DNA from: Octopus sinensis
Taxonomy: Eukaryota
NCBI RefSeq assembly: GCF_006345805.1
Contig: NW_021835991.1
Coordinates: 186,001 to 250,000 of the forward strand
Direction of reading: 5' to 3'
Length of the DNA stretch: 64,000 nt
Below, one piece after another: positions 1-64,000 of this stretch. Made by a program: the position numbers and the translations under genes. Position 1 is the first letter of the stretch. Each line of letters begins with the position of its first letter. Under the pieces are notes generated by a model. It did no database searches and was not told where the DNA came from. It saw nothing but the letters and a program-made list of their open reading frames with translations.

Positions 1-359
1 GGCGGATTTTAACTGTTTCTTCTTTCTGTCTGTTTGTATAATAAACTTTTGATGTAACAAAATTTTTACATATTTTAATTATTGTTTTTGAATTAAATAT
101 TTTTTTATATTAAATTTTAATTATCATTGTTTTTGCTGTCTGGAAAACGTGTTAAAAGAAGTTATTATTAATAAAACATCAAGACCACGGTAAAACCGAT
201 CAAAAGTCACGGATCTAGATGCACTCAACTAGGGACCTTATCCTCGCTTGATGATCTTAGTGACCGACCCCCATATGAGGTAGAAATCAGGTCGATTGGA
301 TGCACACACGTGAAGAACTTGAGTATTTAATTCTGGTTTTCATTGTATGTCTAAAATCT

Positions 360-480
360 TGAGACGAGCCGATCCAAGTTAGTTTGGAGTTTTTTAGAGG
401 CCTTTTGGATGTCCTGATCCCATAAGGCCATTACGATGTCACCCTATATGAAACGACAACATCATTATTGTCGAGGGAGG
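360..480 (-). mobile_element. LINE (I/jockey-like) reverse transcriptase relic
   Basis: Reverse complement closely resembles 20000-20110, which contains a YADD motif; the motif is degraded here. Confidence 0.6.
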
Positions 481-484
481 TCAC

Positions 485-775
485 ATGATCACATTACTAA
501 GAATAACATTACCAATGAAAAAATCTCCATTATGTAAAACCCTTTCGAAAACAAATGATGTGCGGTGAGCGACGGTAGGAAGGTGACAAATGGAAACTTG
601 GCGAACCAGATATTCCCCACCTCTCTTTGGATCCGGAAAGCTGTATTGAAGATTTGGAGGCTAATGCTGATCGGCACAGACAGTTCCTTCTTCCTTGGTT
701 TCTTCATTCGATTAGTTATATGACTGTTTGTGCTGGGTTTGCTAAGCAAGCTTGTGGGTTAATAGATAAATTGTC
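485..775 (+). repeat. 5'-truncated copy of the SINE-like repeat at 17772-18224
   Basis: Shares blocks such as AAAAATCTCCATTATG, GTGCGGTGAGC, CCCCACCTCTCTTTGGA, GAAGATTTGGAGGCTAATG and TGACTGTTTGTGCTGGG with 17945-18210. Confidence 0.75.
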
Positions 776-784
776 GAGGAAGGG

Positions 785-919
785 CGGAAGATCTTCAGAA
801 AAAGGTTGAAAAGGGTCGGGATAAAAGGGATTCTTGTGGTACTCCGTTTGGCAGGAATCGAGACGTGGATTTCCGTCCTTCGAGTCAAAAGCTTTGTGGA
901 TGTTTACATAGCTAAACAC
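785..919 (-). mobile_element. LINE RT fragment
   Basis: ORF 716..919 contains VNIHKAFDS, resembling the D-x-x-KAFD RT motif. Confidence 0.5.
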
Positions 920-1299
920 GGTCTTTTGGTGATTTGAATGAAATATTTTTTGTATTAAATTTCAATTAAAATTGCTTGTTCTGTCTTGAAAATGTGTTAA
1001 AAAAAGTAGAAAAATTCTTGATTTTTACTCTGAATTTTACTCTGAATGGAGGAAATTTTTTTGCAATTCACAATGAAAATATCCGAACTTGGTTGATAAT
1101 GCTCAAAAAATGCATTAGTCAAAGTATTCATGTGAACCTCTTTTCAGTAAACTTACGGGAATAAAAAGTAAGTATTGAAATCAATTGACTGGTGAACATT
1201 TAATTTAACGTACATCGTATTCGAACTCACTCTTAACAACAACAAGCCCTGCCGCAAGATGAGAACGAAATGTTGACATCTCGCTTGGGCCAGCCACAT

Positions 1300-1560
1300 A
1301 AGATCAAGACAGAAAGAGAACATGTTATTAGGAAACTAACTAATCCAAAAGAAGACAATCCAAACGAAGACATGTGTCTCTGCTCCATCTGAACTTCACT
1401 CTTCGATTTGATAAAATATTAGACGCCAAACAAAATCAAGTCTCACATTGATTCTCTTATTACGTAATAAAGCCTTTTTTCTTTAATAAATAAAATCTTT
1501 TTTGTGCGGCCCGGAAATATACTCTTTCTTGTCAATTTGACCCTTAAGCAATTTGGCCCT
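1300..1560 (+). mobile_element. hAT (Buster/GTF2IRD2-like) 3' relic
   Basis: Reads ...FDKILDAKQNQVSH* followed by GTGCGGCCC, similar to hAT subterminal sequence. Confidence 0.4.
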
Positions 1561-3692
1561 TATATATTAAAACCAAAACAATAAATGGGTTAAAGAGAAA
1601 TTGATAACTAGAAAACTCGAACTTTTAGAGTGTTTGTTTCAACATTTAAAGCTTTTGTGATCCGGATGACTAAATTGATTAAAATATTCTTACTCATCTG
1701 GTTTGAAAGCAGATTTGTTAGATTCTTCGCGGACCTAAAATCACAAGCTAGATAAGCATGATTTTGTGTTCTGGATGTTCATTTTCATGATTTTTGGAGT
1801 TCGGTTTTTTTGGTTCAATTTTTTGATCATTTTGAATTAATCTACAAAATTTAATTTAAAGTTGACCAATTTAAATCAATAATAATAAATTATAAAGATA
1901 AAATAAATAACAAATCGAATTATCAAAATAATTTATTAATAGTTATGGAAGAATTATTCATGAGATTACACCAATATTTAATTTCTTAAACAATTATGTA
2001 CGGACATTTGTACAAATAAAGTTTATAGTCGACACTTTTATCAGTAACACCAGTTATGACAATTCGGATACTCTTTCTTGTGACGTTTTCACCAATAAAG
2101 TGTTATCAAAACATCAAATATATTTTATACGTTCAATAATTCATTTTGTCTCAATAAGTATCACAAACTGAAAACGTTATGAGCAATTCTGATTGAGAGG
2201 ACTTATCTTTCCCATAAAAATTTTGCTAAAATAAATTGATAAATTAAATGTAAATTATCATATGTTAAAAAGAGTCATTCAGTGTAATAAATGGTCTTCA
2301 CATATGGAATGCCACTTAATTGTTATTATTTGTTTCAATTAAAATCTTCATGGTGTCTCCAATAGAGTAAAAATACACTTAAAGCAGAAAAAAGTGACTA
2401 TTTATAAATAATGCAATCTGTTATACAGTGCTGGTAGAAAAAAACCGGTTTTGGAGTTACTAACTTTTTTTGACGGATAGCATTCAATTTTCCAACTGAA
2501 TTGAACTCTTTGGAGTTGATTAGATTTATAATTTTTTTTATTTATAAAAAGTTTCATTAATCGTTTAAAATTTTGAAGATTTAAATTTTTGCGTGTGAAT
2601 AAAAAACCGGTTTGCTTTATTGAGTGATATTTTAGTTATTGAATTTTGAGTTTTATAAGCAAATGTTAAATGCAAAAATTAAAGGAAAGATCCAAAAAAT
2701 ATGGGACTGCTGATAGGATTCCTGGTTCGGACGTCTTAAAAAGCTTCAGAAAACAGACATTGAAATTCTATTACATCTTATAGAGTGCGATCCAAAAAAA
2801 TCTTCTAACACGTTGAGGAATGAAATAAAACATTTAACTAGTAAGAGTGTCTGTAGAAAGATAATTGGAACTTACATGCCTGACAAAAAAATTGGATTTG
2901 TAATAAATCGACTTTTTTTTAAAATAAATTATAATTTAATTTTCTTACATCATTCTTGGTAAAATTAGAATTATTTTTTTAATTTGTAAAATTATTTTTG
3001 GCTTTTAGAATTTAATTTTAAAGCAGAATTTAAAATTTGCCGGACAAAAAAAAATTGGATTTTTGTTGTTTTTGATCTGATCTCGTATAAATGAAGCGTA
3101 ATTCAAAAATCCATTTATCTGATTTTACAAAAGGAGTAATGATTGGATATTACTCTTCAGGAAAAACAATTGAAGAGATATCTAAAAATACTGAAATTCT
3201 CAGATCAACCGTGGGATTTGTGACAAGAAAATTTTCCAAAGAAAGCACCTCTACGCGAAAAATTGGATCTGGACGTGGAGGGACATCAACTTATTAAACT
3301 GACGAATGGTTAAACTGACGGTTAACCGACTTGATTTGTTAATACAATTAATTTTATTATAAAATATTATAAGAGAAATATTTATACTGATGACTACAAA
3401 CGGAATCAGTAATACCATAAATATATGAACTATTCCCATATAATATTTCTCAATTTTTTCAAATCCCTCAATTTTCGTAGAAATACACAAATAGCCGCCA
3501 ATAGGCATTTTAAATGAGTGATAAAAAATCACGTATGGCACACATAGCATAAGCGACACCACAAGAACACACCCAAGTATAATTCTGGAGATTTTCGGGT
3601 TGCAATATGTGACATGGGCTGCGCGATACCAATGGGCCGCGTGATACCTGACGTGACCTTGAAATGTGCAATTATGACATTGATGGGATTAA

Positions 3693-4009
3693 TTTTTTTT
3701 TAAATAAAAATAACCAATAACTACAAGTTAATTAATTAAAAGCTTCAAGGGCGGGAAGCCGACGCGATCGAGAAAGAGTTAGAGCGTACTATCGCAAAGG
3801 ACATCCGCTCGAAAAACCATCTCGATTCGCGGGCGTCGCCTGTGATGGCAGACATGCGGGACCCGATCTCCTGAACGAAGCTGATTGCCTTACTGCCCAA
3901 GGAACCGGAAGTCTCAACCGCGAATGGAAGGAATTGGAACTTCTCCGTAAGTGAGGAGTACTTCCGCATCTTTTTGCATTCCGCGGTTGTGACAATAGAT
4001 CCAGGAGCG
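3693..4009 (-). mobile_element. CRE-clade retrotransposon 3' fragment
   Basis: Near-identical to the 3' end of 37524-39591 (RKYSSLTEKFQFLPFAVETSG...), with an A tail. Confidence 0.9.
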
Positions 4010-4210
4010 ACCCGCGACTCATTAAATTATAAATTTTTTAATTAGACCGCGACTCATTCTTATCATTTAATAATTTACTAAATTAGCTAAAGACTCTCTC
4101 ATTTTGACAAAAATTATATTTGTAGGAATTTAATTATCAGAAATTAATTTTTTTGGTGGAAAACCTAAATTTCTTGAGTTATTTCTAGCGTGCAAGTATA
4201 TTTTGCAGCA

Positions 4211-5138
4211 ATGTCCGCGTACAAAGGTTATGTAAAGAATAGTTTGGAATATCAAATTTTAAAAGATGCTTTACAGGATAAATTTCCTGAACATCTTACA
4301 AAGCAAAAAAAATATAGACTAGTTAAGAAAATTGAAAATTTTACTGTAATTAATGAAAGGTATCATACAAATTGTAAATGTATAGATTGTATCTTAAATG
4401 TCCGAATTCAGATCACAAGCTAGTGATTTGTCTAGACAATGAACCCGAAATGGAGATCGTTGCTAAAAGTTTGCATGACTTCTCGCATGGAGGAGTTAAC
4501 AAAATTGAATATGAATGTCGACGACGATATTTCACAGTTAAAAATGAGATTATTCGAAAAGTCATTCGAAACTGTGAAATTTGTAAATTTGCGCGACCCT
4601 TAAAAGTTTTAACTTTTTTAAATCCTAGATTGGAGATATAAATAACCATGTCTTTGCATCTTGCCCAAATGAAAGATTTCAGATAGATCTTATAGATCTG
4701 AAAAGTTTTTCTACTATAAATAAAAATTTTAAATGGATTTTAACGGTCATTGACGTATATAGCAGGTTAGTTTTTTTAACAATTTTTATAGATTTGCATT
4801 TGCAAGGCCGCTCTACACTAAGTCCTCAAATGAAGTTTGTGAAAACCACAGATCATTATTTTTCTTAAATGGTCCGTGTCAATTTCTTCAGTCCGATAAT
4901 GGGACTGAATTCAAGAATCGTGAAATGACCAATCTATGTGAGGAATTCAATATCGAATTCACGGAAGGCCAAACAATCCCCGCTCACAAGGGATTGTCGA
5001 ACGCTTCAACCAGTCAATTACAAGAAAAATGGCAAAAATGATCGACAATGATAACAAAAAGTGGCTGGAAAAATTAGAAAATGCAGATAGAAAATTCGAT
5101 GAGCGAAATTTTGATTGTGCCAATGTCCAGACTTAAAA
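4211..5138 (+). pseudogene. H2C2 + rve integrase/transposase with three GT-AG introns and one late frameshift
   Basis: Introns 4360-4385, 4606-4628 and 4766-4791 restore the frame: HDFSH...CEIC, FQIDLID, WILTVIDVYSRF, LQSDNGTEF, then (shifted) HGRPNNPRSQGIVERFNQ. Confidence 0.85.
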
Positions 5139-5151
5139 AATAATTAACAAG

Positions 5152-5250
5152 TTTTTTTTTTTTTTTTTTTAATCAATAATAACTGTAAACGAAAACAGAG
5201 AGAAAAGAGAGTTAACAAGAGGACTTCCCCGCCTCGTAGATGGAGAAACA
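5152..5250 (-). mobile_element. CRE-clade extreme 3' fragment with poly(A)
   Basis: Reads RGNCFSIYEAG, like the end of ORF 60699..61100; T19 run on the + strand. Confidence 0.7.
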
Positions 5251-5794
5251 GTTTCCACGTAAGTTATTAACAAGTTATTATTCTTTGAAGTTTAATATTA
5301 ATTACAATATTGACATTAAGTTAAGCTTCAAGGTCACGTCAGGTATCACGCGGCCCATAGGTGTCACGCAAACCATGTCACACAATATTTATTTCGTTTT
5401 AATGGATGTTTCAAAGATATATATAATTCACAAGTAAAGCACAAAATGAGCATTGGAGAGGCAAATTGAGCAAAGTAATCCGCCCACATTTATTTTGCAA
5501 GCTAAATGTGTATTCCAAAATGTAATTATTAGACATAAATTGCCTGGGAGGCCGATTATTGACCAAAAAATGAGGAAGAACCTTTCAACTTGGATTGTGT
5601 ATTCTGGATGTAGGTTGAACGAAGGGAAACTCATTTAGAATGCATTAAATTAATCTGCTTAAATATTATTTTTTGTATTAAATATATTACAAATATCCGT
5701 CAACGTCATTATTCCTTTAAATATGTCGCGAGCGCTGAGATCGATCTATCAATGATTGTCAAAGATAAAAATAATCTATTACATCAAAGTTAGT

Positions 5795-5990
5795 TAAGGT
5801 TAGTTAGTTAGTTATGTTACCCCGGCTTCACTAACATGTAGGAAGCCGGCTGTAATCAGGTAGCGAGACGCGAAGATCGGGCGCTCCCAGAGATCCCGAA
5901 TCCCAATAGGCGGAGACAAGTGAGGCGGTCCAGGGAAGGGGAAGAGGTCTTCAGGGGTGAAGGAACGGTATGTTTCGAAAGTTAGCTAAG
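5795..5990 (-). mobile_element. LINE 3' end with (TAAC)n-like tail
   Basis: Reads ...IRDLWERPIFASRYLITAGFL...*, a typical I/jockey-type ORF2 C-terminus. Confidence 0.5.
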
Positions 5991-6059
5991 GTCAATTATT
6001 GACAATTAATACATGATAATTAACCATTATTTAAGTCGTCTTGAATTTTTTTAGTCGCC

Positions 6060-6340
6060 TTTAATGAACTTTCTTAATAGACCCATCACTATTTGTGACT
6101 TTGACAAAATTGTTAGACAATTTTGTTAGACTCTCTGATTGTACAAAATACAGCTTTTCGAATGTGTTTTATCCACTCATTTTTATCATCCGAACCCATC
6201 AATTTTGATAAACTCCTTGTGATTGTCTGATTAAATCTTTCAACTATCCACTGACTCTGTGGATTGTTGGGGCATCTATGAATTTGAACAATTTTGTACT
6301 CTTGACAGACTTTTCTTATATGGTCATTCTTGAGATGAAA
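6060..6340 (-). mobile_element. Integrase fragment (same Ginger-like class)
   Basis: Reads NNPQSQWIVERFNQTITRSLSKLM. Confidence 0.7.
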
Positions 6341-6344
6341 TCTG

Positions 6345-6730
6345 GGCCGCCGACTCGTCTTCGAAGATGAAACCAGAGCTAGACCAACACCGGCTAGCGT
6401 GCCTAATCTCGGCCGCACATCCTCACAGCGGCTCATGGCTCGGCGCCTACCCATCTACATCAACAGGAACCTTTTTGGATGACGACTGCCTGAGGATCGG
6501 GATCTCCCTTCGGCTTGGCCTCGACATATGCAGCATCCACCGATGCCGATGTGGAGCCAAAGTCGACGCTAAAGGGCTCCACCCTCTTTCGTGTCGCAGG
6601 AGTGCTGGTCGATGTCCCCGCCACGCCTCGTTAAATGACGTCGTGTTTAGACCCCTCAAGGCTGCAGGCTTTCCGTCACAACTTGAGCCTGTCGGATTGG
6701 ACCGTAGTGACGGCAAACGCCCAGACGGAT
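6345..6730 (+). mobile_element. CRE-clade fragment (zinc knuckle/RLE region)
   Basis: Reads DQHRLACL...CRCG...HPLSC...RH...DGKRPDG. Confidence 0.85.
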
Positions 6731-6769
6731 TAATAAATAGCGCACAACGAATTTAATTTTACTTGTGGT

Positions 6770-8034
6770 ATGTACATTAAGTCAATTGTAATTGACGGCT
6801 TCAAGTCATATCCACGTCGTACCGAGATAAAAGACTTTGACAGCCAATTCAATGCTATAACCGGCCTCAATGGTAGTGGAAAGTCGAACATTCTCGATTC
6901 CATTTGTTTTCTACTCGGAATCACCATTCTCTCCCAAGTACGAGTCAACAACATGCACGAACTCGTCTACAAGTCCGGCCACGCTGGAATAAACAAGGCC
7001 TCTGTTTGTGTAACATTCGACAACACAACAAAAAGGACAGTCCAGCAGGCTACGAGAAGTACGTCGACATTGTAGTCACCAGACAAGTAATTTGTTATTC
7101 GGAATATCAGCAAATTTCGAGGGAGATTGACGGCTTTCGAATGATCAGTGTGGCCCTCATGTATTCCTCTGCACAGGTATTTACACTTTTTTCATATTTA
7201 GAACGAAGTGGAAGAATATAAAGAAAAGATATCAGAAATTGAAACAAAGTTGAGTGAGAATAAACGCCGGTTGGGTGAGATTGAGAAGGAATGTGGTCAA
7301 ATTGAGAGAGAAATTACAAGAAAAAGCGCGGGAAATGATAATGTTGGTTTTTTGCTGGCAATTTTAGGACGAAATTGACAATCGAGTAGCGAAACTGCAA
7401 GCAGAACTGGACGAGAAAATGTTAGTGCAAACTAAACTATCGGCTCAACAAAACGCCAAGAAAGAGCAGGTTATATCCGAGGAAAACAAACTAAAAAAAC
7501 TGATCAGACAGAAAGACGATGTTATTACGTAATCAATATGTTTAGGAGACAAAATCGTTTGCAGAACGGAGGTTGATTCGGGTAGATCAGAGAAGAAGAT
7601 TGCCAGCCTGCAAGAGGAGACTGATTTGGCGGCTAAGCGACTATTGGAATCAGAGTCCTACTATAATGCACTGTCCACTGGTATTTCCGTTTCCGTGGAT
7701 GGAAAGAGGAACACTCTTCAGCAGCAGTTGATTGGTAGTGGGTGATAGTAATGGGTAGACGCAAAGCGTGGGGTGTCAGTGTTGGAGACTCAGATTAGAC
7801 AGACAGAGCTGGAGTATTGTGGCAGTGATGATTGGTAGGTCAATCCACATTCGGTCCCGGTTGAAGAAGAGTAGTGAGGACATGAAGAGCACGGAGGATG
7901 ACTCGACTCCGACTGAAAGGGAGATTGACAAGAAGAATGTCGAATTGGAGCAAATGAGGGATGAAATAGTCCAAATTGACCAAAAACTGAACATTTATGA
8001 CAAAAATGAAATCAATTCTAAAAAACAAGACTGA
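6770..8034 (+). pseudogene. SMC2: SMC2 (condensin) 5' fragment, internally deleted, introns retained
   Basis: [14 protein letters not shown]...[23 protein letters not shown]...VYKSGHAG. Frameshift near 7030, jump from VTRQ to YSEYQQ, coiled coil to about 8030, no hinge or C-terminal head. Confidence 0.85.
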
Positions 8035-8634
8035 AGAGTGAGATAGCTTCACTACAACATAACGTGAACAGTTTACAGTTGTGTTGAGTACATATATCGT
8101 AGGACAAGACAATTTAGCTTCCAAAACACGGAAGTCTGCGGTCTCAGGTGACCTTTTCCCCCGAATCGAATCGTCCCCAACAAAATATCTGACCAAGTAT
8201 TAGAAAATGCAAAGAGACTAGTAAATGGACTGATTAAGTAATAAAAAGATATGAATTGTCAAAAATATTTATTCGGATGAAGAATGACGCATGGAAAACT
8301 ATTATTTTCTCTGATGAAGCATCTTTTCAGATTTTTCATACTAAAAAAAGGCAATACTATTATCAAAAAAAAGTTCATGTTATGAATTGAGCCCTATAAC
8401 GCCTACAGTAAAATTTGGTGGAGGTAGTGTTATGGTTTGGGGGTGTATCTCCTATCAAGGAATGGGCAATTTAGTGTTTGTTGATGGAACACTCAATTCC
8501 GCTAAATATATAAATGTAATAACGAATAATTTGTTTGTTTCGGAGCGAAAATGGGACTAAATCAGTTCACTTTTCAACAAGATTTGGCTCCCTGTCATTA
8601 ATCTGCGTTGACAACCAACCAAAAAAAGTTAGTA

Positions 8635-9165
8635 CAGTGCAACCCCTTATTGGGGCGACCCCGGACGTGGGGCACCCTCGGATTTTGGGGCACCCTCGGG
8701 TTTTGGGGCAATTTGAATTTCTATTAGGAGTTTTTCTGTTTATTCTTTATAAGATAACCCCCGTTATGGGGCATTTAATTTTATTATATTTTTTAGTTAT
8801 AATTTTGTATTTTATTTTATAATAACAAATAATAACGTGTTTCTGTTGTTTTGATGGATGTTAATTTTGATGGATGTGAAGGTTCTGAGGGCTCAGAGAA
8901 CCCGATAATTCATTTCCGACAAGGTCGTTTTGGATCGATTAATTTGACAATGGATCGATTAATTCAAAAGTACCAATTCGGAGCGAAAATAACGGATCAT
9001 TTCCCGACAAGTAAAGACTAAAATTGTTAAATGAAATTAAGAATAAACATCTTTTGGTTTTAAATTAACAAAACGTTAGTTTTTTTCGTTAATATTAGAA
9101 AACCCCTCTATCTGGGGGAACCCCTGTTTTTGGGGCACTAGGTGCCCCAAAAAGAGGTTAGACTG
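8635..9165 (+). mobile_element. pogo/Tigger internal-deletion derivative
   Basis: CAGTGCAACC...GGTTAGACTG ends with TA TSD; same family as 33509-40678 and 59429-60651. Confidence 0.85.
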
Positions 9166-9479
9166 TAACTGCAAAACCGGTTTTTTTCTACCAGCACTGT
9201 AGTTTTACGTATTCGTATAAATAATTGTAAAAATTAACAATATCTATTTTTAAAAAAAAACACGAAAAATATTTCAAAATTGACTATTTGTTTTTTTATT
9301 AGTGATAACGATGATTTAAAAAAAATTCAAAAAACTTAATGTCTTCCATTTTCAAACATATACTTTTGTTAAACGGGTATGGAAACTTTGATATAATTTA
9401 TAAAGTTCCAGATGCTTATTATTTCGGCCATTTTTAACAAGTTAATCAATTATTGTTATAAAATTAAATTCTAATTCAT

Positions 9480-10110
9480 CCACGTTAATTATTTGATTGA
9501 GAGGACGAGCAAATAGACAGGCAGTTTCCGTACAATATCGCAAGCGAAATGAGCTGAAAAAGCCAGCTAAAATCACGTCTATCGTGACTCTTCCTCGAGA
9601 TCATCAAGCCGATCTCCGAAAGGAACCTCAGGGCTTTTGGGGCGATTATCCCACTCTACTCGAAAGCCAGGGGGACGAAAATGCAGGTGTTTTTCAATGA
9701 GGATTACTTTGCGATTTTTTTCGTTTCGGCATGTGCGGAGGCTGAGCTAGGGCGGTAGGCAGAGTCGATGAGAGATGACGAGGAAAACGAGTCGACACAG
9801 GTGACGTCCCAAACGAAAGCGAGTCCCCCTTTGAACGGGAATAGCGTGGACCCATCGGGACGTTTTTCGTCACCACGGTCTAACCCAACCGGCTCCAGGA
9901 CCGAAGGGAATCCAGCGGCGTTGAGCGCGCGCTTAACAATATCATTCAAGGCGGCATGTCTGGGTATTCTGCCGGCACTGAGGCGACAAGAAAGGGGGTG
10001 TAGCCCTCTCCTGTCAATGACTTTTCCGCATCTGTACTGATGTGACTGGCAAATTTCGATCCCAAGGCGTAGACACAAACCAATGCGAACGGATTCGTTG
10101 TCCAAATTCG
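9480..10110 (-). mobile_element. CRE-clade 3' fragment, degenerate
   Basis: RLE motifs RH and DEKRPDG; homology continues past two stop codons. Confidence 0.85.
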
Positions 10111-10129
10111 TTGTTTCGGCTTTGGTTTG

Positions 10130-10750
10130 GGATTTCTTCAGTAGTCCAACCTTCGAAATTTGTGCTCTATTAGATTTAAATCAGTGTTTTGAGAAGGGCA
10201 TTCAAGTGTTTTGATATTTTTTCGCGTATCCATTCGCAAACAATCTTGGCCGTATGCTTTGTGCCAAAATTTGTTTATAATAAGCAGCATTTATTTTTCA
10301 TCGATAAAAACGATTCTACCAACGCCTTTGGACGGTAGCATTATGTTTCCACCACCGTGTTTCACAGTAGGAAGAATGTTATTTAAATTATAACTTTCTT
10401 CGGGATAATAGCGTATATATCTGTGTCCATCACTCTGATATAAGTTAAATTTGCACTCATTGGAGCAAATTATTGTATTGAGTTCGGCATTTGACGTACC
10501 CGAACATTTGTTTTAAAATGAATTTCTATTTTCAACGTTCGCCCGTCTTAAAAGTGGCTATTTAATTGAGTTTTTAGTAATAAGATCGCCAGATCGTAAC
10601 GTATTTGATATATTTTTGATACTTTTACACAAAATTCTCAAATATTTTGAACTACACTGCACAACCAAACCTGCTTGGGTTCATAATACATAACTCACTC
10701 CATAGTAAGTTAACCCGACTTTTTACTTGTAAATGTACCACATTTATAAA
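10130..10750 (-). mobile_element. Tc1 transposase relic
   Basis: Minus strand reads TVKHGGGNIML. Confidence 0.6.
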
Positions 10751-10883
10751 TCAGTAACAGTTAAATAACCAACTATCTCAGACTTGACTGACCTGCAATT
10801 GACTTGCTAAATTACTACTAGACCTGCATACTACAAAAATATAACAAAAAACTGTAAAAATCATAATAAAAACAAAATCATAT

Positions 10884-12618
10884 CTAATTAATGTCATCCC
10901 TATTTTTTCTACAAAATAACAAATAAAATAACTTTTTTTTCTCTTTCCTTACAAAAGACGTCTCGACCACATTTCCATCACAACCAGACATAGACTGATT
11001 AACCGTCTTCTTCCTTTTTACAACCACAGTCTCGACATTGGCTGCATCATCAGTCACAATGGGGACAAATTCAGCAGATTCCATCAGCTTCTTTCTCTTA
11101 GTCCCCTTCCCGGCCACCATTGGAGACACCTCCCATGGAGAAGGTATCGCCAAGTTCAATTTAAACCTCAATTGTCGATATTGACTAAATTAGACATCAA
11201 ATCGTACTGGTCAATCCACTCTTGTGGGGTTGTCTCATTTCTACGTCCATATTGAAGCAACATTCCATTCTCTATCAAATGTTTCTTCAATTTAGACTAA
11301 AACACAATTTCCCGCCATAAATAGACCTACCACATCACCAAGTCCCCAACGACGTGGATATGTATCTCTTTCCATTAAAACCCTCTTAAGCTTAGCCACT
11401 ACTCCATGACTACACATCCCAATGTCCGCAGACTCCATTTTGGCTACCCCCAAGGCAACCGCTTCTCCTTTCGTAGTAACTATTACAACCACACTATCCA
11501 AGGTGATTCCTTCATCATATCTCAGTACTCCAGGGGCGAGGACCATTGCCCCATAGCACACAGCATTGACCTATTTTGTCATTTTTTGAACATACAGCTG
11601 AATCTTTGATAAAAATACGTTTGTAGGATAATAATAAGCCTTCCATTGGTTTGATCACATGTCTGAGGTATGTTTCGTTATTTTTATTGTCGTAATACCA
11701 CTGGGCGTCCAAGACGTCATGAAGAGTCACTAAATTGTCCTTAAAATATGTTTTGACTAGTAATATACATATTCGGTAATTTTTCCTGATTGGACTCTTC
11801 TTAGTTCAGTCATTTCTGCCCCTACTCCAAGATGTACTCCAATATGCTCACAAAGTGTACGGATATATGTCCCTGCCTCACATTTTACAGAAAAAAGTGC
11901 TATATAATAAAAATTATATTTACCAATGTTTTTATCCTTGTGGAATTCTAATAATTTTGACTCAAAAATTGTTCGGACTCGCAACTGTCTCTTCACTGCT
12001 GCAATCGCTGGAGGTTTTTGAAAATTGACCCACGAAAATAAGAAAGTGACTAAAAATATTAATAAAAAAAACATTTTGAATTTCCGTGATATTTTTTATG
12101 GCTTTATGTAAGCTCATGACACAGACATACTCTTTTCCGGCTGTTTGTTGCGATTTGACTAATCTTGTGGCATTTTCTATACACACAATAAGACATCCAG
12201 TGACCTAAATGGGCTAAAAATGTCTTATTTGTAACCTTTGGGTCTAATGTGCCAGAATGGCCTGTTTTATTCACTCTGAGAATTCTCTTTACCCACGCCA
12301 CTACTTCATGGGAGGACGGATTTGCAGGTTTATCCAAATTAATAAATCCAGATCTATTTTTATAGTATAATATATTAAAATGCCTTATATATTGATCAAT
12401 TGGTCTGTTTAAAGGAAACTCCGTATGGGAGAGGTACGTAGTGATTGGTTCGTACATTTAGTTTTTCGTAGTTCTTTTTAAATTGAATTTAGTGGGGATT
12501 ACTTTGAGTAATAAAGGCCATTTTTTGGATTTTAAACGTTGGCCTTAAGGTTTGGTTCTTCTGTCTTAAATAGGTTTTATTTTAGATTTTATACCATGTT
12601 TTCGTGCTCCAGGTCCAT
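10884..12618 (-). pseudogene. DKC1: Dyskerin/Cbf5 (H/ACA pseudouridine synthase) with about 10 tiny introns and about 3 frame disruptions
   Basis: [51 protein letters not shown] domain, [13 protein letters not shown], Lys-rich tail. Introns include 12354-12383, 12205-12235, 12050-12072, 11900-11923, 11740-11768, 11571-11595 and 11185-11207. Identity is certain; pseudogene versus assembly error is not. Confidence 0.9.
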
Positions 12619-12864
12619 TATGTGATATACAACACTTCACGTGCTTAATTTATTTTAATAATTTATTTAATATTTTTATTTATTAATTAATATTATATAT
12701 ATTATATAATTTTTAATACAAAAATAAATCATATTCTTAATTATTTTTAAAAATCAATGATTAACATATAAAAAACGAGTTATAGATATTTACTTTATTA
12801 TTTTTTATAATTATTCTTAAAAAACTATTATATTAAATTAAAAAACATTTAAAAGAAATAAATA

Positions 12865-13431
12865 TTATTTATTCCTTGATTTCTTGTGGTTCACTGTTGT
12901 CCAACCGGATTCTTCCTCATCAACTTGTTTATACAATTCACGATCATTTTCAATCTTTTTATTACATTCCTCCATCTCCATTGGAATAATTCCATAATTT
13001 AAATCACAAGACAAATCAGAAATTTTGTTTAGTTCAATATTCAGCTGTTGCCAATTCGTCCTTAAATTAAACAAATTAACCACAACATGAGCAACCTAAT
13101 TTAAATAGATTTAAAATTTATTTACATAACGAATCGAAATGTCGTCTTCCTCTATAATAAGGCCCAATGAGTCATAAAAGAAGTCACAAATGTCATCTTT
13201 GACTTCATCCTCTGAAAGTGGATCTTAAAGTTAAAAAAATGTCAAAAAACCTTTAATTAGTTGATCGGTCATTTCATTTATAAAAATGGTCAATTTATTG
13301 TCACAATCATTTTCATTTTTTGCGGCCTTTCGATTATATATTTATTTCTATGCCTGAAATATATTCCAGTGTTGGAAAAGTTGATAGATTGATTGTTTTA
13401 TTTTGTATAATATTTCATTGTCGCAATTCAT
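12865..13431 (-). CDS. TSR2: Pre-rRNA processing protein TSR2, 4 exons, 160 aa
   Basis: Exons 13431-13354, 13326-13251, 13223-13126 and 13095-12865 sum to 483 nt in frame. W..FQ|AA.N start, acidic core, and GWTTV..KK C-terminus match TSR2 as I recall it. Confidence 0.75.
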
Positions 13432-13639
13432 ATTTTTAAAATACACCACGTAGCCTATTGTAAAAGCATGATTTTATTTGATTTAGTTTTACAAAAATAT
13501 TATTTAATTAAATTTATTAAAAAATTAAAATGAACGATTGACGTTCAGTCAGCTGGGGAATTGTCTACTGTTGAGCTCTTATTGGCAAAAGCTGGCCTTA
13601 TGGCTCTTTAGGCTGGCCTTGTCACGAATGAAAGCTGTG

Positions 13640-14520
13640 GAAGAACTTTTAAATAAGTGACAAATCGATAAAGGGGAAACCCATTTACCGATGGTGAATA
13701 TATCAAGTCATGTTTTATTAAAACATGTGAAGAACTATTTCACTATTTTTAAATTAAGACAGAAATCGTGATTAAGATAATTAATATACCTTTATCGGCA
13801 AAAATTGTAGCTGGCATGATTTTTAAGATGTCTTCGAATGTAGTTATTTAATAAATTACTGACATTAAATTGGCTAATTTGATTTAAATAACGATAGATA
13901 AATCATGTGATATAAATGACATTACACAAGTATTTTTTTATGTTATATTTTGATCTTTTTGTTTGTTTGTTGGAGGGTTCCATTGGCAAGAACTTTTGGC
14001 ATTATTGTGTCTAACGTCAGTAAAACTTATTTTAAAAATGTTTTTGGTATATGCGAGAATCTTTCAAACATAGTCTTACAATGAAAATGCTTGAATATAA
14101 GTTTCAGGATTTTAGAAAAGAAAATACAAGTCTATCGTTTATATAAAATCTTCTATGTGCTAAACTGAGCAATTTAAAGTTATTCCTGTTTGAATTTAAC
14201 GCAGCTAAGTTAGAAATGCAACTTTAGAATTGATATGTAAGGATTTATTGGTATCAAAGTTTATTCACTTTTCAGAAAAACTTGAAACGATAGAAAAAAA
14301 TATTAGGTAAAATTAAGAGTGATATAGATTTATACTAAAGAAATCCAAAAAAATGATTTTCAAAAGTCTTAGTACTTTTCCGGATTCTTTTTTTAAATTA
14401 AAAAAATTTGCATATTAAATTTTAAAAATATCTGGGTCAATTCATGTATATGAAAAAAGTTTTGGACTTGATAATTTTAATATTTTCTGTTAATTTTTTG
14501 TTATTTTATTTGTATATGAA
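13640..14520 (+). mobile_element. hAT transposase relic
   Basis: Reads (K)PFTDGEYIKSCFIKTCEELF...PLSAK, GTF2IRD2-like. Confidence 0.65.
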
Positions 14521-14629
14521 TGATTTAAATTAAATAGTATAAATAATAACTATGTATTTTCGCTATTTTCATATAATCATCATTACTTATTTAATATGGG
14601 GTACAATTGGAGTCATTGGGACAATTTTA

Positions 14630-14875
14630 ATATGGAGCAATAATAGATCACTAGACTATGCCGATATCACCCCCAGTTTCAGGTACTATACAATAACGAG
14701 AAATGTTCAGTAACATGGATAACATTACACTGGAAAGTTCATTTCTTTTATCAATATGGAACAATCATAAACCACTAAATTTCACTTATCTCATCCCCTA
14801 TATCAGGTAGCATTAAATACGAACAAATATTCAGTGACATGGCTAACAATCGGCCACAAAGTTCATTTTTTTCAT
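14630..14875. repeat. Two diverged tandem units of about 125 bp
   Basis: Aligned blocks ATATGGA.CAAT.ATA, TCAGGTA, TTCAGT.ACATGG.TAACA, AAAGTTCATTT. Confidence 0.7.
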
Positions 14876-16759
14876 TATTTTTTACAATTTCGTTTCTTCA
14901 CGGTTTGTATTATATTTAATATATATAGCATTGGTTATTGCATATATAATATTAATCTATAATCGACAGAAGCTGGAAATCCTTCAAAAACCCCAATTAT
15001 TGAATAATATATTATTCCTTAATGAATTTATATCGGCTTTTGCAATTCTAATTCCAATCAATTTCCAGGTTTTTAATTTTCATTGGGAATTCAATTAGTT
15101 TGACCCACTTCGAAAGGTACACTTATTCGGAGCATTCATTGGGTTTTTTGGGAATACAATCGGGATTTGTATGCTGGTTAAGGTCGCTAAAATGCTTTAC
15201 CCACAATTCAAAACTAGGCAGGCGATTATATTCGAGTCGATTTTGGCAATTCTTAATGTTATTTCTTTTGCAATGTGTATGTGATGTAAGTTTTAACGTC
15301 TAGTTGTCATCTTTTATATTTTATCGAACAGCTTCGACAATAGAGTAATGTTTTTTTATAAAAATAGAATTTTTATCCTGTAAGTTCATTTTTTGAATGG
15401 ATGATGCTGCCGCTTACATTTTTATTTTTTGGATCGTACTATTTTGAATTTCGAGATCTCTGCGTTGAAATTCGCTTTGTGCGAGAAAAAATACCTGAAT
15501 AATTAATATTTATTTAATTTGTTTGATTATTCATTATTATAATGCCACAATCACAAAATTTGGTAATTGTAAATATAGAGCAAGTACACTTGAAGCAGAT
15601 AAAGTAATTGTTGAAGAATATTATAAAAAGTTAGTCCAGACTGTTTAAAGACTCAAGTGACCTACACAGTGATTAAATAATATTAAGTTATATGTTTAAG
15701 ACACAAAACTATGTATTAAGAACTGCAAGCCCGCCTTTATAAAATTAAATGATATCGCCAATAAGTTTGCGACTAAAGGAGCAAAAAGACTAAAAGATCG
15801 ACTGGAAATCAAAAACGAGAAATTAATAATTATGTTAATACTTTGGAGAATATTTTCGAAAAGGAACTACATAATAAAATATTGTCAGGAATAAAGGAAA
15901 TAAATTACGAGCAAAACAAACATCAGACACTGCTCAAAATTATTCATTAAAATACTCAGTGTAACCTATTCTTGTGTTTACCAAGACGTTATAATTATTT
16001 TAAAAATTGGCAAAAGGTCTTTGTATTCTCTTTTCAGAGGTTTCTCTCTTTTTGGATAAATTGTGCCTGAGTCCGTCATTAAATTCTTAGTGGATATGCA
16101 ACCATGTGCTACATTTCTAATTATAAATCTCGTGATCTTAAATACTATTTTTAATTGCCTTTCCAATGGCTCCTTGCATATGAGCAAACCATAAATATCT
16201 ACTTAGAAGGGAAGGACTGGATTGATCATTTCGGGTATTATTCGCTATTTCCATCATTACATTCACTTTTAAAATTTACATAAAATTTCAATTTCCATTT
16301 TCCACGGGAACAGTCAAGAAATTCTCTCCACAGAAAAATAGCTTATTATATCTTTGATTAATAAAATTTAATTTAGAGATGTGCAAAATAGATTTTCAGT
16401 GGCTCCGAATTTCTCTAGCTTAAATTTCCTGTCTTCCTAATTCTGAATTTTCTGCAAAAATACAAATGAAGAATTTAACAACTTCATTCTGTCTTTAGGA
16501 ATAAGAATAATTGAGCATTCTCTTACATCTTGTAGGAAGAAAATCTGGTACGATATTGTTAAAACACCAACCGACAATCATTGTAAAGAATTTGACTGTA
16601 ATGACGAGTTTAGTGGAAGGAGAAATGTTTATATGGCGAGATATCCGATACTTCCGTCAATTAGCTATGGAAATATATTTCGATTAAACCTGGCCTAATT
16701 AAGCATTTTTGTGAAGAATTGCTACTTTCATTAAAAACTACACACACGCTATTTATGGT

Positions 16760-17548
16760 TTATTATTATTATTATTTGCAACATACGTAGGATCATATTA
16801 GTTATAATTTTACTCGTGCAGCATTAAAAACAATCCTTTGAACCAGCCTCCTCCAACCTCCTCTGTCGTGAGCGAGTTTCCTCAGCTCGTCCAGATCCTC
16901 ACCACTCCTTAGCCTTTTCTTCACACATTTCAGGTCTCCGTCAAGTGTTTCCGGCAGCGTAACACGTGGACGTCCACGGAAGCTCGATCCCTCTTTCAGG
17001 AAGTAGCCCTCCATTGCTATGTTAGCTGGGGCAAGCATTCCATTCGTAGAATATGGCCAAATAACCTCCACCGCATATTAACGATTTCCACACTCAGAGG
17101 GCCAGTTCTGCATCTATTGTATAGCGATTCCTGGTTGATTCTTATAGGCCAGTTCAATCCCAGTAGGGATCTAAGTTGCCTGCGGTGAAAAGAATCGAGT
17201 CCACGTTGTTCAGTACTAGACATTCCCCAGGTCGCCGAATTATGTCAGGATTGGTTTGACAAAGGCTTCATACATCCTCAGACGAAGTGACGTACAGAGT
17301 CGTCGTTTGCCGATCCACTCTTTCTTTATCTTGTTCATCGTGGCCCAAGCGAGAGCCTTTCTTCTGACAATATCATGGCCGTCCCCAAGTAGAGAACCAA
17401 GTTTGTTCGTTTTGCGCCAGGCTTCACTTGAGCTGCTCTCCATCCTCATGATTTCAACGATGTCGGTTTTTCCAACGTTCATTTTAAGGAACCATCTGTT
17501 CAGCTCAGCAGGTGCCACTTCAAGGAGTCGAAGTAAGGCCGATTTGTC
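16760..17548 (-). mobile_element. RTE-clade LINE 3' fragment with (TAA)n tail
   Basis: KLGSLLGDG...RMYEAFVKPIL...RWRLFGHILR...GRPR; microsatellite tail. Confidence 0.85.
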
Positions 17549-17771
17549 GTTTGTCGTCTATTTATGGTTTTATCAAATTTAAAAATTAATATCACAATTA
17601 ATGCACCAAATAAACTGCTAATTAATTTCCATTATAGATATCTGAAAAATCAAAGGTTTAGATGGGCTGTAGACTAAGTCTACGAATGAGGGGCAATACT
17701 GTCCGCCTGATTTGTTTGACAAGGAAAGTGTAAAATCCTTTTACTTTAACAGGACATATTGATACATCAAT

Positions 17772-18224
17772 AGCCCCAGTGGCTGAAGACTATGGATGTT
17801 GGAATTCAAACGTCGTGGGTTCGAATCCGATAGAAACAAGTTTTCAGCCGGGGTCAAATCTTGTCAACGCTCCTCACCCGTGAGGCGACGAGTCCATCTG
17901 GCACGACACAGATGTCGAAAGGGGGACCTCCTACCTCCCCTGATCACATTACCGATAAAAAATCTCCATTATGCAAAAACCCGTCCGGATTCAAATGAAG
18001 TGCGGTGAGCTACGGTAGGAGGCTGACAAATGGGAACTGGACATACCAGAAATTCCCCACCTCTCTTTGGAGACGGATGGCTGTAATGAAGATTTGGAGG
18101 CTAATGTTGATTCGGCACAAGCAATCCCTTCGTTCCTTGCTCCTTCATTTGATTAGTTAGTTGTGACTGTTTGTGCTGGGCTTGCCATGTTGTGCAAGCT
18201 TGGGGGTTATAAATAAATAAATAA
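17772..18224 (+). mobile_element. Putative tRNA-derived SINE
   Basis: A-box-like TAGCCCCAGTGG, B box GGTTCGAATCC, (TAAA)n tail, flanks GATACATCAAT and GATAGATCAAT; second copy at 485-775. Confidence 0.65.
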
Positions 18225-18989
18225 GATAGATCAATCCTATCACCAATTAGCCCATGTTCAAATTCAGAAATCCTTTAAGGACACCAGATAATCCATATAG
18301 ACAGAATTCATCTCCATTTCATTTTCAAGCAGATAACCAATTTGTGTTTTTGTTTATTATTGTCCTTTAGATAAAACTATGAATTCGGAATTGAAAATAC
18401 CGATCATCAATTATCATAAATTGATTCGCCTTTCCTATAAGTTTGTATTTTCAGATTTAGATGTAGTACGGGTACGGGTTTTTACGGGTTTTTGGAGTAA
18501 TACATTTACCAGATTTTGATATTCACTGTCATTTTTCACGTAACCTAAGGATTGAGACTATACTGATACAACATCTTTCGGGAGATACCATCTTTTAATT
18601 AAAATGACGCTTATGATAAATTATTTTTTTTGTTTATTTAATGTCAAACTATGTAAGTCACGCTGTCAACAATGAAGGTCGCTCTGGTCGCCTGTGTAAG
18701 GCGGGCATATTAAACCAACTTCAAGATTATGAGGATTTGCCTTATGTGCGCATATCGATTCTAAGGGATGACATTGAACACCCTTCATTTTGCATCCAAA
18801 TCTCATACGAAATTTGTATGGTCCTTGTTATCATTGAAAAAATTCTGAACAACATTCTGGATTGATTTTGTACAAGCCCGGGATCCAGAATTGTGGTAGA
18901 GTATATGTTTTAGCAGTTATACATGAAAACGATACATGATAATTTGAAAATTTTCATTAATGTAATAATAATAACGATAAACTATTTTA

Positions 18990-19400
18990 AAGCCAAAGCA
19001 CTCAATTCGCGTCCCAATTTTTAGATATTTTCTTGATAAATACTATTGTTTCTAAATAACCCATTTTCAATTTCAGTTGAAAATCTTCCTTCTGAAAATT
19101 GTATAATTCAGGAAGAATTTATCGACATGAAAAATGATGCATATGAAAACACGTATTTACTGATGTTTCGCGAAACGATTTCTGTATTCAGATTGCTGAT
19201 TCCTATTCAGATTTGGCAAAAGTGGTACTTTAGTGCTTATTTCATTTTCAACTAACATATGAGTATGAGACGGAATTTTCAACACTACCTACCATTAAAT
19301 CAAAATTCCGAAATCCAGTTACTATTGCAGTTATATCCAGTTATAAATTAGGTATGTCAAATGAAGAAAAAAAATTAAAAATCATGTTTGTTTCAAACAA
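18990..19400 (+). mobile_element. hAT 3' relic (second copy at about 46330-46640)
   Basis: NPFSISVENLPSENCIIQEEFIDMKND; clear nucleotide similarity between the two copies. Confidence 0.6.
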
Positions 19401-19429
19401 TAATTTATCAAATATCATTTCTTAGGCCG

Positions 19430-19800
19430 AGATGGTGCAGTGTTTGAAAAACTTGGTAGAAAAAATTAATTTTCTTAGTAAATTAGCCAATTTGAGAATT
19501 GGCGACAATTTTTGAATTAATTTTTTTTGTTTAGAAAAATTACTACAACCAATGGATTTTGGAATTATAAAAACCTTCAAGACTCATTTCATGAGAAGAA
19601 AGCTAAAGTAGTTAACTGATTTGCTGGAGACTTAAAATATTTCTGTATACAATTCATACAAAAAATTGACATTAAAAGATGCAATTTTGTTTGTTAATAT
19701 GGGTGGGGGTGACGTATCTACTGAAACCATTCAAAATTGTTTTATGATTTTAAATAAATCTAGTCTCGAAAATCCATTAATTTAACATTATGACACTGAA
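19430..19800 (+). mobile_element. pogo DDE relic
   Basis: Reads LQPMDFGIIKTFKTHF. Confidence 0.65.
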
Positions 19801-19984
19801 ATTGAAAGAATTGATATTTTAGATCCTTTAATGAGTCAAGATTTTTTAAATATCGAATGCACATCAATTTTTACAATAAATTAGTACCTATTTAAGACCA
19901 TAATCTGTTTAACAAATTTAAAAAGTAACCTAAAACTTGAATGACAGCAGACCACGATTAATTTGTATAAAATACGTGAATTAA

Positions 19985-20330
19985 GATATTGGTTTAGCTA
20001 GACAATAATGATGTTGTCCTTTCATATGCGGATGACATCGTATTAGCCTCACGGGACCAGGACATCCAGAAGGCCTCTAAAAAACTCCAAGCTAACTTCG
20101 ATCGGCTCAACCTATGGCTAACTGACAACCGAATCGTGATAAACGCGGAGAAATCCGCCACCTCACTTTTCACATCTGATAAAAGATTGGGAATGGCTTC
20201 TATCGACTTGAAGTTTAACAGTGTGTCCATACCCTTCTACAGAAGTCAGACCGTTCTAGGGGTAACCCTCGAGATGCACCTTTGCTTCTCCTCGGACACA
20301 GACAACCTCCTTTACAAATGCAAAAAAATG
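19985..20330 (+). mobile_element. I/jockey-like LINE RT fragment
   Basis: Reads VVLSYADDIV...INAEKSATSLF. Confidence 0.8.
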
Positions 20331-20553
20331 AAAATTACACATCGTTAAAACAAAATTAAATCGCTGCTTTTTCCATGATATGATTATGCAGTGTTTATAA
20401 AGTAACTTATTTTGCTTAAATTAATTACAGATCTCTTTGAAACTATAAAGGTTGATGAACAGCAAGACTCTCACGAATGTTATATATATTCTCTAAAAAC
20501 TAAATGAAATTATTTTTTGAATAATATTATTTTTGAACACTTGATACTTATCT

Positions 20554-21300
20554 TTGTGTAATACATTCCAAGATTTCTATTCACCAAAGCTGAAAAAGTG
20601 GCTAGCTAACTTCCTCAGCGGCCGAAGAGGCAGGATCCAACAAAACAATACAAGATCGATGTCACGAAATTTTCCAAACGGAGTCCCTCAAGGCTCACCC
20701 CTTTCGCCAGTTCTCTTTAACTTATTCTTATCGGACCTCCCGCTACCAAACGACAAAGACTCAATCGTACTATCATACGCTGACGATATTGTGATTGCTA
20801 CTCGGAGCTGTGAGGTTAACATAGCAAGTTCAAAACTACAGAACTACCTCCACAATCTCGAAAGTTGACTTTCGATAAATCGACTATCAACAAATCCTGA
20901 AAAATCAGTCACTACGCTTCTGACTTCAGCAAGGAAGCTTGGGAAAATGGTGGTGAACTTATATCTAAACAACATGGAAATCCCCTTTAAAAAATCCCGG
21001 AAAATCCTCGGCGCGACTTACGATAGTCATATGTGTTTCTCCCAACAAGTTGAAAATGTTACAACTAGCTGCATGAAGAAACTGAACATCATAAAAGTGT
21101 TCCTCCGAAAATGCAAACAATGGATCAGCTTCCTCACACGCCAATCAATCTACCGGCAATAAATCGAACCCTCCATTAGTTATGTTTGTGGTGCGTGGGG
21201 AGGGTTGTCAGTGAAACGAACCGTGAAAAATCGAAAAAACTCAAGAACGATTTCGGAAAGCACTACTAGGACCGAATGAACATCTATACATCGAATGATT
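20554..21300 (+). mobile_element. I/jockey-like LINE RT fragment
   Basis: GVPQGSPLSPVLFNLF, YADD; homologous to 34332-35195. Confidence 0.85.
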
Positions 21301-22299
21301 AATTAGTTCTATGTTTTGGACAATCGTGATCTTTAGCAAAATATTCTCAATGAATGCTGTAATAAATTGCTGGACCAACAAATTAGATGACGCCAATTCA
21401 AACAAAATTTTCCAAATAACCAACCACTTAATAATTGGATTCACAGGGAACATGCACGTTTTCGATAATTTGTTCATTTCAAGTCGTTTTAATTATTTGT
21501 ATTTTTCTAATTAATTTGTTATGTAGATTGCAGCATCATGTGGATCCAGGAAATTTAATAATACTAATTACGTCCTTAAATTATTGCTGAGCGGATCAGT
21601 TGATCAAAAATAATATAAATTAAAGAATAAAAACGTCAGACGAAGTAAAATTTTTTGCATTACTATCAGACACGCAGCCAAAACAGATTCTCATACTGGC
21701 AAAAATGCCATCGTTAGGAGAAATAAGATTTTGAGTAATCAAATAGACCAATATGGAGCATATGCAATTTACACTCATTTCACAGTCTCAGGAGGAACGT
21801 ACACCATCGGATATATTAAAAAAATAATTACATGAATAAAGAAATAAATTGAGTTATAAAATGATAAAAAAATAAAAATTTTCATTAAAAAATAAGATGA
21901 AATCCAATAAATGAAGATGACAGAAAAAATAATAGTTTTTCAAAAGTTTCAAAATAAGTAAAAACCAGATTAATAGAATAAAATCGGACAATATCATTAA
22001 AATTATGAAATTTCAGAAAATTTAATTATTAAAAGAAATTACATATCGAATTATTCTTTCTGAATCCAATTAAATAAATAAAGTGTGACAAATAATTGAA
22101 TGAATACCACAAAGTAAATCAAGCGCGTGCTGACACGTGGTTTAATTTATTATTTGTTTTCAAAAATTAAGATAATTAAACAATAATTAATAAAAAATAA
22201 ACTTTATTTTAATTACAGCACAGTTTAAAATGTCAGTAATTTTTACCCTTGTTAAAGAACGGGAATCTAAGAATAATCAGAGTCTCAAAAGAATGTTTT

Positions 22300-22510
22300 T
22301 TATTTATTTAACCTCATTCCCCCTGATATTGGGAGGAATGCGGCACGAAGAAAACCGACAGACCTCTTAGGGTCACACCATAAGTTAAGGAGAGAAATCT
22401 TCTATAAGATCTCCTTATGGCGGTGAGATTTTGCAATCCAGAACGACGTGCGTTACTCTGTGTCGTCCGTCATGGCAGATTGGACAGGACGCATCAACGT
22501 CCTTATCCAG
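22300..22510 (-). mobile_element. LINE 3' end with CCHC knuckle
   Basis: Reads SCPICHDGRHRVTHVVLDC, then a structured UTR and A-rich tail. Confidence 0.6.
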
Positions 22511-22589
22511 TTTGTTTTTATTTGAAAATAACAAATTACTTTAGAATTGTGTCTATATGAGCTACATGATATTTTATTCTGTAACGTAT

Positions 22590-22655
22590 CAAGGTTACCA
22601 TAGCAACACGTAAAAGCTTCAGGTCACCCATAGGCTTCAAGTTGTCCATGTGACA
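22590..22655. mobile_element. Solitary Ginger-like terminus
   Basis: ...CCATGTGACA followed by TAATA; its reverse complement resembles the 31078 terminus. Confidence 0.6.
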
Positions 22656-22659
22656 TAAT

Positions 22660-23466
22660 AATTCCAAGATTTCTATTGAAACAAACAAATATTAAAATTG
22701 CAAAGTGTCTACAAACTTCTTCTGAAAGAGAAGTTGCAAAAAAATTCAAGATAACAAAGGCACTACTTCCCAAATAAAAAAACATTTCTTCTTTCATTAA
22801 TACCGGATCAGTCATTTCAAGGTTAGTTCAAATAGATAAAGTTGAGCAAGTTTCTAATGAAATAAATCAATTTGACTATCAAAGATTAACGACGACTTTC
22901 TCCTGGAAGCAAATTGAGGAAAATAGAGAAGAATTAGTTGAAGATAAAAATTGCTGGGAAGAAGTCCTGGAAGAAATATAACTGAAGTAATATCTGAAGA
23001 AAACAAAGATCTATTCAAAAGTCGCTAATTTTATAATGGAATTGGCACAGAGGAAAAAACAACGATATTAGAAACGTATAAAATGATGGATAAGTTAGAA
23101 AATTTAGCGCAAAATAATCTTTTGAGACACTCTAAAAATATTATGAGTTTAGATTTCAACTTGGAAAAGATTTAAAAAATAAGAAAAATTTGAAATTGAC
23201 TGATTATTTTAAAAAAATGTTTTAAAAAGAATGATTTATTAATTAATCAAAATCAAATAAAAAAACAGAATAGAAATCTATCAAACTATAGAGCAAAAAA
23301 GCACAACTTATTGTCTTATCTCCATATAAACACTTTGGAAGATGTGAAAGAGTTCTTTCTTTCGAAAAATAAACCAAAATTTAAATTAAATGAACTATAA
23401 TTCAATAGTTTGAATCAGACCTCCGCTTTCTGGGACACTTTGGTGCCCCATCTCAGGGTTAGACTG
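22660..23466 (+). mobile_element. pogo/Tigger relic
   Basis: HTH IKIAKCLQTSSEREVAKKFKI; right TIR ...GGGTTAGACTG. Confidence 0.6.
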
Positions 23467-24627
23467 TGATAATTTTGAGAAATCCTTCCAACAAATTAGA
23501 TCGTTTTTTCGATTTGTCTGACCCAATAAAATTCTCGAATAATCTGAATTCTTGGTTAAACTATTGTCAGGAAAAAGAAAAATTAAATTTGAAATGGCTA
23601 CGGAATGCAAAGTTCGAATTAAAATGATATAAACCTCACTTTTGTTCTGATTTTTTAACGCAATTTCTTCGATGATTTGTTCTTATCACGAATAGGTAAT
23701 TTTCAATATTATGGAAATTGATTATTGACAAACAAATACAGTTTTAGTTAAAAAAATTCGTGCTCTTCAAGAGCTTTCATTTCTTCACACTCTTTACGAT
23801 GTATACTGAGCTTTTCAATATACTGCTGTTTTTGATTAAATCTCTATAAATACCCTGTGTGAGGCAATTAAATCTGAAGTAAAACTCTGTATGGAAATCA
23901 GGCATTCTAATTTTCTTTCGTTTTTACCGACATCACCAATGGTGTCCCATATATATCAATTGAGAGAAGACGGACTCTTTGTTAAATCCGCTCAATACAC
24001 GTGGTTACAATTGACATTAACAAGAATTCGCAAAGAAAATGTTTTATGGGCACATGGTGTATTGGACCTGATGGAGATATCATAAACCAGAGTGCACTCC
24101 ATCTTCATACAGCATAAATGGCATATATATCAATGACAAATGTGAACTCGTTATTCCGAATCTAGATGACACTGTAAAAGCTTACGATCTAGTAGTCAAT
24201 CTAACAAAAAAATGAAAAGAGTATTGAAGAGGTTTTGAACAAGTTATTTCATCAACTGAAGAAGAAAAAATGATAGTCAAAGAGAGAAATGGATAACCAA
24301 GTCTGAACAAACTGGGCTGGATGAAGTCATTAAAGCATAAAAGAGTGTTTGTCATTTACTACCTTCTGGTTACGTGGAAATTGTGGTTACGTGGAGATTT
24401 TTCCTATACTGATAGCGTTTATTGGTTATTCAATAAATATTGATCACGTAATAGTACTCAGATAAAATAAAAAATCAATAACCCAATTCAAAAAATAAAA
24501 CTACCAAAATGACAAATCCAATATCTATTTTACTGATTGGAATGTAAAAACATTTTACAAAACAAAATTAAATCAGGAAATAAACAATTAAAGCATATTA
24601 CAATATTGATAAGACAAACACAGAACT

Positions 24628-25199
24628 TTTTTTTAAGTAGATGACAAGTTATTATTCTTTGAAGTTTAATATTAATTAATTAATTAGTATGACCCTAGGA
24701 TAGCGTGTGAATTTCCGCGGACAATTGCACACGAAATCCTCTGGAAGAGCCACGACGTCTCCCGCGGATCACCTGTTTTTTTGGTGATTAGACCACCCAA
24801 TCTTCGAATGAACGAAAAACTCTCTGTTCCAAAGACTCCGGAAGTCTCCACAGCGATCGGCTGGAAAAGATATCTGTCTGCCAGGAAAGAGTATTTCTTT
24901 TTCTTCAACTCTTCAGAACGTTTTGCAGCAGAGCCAGGAAAGGATGCCGAACTTCCGAATGAAGAAGGTCCAAACGTGTCAGGGCAGGTAAAATCCCAAA
25001 CAAGTGCTTTCCCTCTCGTGTACGGGTAGATGGTTACGCCGTCTGGGCGTTTGCCATCCCCTCTATCGAGACCAGCTGGTTCGAGTTGAGAGTGGAATCC
25101 GGCAGCGTCCAAGGCCCTTTTGATGATGTCATTGGCGGCGGAATGTCGGGGAAAACGACCGGCACTACGAGTGCAAGAAAGTGGGTGCCTTCCCAACAG
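24628..25199 (-). mobile_element. CRE-clade 3' fragment
   Basis: RLE ORF 24684..25196, short A tail, 11-bp TSD AACACAGAACT. Confidence 0.9.
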
Positions 25200-25497
25200 A
25201 ACACAGAACTAACAATTATAAACAATCGAAAGATTGGAATCAAAATCCGGTATCTATTTTACTGATTGGAATGTAAAAACATTTCACAAACAAAATTAAA
25301 TTAGAAAATAAACAATTAATGCATATTACAATATTGATAAGACAAACTCAGAACTAACAATTATAAACAATCGAAAGTCCTGCGCAAATATTAATATGCA
25401 TTCATTTGAAATAATATGAATAATAATATGAATTAATATTTACAAAATGTGAAAAGTAAAAAAATGTGCCACGTTATAATAAATAGTAAAAGATTTA

Positions 25498-28400
25498 TTT
25501 TTTTTTTTTTTTTTTTTTTTTTTGAAAACAAAAATTAAACGAAAATTAAAAATTAATTGATATTCTCTCTTCTCTTAGGGGAACTACTCCGTTGACCGGT
25601 CATGTCTTGACACCTCTCCTCTTCGTATTGCAGTAAGAAAGCAGACTCCTCTGGCAAGTCAACTGACACTCCCAGTTCTTCTCCTCTAGCGATAAGACTA
25701 TCCGTTTCCTTCTCAATTTGGTAGTTGTCGACCTTCATGCCATGTTTGTATTCAACGACCATGCTCTCCAGGGTTTTCTTGATTGTCACTGATTGAATGT
25801 ACGCCTTAGTCGGGACCTCTATATTCAACTTTTTCATGTAGGACTTATAGAACTTGGTCACTACCCCATCCCATGTCAATACGACAGGGACTATCGTGAC
25901 TTTTGCCTTGTGAATCTGTGCCAATTCTCCAGCAAGTAGATCATACTTGTGGAGTTTCTCTACTTCGACTTGCTTTAACCTGTCCTGGGATGTGACCCCG
26001 ACTTCGATTATCGTTATCTCATTTTTCATTTTATCAAGCACGAAAATGTCTGGCTTGTTGTTTTTAACTTCAATGTCGGTCTGCAACGTCATGTCTACTC
26101 GTATTTCAACACGACTATTTTCCACGACCGACTGGACTGAGTGTGCTTTCAATTTCTTGCATTTCTTTATTCCGTACTGACGACAGACGTGTAGATGTAT
26201 GCATCTGACAATTTCATTGTGTCTTCGCATGTATGACCCGTGAAGCATTCTGCTACATCGAGTAGCTAGGTGATCCACGGTTTTTCTTGCCGAGCCGCAA
26301 TGGTTACAATTAGGCTTTGCCTCTCCGAAAAACAAATTGCGATCCTGGGCCAAGCAATATAGTGCCTCGGCCTTTGGGCCATTGTTCCCATTGGCTAGCC
26401 ATACATTGGACTCCACGATATCAGCACTCGGTTCCTGAATGCATTTAAACAGCGTTGAATGTATCATCTTAGATTTAATGGTGTCCATTAGTCTTTTCTT
26501 CTGGCACTCCTTAATAAGGTTTACATCCAATTTTGATTGGTCTTCCAGATTGTACTTGAGAGCGAGAAATCTTGCAATCGTGGTCATATGTGTTTTCTTT
26601 TCTCTCAAGACCCGCAAGATTCCTGCTCTTCTGAGGCACAACGAGGCTTTTCTTTCAAGGTCGGAGAGAAATTGGAGCAGGATGCATTCGCTCTTATTGG
26701 AAATTGAGATTAAGCCTCTTCCAAAACCATTTCTGCCGAGATATAATCTTTCTTTATTAGCGGGCTTCAGATGGATTCGTAAAGTAGTTAGAATGCGACG
26801 AATTACCAGATCAATGGCATCAAACTCACTCGGTTCAATGTCGATCAATCCGATATAGTAGTTGTAGAGAGAGAGTGCATATTCGTTTATCGCTTTAAAG
26901 AGGTTTACTGCACTTAACTTTGTTTTTGCAAGACTCTCGATTCTCTCTTTCACGTTTCGAGCAATTGTTTTCATTACCTCGATTTTCTTGACATCACTTC
27001 CTCTATCCTCCAAGACTCCCAGGTATCGATACCCAGCACACCCATCCAGACATTTTGTATCTTTCACATAGTCCAGGTTAGTCGCAGACTTTTCCGAGTT
27101 CCTCTTGAGGCCAACGGCATCAAAATATTCATCGACATCTTCCATCATTTTTAGAACGGTGTCTTCTTTCTCAGCAATTATTTTCAGGTCGTCAATAAAC
27201 AACAAATGGTTTGTTGAATATGAAACCGTGAACGGGTCATTTTGACCTATACGCACCTTCGGGAACTTCATATTCAAGCTCCTACTTAACGGATCCATTA
27301 CCAGAGTGAAGAGTTGTGGAGAGAGTGAGTCTCCTTGTAAGATTCCTCTTTCCAATTTTACAGTTCCAATTCTCTTATTGTTAAGTGTCAAAATGACATT
27401 CCAATTTTTGATTAAAGTTTTCACAAAATTTGTGATCCAATTCGGAATTCCAGACTGATCAAGCACTTGACATAAGAATTCATGATTGACAGAATCAAAT
27501 GCCTTTCTGACATCGATCCACGTTGCAAATAAGTTATTTCCATACTCACTATTGACACACTGGTTTATTAGTGCTTGTTCCTTTGCGCCTTGGCATTGCC
27601 TTCTAGCTCCCAGCTGATTATCCGAGATAAGGTTAAACGCTTCGATATAGTCTGTAAGCTTTGTATTCACACATTTAGTGACAAGTTTGTACAATATAGG
27701 CATGCAGGTAATCGGCCTTAAGTCATTTGGGGAATGGCACTTTTCATTTTTTGGAATGAGGTATGTTACTCCTGTGTAAAACCACTCAGCAGGGGAATAG
27801 CCTCCGTTCACAATTTTAAGGATCTCATCGCACAAATGGCCATGAAGAGCTTCGAACTTTTTGATAAAAAATCCATAAACTCCGTCACAACCCGCGGCTT
27901 TCCAATTGGGTACACACTGGATAACATTCTTGATAAAATCAGTTTTCACGTCACTTGGAAGCTGTTCAGCTCCAGTAATATGCTTACCAACAATAGCTTT
28001 AGGAGCACGGTTCTCCTCTTTCTTCCATACGCCCTTCCAGAAAGATAGACACTTATCTTCTGGGACTTGACAATCAGAATCTTTGTTTTCACAGTTCAGT
28101 CTTCGATAGAATCTTCTCCTGTTTAGTTCAAAACAGAAATTATCTTGTCTAAACGACTTTCTGGAGCGATAGGTTGAGATTTTTTTCTCCATAATTTTGA
28201 CTCTATCTTCAATAAGACTAGATACGCGTGCCAGCTCTCCCTTTCTGGATTTTTTGTATCCAAACGAGCATAAAATGTTCAGTGTCTTCTCTTTTTCGTC
28301 TTTAGATTGCTGGCCATTAAACTTATTAACGAAAGTTAGATTTTCTCTAAGTTTGGAAATCTTTCTTTCCGTATCCTCAAGCCATGTGCTTTTTGTTAGG

Positions 28401-29080
28401 GGTTGCCTCGTAATGTTTTCATATGAGCATTGCCCGGCATAAATTATATCCGTGATTTCATTTATGCTTGCAGGCGGAGAAGATAATATATAGTTCGAAA
28501 TCACTGCATTAATTGCGACAAGAACATCAGTCTTTAGCAATTTATACGGAATCTTCTTTGTGGGCATTCTCGCATTTCGTGGGATTGATTTAAGTTCCTG
28601 AATTTGGAGATTAAACTCTTCCTTGCATTTACCATAAATGGAGATTTCTGTCTTTGGCAATAAGTAATCTGAGGTATCCACATTATTTCGACTGCCACAG
28701 CCATTAGAGCAGGGCTTTACATTCAGTAAGTTTTTCACATCAGAGACACTCTTTTGAGTGAGAAAGCGGACGTTGAAACATTCGGCAATAAGTCTCCATC
28801 CTCCACGAGGAATTCTGCCAAATCGTCTCTTCGCTGACTCCACAACACCAGAAATCCATTTGACTTTGTCGTTAGAGTGTTCCTCACCGATCACCGATTT
28901 AAGAGGGATTAGATGGGGTGAGACATGTTCGGTAGGAGAGTTTCCACAAATTTCATGGGGATCATGTAGCCCCGAAGACTTGCTTCTTACCAATAGTTGT
29001 TGGTTATCTCTAATATCTTTTGTAAGAGAGCCCTCAGGATTTGCTTGCAGACTGGTGAAAACAGACATACACGACACCAC
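25498..29080 (-). mobile_element. R2/R4-like non-LTR retrotransposon (RT + RLE) with A26 tail
   Basis: Uninterrupted 1175-aa ORF; T26 at 25498-25523, about 30 nt after the stop. Confidence 0.92.
25553..29080 (-). CDS. RT-RLE protein
   Basis: WKAAGCDG, LRPITC, KAFDSV, GILQGDSLSP, LFIDD, CNHC...HLATRC, RHNE, KPDI, IEV, K..KY. Confidence 0.92.
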   Translation of the reverse strand: MVSCMSVFTSLQANPEGSLTKDIRDNQQLLVRSKSSGLHDPHEICGNSPTEHVSPHLIPLKSVIGEEHSNDKVKWISGVVESAKRRFGRIPRGGWRLIAECFNVRFLTQKSVSDVKNLLNVKPCSNGCGSRNNVDTSDYLLPKTEISIYGKCKEEFNLQIQELKSIPRNARMPTKKIPYKLLKTDVLVAINAVISNYILSSPPASINEITDIIYAGQCSYENITRQPLTKSTWLEDTERKISKLRENLTFVNKFNGQQSKDEKEKTLNILCSFGYKKSRKGELARVSSLIEDRVKIMEKKISTYRSRKSFRQDNFCFELNRRRFYRRLNCENKDSDCQVPEDKCLSFWKGVWKKEENRAPKAIVGKHITGAEQLPSDVKTDFIKNVIQCVPNWKAAGCDGVYGFFIKKFEALHGHLCDEILKIVNGGYSPAEWFYTGVTYLIPKNEKCHSPNDLRPITCMPILYKLVTKCVNTKLTDYIEAFNLISDNQLGARRQCQGAKEQALINQCVNSEYGNNLFATWIDVRKAFDSVNHEFLCQVLDQSGIPNWITNFVKTLIKNWNVILTLNNKRIGTVKLERGILQGDSLSPQLFTLVMDPLSRSLNMKFPKVRIGQNDPFTVSYSTNHLLFIDDLKIIAEKEDTVLKMMEDVDEYFDAVGLKRNSEKSATNLDYVKDTKCLDGCAGYRYLGVLEDRGSDVKKIEVMKTIARNVKERIESLAKTKLSAVNLFKAINEYALSLYNYYIGLIDIEPSEFDAIDLVIRRILTTLRIHLKPANKERLYLGRNGFGRGLISISNKSECILLQFLSDLERKASLCLRRAGILRVLREKKTHMTTIARFLALKYNLEDQSKLDVNLIKECQKKRLMDTIKSKMIHSTLFKCIQEPSADIVESNVWLANGNNGPKAEALYCLAQDRNLFFGEAKPNCNHCGSARKTVDHLATRCSRMLHGSYMRRHNEIVRCIHLHVCRQYGIKKCKKLKAHSVQSVVENSRVEIRVDMTLQTDIEVKNNKPDIFVLDKMKNEITIIEVGVTSQDRLKQVEVEKLHKYDLLAGELAQIHKAKVTIVPVVLTWDGVVTKFYKSYMKKLNIEVPTKAYIQSVTIKKTLESMVVEYKHGMKVDNYQIEKETDSLIARGEELGVSVDLPEESAFLLQYEEERCQDMTGQRSSSPKRRENIN

Positions 29081-30289
29081 AAGAAATTATATAGATTTTT
29101 TTATATAAATAGTAAAATATTATGTAAAATTTTATTATATTTATTCGAATTATTAAAAAAATTTAATAACAAAAATAGATAATATTTAAAAGTTTAATAG
29201 CATAGGAAGAATATTTTAGCAAATTCGGCAAAAAAATTTTTTTCCTAAAACAATGCATTGTTCACACTGATGGTCTGATTAGGCACTTGTGTGCACGTTT
29301 TTTCGATATTTTGACAGGCAAATGTATAAGCGGGAAACTATTCGGTATGAAAAACAGTGATATATAAATTTAATCATGTTTTTTTACATTCTGAGATCAA
29401 CTTAAAACTCTACAAACTGACAGAACTAAACATACTTAAGCACGCAAATCTTTTTTTTGGAAAACGCAAATAAATCACAAGCAATGTTGATTTCCAATTC
29501 TGAAATTGTTTATGAAACAAACAGGCTGTGAACAAATATAAAAAGTCTGCTTTAACTTACTCCCCTTCCCATCGAATTAAAAACAGAAATGACTTATGCA
29601 AAATGCCAGGTCTACATTTAATTCTCTATCCAGCTAGTAAGCTGTCGCTTTGTTTGACAGACTAGAAAGAAATGACAGAACTGCTCGGGTTATTCTCATT
29701 ACCTGGGACTACTCATTAATAAACCAACGTTGATTTATTAGAAAATATACATCTGACGGATGTCTGAGTGAGGACTCTCTCGAGGTAGATTATCCTCATG
29801 CGGGAGGAGTTGGTCCTCACTCAACAATTTAAGGAATGAGACAAGTTGTGTCATTCGTGGAATCTCATTTCTGTAGTGATCGAATACTTTTTGAGCATAT
29901 ACTTCCCACAAAATGTAACCACTGTCACTTTGGGTGTCTTTGAACGTGAAGACTTTCCCTATACTGAAGACATGTCTTCTTTCTTACCAGCAGGAAAGAG
30001 TGAGTTGGCTGAGGTTTTTCCACAAATATGGACTATGTGGAATACTGGCCGACGATATGGGAAGACACTCCAAGTACTAGTCTCCCTCCATAGCCACTAC
30101 AAGTCCAATTTTATTGGTAAGAAATCTTTCTCGACATTTTGTCAGGACTGTATTGTACCTTAGAAATCAGGATGTCAGGTCTAACCTCAGGATGTGTTCC
30201 ATCAGAGGGCTGATTGAATAAAAATCTATCTCAAGGTCTTTTTGCAGTAATCAATGTTATAGGTGCTTTAGTGGCCATTAATTTTTTGG

Positions 30290-31020
30290 ACTATGAAAGA
30301 TTTCAGCTAGATCTTGTAGATCTAAAAAAGTTTTCAGTCGTAAATAATAATCACAAATGGATTTTAACAGTCATCGATGTTTATAGTAGGTTTGTAGTAG
30401 GTCTCTCAACAATTTATTCAGATTTGCATTTGTCAGACCACTTTCTTCAAAAGAAGTATGCAACAACTTAAGATCACTTTTCTGCCTATATGGACATTGC
30501 AAAATTTTGCAATCAGATAATTTTTCAGAATTCAAGAATGTGTCTCTGAAACATTTCTAACGAATATTGATTTTTTAAGTACTGGGGGAAAAAACCTAGT
30601 CTTAGGTACCGCGAGCACAAAAAGGTTGGGAAACGCTGATATAAAGAAACACTAGAAAAAATCAAAGAAATAAAGAACCCCAACTTTGATACCTCGTCAA
30701 TCGAGCGGGATGAACGATACAGGCTCACAAATCGGGAAGGAAATTTTATTTTGAAACATATTTTCGAATGGGTTAAATTACGTTTTTCTGTGATGAAATC
30801 GAATTAAGTGCGTTGAGGCGCAACTTAATAAATAAAAGTTAGGCGGAACATAACCACTTTGGGAGAGATCGGCTTTTTTCGAAATTAAGAAATCTCAAAT
30901 ATGGATTGAATAGAGAAGAAATCTGTAAGGTGATTTCGTTTTGTGCTTTCTGTCTGGTAATAACTCCTTTCAGTAAATATTTCTAGTCCAAAAAAATTAT
31001 TGTCTACGAATCCTCCAATT
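30290..31020 (+). mobile_element. Two adjacent intron-containing integrase relics
   Basis: FQLDLVDL...WILTVIDVYSR|intron|FAF; then HNHFGRD...CAFC. Confidence 0.7.
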
Positions 31021-31077
31021 ACGTGTAAAGTTAGGCGTTTGTTTAATATGTGTAAAGTTAAGGGCATTTATTTAATA

Positions 31078-31954
31078 TGTCACAAGGGTGATCAGACCCC
31101 TATGGGCAACCTGGCCTTTACGTGTTCCATGGCAACTACATAGCAAATATTTACTAAAAGGCCAACTAAAATAAAGGCAATCGATCCGAACTAATGATTG
31201 AACTTTAAATTTTTGAGAAAATGATGTTTTATATTTGAACCATGCTTGCTTTAAAATAATAAAATTCTTTACAACATTAGCAAATTATAACGTGAATTAT
31301 TTTTATTTTTGATAATATAAATTGCAACATTAGCAAATTATAATTTACATCAAATTTTTTGCAAAGTTTGTAACAACTTTAACTCTAACCTTAACCCAAA
31401 CCCAAACCCTAACGTTGGCAAGTGACAACATAAATATTCAAAATCTAACCCTAACCTTAATCCAAACCCTAACGTTGGCAAGTGACAACATAAATATTCA
31501 AAATCTAAACCCTAACCTTAACCCAAACCCTAACGTTGGCAAGTGCCAACATAAATATTCAAAATCTAACCCTGACCTTAACCCAAACCCTAACTCGAAA
31601 TTAAATGATGTTTCTGCTGACGATTCTTCAGACATTTTTTACAAAAATTGGAAGCCTTTTTGGCCAACCGGTGTTTGCTTCGAGCATTCATATCCTCCGG
31701 GAATATCCCGATTAACGCTTCCTTAATTTGATTGTATTCGTTAATATTTCTGACGTAACCCTTAAACCCAGACATCACAAAGTGTGAGTAACCACGCTGT
31801 TAAAATTAATATACTTTTGGGTAAGCCATTTTAAAAGATAATTCAAATGTAATTTTAAATTAGAATAATTGATTAATCTACACTCTTCCATATATAAATT
31901 GCTATATTCAATATTTAACTGGCTGCCCATAGCGACATAGTCGCCCATGTGACA
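31078..31954 (-). mobile_element. Non-autonomous Ginger-like element with telomere-like repeats
   Basis: TGTCACA...TGTGACA ends; TSD TAATA; absent from copy B. Retains an integrase N-terminus (MSGFKGYVRNINEY...) homologous to 4211 (MSAYKGYVKNSLEY...). Confidence 0.88.
31381..31595 (+). repeat. 60-bp tandem repeat (about 3.5 units) containing TAACCC-like hexamers
   Basis: Successive 60-nt lines align directly. Confidence 0.95.
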
Positions 31955-33602
31955 TAATATGTGTGAAGTTAGAGGCGTTTGTTTAATATGTGTTATATTG
32001 ATGTTATAAAAAATTATATTATAATTTTTCCCATGTTTATTGTAGGTAGTACATACGAAACAACTTTAAGAGAACTTCTAGGAAGTGATACAATCGGGAT
32101 AATATCATTTTTTAAGGCAAAAGGACTAATGAAATCAAAAATGATGTGTGTTTACTGCAAAAAAAAAATGGTTTGGGTTTTCAAGCGTACCTTATCTGAC
32201 CAATATACTTGGAAATGTCAGAATCAAAACTGTTCAAAATACAAGACCACATTGTCAATACGAACAGGTTCTGTTTGGGCTACTTCGAGTATAAACCTCA
32301 AAACATGGTTAGATATTTTGTATAGGTGAAGCAATGAAGAATCAATTGTTATGATTAAAAAATCACTGACTGTATCATCTCCAACACTTATAGATATTTT
32401 TAAAACCATTAGAAAATGTATTAACAGACACTTTGAAAGTAATCCCGTAAAATTGGGTGGAGAAAATGTAGTCTGCCAAATCGATGAAAGTCTCTTTTGT
32501 CATAAACAAAAGTACCATCGGGGTAGACTTGCTAATTCTCAAGTGTGGGTATTCGGTATTGTTGATACCTCATTTTCACCGGCAAAACGTTTTATGCGAG
32601 TGGTTCCAAATCGATCAGGGCCACTTTAAAACCAATTATCTGTGAAGTGATTCTGTCAGGATCAATTATCCATAGTGATGAATGGAGGGCCTATTCCAAT
32701 TTGAATGTTTTTGGGTATGACCACGCTACTGTAAACCACTCAAATAACTTTATTGAACCAACCACCGGTGTTCATACCCAACATGTGGAGTCCTATTGGA
32801 ATAAAAACAAATTGCGTTGTAAGAAAATGAAAGGTGTCAAAAAAGAATTTTTACAAGACTACCTAAACGAATTTGTGTGGCGTGACAACGTAATTGGTGA
32901 TCCTTTTGAAAAGTTAATGGAGCTTTTGAAAAATTATTATGTTGTTCAATAAACTTGTTTCTAAAGTATAGTATTTATTTATAAATTTGATTTTTAGTTT
33001 TAATTATTTTAATGTTTTCGTCGAATGTTTGACATGTATAAATTTAGGGGCGTTTGTTTAATATGTGTAAATTTAGGGGCGTTTGTTTAATATGTATGAA
33101 TTTAAGGGCGTTTGTTTGATATGTGTAAATTTGGGGCGTTTGTTTAATGTGATCCAAAACATGTACGTGGGAGGCCTCATGCTCCTTTGATACAAGGGTA
33201 AGTCGAGAGGTTAATGATTTAAAATCGATTTGTAGATTCAATCAAAGCATAAAACGCTGGATATCGTCGGCAAGTTCTTCTCGAAAATGTTTTGGACGAT
33301 ATTTCCCATTTTATATATTCATGGGTGTTGAAAATCCTGGAAGGATTGATGAAGCGGAAATTTAGCAACTTATAGCTTATGATTCGACAGGATTATCAAA
33401 TGTTCGATAAAGTGCATTAGAAAATTTAATAATTGCTGACGAAAAAAAAGTTGAAAAAAGAAATTATCATAAAAATAAACATTACACACAGCAAGATTTA
33501 TCTCTTTACAGTGCAACCCCTTATTGGGCGACCCCGGACGTGGGGCACCCTCGGGTTTTGGGGCAATTTGAATTTCTATTATGAGTTTTTCTGTTTATTC
33601 TT

Positions 33603-35253
33603 CCGAATCTCTAGAGCCATGAATAAACAAGCCTCTATTTCGGCCATGTGGACGATGCTGAGACGCTTAAAGAATCCTGACGAGCGTAAAACAGAAACAT
33701 ACCAGCTCAATCTAAACAATTTTATGAAACACTGTGTCAAGATTAGTCATATTCCTTATAAAAAAATGAACTCACAGCCAAGATTAGAATCAAAGCCATC
33801 CAAAAGGCCCCCGACGACTTATTTTCTTCCTGAAGAGGTGTCTGAAACAATCTCGAATCAGAAGAAAACAAACTCATGTGGACCAAATGGAATTCCACTT
33901 ATTCTACTAAAACCCTTGGGCCCAGTTTCAATAAATGCTTTAACCACGATCTATAACACATCATTATTCACGAACTCTATACCGAACTTATGGAAACTAT
34001 CAAAAATCCGGCCAATATTAAAACCTGGAAGAGGGAAAAACGACCCCGGCTCCTATAGATCAATATCCCTTATATGTGTGCTGTCAAGAATCTTGGAAAA
34101 ACTGGTCCTAAAACATATTCGCCCTTTCCTCCCACAATCCACATTCCAACATGGATTCAAGGAAGGATTGTCAACGACCTCCTTCCTCACCACACTAACA
34201 GATTTCATAAATGAAGGACACAAAAAGAAGAAATTGCAGGAGAAATCAATTGTATGCACTATCGACATTCAAAAAGCGTTTGACTCCGTCTCAAGGAAGA
34301 TCCTAATTCAAAAGATATTTGGTACACAAATTTGTACACCTATGAAGCTATGGATAGCGAATTTTTTGAGCGGACGTCGTGGGAAAGTGTGCGTCGGGAA
34401 CGAGAGTTCAAGATCACGCTTATTTCCCAATGGTGTCTCCAGGGTTCTCCTTTATCCCCGACCCTCTTCAACTTGTTTCTGAATGATCTCCCGGTTCCTA
34501 TGGATAATAATGACATACTACTCTCCTATGCCGATGACATAGTTGTCGCATCTAGGGATGTAAATGTCGAATACGCGAAGGAAAGACTACAAAGAATACT
34601 GGACGACTTATATGGATGGCTATATGAAAACAGACTACATGCATGTTCCGAAAAGTCAGCAGTCACTCTATTCACGAAAAACAGGAAAATGGGGACGAAA
34701 ACTATTGAAGTCACGCTGAATGGAGTCCCAATACCACAAAAGAAAACACAGAAGATATTGGGTGTAACGTTTGATATTTTCCTCTGTTTTTCACCTCATG
34801 TTGAATCGATCGTGTCAACCTGTATAAAGAAAATCAATTTCGTGAAAGCCTTCCTTTGGAACTGCGGGAGAGCTTATCCGCCAGGGGTAGAGACCCTTTA
34901 CAAGCAGTATATCGAGTCAACAATAGGCTATGCATGTGCTGCTTGGGGCTGTAACCTGGCGGCAACGAACCAACTAAAAATCGAAAAAATCCAAGAAAAA
35001 TCTATAAACCTACTGAAGGACCATACCGACAGGAAAATTGTCCATCGAACACTGGAGTCTCTCGTAGAGGCAAATGGGGGGGATCGTGGAGATGGACCAC
35101 AAAAATTTCACCGTACATACAGAAAGTGTGTGGGGTCACGGTCTGAACATCGTGAAAAGATAGCTCGACTGTTGAGAAGTGTCGGAATCACCTGAACACG
35201 TTAGTTAATGGTTAAGACGGTGATTCTGTTTTTTGGCTTAAATGTTTTTTGGC
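33603..35253 (+). mobile_element. I/jockey-like LINE RT segment, truncated at both ends
   Basis: YRSISL, KAFDS, QGSPLSP, YADD; frameshift near 34440; flanked by a 32-bp duplication. Confidence 0.88.
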
Positions 35254-35318
35254 AATTTCTATTAGGAGTTTTTCTGTTTATTCTTTATAAGATAATCCCC
35301 GTTATGGGGCATTTAATA

Positions 35319-36003
35319 TGTCACATGCCCCACGCGTTACCATTGCTCTAAATTTTTAAAATTTCAATTAAAAATATTTAGATGATTGAAATATATTTAC
35401 TTATTAATTTAAAAATTAATAATATTATGGATTTTATTTTTTCAATGCTTAACCATTAAAATTAAAAAACAATAAATTAAGCATGCTGTTTAATGTCGGG
35501 GTTAGGGCTAGGGTAAAGGTTAGGGTCAGGATTAGGGTCAGGATTAGTGTAAAGGTTAGGGTTTGAAAAAATTTGAAAGTGCTTGTTGTGATACTGTCAC
35601 GATCAAATCAATCTTACCTAATAACCGCGTTAATGTAGAATTTTCAAATAGAGATACAAAGATAGTTTACAAGAAATGAATCAAATAAAGGACAAAATAA
35701 TTAATTTTAAATTTTATAAACTATCAAATTATGTTACTTTAAAGCTTTTCACACAATTCACATTATTTAAAGTATGTTTTAATGTCCGTAGCAGTCATAA
35801 TGTTTTGTTGTATTAAAAATATTATTTTAATTTATTTATTTTAAAGCATCTTTTAGTATATCATTAAATTGTACTCTAATTAACTTTATATATAATTTGA
35901 ATTTTATGACCTTATGATTGATTTTTTAATTTTTCTAAAAAATGAAAAATCATATTTCTCAGAGGTAACGAGTGGGGCATAGTAATCGCAGAGGCATGTG
36001 ACA
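35319..36003. mobile_element. Non-autonomous TGTCACA-TIR element with (TTAGGG)-like tract
   Basis: TIR TGTCACATGCC; TSD TAATA at 35314-35318 and 36004-36008; absent from copy B; repeats at 35498-35563. Confidence 0.85.
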
Positions 36004-36511
36004 TAATATTATATATTTTTTAGTTATAATTTTTGAATTTTATTTTATAATAACTAATAATAACGTGTTTCTGTTGTTATGCCGAAGAGAATTTCTGTCA
36101 AAGACAAATTAGAGATTGCAAAGGCTTTAAAAACGAAAAATATGTCTGAAAAACAAGTTTTAAATAAATTCAAGACAAGCAAAGAAACTATTTCTATACC
36201 ATTTACAACTCTATTTTGCATGTACGAAATTTAATTTGCGGTCAGTAAACTCATTTCTGCAAGTAAGAAATGATTTTTGCGGTTAAGAAAGTCAATTTTG
36301 CAATCAAGAAAATTAATTTGCGGTCATGAAAATCGGTTTTGCAAGTGGGAAATTTAATTTGCGGGTAGGAAAATCAATTTTGCTAGTAGGAATATTAATT
36401 TAGCAAGTAGGAAATTTAATTTTGCAAATTCATTTTGTATAACCTTGACGCAACATTAATGCGTTTAAACAATATATATCAAGTATTTTTACGTTTAAAA
36501 TTAAATTAAAA

Positions 36512-37453
36512 ATGGCACAAAATCGAGAAGCCTCCGAAAATTCACAAGAAAATGGTACAGAAGACATTTGCATAAACAGACAAGGAAGAGGACATTACGG
36601 AAAATATTCAATGGAAAAGCGGAAATTGATCATAGACACACACGATAGAGATGGAGATTGGCGCTCTTTATGCAGGTCTTTGGGAGTGAAAGAAAGAGGT
36701 CTTTGGCTTGATGGACAATTAATTTCATTGAAATCAATTCAGCCAATCACAATTAACATGAATACAGAGGAAAATAAAATAAAAAGAATGGAGTATTTAA
36801 CACGTCTTTTGAATGCGAGATCTAAAGGAAGAACTATAATTTGGATAGATGAGTCAAATTTTAATTTATTTTGTCGTTGTAAAGAAGGACGTTCAAAAAT
36901 TGGATGTCGGTCTATTGTTCTTGCACCTAGTAGCAGAGGATCAAATTTACATTGTATAGCTGTAATGTCATCGTCACAAATATATAATTTTAAGTGCAGA
37001 AGAGGCTCATATACAGGGGAGTCCTGTAAAACATGGTTTAAGCAACTTATTAATGAATGTGATGAATCAGGAGCTACACATCCAACATTCGTAATTGATA
37101 ATGCTCCTATTCACAGTCAACTTGAGTCTGTAATAAATTCAGGAGAAAAAAGTGAATTATTAAGACTAGCGCCATATTTTAATTTAATCAACCCAATAGA
37201 ACTTGCTTGGAGTTCATTCAAAGCTGAAGTAAAAAAAAGAATTCGTGAAAATATGGATATAATTATAAATTATAAAAAAACTGCAGAGGGACTGTCAATA
37301 ACCGAATTCAGAATGAGAATCTTGGAAAGGATTGTAATTGAGGCAAAAGAAGTATTAACTCCACAAAAGTTAATGGAATTCTCGAATCATGTGGAGAGAT
37401 ATTACTCCTCAGTTATTCGATGTGAAGATTTAACTGACAATTCTTTTTTGTAA
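36512..37453 (+). CDS. DD(33)E transposase
   Basis: WIDESNF, VIDNAPIH, NPIELAW; 33 residues between the second D and E by my count. Confidence 0.88.
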   Translation: MAQNREASENSQENGTEDICINRQGRGHYGKYSMEKRKLIIDTHDRDGDWRSLCRSLGVKERGLWLDGQLISLKSIQPITINMNTEENKIKRMEYLTRLLNARSKGRTIIWIDESNFNLFCRCKEGRSKIGCRSIVLAPSSRGSNLHCIAVMSSSQIYNFKCRRGSYTGESCKTWFKQLINECDESGATHPTFVIDNAPIHSQLESVINSGEKSELLRLAPYFNLINPIELAWSSFKAEVKKRIRENMDIIINYKKTAEGLSITEFRMRILERIVIEAKEVLTPQKLMEFSNHVERYYSSVIRCEDLTDNSFL

Positions 37454-37523
37454 TAAAAATTTCTTGCAAAATAGAATTTCTCACTTGCAAAATTGGTTTT
37501 CATTACCGCAAATTTAATTTCTT

Positions 37524-39565
37524 CTCCGGCGACCTTATCCCGTATGCACGTGACTTATTCTTCTCTGCCAATCTCACTGCCTTGAGGAAGACCGATGGTG
37601 GAGTTCGCCCCATCGCTGTCGGAAATGTCTTCAGGAGGCTGGCTGCTAAGCTTGCTTGCAGGCTCGTCTCTACTGATCTTGGCGCATTTTTCGGACCTGT
37701 TCAACTTGGAGTTGCTGTCAAGAATGGATGTGAAGGCGCCGCCCACGCAATGAGATGTTATATCGCCAATGCGTCAGCCGATTCTCGCCATGACAGGGCA
37801 CTTCTCAAACTTGACATCAAGAACGCATTTAACTGCATCCGCCGGGATCACTTCCTGTCAGTTTGCTTCGACCAGTTCCCCGTTTTGTATCCCCTGGCGC
37901 TATTGTCATATGGAAGACCTAGCTCTCTAGTATTCGGTTCGGATATTATTCCTTCAAGTACGGGAGTTCAACAGGGCGATCCACTAGGTCCCCTTCTCTT
38001 TGCCTTGGGAATAAATGGAATAGCTCGGTCGGTTTCTTCCGAACTGAATATTTGGTATCTGGACGATGCCACTATTGGCGGCTCCCCAGAGACGATTTTA
38101 AGAGACGCTTTGTCGTTGGCACCTGCACTTCTGAGGATTGGATTGGAGATTAACCCCACCAAATCCGAATTAGTCGGTGTCAACATTCCTGATAAACGCC
38201 TTGACGACCTTTCATCGTCCCTCCGCACTGGTCTTGGCCAAGTGCGCGCGACTGACGTAAATGATCTCCGGATCCTTGGATCCCCCATCCTGCCGACTGC
38301 TATTAAGACTGATCTTCTTACCAAACATTCCACGTTAACTATTTTGCTGGACCGCCTCACGTTTTTGGACAGCCACGTCGGCCTGTTTCTTGCGAAAAAC
38401 TTTTTCGCCCTGCCTAAATTACTCTACTCCCTCAGAAGTGCACCTTGTTACCTACATGAGGACATTCTCACTGATCTCGGCGACTCCCTTCGTTCGAAGA
38501 TCGAATCAATATGCAATGTCGAGTTCGACTCTTTGGGGTGGAGTCAAGCTTCACTCCCCGTACGCCACGGAGGCCTTGGAATTCGGTGTCCGAATGATGT
38601 TGCACTGCCTGCCTACCTGTCGTCACTTTCTTCATGCCAGAAACTCATGGGCACGGTTCTTCCAACCGATTTTGAACATTACGTGCCCTCTGAGTTATCA
38701 TGGGCGGTCGTAAAGTGGCACTCGCTAGGACTGGAAATCCCAGAGGATCAGCATAAGCAATTTGTTTGGGACGAAGTCCGCCTACAATCCCGAATCCAAT
38801 CTTTACGTACATCTTTCGACCAACACCGCTTGGCCTGCTTTGAGACGGCATGTCGCCCTCACAGCGGAGCCTGGCTAAATGCCACTCCACTGCCGAGCAT
38901 TGGGAACCTTCTGGACTGCGAGTCCGTACGCACTGGAATCTGTTTACGTCTCGGTCTTCGCCTATGCGAGCCACATGTCTGCCGCTGTGGCGCGAAAATC
39001 TGTCGCTTTGGATTGCACGCTCTATCGTGCAGACGCAGTGCTGGCCGCATCCCGCGTCACGCCGCTCTTAACGACCTTATCAGGAGAGCCCTGGAAGTCG
39101 CCGGAATCCCCTCCCTGCTTGAACCCACTGGGATCGATCGGGGAGACGGAAAAAGGCCTGACGGGATAACTGTGTTTCCTTTCAACAGGGGGAAGCCTCT
39201 TACCTGGGATGCCACGTGTGTGGACTCTTTCTCGCCTCAGAACCTGCTGATGTCGGCCTCCGCTCCTGGATCTATTGTCACAACCGCGGAATGCAAAAAG
39301 ATGCGGAAGTACTCCTCACTTACGGAGAAGTTCCAATTCCTTCCATTCGCGGTTGAGACTTCCGGTTCCTTGGGCAGTAAGGCAATCAGCTTCGTTCAGG
39401 AGATCGGATCCCGCATGTCTGCCATCACAGGCGACGCCCGCGAATCGAGATGGTTTTTCGAGCGGATATCCCTTGCGATAGTACGCTCTAATTCTTTCTC
39501 GATCGCGTCGGCTTCCCGCACTTGAAGCTTTTAATTAATTAACTTGTAGTTATTGGTTGGTTTTC

Positions 39566-39591
<26 letters not shown>
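37524..39591 (+). mobile_element. 5'-truncated CRE-clade retrotransposon with long poly(A)
   Basis: 8-bp TSD AATTTCTT; inserted in the right subterminal array of the Tc1 element. Confidence 0.92.
37582..39525 (+). CDS. CRE-clade RT + RLE (open, no start codon)
   Basis: GGVRPIAVG, DIKNAFN, GVQQGDPLGP, YLDD, CRCG...HALSC, KRPDG, AVET. Confidence 0.92.
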   Translation: MRKTDGGVRPIAVGNVFRRLAAKLACRLVSTDLGAFFGPVQLGVAVKNGCEGAAHAMRCYIANASADSRHDRALLKLDIKNAFNCIRRDHFLSVCFDQFPVLYPLALLSYGRPSSLVFGSDIIPSSTGVQQGDPLGPLLFALGINGIARSVSSELNIWYLDDATIGGSPETILRDALSLAPALLRIGLEINPTKSELVGVNIPDKRLDDLSSSLRTGLGQVRATDVNDLRILGSPILPTAIKTDLLTKHSTLTILLDRLTFLDSHVGLFLAKNFFALPKLLYSLRSAPCYLHEDILTDLGDSLRSKIESICNVEFDSLGWSQASLPVRHGGLGIRCPNDVALPAYLSSLSSCQKLMGTVLPTDFEHYVPSELSWAVVKWHSLGLEIPEDQHKQFVWDEVRLQSRIQSLRTSFDQHRLACFETACRPHSGAWLNATPLPSIGNLLDCESVRTGICLRLGLRLCEPHVCRCGAKICRFGLHALSCRRSAGRIPRHAALNDLIRRALEVAGIPSLLEPTGIDRGDGKRPDGITVFPFNRGKPLTWDATCVDSFSPQNLLMSASAPGSIVTTAECKKMRKYSSLTEKFQFLPFAVETSGSLGSKAISFVQEIGSRMSAITGDARESRWFFERISLAIVRSNSFSIASASRT

Positions 39592-39598
<7 letters not shown>

Positions 39599-40104
39599 TG
39601 ATTGGAAAATCGATTTTCCCAGCCGCAAAATTCATTTACTATTTGCAAAAATGATTTTCCTAACCGCAAACCGGATTTCTTACATGCAAAATTGACATTC
39701 TTGACTGCAAATTTAATTTCCAGATTGCAAAAATGATGTTCTCAGCAGCAAAATTGACTTGTAAATGGTATAGAATCAAACGAGAAATATGTAATTTTGA
39801 TGGATGTGAAGGTCTGAGGGCTTCAGAGAACCCGATGATAGTGATAAACATTCATTTCTCGACAAGGTCGTTTTTACTTCATTTCAAAAGTAATAATTAA
39901 GTTGCATAAATTTCTATAGATTAAGAAATGATAATTTAGTAGTTTCCGGACCATTATTACAATCTACTGCCAAGAAAGCAGCTCAAATTTTAAATTTACC
40001 AGAATTTAAAGCTTCCAAGAATATAAAGCTTGATCGTTTTAAGAAACGGCATCAACTTTTTTTAAAAACAATTTCTGGTGAAAAAAAGGTGTCTACTGAC
40101 AAAT

Positions 40105-40340
40105 CCGCCCTCCTCAGACTATTGGAGATTGCACCGGATAAACCTGGAGAATGGTTCTTAATCATGAACACGGACAAGACTGATGTGGTCGATGTATCAC
40201 GCTCGGATATCCCAAACTATGGAAAAATGGAGACTTTCGAAGAAGCTTGACTCTCTGCTTGGAGACCGGGAAGACATCATGCGGAGAAAGCTACTGGCCG
40301 CTGTTGCTCTAAAATCCGTCATGAAAGATTGGCTACGATA
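40105..40340 (+). mobile_element. RTE fragment inside pogo (also at about 60060-60295)
   Basis: KKLDSLLGDREDIMRRK, homologous to 17240..17518. Confidence 0.75.
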
Positions 40341-40699
40341 TTGCCCCGGGAACGCATTATATGACGGAGTTATAAAATGTCAATCTATCAAGGAACTAAT
40401 TTTTTCAATTAATGCAATGGAAGATGGCATTTTTCAGCATGCTCCAGAGATATTAAATAAATTTTATAATTTTAAGAAGTTGACAATTGATCGATTAATT
40501 CAAAAGTACAAATTCGGAGCGAAAATAACGGATCATTTCCCGACAAGTAAAGACTAAAATTGTTAAATGAAATTAAGAATAAACATCTTTTGGTTTTAAA
40601 TTTACAAAACGTTAGTTTTTTTCGTTAATATTACAAAACCCCTCTATCTGGGAAACCCCCTGAAAAGAGGTTAGACTGTATTTCAAAACAAATCTAGGC

Positions 40700-40900
40700 C
40701 TTTTTGCATAATCTGCAAAATTTCTTTGGCCAATAGTTCAATGAAATTATCAAGATTAATACACCATTTGAGAACTAGACATCTAAATCTAGTCGGATCT
40801 TCGCTTGAATATTTTCAAAATATACAAAACAAGATTGATGAACCTACAACTCTTCAAAAGTTAATCACTCATCATGCTCTTGCGCGGAAAAGGTTGAGAA
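40700..40900 (+). mobile_element. hAT (ZBED5/Buster-like) N-terminal relic
   Basis: Reads LANSSMKLSRLIHHLRTRH. Confidence 0.7.
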
Positions 40901-42589
40901 TCAGTTTTAGCTTATGATTCGACAGGATTATCAAATGTTCGATAAAGTGCATTAGAAAATTTAATAATTGCTGGGGAAAAAAAAGTTGAAAAAGGAAATT
41001 ATCATAAAAATAGACATTACATACAGCATGATTTATCTCTTTATTTCAATGTTTCTCTGGGCTGCATAAACAAAATTCTGAATAAACTGAAAACTCGACA
41101 AGTTAACAAAATTAAAAAATTCCAGTCGGAAATGTAAACCAAGCGAAATTGGACAAAAACAAAGATGGAAAATCAGATTTCCAGTAAAATGTTAACATTT
41201 GAATTTTATGCACATAGGGGCGGCCAAAGTTAAAATAAAGCATTTCGGAACACAAATTGAAAAGTCAATATTTTACAAAAATTTAAGAATTATGAATAAT
41301 AAAGAGATTAAAAAGTAATATTTTACAAAGATTTAATCAAATTTTGATCAAAACAAAAAATGCAAGAAAATAAAGTTGATAAATCGTGAAATATCAATAA
41401 AAATGAATATATATAATAGGAAGAAAATCAATTAAAAATATGCATTCAATTGAGATTAAACTAGTAAGACAATAGACACAAATTAACTGGTAAAATAACT
41501 TTTTTCAAGGTATTCTACATGTACCTAATATTTAATCAGCAATAAAATGCATATAGAAAATTATACTTTAAAAAATTTGAATAAAAGTAATAATCAACGT
41601 ACAAAAACAAAAACAAACACAACAACAGGAAAGCGTGCAGAACACGCTATTGATAATAATTCGATATTTTTATTTATTTAAAAAATAAATATTTTTAGAA
41701 AATATATAAGTTATAATTCGATAATTGATGATAGAACTTGATTATTGAAAATCCTATGAATAGAATTGTTTTTATTGTCCAAAAAACTAAAACGTAACGA
41801 ACAAGGAGAAATCGTTAACGGAAGATAAAAACAAAACACCGAAGTGTCTCTTTCAGTGTATACGCCAAGTATTGTGTTCAAACACAAGTTTTCTTCAGGA
41901 CCATCAGGATTGTGGCCGCAGAAGATACTTGAGAGTCTTCAAACCTTCCTCAAGTTGTCTCCGTAAGCCAATTTCAATACGAAACGTTTTATCTTTTCCA
42001 ACTACAGTGAATACCCCCAAATTCGCCAATTCTTAGATTAGCCTTTTTTTAAAAAATTTTAGTTTTAATGGAGATTCGCCAATTCTGAAATTCGCCACAA
42101 TTTTTTACAATTTTTAAATACAAATTAAAAAGCATGCTCAAGGTGGGTTTAGTACTACAGTCTAACCCCGGGGTGGGGCACCAAAGTGCCCCAGAAAGCG
42201 GGGGTGCCCTTCTAAACAAGGAGTCTGATTCAAACTACTGAATTATTTTTCAACGACTTTAATTACACATTTATTTCTAAGATTCCTTGTGATGGCATAT
42301 CTTAAATAGACGTCAATAACAGTTAACAACCACGAAAATTGATCATGGTCATTTACAAACCTTGAAAACTAAAATTAACTGAAAAGGTTAGATGCTAGCT
42401 AGTGTGGGTGGCTGAAAGAGTAGTTGAGAGCCTAAGGGTCACTCCAACGACTCCGCGCTGCGTATTGAATAATAGTTTTACGGAGCACGGCGACCGATAT
42501 TTGCTGAAAGAGCCAGCTCGTCTCCCACCGAACGTAAAAAACCTTGAAAATAACACAATTTTATATTTTTAGATTAATCAGAAAATCTG

Positions 42590-42948
42590 AAACCTCTAAT
42601 TCGGTACATCCACGAAAATATGACTTACGTCGTTATATTGTTTTGGTCGGACTGCAGACTGGCATTCATCGCAGTCTCTTACCACCAGAAGAATAATATT
42701 TCTTTTAGCAAAACAAAATGGTTTTCTAAACAATTCTTCTAATGCATTGTGTCCACAATAATTAGCGTCGTAAATCTCTTCTTCAATTGTTCGCATCTTC
42801 TGTTTGTTGGTTGAGGTAATAACAAGCCTGTGAATAGATAAAGAATCTTAGAGATAGAGCTTTTCGTCTATTAAAACGAATTTTTTAGCCTTCTTTGTTA
42901 GTTTATACACCAAGAAGTTGATATATTCAGTTCTTGTTTTTCGATCAT
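42590..42948 (-). mobile_element. Ginger-like integrase N-terminal relic (also at 63005-63365)
   Basis: Reads KKAKKFVLIDEKLYL...CGHN...RDCDEC. Confidence 0.65.
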
Positions 42949-44199
42949 AGCTGAGTAACATCTTAGCTGAATATAATATGAAAATAGTGAGGAATATTGA
43001 TTATATATTTTGAAGTTGAAAAGCATAGATACATTCAAGATAGCCAAGATAGTGAGAAAGAGCTCAAAACGTACAATAATTTGATAAATTTAGAATACTA
43101 ACAAGTCTTGAGACTTGGAAATGTTTAAAAGGCGTCCGATAAACAAGTTGATTTAAGAATGAGATTAAAAAATGAAGAGGAGATAGATTTAGCATATTCG
43201 ACTCTATTGAAAAAACTATACCATTTTCAGTTTAATATTGACATTTTTTGCATCAATTTTGACTATGAAATAATCAATATTGACATTTCTACATCAAGTT
43301 TGAAAAAAATTTGGCCGTTCATGCATCCTTCGTTCTCTCTCAATCCTGCGAGACAATATAGATAAAGCATTATTATTAAACAAAATTTCAAATGGAAAAT
43401 TGGTTTTTTTCAATATTTTCTTTTTAAACATTTTACTTATTTAATACATAGGAATTCTCTCTAGCAGTCATCGTTATGCCTGGTTTTATGTGTCCGTGAT
43501 TGAAGTGAAAATATTGAAATTAAAAATAATTTTCAATCTAAAAAGGTTGAATATACATCGGAAATACGGTAATAATTCCTTTTGGAAATTATGAATGTTA
43601 TGCTATAAAATTTTGTGTCTTATTTGTATCACTAATTCTGTTTTAAAAGAAATAGACTCTACTGATTTTGATCGTAGGAAAATATCAATTCTAACATAAG
43701 TTTTAAAAATATTAAAATTCCTCCAGCTAATATAGATAATTTAAGTGCATTATTAATAATGTTTTTAATTTTAATTTTTTATAAAAAGTCAGTAATTTAA
43801 ATAAATATTCCACGTATTCACCACGTGGTGTTTGTTCCACTGTGCTTCATTATTTTTTTGTTGCTAAATCTAACTTTTAGTCCCTATTTTATATGATTTT
43901 TATTCAATTTTTATCAAGAATATATTAAATAAATGCATTTTAGTAAAAATTAAATACGTTTTTCATTTGTCAAATATTTTCAAACAGAAAATTAGTCAAA
44001 TTGATTTTCATTCTCTTATCAATGATTTAATTTTTATTTAAAATGCCTTTTTATTTATTATATAACACGGGTTTAGATTGACTATTACCAATTTTCCCCA
44101 ATCAATTACAAATTTTATTAAAATTTGGAAAAAATAAAATTATTGTTTTTTTGTATATCATCGATTTCTTTATCAAATAGAAATAATTATCACCAATAA

Positions 44200-45960
44200 C
44201 CGAAAATAATTATTACAATCCAAAGCTACTGATGATCGAGAAGACGTTGCCCCTCAGGATCGCAATGGATATTCTTTGGAACAACCATTGCTTCTCCCGA
44301 GGCTCTCTCCGTCTTTATCTGTTTGAAAACTTGTTATCTAAGTCGTCTACCTTTGGCATTCTACGATAAAGGCAGCAAAATTGAACACGTTGTGGAAGCG
44401 GTACGATAAGTGATTAGAAAAGAATTAACAAGATTACATCCGATATCCACGACAGCTGTGATCATCACCATTATGGTGAAAAAACAGAACTCAAGATTGC
44501 AGCAAAACAGATGTATTTTATGGTTCTAATGTCGTTGTTACAGCCACATTTGTTGCATAAAATACGCTTTTTTTGTTGAACTTGAATAGTGCACTTTTTA
44601 ACGATTTGTCAAGATAATATAAAATTTATTTTAAAAAACCATGACTTTTGAAGTATAGTGGAGTAAGTAAAAGGTCTGCGGAAGTTGTCATATGACGAAC
44701 CATATTTTGTAAAAAAGGATATTTATATTGCCCTGAAAATGTATATGTATCCATTATAATAATCATCAATCTGCGAGCTCGATATTATTATTGCTTCCTT
44801 TTCCCTTCATTGCTAGAAGTCAACAATGTTTATCTCGACATCTTTGAAATCGGTAATCTGATTTCGTATTGTCTCAATTTGTTTGGAATAAAATGAAATT
44901 ACTCAAATTCCTGTCTGAAGAACTTTGTCGTCAAAGAGCAAATTTATACACTTAGTTCCAATATCGACCTTGTCTTTAAAATTTATTTAAATATAACGTG
45001 GATTGTGTTGTGAACCTTGCTGTGTATTACTTTCAAAATAATTGCATTTTGTTGTATCAATTAATATGACCGAGGAAGAAGTAAATTTTGTTTTCCAAAT
45101 GAATGTAATTTTACTACAAAGTAATAATTAACTTCAAAACCAGAGAAGATTCTTTTTGACTGTAGAATGTGGAATAAGATTTCTACTATAGAATTTGTTA
45201 GAGGAAATTTTATAATTCTTTTGTTCATTCGGTATTGTATTGTCAACATATTTACATTTTGTGGGTAAAGAATTGAAACCCTTTTCATTAGGGATACAGA
45301 TAAATCCCGCCTTTCTGTTCTAATTCGAATTAATCCATGATAATATTACTTTTTGATATAATTATCGGAGGTAACTGGGAATCATCACCTTCCATTATGC
45401 ATTTTTTGGACAATAATAGTCCGATCAAGCATGTAGCTTCCAAAGCCTCAATATAATTACAAATTAATAAGACTTGGCTGCATTCGTCAATCAAAACATC
45501 AAATTTTTCAGGAAACGAACTTAGTTTTGAAGCACCAGCTAATGTGGTAAACACAATTCTAGAAACCCGAATTATCTCTTCTATCTCAGTTCTTCTGACG
45601 TTATTATCAATGTTCATATTATCTCGACGTGCTTCAGAATTAAATATATAAATAAACTCTCGAATCACTACCTCATTTTTCGATTGACTCCAAAAAATGA
45701 GCTGACATTGTTATTTGACTTGAAATCGAGTTGGCTAGACCTCCCTTCAACATTCGAACTTCGTTTCCAATTCTTACAAACGAGGCCTCAGGAATATTCA
45801 AGAAACTGAATTGGTCAAGTAAATTATCTACAGCAGTATTGGAAAAGCAGTTACTAATATCTGTAAATTTGAGAAAATATAATAACTCGTTTATCAATAA
45901 GTAACTGCTGAATAATTTCTATTAAGACAGTGGTTTTTTCTGTTCCAGCCAGTTTTCGTA
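44200..45960 (-). pseudogene. IGHMBP2: IGHMBP2/SMUBP-2-like SF1 helicase pseudogene
   Basis: Degenerate Walker A (AGTEKTT), SNTAVDNL, VRIG, IDECSQ|ALE, GDDSQLPP, LTIQYRMN, and a frameshifted C-terminal AN1-type finger (FC..HHNGDDHSC). Confidence 0.65.
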
Positions 45961-46733
45961 TAACTGCATGATTCGGTTTAAAAAGGCATATTTAACGGCA
46001 TCTTTTTTCACATTTTTGAGTTTTTGGTAAGCAATTTGATTGAAGAATGCGATTAAAAAGAATGGAGAGGAGATAGATTTAGCATATTCGACTATATTTA
46101 AAAACCAGGTAAAAAATTATTATTTTATTTTTGTATCAAATAAAATTTCAAATATTTATATCGGAAAATTCCATTTTTCCAATATTTTACTTTTTCATAA
46201 TAGGAAGTTCTGAACTTTACATTCTGGAACACATCTAACTTTCAAATGATACTGTTAGTAGACGAATAAATGATCTTGCTGAGAATATTTTGTAAATTGT
46301 AATTGTCTCAATTGGTGTCTAAATTCCAAGACATTTTTCTGATATTTTAGATTTTGATAAATACTATTGTTTTCTGAACAACCCATTTTTAATTTCAGTT
46401 GAAAATTTTCCGTCTGAAAATTGTATAAATCAGGAAGAATTTATCCACATAAAAAATTATGGATATCAAAAACACGTAATTACTGAAGTTTCGCGAAGTG
46501 CTTTCTGTGTGAGACGGCATTTTAACACTACCTATTATTAAATCAAAATTTTCAAATAGATAAGATGTGTCAAATAAAAAAAATTAAAAATGATTTTAGT
46601 TTCAAACAATAATTTATTGAATGTCATTTCTTATAGCAATCAAAACTAAACCATATCATATAATAAATTTCTACTGAATGTCCAAAATAACCATTTATTT
46701 GGATAGAGAAAAATAAAAAAATTTATGTTATTT

Positions 46734-46967
46734 TTAAATTCGATTTCCAATATCATCAATTTTCTCCGACAAAAATTCTATGAACTGTACGATCATGTTG
46801 ATCACATTGAGATCATTCGGTGTCAGATTCTCTTCGTTCAAAATATATTCGTCCAACCATTGGTCTAATTCTTCAATTATATGCATTATGTAGCAAATTT
46901 TATTTAATTCATTTTCAAGATAGTCATTATTCTCATTATTGTTTGTGGTTGGAATTCTTTTTACCAT
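46734..46967 (-). CDS. Orphan acidic 77-aa ORF
   Basis: ATG to TAA in very AT-rich flanks, helical acidic composition, no motif recognised. Confidence 0.35.
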   Translation of the reverse strand: MVKRIPTTNNNENNDYLENELNKICYIMHIIEELDQWLDEYILNEENLTPNDLNVINMIVQFIEFLSEKIDDIGNRI

Positions 46968-47438
46968 TTCTGTTTTTTTTAATTTTTCCTATTTATAATA
47001 AAATTTAATGCGTGGAAAAGATTTTGTTTCAATCTAGCATTATTATTCATGAAATTACTATTTTGTTAAAAAATACAGTTTTTACGATTTAAGTAAAAAA
47101 TCTTTTTTAATTTCCTTAAATTTTATTAGACGAGATATATTTTAATTGTTCAAAACTTTAATTTTGCATATTTGATATATTTTTGAGTTTTAATATGTCA
47201 TTGGTTTCATTTATATTATGAGTAATTTATATTTAACGTTGTTATGACTCATTTTTTGTGCTAGTTTATTAATTTTAATATTAAGAAGCAATTTTTACAA
47301 TATTTTATTAATACAAAGAAGCTAATTAACTAATTAATTGCCTAAAGTCCTGAGCTTTAGACGTGAACATCAATTTTTACCATAAATTAGTATTTATTTG
47401 AGACCATAATCTGTTTAAAAAAATTACAAAATAACATA

Positions 47439-48235
47439 AAACTTGAGCGTCTCTTGGACCAGCACAGACTAGCTTGCTTCCGTGCCAGTCGCCAACCGTA
47501 TTCTGGCTCCTGGCTTAACTGCCTTCCCACGACCCATTTGGATACCTGCCTCGACTCTGATGCCCTCCGTTTTGGAATATGCCTTCGTCTGGGACTACCG
47601 ATTTGTAATCCCCACCCCTGCCGGTGTGGATCAACGATGGACACATACGGGCTCCATGCCCTTTCCTGCAAGAAAAGCGCAGGTCGCATACCTCGTCATT
47701 CGGCTCTTAACAAGATCATTCACCATGCCCTCGAAAAGGCAGGGTATCCTTCTGTCCTTGAGCCAATTGGTCTTGACCGTGGTGATGGAAAAAGGCCTGA
47801 TGGCTCGACGTTGTTCGCTTTCGACGCTGGTAAACCACTAGTTTGGGATGCCACGTGTGTTGATTCCTTCTCTAAGTCGGCCATCAACGAATCCGCCTCT
47901 CTGCCCGGGTCCCGTGCTAATAGGGCTGAACATACAAAATCCGAAAAATACCGGGGCTTGTTAGACGGCTTTTGGTTTTGGCCAATTGTTGTTGAGACTT
48001 CGTGCGTCTTTGGCACAAAGACAGTTGATCATCTAAAGAAACTTGGCCACCTCTGTTCTTTACGCTCCAAGGATCCTAGGGAATTTACATTCCTAATCCA
48101 AAGGATCCTGTTGGCCGTTGTGCGTGGGAACAGCTGTTCCATCCGGCTTGCTGGCCGATTAATTTCTGATTAATTTGGCTTTCCATATTTTTTTAATAAA
48201 TACCTGTATTAAATGTATTTGGTGTAAGATCGTCA
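47439..48235 (+). mobile_element. CRE-clade 3' fragment
   Basis: ORF 47454..48173 with CRCG, HALSC, KRPDG, VET. Confidence 0.9.
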
Positions 48236-48506
48236 TAATTAATTATTTTGTCATCAATGAGATCAATCAATGATGAGACATTTCATGTCCAATTTGAATT
48301 CCAAACAACATTGTTTAACTATTTCAAATATATCTTGTTTAACTATGACAGCTAGGTTGTCTAAATGTCTTTGAAAATGTTGTTTAGCATTGTCCCAGTT
48401 TTATAGTTTTCACAATCTCATGGCACAATAAGCATTGCATACTATTGTTGTCTGTTTCGACTACGAAGTATTCACTTTCCCAGTTGATATTAAATTTTCG
48501 ATTGTA

Positions 48507-51010
48507 GGAAAGAAAGTCAAGCGGAAAAAACGTCAAGTGGAAAAAAAGTCAAGTCCGTAAGCGGAAAAAAAGTCAAGTGGAAAAAAAGTCAAGTCGTCTT
48601 TGTTTACTTTATATTGTATCTTTTTCGCAATAATAGCAACTTTTAATTTTTAACAATTTTTTTCAATACTTGACTTTTTTTCCGCTTTACTTTTTTTCCA
48701 TTTTTGAAATTTATTCCCTTATAAATTTTCGAAATTTAGCGCAAAACGGAAAAAAAGTCAAGTCCGTAATTTCGTTAACGAACTTGACTTATTTTCCGTC
48801 TTAAAATAATCGCTTTTCCTAAATCAATTTAAGAACTTCAAAGTAATAATAAAAGTGGCCTGACTTATTTGCTTAATCTTACGCCTTGATCTTAAATATT
48901 ATGCATATTGTATCTTAAATATTATGGATGCCGCAAAAATAAGTGACAAAATGGAGATAATATCATCTAACAAAGGAGGAAAAAAAATTTGTTTCAAAGG
49001 TTATATGTATACAAGGCACTCGACAACAAAAAATTATATAATTTTTAATTGTGTTAAAAAGTCTTCGCAAGGATGCAGAGGAAGCTTAAGAACAGATCAT
49101 AACTTTGAGTTTCCTAAAGAAGGAACCTCTCACAATCACGAATTAGACGAAACTCAAATAAAACTGACGAAGTTGTGCAACAAGGCAAAACTTCTTGCAA
49201 AAAAGAGCCAAGAGAATCCCTTACAAATCTATTCAAATGTTGTTTCTCAATGTGATACATCATCCAGAATTATTCTCCCTTCTGCAGATTCTTTCAAGCG
49301 AACAATAAGAAATCAACGCTTGTCTCTACATATTCCAAAAAATATTCTAGATCTAGAAGATATTCCATCATTTTTAACTTCAACTCTTGGTCCGGATTCA
49401 GAAAACTTTTTAATTTATGATAATCAAAGAAGAAACGATAGACTTTTAATATTCAGCACCAATACTAATTTAACGTTATTGGCAAATTCCAAAGTATGGT
49501 ATATGGATGGAAATTTCTCTATGGCACCATGCATATTCAAGCAAATATATTTTATCAGAATTGAGTTCAATTCCAGTCCAATTACAGTTATTTATGGAAT
49601 ATTACCTTCTAAATCAAGAAAGATTTACGAAGAATTTTTTGAGACTATTCAAAATGCAATTCATAATTTGAATTTGGAATTTTGTCTTGAAACTATTATG
49701 GCAGACTTTGAAGATTCGGTATTTCGAGCTGTCCTTGCAGTATTTGGGAGACGAATACATATTAGAGGATGTTATTATCATCTAAGGCAGTCAACCTGGA
49801 GAAAAATTCAAGAATTGCATTTAGTAAAAGAATATAAAGAAAATATTAACTTCAACATTTTTTGCGCTATGATAGACGCTCTTGCGTTTTTGCCCATTCA
49901 AGATCTGGAAGAAGGAATAGAATTCCTAATAGATAATATACCAAAAGATGTTCCAGATTCAAAATATATAGTAGATTATTTTGATCGAACATATGTTCGT
50001 GGTTATTATCGTTGCTTAAATAAACAAGAAAACCCTTTATCTGTTAGAATACAGCACATTTCTCCATTGTTCCCTCCAATTTTATGGAATGTGTATGAAG
50101 CCACGCTCAATAATGATCAAAGAACAAACAACTATTGTGAAGGATGGAACAATAAATTATACAATTTGACGGGATATCGTCATCCATCGATATGGAATAT
50201 TATATCTTCTTTTCAAAAAGAAGAAAAAATGACGAAAACAATTATTGACCAGGATTCCATCGGAAGAAAAATTACGACAAGAAAAAACAAGAGTACACTC
50301 GATCGACAACAAAGGCTGCTAAATATATGTCTGGATCGCCAAAACAGAAAAAAGACAATAGGAGAAACCCTACAAGCAATTGCATGGAATATTAAATATT
50401 CTTTTGATTCGAATTAAATAATCCTTTCATCACGTTTAATAAAAATCTTTTTTAAATATTTAAAAATTTTTAAAAATAAAGAAAATCTGGACTACTCTAA
50501 GAATTTTTGTAAAATTTATGTGATTTATTTTCCGGAAGAAATGAAACAGAATAGATAAAACAAAGGAAGCGAACTATTTCGGCAGGCGAGAAGCTAACGC
50601 GAACGAAAAAAAGTTTGCGCATACAATTGCAAGTGATATCAGTTTTAAAAAACCGATATTCTGAACCAAGCTTTTAAAATTTATTTTCACAACGTGTTGC
50701 TTAGCTGTGGCAGAACATTTAAATGAAATTACAGTCCGTAATTTCGTTAACGAACTTGACTTTTTTTCCGTTTTGCGCTAAATTTCGAAAATTTATAAGG
50801 GAATAAATTTCAAAAATGGAAAAAAAGTAAAGCGGAAAAAAAGTCAAGTATTGAAAAAATTTGTTAAAAATTAAAAGTTGCTATTATTGCGAAAAAGATA
50901 CAATATAAAGTAAACAAAGACGACTTGACTTTTTTTCCACTTGACTTTTTTTCCGCTTACGGACTTGACTTTTTTTCCACTTGACGTTTTTTCCGCTTGA
51001 CTTTCTTTCC
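48507..51010 (+). mobile_element. Mutator-like (MULE) transposon with TIRs of about 250 bp
   Basis: Near-perfect inverted ends beginning GGAAAGAAAGTCAAGCGG, built from AAAAGTCAAG repeats; no TSD seen. Confidence 0.92.
48924..50417 (+). CDS. FLYWCH + MULE transposase, 497 aa, intact
   Basis: GYMY...C...C...HNH, YMDGNF, IMADFE, GCYYH, RTNNYCEGWN. Confidence 0.92.
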   Translation: MDAAKISDKMEIISSNKGGKKICFKGYMYTRHSTTKNYIIFNCVKKSSQGCRGSLRTDHNFEFPKEGTSHNHELDETQIKLTKLCNKAKLLAKKSQENPLQIYSNVVSQCDTSSRIILPSADSFKRTIRNQRLSLHIPKNILDLEDIPSFLTSTLGPDSENFLIYDNQRRNDRLLIFSTNTNLTLLANSKVWYMDGNFSMAPCIFKQIYFIRIEFNSSPITVIYGILPSKSRKIYEEFFETIQNAIHNLNLEFCLETIMADFEDSVFRAVLAVFGRRIHIRGCYYHLRQSTWRKIQELHLVKEYKENINFNIFCAMIDALAFLPIQDLEEGIEFLIDNIPKDVPDSKYIVDYFDRTYVRGYYRCLNKQENPLSVRIQHISPLFPPILWNVYEATLNNDQRTNNYCEGWNNKLYNLTGYRHPSIWNIISSFQKEEKMTKTIIDQDSIGRKITTRKNKSTLDRQQRLLNICLDRQNRKKTIGETLQAIAWNIKYSFDSN

Positions 51011-51529
51011 GCATACCAAATTTTCTGCATGGTATAAAATGTCTCAGCAGATATTTCACTACCGGAAAGAATTGTACGAAACTGTCTATGTCTCAATGCA
51101 TTGTTTCGGATATATATAATAATTTGTTTTACTTCATTGTGAATAAAGTGCTTGTTGGTGAAATGAAAAAGAAAAAAATTGTGTTTTAAAAAATTCAAAA
51201 TAAGTAAAAAAAACGATTAAAGAAATAAAATCAGAAAATATCACAAAAATGATGAAATTTCAAATAATTTAACCATTAAAAGAAACTACATCCCAAAATA
51301 TTCCTTTGAATCCAATTAAATATATAAATAAAGGTAAACCAAATAAAGACAACAGCGCTACATAATGCAAATAAATTAAGCCGTTTATGATAATTATTTT
51401 TAATAAAGGTTAACCATTATATAAAAATAGAATTTTATTTAATATGAATATTTTTAATTATTATTAAGGGTTTTTCTTGATTAATTAACACTATGAGCAT
51501 TATATTTAAGATTAGTTGCTCGATGACCT

Positions 51530-51585
51530 AATTGTGCCCACGGCCGCACATTCATCGACTCACGGCCGCACTTGCGCACCCCTGA
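51530..51585. mobile_element. Isolated hAT-like terminus
   Basis: ...GGCCGCACTTGCGCACCCCTG, the reverse complement of a CAGGGGTGCGC-type end. Confidence 0.45.
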
Positions 51586-52807
51586 TCTAGACATTCAGAA
51601 TTTAAAGTGGTTATGTAATGTGTTGACTAATTATTGCATAAAGGTAACTATAAATATGAAATAAACTATTTTTAGTTAAATTAGAACAAGTAAACACAAA
51701 AATTTATTTTAAGAACACAATTTTATCAAAAGAATATTTATTCTGAATAATTTAGATAAAAATCACGAAAATCTTAAAAACATTGACAATTATCACTATT
51801 TTGACAATTAAACACAAAAAACTCATTTTTAATTCCATAAAACAGTTTGATGTTTATATTTTTTGATTTTCATTGTCAACAAATTTATAAAATAACAAAA
51901 ATTTGAGAAAAATATTTTGCTTTTATTCGTCAATATAAATTGTAAATATCGAATAATTAATTTCAAAAAAAGAAAACGCGTCTTTTGATCCAAACTAACT
52001 CCATAATAAACAAATATTATAAAAAGAGTATTGTCAGCAAATTTTTCAATAAAATTAATATGTGACATAGGCAGCTCGATACGTATGGGCAACCGGTTAC
52101 ATTTTACTTTGAAAAATTTTAATTTACCCTTGAACAAATCATCTTATTTCAATCATTAAAGATTAATGTATTTTAACAAAAAAGATTTTAAGATAAATTA
52201 TTTTTTAGTCTTTCCATCACAGTCTGTCTTGCACGGTTCAGTCCCCTGACCAGCAACTTGGCATTAATCACCAATCTAATCTCGAGATGAATTGGCCGGT
52301 CTCTCAGAATCACCAAAAATCTAAACAGTCACAAAACATTCCCACCTTTCGACAACATTTCCTCAAATTTGATCTCAAAAAATCCATTTTTCACGATAAT
52401 TTTAATAATCTTTTATTTTCAATAAACGATTTAAATGATTGATAAATTAGATAAACATTAAATTTTTTCCAAACTACAACTTTTAACGCTAATTTTTATC
52501 AACTCACAAAGTTAGGACATACAGGGAAGAGTTGTATCACGATTTTGACTAATTTGATATTACTTTATTATATATAATTATTTGATATTTTTAATAAGCA
52601 TTTAAAAGTAGCACGTTTTTTCTTGTTTTGCTGTGTTATTCACTCTTGCCTTGATCTGTGCTGTCAGTATACTCACAGCCCCGGCCACATTATAATAACT
52701 TAATTATACAAGCTTACATTCTATTTTAAATATTTCATACTGATTTTTGTATCATTTGATCATATTTTCAGCAAAAATGCAATTTCAGCTTTCAATTCAA
52801 AATAATG

Positions 52808-54305
52808 TGTCGCGACCCACGCTGGCGACCATCCCACGCTGGCGACCATCAGTTTGACAGGTTATGACCTTCAGTTTGACAGGTGATTAGTTTGATATTT
52901 AATTTAAACCGGAAAAAATTCATTTTAAGAAATGGTTTAGCGTCATTTTAGAAAAAAAAATTATGGTTTCTCTCAAAAGATGTTAGCATGAAAAAAGCGA
53001 CTCAATTTATCATTATTAATGATCGGTATATTTGCGACTCCTAACTCATAGTCTTTATCTAAAGGACGAGAATAACCAAAAACACAAATTGGTCATTTGT
53101 CTGGACAATGAAATCGAGATGAGGACACTAGCATTCGCCATTTACTAAGAATCCCACTGCGGAATACGAAAGCTTCAGAAAAAGTGCAGTGAATTCTATT
53201 TCACTGTAAAACATCCAATCATCGAACAAATTATAAAAGACTGCGAGATTTGTAAATTTGCCCTACCATTAAAAGTATTTTAAAAAAATATACCTAGGTG
53301 TCGGATTCTAATTACCATGTAACTGCAGGAAAACCCAATGAAAGATTCCAGGCAGATCTTATTGATGTTAGAAGATATAAAGAGTTTAACGATGGATCTA
53401 ATTAGATACTGACAATTATTGACATCTACAGCAAATTTGTTGTTTGCAAATCTTTAAAAAATAAAACTGCTTCTGGTAAGACTTGAAATTTAATTGAAAA
53501 GTGGTGAATAAATTCCAAAAATTGTTTTATCAAATTGGATATTGTCTGATCTTGCAAACGGACAACGGGTTGGAATTCAAAAACCAACTTATAGCTCAAC
53601 TATGCGAGGAATAAATTTGAAATAAATTAGTGTGTAATTGAGCGCTTAACTAAATAGTAACTTTTTCCTATAATACGACACACCACTCGGCGATTAATGA
53701 GACCCCCTTCAAAAGTTTAGGGGTATTTCTGGAATTAACACTGTGATTTATGAAATACCAGGTTATAATCTTATTTATAATTTAGATGAAAATAACGAGG
53801 CATGGTAAATTTACGATGTATTTATTTTTAGAAACGAATAATAAAAGATTGTGGGACAAATCCGTCATTGAAGCTACACAGATTTGAATCCCCAAATGAA
53901 GAAAAGGGAAAAATAAAAAATATAATGTCTAAATACAGATTAATGGTTAGTTGTCTTTCCTAACAAACATTTAGTTCGAATTACGAAATAGTTACTATGA
54001 ATAGAGATAAAAATGTTAAGCTTTTTGATTTTTTAGCAATTATCTTTAGTCTGTAATTAGTGTCAAACTTTTTTTTTTTTTTTTTTTTTTTATCTACAAA
54101 AGTTTAATAAAACAAGACAAAAATTACAGATAGCTAAGTTAGTTAAAGGCCTCACGAGACACCCGACCAGCCGCGCGAATGGCGAAGACGTTCCCTCGGA
54201 TCACAGCAATAGTGTCAAACTATGTAGGTCGCCCTGTCAATCTTGTCAACAATGAAGGTCGCTCTGGTCGCCAGCGTGGGATGGTCGCCAGCGTGGGTCG
54301 CGACA
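52808..54305 (+). mobile_element. Ginger-like DNA transposon with degenerate intron-containing integrase
   Basis: Perfect 41-bp TIR TGTCGCGACCCACGCTGG..., TSD TAATG; CEIC, FQADLID, IDIYSK, QTDNG. Confidence 0.88.
54069..54209 (-). mobile_element. CRE-clade extreme 3' fragment with poly(A)
   Basis: Reads AVIRGNVFAIRAAG; about 12-bp TSD TAGTGTCAAACT. Confidence 0.85.
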
Positions 54306-54799
54306 TAATGTTTAAGCGGATTTTGCAGCTGGTAGGCTTTTAGAAGTGGAGAAGATATTCTGGATGGGAAGTACAACAATTTGATGATTTTGTCGAGTCA
54401 CTCGCTGTATTTGGTCCAGTGTTATGAAAGATCTGGTTTTGTTATGAAGGACGTGGTCAACGTTGAGTATAAGGATATTCTGCAAGTTCGGACAAGTCAC
54501 TTTGATGTGATTATTAGGTTAGTATTGTAGGGAAGAGTTGTTGTGTTGTGATCTGTGAGTGATGTGGCATGTGCAAGTACTGTCTTTCTTTCAAAAGTAC
54601 GATTTTCTTCTTTATTCTATACCAAAAAAACTTTAATTTATAATTGGCAACTTCAATTTTATAATCAACAACATCGATTTTATAGTTGACAACCTCAATT
54701 TTATAATTGGCAACTTTAATTTTAAAATTCGTAAGTTCAATTTTTTAATTTACAATTGAAAAAATCGACAACGCATAAAATTAGAGAAAAAAAGGAAAA

Positions 54800-55200
54800 A
54801 TGGGCGTTATTTTTAAAATTGGACGTCTTTCATGTGAATTGGACTTGGAAGTTTGCGCTGAATTTGCGCTATAAAGTCAACACATTTTTGAACAGTGTTT
54901 TCTTCAATAATTCTCTCAAGACACCGTAAGCGATATTCTTTTTGTGTCAAGTCCGTTTGACTATTTTTAAGATGAATAGATCTTTATCACTCCTGTCTTT
55001 AAAATTGACCATCCATTTTCAATTGGGTGATTATAGGCGTATATGGCACCAATCGAAGAATTCGATGGATTCTTCCAGTCGTAAATGTCATGGGCGATTG
55101 TCAATTATAACCGGAGTTGTTTCATAGGCCTTGAGAAGACAGTTCCTGACACTTGTACTCGGCATCAAAAAATTTGATTAAATGCCGTATATTTCATGTG
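54800..55200 (-). mobile_element. IS630/Tc1 relic
   Basis: HPIENGWSILK and EYRLRCLERII, resembling the 36512 transposase. Confidence 0.5.
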
Positions 55201-55622
55201 AGGGGTTTCCTATTAGGTACTATCAATTATAATTTTGTGATTAAATTATTGTTTTATTTTTTTCTGTTTATCCCAATTAATAATTTTTTGATAAATATTT
55301 TTTACACGTGATTATTTGTTGGTGTTTGGTTGTATATATCCTTTATAGTGTTTTTACTTATTTTAATAGAGATCAAATGAATTTATGACTTTTATAATCC
55401 TTAGAAACTAGGGATTATATAAGTTAATTGTGTATTCATACATTCATGTTTTAATCTTTATTGATATTCCATTTGTATAATTCATAATTTATGTAAAACA
55501 GTTCTATTAATGCCTGTTTTAATTTTCTTATTTATTTCTTTCTCATTTTTCCTTTTCTATATTTTACTTGCATTTGATTTGTTATGTCTGATATCTATAT
55601 ATTTTGTTGGTGTTTGTTTGTA

Positions 55623-56911
55623 CAGTATAACCTCCATTTGGGGCATCAATTTTGAAAAATTGCCCCAAAAATAGAGGTTTCCCCAAAAATGGAGGTCTGA
55701 AATTTTCTTTATTTTTATAAAAATTTTAATAGTTTTAGCATATTTTTCATTAATTTATAAATAAATAAAGTATTTTTAAGAACATTTAAACATGTTTTCC
55801 ACTAATTTTATTGATAATTAGAGTATTTTTCAAGTAGAAAAAAATTTTTATTCTATTACACGAAAATAATCTGTTATTTGTTTCCTGTTGCAGATTTCTT
55901 CATATGTATGCCCAATATTTTTCTGAAATTGTAATAGTCTTTTAACGCATCGGGAAACAAACGGTGAATATTCTCTTCAAGGTTATTCATTGCTGTTATC
56001 GTGTCCAAGTGTGAACAGTTGCATTCAGTTTGGTCATATATTGACTCATCATTATTTCTTCTTCATTTTCAGCAATTACGTCTGCAATTATCGTGTCCAA
56101 ATTTTCTTTTTCACTGTTAACTAAAAAATTTGAACTAGGAATCTGTTGCCGACAGTTATTAATTGTTTCCCAACAATTCGTTATTGTTTCAGGATTTAAA
56201 TTTTGCCATGTTTTTCCAACAATTATTATGACATGACGAAGATTTATTTTTTTTAAATTAACAATTTGTAACTCAACGTCCTCAAAATAAAGAGTAAAAT
56301 CCAATAAAGCGTTAAGATAATTGGACTTGAAAGATTTAATAATACCCATGTCTAACGGTTGAATTAATGACACAGGAATAAATTCTTCCCTTGTCTTGGT
56401 GAAAGCCTCAAAAACAATTTTATCCAATTTTTGGGATAAAGTATGAGGAGAGCGTTGAATATTTCTGGGAAAATCTGTTTGAACAGCCCCAGTATTAAAA
56501 AAATTGAGATAATTTTTTTTAATACGTGACACAGCGCCTAAAAACTTACATTAATAAAAAACCTTTACTAATTTTGTACTTATCTACAATATCTCGTTCA
56601 GTAAGATGTTTATTTTCACTTAATTCCTTGGCAATTTTGATCTTTAACTCAAGACTAAGCTTACGAGCCATAACAACAAGAATACAAAAATTACACGAGG
56701 CTTCCAAATGAAATTTTATATAATTAATTTTAATAGCAAATATGTATATAAATTAAAAATCCTGTGCCCCACTTAGAGGTTCCGGTAATTTCTAAATTTG
56801 GAAATTACCGCATAAAAATTATATCCTTTTCAAACTACCCCAAAAATAGAGGTTTCCCCAAAAATAGAGGTTCCCCAAGCCAGAGGTCTGCCCCAAATGG
56901 AGGTTATACTG
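55623..56911 (-). mobile_element. pogo/Tigger element, internally deleted
   Basis: 22-bp perfect TIR CAGTATAACCTCCATTTGGGGC, TA flanks; HTH MARKLSLELKIKIAK and IQPLDMGIIKSFK. Confidence 0.88.
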
Positions 56912-57139
56912 TAGTAGGTTTGTAGTAGGTCTCTCAACAATTTATTCAGATTTGCAATTTAGTCAGACCACTTTCTTCAAAAGAAGTATGCAACAACTTA
57001 AGATCACTTTTCTGCCTATATGGACATTGCAAAATTTTGCAATCAGATAATTTTTCAGAATTCAAGAATGTGTCTCTGAAACATTTCTAACGAATATTGA
57101 TTTTTTAAGTACCGGGGGAAAAAAACCTAGTCTTAGGTA

Positions 57140-59250
57140 CCGCGAGCACAAAAAGGTTGGGAAACGCTGATATAAAGAAACACTAGAAAAAATCAAAGAA
57201 ATAAAGGACCCCAACTTTGATACATCGTCAATCGAGCGGGATGAACGATACAGGCTCACAAATCGGAAAGGAAATTTTATTTTGAAACATATTTTCGAAT
57301 GGGTTAAATTACGTTTTTCTGTGATGAATCGAATTAAGTGCGTTGAGGCGCAACTTAATAAATAAAAGTTAGGCGGAACATAACCACTTTGGGAGAGATC
57401 GGCTTTTTTCGAAATTAAGAAATCTCAAATATGGATTTAATAAAGAAGAAATCTGTAAGGTGATTTCGTTTTGTGCTTTCTGTCTGGTAATAACTCCTTT
57501 CAGTAAATATTTCTAGTCCAAAAAATTATTGTCTACGAATCCTCCAATTACACCAATCATTGCAAGATGAATGGTCAGATACATTGCGGATTTAATTGAC
57601 CTCAGAATATATTCGGCGATGAATGATGGCTGGGTATGATATGTTGCTAAAATAGATTTTGGTAATTGTAGATTCTTTTTCCAAATATGTAATGCTTGAA
57701 CTGCCTGTGACAGAAATTGCAGATTTATTCCAAATAATTTTTTATTATGCCGGGCCTCGGCTTATTCTACACACTGATAATGGAAAGGAATTTTGCAATT
57801 CTCTAATGGATGCTCTATGTACTAAATATGGTATAAAACATGGGATCACATAAAACAAACGCCCCTGGGGGCGTTTGTTTAATATGTGTAAAGTTAGGGG
57901 CGTTTATTTAATATGTGTAAAGTTAGGGGCGTTTGTTTAATATGTGTTATGTTGATGTTATAAAAAATTATATTATAATTTTTCCCATGTTTATTGTAGG
58001 TAGTACATACGAAACAACTTTAAGAGAACTTCTAGGAAGTGATACAATCGGGATAATATCATTTTTTTAAGGCAAAAGGACTAATGAAATCAAAAATGAT
58101 GTGTGTTTACTGCAGAAAAGAAATGGTTTGGGTTTTCAAGCGTACCTTATCTGACCAATATACTTGGAAATGTCAGAATCAAAACTGTTCAAAATACAAG
58201 ACCACATTGTCAATACGAACAGGTTCTGTTTTGACTACTTCGAGTATAAGTCTCAAAACATGGTTAGATATTTTGTATAGGTGAAGCAATGAAGAATCAA
58301 TTGTTATGATTAAAAAATCACTGAATGTATCATCTCCAACACTTATAGAAATTTTTAAAACCATTAGAAAATGTATTAACAGACACTTTGAAAGTAATCC
58401 CGTAAAATTGGGTGGAGAAAATGTAGTCTGCCAAATCGATGAAAGTCTCTTTTGTCATAAACAAAAGTACCATCGGGGTAGACTAGCTAATTCTCAAGTG
58501 TGGGTATTCGGTATTGTTGATACCTCATTTTCACCGGCAAAACGTTTTATGCGAGTGGTTCCAAATCGATCAGGGCCACTTTAAAACCAATTATATGTGA
58601 AGTGATTCTGCCAGGATCAATTATCCATAGTGATGAATGGAGGGCCTATTCCAATTTGAATGTTTTTGGGTATGACCACGCTACTGTAAACCACTCAAAT
58701 AACTTTATTGAACCAACCACCGGTGTTCATACCCAACATGTGGAGTCCTATTGGAATAAAAACAAATTGCGTTGTAAGAAAATGAAAGGTGTCAAAAAAG
58801 AATTTTTACAAGACTACCTAAACGAATTTATGTGGCGTGACAACGTAATTGGTGATCCTTTTGAAAAGTTAATGGAGCTTTTGAAAAATTATTATGTTGT
58901 TCAATAAACTTGTTTCTAAAGTATAGTATTTATTTATAAATTTGATTTTTAGTTTTACATTATTTTAATGTTTTCGTCGAATGTTTGACATGTATAAATT
59001 TAGGGGCGTTTGTTTAATATGTGTAAATTTAGGGGCGTTTGTTTGATATGTGTAAATTTGGGGCGTTTGTTTAATGTGATCCAAAACATGTACGTGGGAG
59101 GCCTCATGCTCCTTTGATACAAGGGTAAGTCGAGAGGTTAATAATTTAAAATCGATTTGTAGATTCAATCAAAGCATAAAACGCTGGATATCGTCGGCAA
59201 GTTCTTCTCAAAAATGTTTTGGACGATATTTCCCATTTTATATATTCATG
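57140..59250 (+). pseudogene. Intron-containing integrase interrupted by Merlin
   Basis: HNH...CAFC|intron|...IADLID...|intron|ILVIVDSFSK, LHTDNGKEF, KYGIKH[Merlin]VRGRPHAP. Confidence 0.75.
57843..59082 (+). mobile_element. Complete Merlin element
   Basis: TIR GGATCACAT..AACAAACGCCCC, 8-bp TSD AAAACATG; transposase carries a TGA stop and frameshifts. Confidence 0.92.
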
Positions 59251-59428
59251 GGTGTTGAAAATCCTGGAAGGATTGTAGAAGCGGAAATTTAGCAACCTAT
59301 AGCTTATGATTCGACAGGATTATCAAATGTTCGATAAAGTGCATTAGAAAATTTAATAATTGCTGACGAAAAAAAAGTTGAAAAAAGAAATTATCATAAA
59401 AATAAACACAGCAAGATTTATCTCTTTA

Positions 59429-60651
59429 CAGTGCAACCCCTTATTGGGCGACCCCGGACGTGGGGCACCCTCGGGTTATGGGGCAATTTGAATTTCTATT
59501 AGGAGTTGTTCTGTTTATTCTTTATAAGATAAACCCCGTTATGGGGCATTTAATATTTTATATATTTTTTAGTTATAATTTTTGAATTTAATTTTATAAT
59601 AACTAATAATAACGTGTTTCTGTTGTTATGCCGAAGAGAATTTCTGTCAAAGACAAATTAGAGATTGCAAAGGCTTTAAAAACGAAAAATATGTCTGAAA
59701 GACAAGCAAAGGGACTATTTCTAGAATCAAACGAGAAATATATAATTTTGGTGGATGTGAAGGTTCTGAGGGCTTCAGAGAACCCGATAATAGTGATAAA
59801 CATTCATTTCTCGATAAGGTCGTTTTTACTTCATTTCAAAAGTAATAATTAAGTTGCATAAATTTCTATAGATTAAGAAATAATAATTTAGTAGTTTCCG
59901 GACCATTATTACAATCTACTGCCAAGAAAGCAGCTCAAATTTTAAATTTACCAGAATTTAAAGCTTCCAAGAATTTAAAGCTTGATCGTTTTAAGAAACG
60001 GCATCAACTTTTTTAAAAAACAATTTCTGGTGAAAAAAAGGTGTCTACTGACAAATCCGCCCTACTCAGACTATTGGAGATTGCACCGGATAAACTTGGA
60101 GAATGGTTCTTAATCATGAACACGGACAAGACTGACGTGGTCGATGTATCACGCTCGGATACCCAAACTATGGTTAAAATGGAGACTTTCGAAGAAGCTT
60201 GACTCTCTGCTTGGAGACCGGGAAGACATCATGCGGAGAAAGCTACTGGCCGCTGTTGCTCTAAAATCCGTCATGAAAGATTGGCTACGATATTGCCCCG
60301 GGAACGCATTATATGACGGAGTTATAAAATGTCAATCTATCAAGGAACTAATTTTTTCAATTAATGCTATGGAAGATGGCATTTTTCAGCATGCTCCAGA
60401 GATATTAAATAAATTTTATAATTTTAAGAAGTTGACAATTGATCGATTAAATCAAAAGTACAAATTCGGAGCGAAAATAACGGATCATTTCCCGGCAAGT
60501 AAAGACTAAAATTGTTAAATGAAATTAAGAATAAACATCTTTTGGTTTTAAATTTACAAAACGTTAGTTTTTTTCGTTAATATTACAAAACCCCTCTATC
60601 TGGGAAACCCCTGTTTTGGGGCACTAGGTGCCCCAAAAAGAGGTTAGACTG
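59429..60651 (+). mobile_element. pogo/Tigger element (copy B)
   Basis: TA-flanked TIRs; contains only the RTE fragment. Confidence 0.9.
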
Positions 60652-60736
60652 TATTTCAAAACAAATCTAGGCCTTTTTGCATAATCTGCAAAATTTCTTT
60701 GGCCAATAGTTCAATGAAATTATCAAGATTAATACA

Positions 60737-61146
60737 GATTAATCTCCCGTTTGAGTTCGGCAAGTCTCTGTTATGGGATGCGACGTGTTCAGACACTTTC
60801 TCGGAGCTCAACCTTCCTTCTTCAGCTGTCGAGCCTGGCTCAGTCTCTCGCAAAACCGAGAAGATGAAGATTGGAAAGTACAAGGAGCTCTCTGAACGGT
60901 ATTTGTTCACTCCCATCGCCATCGAAACTTCCGGCGTCATCGGCGAAAAGTCTCTTTCCTTTCTAAAAAAGCTTGGCCGCATGATCTCCCATAAACGGGG
61001 AGACCCACGCGAGTCCAAGTGGCTTTTCGAAAGGATTTCCTTGGCCATAGTACGTGGAAACTATGTTTCCATTTACGATGCCGGGAATTTAGTTAGTTAA
61101 TAACTATTTGTTAATTACATATAACTTTTGGACTAAAAAAATAAAA
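60737..61146 (+). mobile_element. CRE-clade 3' fragment specific to copy B
   Basis: RLE C-terminus; AATACA duplicated; empty site in copy A at about 40757-40765. Confidence 0.88.
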
Positions 61147-64000
61147 AATACACCATTTGAGAACTAGACATCTAAATCTAGTCGGATCTTCGCTTGAATA
61201 TATTTTCAAAATATAAAAAAACAAAATTGATGAACCTACAACTCTTCAAAAGTTAATCACTCATCATGCTCTTGCGCGGAAAAGGTTGAGAATCAGTTTT
61301 AGCTTATGATTCGACAGGATTATCAAATGTTCGACAAAGTGCATTAGAAAATTTAATAATTGCTGGGGAAAAAAAAAGTTGAAAAAGGAAATTATCATAA
61401 AAATAGACATTATATACAGCATGATTTATGTCTTTATTTCAATGTTTCTCTGGGCTGCATAAACAAAATTCTGAATAACTGAAAACTCGACAAGTTAACA
61501 AAATTAAAAAATTCCAGTCTGAAATGTAAACCAAGCGAAATTGGACAAAAACAAAGATGGAAAATCAGATTTCCAGTAAAATGTTAACATTTGAATTTTA
61601 TGCACATAGGGGCGGCCAAAGTTAAAATAAAGCATTTCGGAACACAAATTGAAAAGTCAATATTTTACAAAAATTTAAGAATTATGAATAATAAAGAGAT
61701 TAAAAAGTAATATTTTACAAAGATTTAATCAAATTTTGATCAAAACAAAAAATGCAAGAAAATAAAGTTGATAAATCATGAAATATCAATAAAAATGAAT
61801 ATATACAATAGAAAGAAAATCAATTAAAAAGATGCATTCAATTGAGATTAAACTAGTAAGACAATAGACACAAATTAACTGGTAAAATAACTTTTTTCAA
61901 GGTATTCTACATGTACCTAATATTTAATCAGCAATAAAATGCATATAGAAAATTATACTTTAAAAAATTTTGAATAAAAAGTAATAATCAACGTACAAAA
62001 ACAAAACAAACACAACAACAGGAAAGCGTGCAGAACACGCTATTGATAATAATTCGATATTTTTATTTATTTAAAAAATAAATATTTTTAGAAAATATAT
62101 AAGTTATAATTCGATAATTGATTATATAACTTGATTGTTGAAAATCCTATGAATAGAATTGTTTTTATTGTCCAAAAAACTAAAACGTAACGAACAAAGA
62201 GAAATCGTTAACGGAAGATAAAAACAAAACACCGAAGTGTCTCTTTCAGTGTATACGCCAAGTATTGTGTTCAAACACAAGTTTTCTTCAGGACCATCGG
62301 GATTGTGGCCGCAGAATATATTTGAGAGTCTTCAAACCTTCCTCAAGTTGTCTCCGTAAGCCAATTTCAATACGAAACGTTTTATCTTTTCCAACTACAG
62401 TGAATACCCCCAAATTCGCCAATTCTTAGATTAGCCTTTTTTTAAAAAATTTTAGTTTTAATGGAGATTCGCCAATTCTGAAATTCGCCACAATTTTTTA
62501 AAATTTTTAAATAAAAAAAAAAATTGATAAATAATACATTTTTAAAAAGCATGCTCAAGGTGGGTTTAGTACTACAGTCTAACCCCGGGGTGGGGCACCA
62601 AAGTGCCCCAGAAAGCGGGGGTGCACTTCTAAACAGTGAGTCTGATTCAAACTACTGAATTATTTTTTAGCGACTTTAATTACACATTTATTTCTAAGAT
62701 TCCTTGTGATGGCATATCTTAAATAGACGTCAATAACAGTTAACAACCACGAAAATTGATCATCGTTATTTACAAACCTTGAAAACTAAAGTTAACTGAA
62801 AAGGTTAGATGCTAGCTAGTGTGGGTGGCTGAAAGAGTAGTCGAGAGCCTAAGGGTCACTCCAACGACTCCGCGCTGCGTATTGAATAATAGTTTTGCGG
62901 AGCACGGCGACCGATATTCGCTGAAAAAGCCAGCTCGTCTCCCCCCGAACGTAAAAAACCTTGAAAATAATACAATTTTATATTTTTAGATTAATCAGAA
63001 AATCTGAAACCTCTAATTCGGTACATCCACGAAAATATGACTTACGTCGTTATATTGTTTTAGTCGGACTGCAGAGTGGCATTCATCGCAGTCTCTTACC
63101 ACCAGACGAATAATATTTCTTTTAGCAAAACAAAATGGTTTTCTAAACAATTCTTCTAATGCATTGTGTCCACAATAATTAGCGTCGTAAATCTCTTCTT
63201 CAATTGTTCGCATCTTCTGTTTGTTGGTTGAGGTAATAACAAGCCTGTGAATAGATAAAGAATCTTAGAGATAGAGCTTTTCGTCTATTAAAACAAATTT
63301 TTTAGCCTTCTTTGTTAGTTTATACACCAAGAAGTTGATATATTCAGTTCTTGTCCTTCGATCATGGATTTTATTATGTTGTACTCTTTAGTATTTTTTA
63401 TGATAAAACGATTAATGTGATCGTTTATTGCTTATATTGTCAAAAATTGAAAATTAATCTCTATTAGTAAAAATCAATGCTATAACTTATCGAAAAATTA
63501 AATTAATATAAATGCGAAATTCATCAATTTAGATTTTTTAATTCAAAAAAGAAAGAAAATTTAATTTTTTAGAATGGTTGACCTGATTTGAGATTCGAAA
63601 TTTTCCGACCTCGTTAACATTATTTTGTGTTATAAAGTTTGTATTATTGACCCTATAGAAAAGGAACGAAATCATAACGTATCTTAAAGATGGTTTATTG
63701 CCAGATTGTTCGACTCCAAGAAGACGTAGTGTATTTTAAAACATATGGGACATTATTACGAACCTTCGTTATCAAAGAAGTAGATGAAAATAAAATGTTT
63801 GTCGATAATCTAAACTGCTTTTTTTTCTTAAAGATACTGTTTATGGATCTTGCAGAAGTGATATTATGTCTTTTCAAATCCTGTTGCTAATGTCAAGCGA
63901 AAAACATTATAAACACCGGGCCGGCAATTAAGCCCATAAGAGCCTATAGCGTGAGAGAAGGTATCACTATTTGGTCTTATATTAGATATATTTTTGATAT

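What the first reader, a model, noticed from the sequence alone, without database searches (positions are those of the whole stretch)
3608..54305. Ginger-like DNA transposon system with a strict 5-bp YAATR target
Seen: four complete TGT...ACA elements (3608-5382, 31078-31954, 35319-36003, 52808-54305) with TSDs CAATA, TAATA, TAATA and TAATG, plus a solitary end at 22655 followed by TAATA. Their TIR sequences differ, so several subfamilies share the target preference. Two encode H2C2+rve integrases and one retains the integrase N-terminus. Established: Ginger/Tdd elements are TIR transposons with Gypsy-like integrases, TGT termini and 4-5-bp TSDs. Inference: a diversified, sequence-preferring lineage that may be undescribed in this host.
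Basis: partly seen in the sequence, partly recalled or inferred. Interest (0 to 1): 0.78.

Follow-up and report, generated by a model that had tools for sequence, protein, structure and literature searches.

The report
Compact Ginger2/Tdd-type transposons targeting TANTA
The window holds several real copies of a small cut-and-paste-type DNA transposon that uses a retrovirus-like integrase and inserts into TAATA-like 5-bp sites; it is a new lineage of the known Ginger2/Tdd kind, not a new kind of element.

Summary
There are four TGT...ACA elements with exact 5-bp duplications: E1 CAATA, E2 TAATA, E3 TAATA, E4 TAATG. There is the solitary right end at 22655, and I found a second solitary left end at 52061; both abut TAATA. 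A 96-98% identical internal duplication of the window carries the empty sites for E2 and E3, each with one TAATA, so these are true insertions.

E1 encodes an HHCC plus rve integrase. It is broken by one frameshift, lacks its C-terminus, and is split by three 23-26-nt introns. E4 is a decayed copy. E2 keeps only the integrase N-terminus. E3 is MITE-like.

The closest relatives are stand-alone 420-460-aa integrases of Microsporidia. In Dictyocoela muelleri these sit in 1.8-2.2-kb TIR elements with TATTA, TAATA and TACTA flanks. No reverse transcriptase is associated with them.

Sequence, motifs and a tree place the family beside Ginger2/Tdd and SCAND3/KRBA2-like proteins, not Ginger1 or Gypsy. 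Deep nodes are weak.

The target is best written YAWTR/TANTA, a 5-bp version of the known Ginger2 TATA preference. "Strict" is unproven: there are nine sites, and more distant relatives use other AT-only pentamers. The host is unidentified; its ultra-short introns suggest a myxozoan or dicyemid.

The parts
3608..5382 (+). E1: internally deleted Ginger2/Tdd-type element. TSD CAATA at 3603-3607 and 5383-5387. TIRs 3608-3663 and 5327-5382, each TGT plus two ~17-nt direct repeats.
4211..5136 (+). E1 integrase pseudogene. Exons 4211-4359, 4386-4605, 4629-4765, 4792-~4956. One frameshift near 4957, then reading to the stop at 5136. GT-AG introns 4360-4385 (26 nt), 4606-4628 (23 nt), 4766-4791 (26 nt). 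The C-terminal ~170 aa are missing.
   Evidence: intron positions read against the intronless P0002
3693..4009 (-). 5'-truncated LINE 3' end inserted into E1; 96.5% identical to 39261-39578.
5152..5265 (-). Second short LINE tail plus poly(A) inside E1, flanked by its own TSD ATTAACAAG (5143-5151 and 5266-5274).
31078..31954 (-). E2: non-autonomous derivative, TSD TAATA (31073-31077 and 31955-31959). Keeps the integrase N-terminal remnant at 31644-31775 on the minus strand. Carries a 60-nt tandem array of telomere-like repeats at 31381-31594.
35319..36003 (.). E3: MITE-like non-coding derivative, TSD TAATA (35314-35318 and 36004-36008). The left TIR lacks the first sub-repeat.
52808..54305 (+). 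E4: decayed integrase-bearing element, TSD TAATG (52803-52807 and 54306-54310), 41-nt perfect TIRs. A 23-nt intron at 53275-53297 sits at the site homologous to E1 intron 2. In-frame stops. LINE tail insertion 54069-54211 with its own TSD GTGTCAAAC.
22563..22655 (-). Solitary right end (E2-like TIR with two sub-repeats), followed by TAATA at 22656-22660. The interior is cut by a LINE fragment.
52061..52110 (+). Second solitary end (a left end), TGTGACATAGGCAGCTCGATACGTATGGGCAACCGG, preceded by TAATA at 52056-52060.
57909..57913 (.). Empty site for E2 in paralogous copy B: a single TAATA.
59551..59555 (.). Empty site for E3 in paralogous copy B: a single TAATA.
6146..6427 (-). Integrase fragment (DDE 'E' region) of another copy.
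18300..18692 (-). E4-family fragment with a truncated TIR.
30295..30551 (+). Integrase core fragment; its paralogous duplicate lies at 56959-57081.
42249..42907 (-). Fragment of a further integrase subfamily (N-terminus plus HHCC, with stops); duplicate at 62666-63324.
57355..57871 (+). Fragment of yet another integrase subfamily (HHCC to mid-core, with stops); partial duplicate at 30825-30971.

Best explanation
These are copies of a diversified family of compact TIR DNA transposons of the Ginger2/Tdd type.

Anatomy. An autonomous element, about 1.8-2.2 kb, would carry one gene for a 420-460-aa retrovirus-like integrase. The predicted domain order is N-terminal extension, HHCC zinc finger, DDE catalytic core, disordered linker, small beta-rich C-terminal domain. 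The gene lies between inverted ends that start TGT[C/G][A/G]C. Each end contains two tandem ~17-18-bp direct repeats, which I infer to be integrase-binding sites.

Mechanism (inferred). By analogy with retroviral and Ty3 integrases, the enzyme exposes the CA-3'OH ends. It joins them to target phosphates 5 bp apart on the two strands, and gap repair then gives the 5-bp duplication.

Target. Insertion prefers the palindromic pentamer YAWTR, mostly TAATA/TATTA, that is TA-N-TA.

Copies in the window. None is autonomous. E1 is frameshifted and C-terminally deleted. E4 is decayed. E2 and E3 are deletion derivatives that must have been moved in trans. E2 and E3 inserted after a local segmental duplication that is now 2-4% diverged.

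Shown: structure, TSDs, empty sites, integrase homology, absence of RT, target bias. Inferred: chemistry, the binding role of the sub-repeats, trans-mobilisation, and cut-and-paste as opposed to replicative movement.
For: - Exact TIR and TSD anatomy.
- Empty sites for E2 and E3.
- Pfam rve and H2C2 in E1.
- The nearest proteins are stand-alone integrases of Dictyocoela, Nosema granulosis and Pseudoloma, 38-51% identical to E1.
- An intact D. muelleri element at L001 4766-6561: ~205-nt TIRs at 98%, TGTCGCG ends, TSD TATTA, one intronless 450-aa ORF.
- Further 5-bp TSDs: L008 TAATA, L007 TACTA (one end), L004 TTAAT, L010 TTTTA.
- Best BLASTP hits among the reference integrases of Bao et al. 2010 are Ginger2.
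- By single-domain HMM score the best-ranked RT-linked protein is 187th of 259; every RT-linked protein ranks below SCAND3-like, and below all the KRBA2-like/aphid proteins tabulated except Tribolium P0193.
- In the NJ tree the family is sister to core Ginger2, and RT-linked integrases fall with Gypsy and Ginger1.
- HHCC is present and GPY/F and YPYY are absent in 17 of 17 family members.
- The profile matches PFV and Ty3 integrases. The AlphaFold model aligns over ~445 columns to full-length PFV integrase, E 2e-20.
- Target statistics.
- Family definitions from PMC2836005 and PMC10045372.
Against: - Deep tree nodes are weak: 26% for monophyly of the family, 9% for the sister grouping with core Ginger2, 34% for the Ginger2+Polinton+family supergroup.
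- The target sample is small: 6 sites here and 3 in Dictyocoela.
- More distant relatives do not show YAWTR.
- There is no intact copy in the window, so current activity is not shown.
- No excision footprint was seen, so cut-and-paste is assumed.
- The elements are much smaller than described Ginger2 (2.7-6.7 kb).
- The family keeps a C-terminal module colinear with the Gypsy GPY/F domain, which Ginger2 was described as lacking.
Confidence: 0.85

Rival explanations
1. The elements are TIR DNA transposons, but the integrase was recruited independently from an LTR-retrotransposon (Gypsy/Ty3-like) integrase. On this reading the family is a third 'Ginger' lineage, not a branch of Ginger2/Tdd.
For: - Deep bootstraps are low.
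- The profile matches Ty3 integrase over positions 34-414, including the C-terminal module.
- The C-terminal block is colinear with the GPY/F module of an RT-linked integrase.
- Whole-protein scores of some RT-bearing proteins were high.
Against: - Those high scores come from 2-4 integrase copies in fused gene models. Per domain they score at most 132 bits, against 199 for SCAND3-like and 131-170 for KRBA2-like and aphid proteins.
- RT-linked integrases fall on the other side of the tree.
- The C-terminal-domain-only HMM similarity is not significant: 2-6 bits, E above 0.2.
Confidence: 0.1
2. The short elements E2 and E3 are solo LTRs, and the integrase-bearing ones are remnants of LTR retrotransposons; TG...CA ends and 5-bp TSDs fit both.
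For: TG..CA termini with short inverted ends and 5-bp TSDs are also typical of LTRs. E2 and E3 have only 7-12 nt of clean terminal inversion. Random sequence gives about 1 such pair per window.
Against: - E1 and E4 have 41-56-nt inverted, not direct, terminal repeats enclosing only an integrase.
- The intact D. muelleri element is 1.8 kb with ~205-nt TIRs and no RT.
- E2 carries the integrase N-terminus at the expected distance from its end.
- All ends share the TGT plus two-sub-repeat architecture.
- The RT ORFs in the window end in poly(A), are 5'-truncated and have long TSDs, so they are LINEs.
Confidence: 0.01
3. The integrase fragments derive from Polinton/Maverick elements.
For: In the first small tree the family grouped next to Polintons at 35% support. 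P0013, P0015 and P0016 from the first search are Polinton-like.
Against: - Polintons have 6-bp TSDs and no HHCC motif (PMC10045372).
- Here the TSD is 5 bp, HHCC is present in 17 of 17 members, and the elements are 0.7-2.2 kb with a single gene.
- With more taxa, Polintons separate from the family.
Confidence: 0.02

Closest known systems
Ginger2/Tdd superfamily: TDD-4 and TDD-5 of Dictyostelium (Bao, Kapitonov & Jurka 2010, PMC2836005)
   Same: TIR DNA transposon with an HHCC+DDE integrase; TGTNR termini; 5-bp TSD; no GPY/F or YPYY motif; no RT.
   Different: - TDD-4 and TDD-5 are 3.8 kb with 260-297-bp TIRs and a large insertion in the catalytic core.
- Here elements are about 1.8 kb, with 40-205-bp TIRs built from two short sub-repeats.
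- In the tree, TDD-4/5 are not the nearest Ginger2 branch.
Metazoan Ginger2 (Ginger2-1_BF, _TS, _LS, _AP, _NV) and the derived SCAND3/KRBA2-like genes
   Same: Best sequence matches outside the family, 29-39% identity, within the ~30% range quoted for Ginger2. AT-rich palindromic target centred on TA..TA. MITE derivatives are known (PMC3845634).
   Different: - They make 4-bp TSDs (TATA within RTATAY) and are 2.7-6.7 kb.
- This family makes 5-bp TSDs (TA-N-TA).
- It forms its own clade: 69% support for a 17-taxon core including WIN_E1, 26% for the whole family.
Ginger1
   Same: TIRs, TGTNR ends, Gypsy-like integrase with HHCC.
   Different: Ginger1 has CCGG/CCGT 4-bp TSDs, YPYY and GPY/F motifs, and C-terminal OTU or Ulp1 protease domains. 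None of these is seen here. It lies in a different part of the tree.
Retroviral and Ty3 integrases (PFV intasome 3L2Q/3OY9; Ty3 7Q5B)
   Same: Same multi-domain fold and order, with DDE chemistry inferred. A 4-6-bp staggered strand transfer is the norm for this enzyme class.
   Different: Those enzymes are made as part of Pol and act on reverse-transcribed DNA. Here the gene stands alone between TIRs.
Polinton/Maverick, IS3EU/GingerRoot, IS481EU
   Same: Eukaryotic DNA transposons with IS3/IS481/integrase-related DDE enzymes.
   Different: - They have no HHCC motif.
- TSDs are 6 bp (Polinton, IS3EU/GingerRoot) or about 4, 15 or 25 bp (IS481EU).
- IS3EU/GingerRoot termini are TA..TA.

Membership tests
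Ginger2/Tdd | Encodes a DDE (rve) integrase-like transposase | tested here: met
   E1 rve 1.5e-13; E4 rve 5.7e-8. D, D and E are recognisable in E1.
Ginger2/Tdd | N-terminal HHCC (H2C2) zinc finger | tested here: met
   Integrase_H2C2 1.1e-6 in E1. The HHCC pattern is present in 17 of 17 family proteins.
Ginger2/Tdd | Terminal inverted repeats, no LTRs | tested here: met
   E1 56-89 nt, E4 41-49 nt, D. muelleri ~205 nt. E2 and E3 TIRs are short but share the same architecture.
Ginger2/Tdd | Termini TGTNR...YNACA | tested here: met
   TGTGA, TGTCA and TGTCG at all ten ends in the window and at every end found in the related loci L001, L004-L008 and L010.
Ginger2/Tdd | TSD of 4 or 5 bp | tested here: met
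   5 bp in 4 of 4 complete window copies, two of them checked against empty sites, and in 4 of 4 complete copies in other loci.
Ginger2/Tdd | No RT or RNase H in the element | tested here: met
   Elements are 0.7-2.2 kb with a single ORF. In the local RT screen none of the 186 best-ranked (of 259) family proteins carries an RT/RNase H segment.
Ginger2/Tdd | Lacks GPY/F and YPYY motifs | tested here: met
   No such motif in 17 of 17 proteins. A colinear but non-significant GPY/F-like C-terminal module exists.
Ginger2/Tdd | Integrase groups phylogenetically with Ginger2/Tdd | tested here: inconclusive
   Best hits and HMM ranking favour Ginger2. The NJ tree places the family as sister to core Ginger2, but with 9-34% bootstrap.
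Ginger2/Tdd | AT-rich palindromic target (RTATAY/TATA) | tested here: inconclusive
   Related but not identical: YAWTR/TANTA with a 5-bp stagger, in 6 of 6 window sites and 3 of 3 D. muelleri sites.
Ginger1 | CCGG/CCGT 4-bp TSD; YPYY and GPY/F motifs; OTU or Ulp1 C-terminal domain | tested here: not met
   TSDs are 5-bp and AT-rich. The motifs are absent. No protease domain was found.
LTR retrotransposon or solo LTR | Direct long terminal repeats flanking gag-pol with RT | tested here: not met
   The ends are inverted and the interior is integrase only. RT-linked integrases are distant.
Polinton/Maverick | 6-bp TSD, integrase without HHCC, 15-20 kb with pPolB and capsid genes | tested here: not met
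   5-bp TSD, HHCC present, elements of 2.2 kb or less.
IS3EU/GingerRoot | TA..TA termini, 6-bp TSD, no HHCC | tested here: not met
   TGT..ACA termini, 5-bp TSD, HHCC present.

The most novel reading that the evidence does not exclude
The family is a distinct, previously unnamed 'compact Ginger' lineage. Its features would be about 1.8 kb in length, double sub-repeat TIRs, a retained SH3/GPY/F-like C-terminal domain, a 5-bp TSD and a near-strict TA-N-TA target. It would be sister to, not inside, Ginger2. It would have spread horizontally among intracellular and tissue parasites (microsporidia and an animal with ultra-short introns, such as a myxozoan or dicyemid), acquiring host-type 23-26-nt introns after arrival.
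Probability: 0.3. Interest if true: 0.6.

Novelty: new member of a known kind. Interest (0 to 1): 0.45.

Why it matters
1. It adds a well-delimited, very compact branch to the small Ginger2/Tdd superfamily. It also shows that the 'Gag-Pol polyprotein' annotations of these proteins in Dictyocoela and Nosema are DNA-transposon integrases.
2. TATA with a 4-bp stagger in classical Ginger2, against TA-N-TA with a 5-bp stagger here, is a natural pair. It could be used to ask how integrase geometry sets stagger length and target choice.
3. The element has intronless copies in microsporidia and copies with 23-26-nt introns here. That gives a dated-by-context case of intron gain in a transposon, and a possible trace of transposon exchange between parasites.
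4. Practically, the TIR and TSD rule allows clean annotation of these elements and their MITEs in the host genome.

Tried and rejected
- Host identification failed. An exact look-up of a window ORF found nothing. A Cbf5/dyskerin search gave at most 68% identity to a mix of animals and fungi. Only the ultra-short introns point to myxobolid myxozoans or Dicyema (PMC13644364).
- High whole-protein scores of RT-bearing proteins in the exhaustive search first looked like evidence for an LTR origin. Per-domain scoring showed they were sums over several integrase copies in fused models.
- An HMM of the C-terminal domain alone found no significant match to Gypsy C-terminal domains or to Ginger2-like proteins. 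Pfam gives no C-terminal domain either.
- Short Logan contigs (L005, L006, L009) gave only single ends or none.
- No partner end was found for the solitary ends at 22655 and 52061.
- Literature searches for Ginger in Myxozoa, Dicyema or Dictyocoela found no description of this lineage.
- Only Muszewska 2017 lists 'Ginger' in microsporidia, and only by its rve domain.
- The retroviral integrase rows in the supplement of Bao et al. were not needed and were left out of my reference set.

Full report
**1. Observation**

Reading the sequence confirms every coordinate in the finding.

| Element | Coordinates | Left junction | Right junction |
|---|---|---|---|
| E1 | 3608-5382 | CAATA\|TGTGACATGG | CCATGTCACA\|CAATA |
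| E2 | 31078-31954 | TAATA\|TGTCACAAGG | CCATGTGACA\|TAATA |
| E3 | 35319-36003 | TAATA\|TGTCACATGCC | GGCATGTGACA\|TAATA |
| E4 | 52808-54305 | TAATG\|TGTCGCGACC | GGTCGCGACA\|TAATG |

The solitary end ...CCATGTGACA|TAATA is at 22655.

- The inverted-repeat finder gives E1 arms of 89 nt at 78% (56 nt at 91% by BLAST). E4 arms are 49 nt at 94% (41 nt perfect).
- A blind scan for TGT...ACA pairs with a 14-nt TIR (at most 3 mismatches) and an exact 5-bp duplication returns exactly these four and nothing else.
- The same scan on Markov-shuffled windows gives 0.93 hits on average. For the short-TIR elements E2 and E3, that criterion alone would therefore not be convincing.

**2. Empty sites**

The window contains its own control. 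Segment A (30384-42948) is duplicated as segment B (56912-63365) at 96-98% identity.
- B lacks E2 and E3.
- Joining the A flanks while keeping one TSD copy gives a colinear alignment to B. There are no gaps for E2, and one TT indel in a T-run for E3.
- B has a single TAATA at each site, 57909-57913 and 59551-59555.

E2 and E3 are therefore genuine insertions that duplicated 5 bp. They are younger than the duplication.

**3. More copies**

- The junction pattern YAWTR+TGTSRC occurs 10 times against 0.88 expected; 0 of 100 shuffles reach 10.
- Nine of these are the known ends. The tenth is a second solitary end, a left end at 52061 preceded by TAATA.
- tblastn and BLASTN also find integrase or element fragments at six places, counting the segmental duplicates once:
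  - 6146-6427 (-)
  - 18300-18692 (-)
  - 30295-30551 (+), duplicate 56959-57081
  - 42249-42907 (-), duplicate 62666-63324
  - 57355-57871 (+), partial duplicate 30825-30971
- E1 and E4 are 69% identical in coding DNA. E2 and E3 share nothing with each other, or with E1 and E4, apart from one short telomere-like repeat match between E2 and E3.

**4. Coding content**

- E1's spliced conceptual product has rve (1.5e-13) and Integrase_H2C2 (1.1e-6), both above Pfam's cut-offs.
- Compared with intronless homologues, E1 is interrupted by three GT-AG introns of 26, 23 and 26 nt: 4360-4385, 4606-4628 and 4766-4791.
- E1 has one frameshift just before the HGRPNNPRSQGIVERFNQ block that holds the catalytic E, and it lacks about 170 C-terminal residues.
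- E4 has a 23-nt intron at the position homologous to E1's second intron. It also has in-frame stops and a deletion next to the catalytic E. Its rve score is 33.4 bits against a cut-off of 32.6, and H2C2 is sub-threshold.
- E2 retains 44 N-terminal codons (31644-31775, minus strand; 50% identical to E1).
- E3 has no coding remnant.
- Both E1 and E4 have been hit by 5'-truncated LINE tails that carry their own TSDs, ATTAACAAG and GTGTCAAAC.
- No copy in the window is autonomous.

**5. Relatives**

- The closest proteins in 5.8 billion are stand-alone 360-460-aa integrases annotated 'Gag-Pol polyprotein' or 'transposable element'. They come from the microsporidia Dictyocoela roeselum and D. muelleri (48-51% identical), Nosema granulosis and Pseudoloma neurophilia (38-48%), plus unnamed Logan and JGI contigs.
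- In D. muelleri contig SDVU01000034, the 450-aa intronless gene sits in a 1796-bp element (L001 4766-6561). It has ~205-nt TIRs at 98%, ends TGTCGCGCGC..., and TSD TATTA.
- Other loci:

| Locus | Source | Span | TSD or flank |
|---|---|---|---|
| L008 | D. muelleri | 469-2655 | TAATA |
| L007 | D. muelleri | right end only | TACTA |
| L004 | Logan | 45-1303 | TTAAT |
| L010 | JGI | 484-2425 | TTTTA |

- Single ends in L005 and L006 give TTAAA and ATAAT.
- Every complete copy has a 5-bp TSD.
- All ends share one architecture: TGT[C/G][A/G]C followed by two tandem ~17-18-nt direct repeats. Occasionally there is one repeat or three.
- An exhaustive HMM search lists, among its best 150, many full-length stand-alone representatives (at 50% identity clustering), mostly on 1.5-2.9-kb contigs. 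That contig size fits collapsed repeats about the size of the element.

**6. Classification**

Bao et al. 2010 (PMC2836005) define the two Ginger groups as follows.

| Group | TSD | Motifs and other features |
|---|---|---|
| Ginger1 | 4 bp, CCGG/CCGT | YPYY, GPY/F, OTU or Ulp1 domains |
| Ginger2/Tdd | 4 bp (TATA within RTATAY) in animals; 5 bp in TDD-4/5 | HHCC and DDE, without GPY/F or YPYY; TGTNR ends |

Kojima 2023 (PMC10045372) adds that Polinton, IS3EU/GingerRoot and IS481EU lack HHCC and have other TSD lengths.

I took the reference integrases from the alignment supplement of Bao et al..
- E1 and its relatives hit Ginger2 references best: Ginger2-1_BF, M. globosa, _TS and _LS at 29-39% identity.
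- A profile search finds SCAND3-like, KRBA2-like and aphid proteins as the next named relatives. These names mark Ginger2-derived genes (PMC3575427 abstract).
- Some RT-bearing proteins had high whole-protein scores. Those are fused models with 2-4 integrase copies.
- Per domain, RT-bearing proteins score at most 132 bits and rank 187th or lower of 259. All of them rank below SCAND3-like (199 bits), and below the KRBA2-like and aphid proteins tabulated (131-170 bits) except Tribolium P0193, which ranks 191st.
- In a 90-taxon NJ tree, WIN_E1 groups with the Dictyocoela proteins at 97%.
- A 17-taxon core of the stand-alone family, including WIN_E1, has 69% support. The whole family (33 taxa) is monophyletic at only 26%.
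- The family is sister to core Ginger2 plus the SCAND3/KRBA2-like proteins; that core clade has 86% support. All RT-linked integrases fall with Gypsy, Ginger1 and BEL.
- Deep bootstraps are low, 9-34%.
- HHCC is present and GPY/F and YPYY are absent in 17 of 17 members.

Conclusion: every defining structural feature of Ginger2/Tdd is met. The phylogenetic placement is compatible but not robust.

**7. Enzyme**

- The family profile matches PFV integrase (1.5e-22; zinc finger plus core) and Ty3 integrase over positions 34-414.
- The AlphaFold model of P0002 has mean pLDDT 68. The domains are confident and the linker at 286-384 is disordered. It shows an N-terminal helical/hairpin module, a helical HHCC domain, an RNase-H-like core and a beta-rich C-terminal domain.
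- Foldseek aligns about 445 columns to full-length PFV integrase at E 2e-20.
- The C-terminal block is colinear with the Gypsy GPY/F module, but the similarity is not significant on its own.
- The mechanism is therefore inferred: retroviral-type 3'-end processing and concerted strand transfer across 5 bp.

**8. Target**

- Window flanks are CAATA, TAATA x4 and TAATG. All 6 are YAATR, which makes up 0.75% of the window's pentamers.
- Relative to the integrase gene, E2 reads TATTA, and D. muelleri has both TATTA and TAATA. The site is therefore the palindrome YAWTR, mostly TA-N-TA.
- In D. muelleri, 3 of 3 flanks are TANTA against a 1.2% background.
- More distant members show other AT-only pentamers in genomes of 24-35% GC. 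The preference is thus a property of the window-plus-Dictyocoela subclade. 'Strict' is not established.
- It resembles the known Ginger2 TATA preference with one extra central base.

**9. Host**

- The host gene Cbf5 (about 11000-12460, minus strand) and the transposon genes have 23-26-nt introns.
- Among animals, introns this short are reported only for myxobolid myxozoans and Dicyema (PMC13644364).
- Cbf5 has no close relative in the database (at most 68% identity), so the host stays unidentified.

**10. Verdict**

This is a correct first-stage call. The feature is real: a new, compact lineage of the known Ginger2/Tdd kind, with a TA-N-TA 5-bp target preference. It is of moderate interest, mainly for integrase target and stagger evolution, for parasite-to-parasite transposon distribution, and for intron gain in a transposon.

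Noticed in passing
window 30384-42948 and 56912-63365: Segmental duplication at 96-98% identity. Copy A has gained E2, a LINE (33603-35286, ~26-bp TSD), E3 and a 3.6-kb TIR element (36158-39770). Copy B has gained a LINE tail (60736-61147).
   Followed up: partly
window 48507-51010: MULE-type element with 261-nt TIRs at 99% identity and an intact 497-aa FLYWCH plus MULE transposase ORF (48924-50417). It looks young and possibly active.
   Followed up: no
window 36158-39770: Element with degenerate 110-150-nt inverted ends. It carries a DDE_3 (Tc1/pogo-like) 313-aa ORF (36512-37453) and a nested LINE RT ORF (37582-39525). It is absent from paralogous copy B.
   Followed up: no
window 2424-2460 and 9165-9201: A 37-nt inverted repeat, TACAGTGCTGGTAGAAAAAAACCGG... 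(97%), brackets E1. These are Tc1/mariner-like ends, so E1 may be nested in a larger element.
   Followed up: no
window 25553-29080 (-), 37582-39525, 47454-48173, 24684-25196 (-), 9704-10105 (-), 60699-61100: The LINE ORFs carry a C-terminal CxxC...H...C plus (K/R)PD...D...E block, resembling the restriction-like endonuclease of R2-supergroup non-LTR elements. Pfam reports only RVT_1. Three 5'-truncated tails of these LINEs lie inside E1 and E4.
   Followed up: partly
window 31381-31594 (E2) and 35498-35565 (E3): Both non-autonomous elements carry arrays of degenerate telomere-like (TTAGGG/CCCTAA) repeats. In E2 they form a 60-nt tandem unit repeated about 3.5 times.
   Followed up: no
window 4360-4385, 4606-4628, 4766-4791, 53275-53297: The transposon integrase genes contain 23-26-nt GT-AG introns, one of them at the same site in E1 and E4. 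All microsporidian homologues are intronless. This implies intron gain in the transposon within this host lineage.
   Followed up: partly
window ~11000-12460 (-): A host Cbf5/dyskerin gene split by many ~25-nt introns. Its best database identity is only 68%, so the host has no close sequenced relative in the protein collection.
   Followed up: partly
window 57870-57950 and 31020-31077 / 31955-32000: E2 inserted into a short tandem array of a 33-nt unit, TGTGTAAAGTTAGGGGCGTTTRTTTAATA. Each unit itself ends in TAATA followed by TGTGT, so the target looks like a TSD-plus-terminus junction.
   Followed up: no
L001, L002, L007, L008 (D. muelleri); L003 (N. granulosis): Public annotations call these stand-alone transposon integrases 'Gag-Pol', 'Gag-Pro-Pol' or 'Tf2-11 polyprotein'. 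No RT is present in the elements.
   Followed up: yes
window 45330-45668 (-): An ORF fragment that by eye resembles a superfamily-1 helicase motif II/III region (DExx...GDxxQLPP). It was not searched and not assigned to a host gene or a transposon.
   Followed up: no
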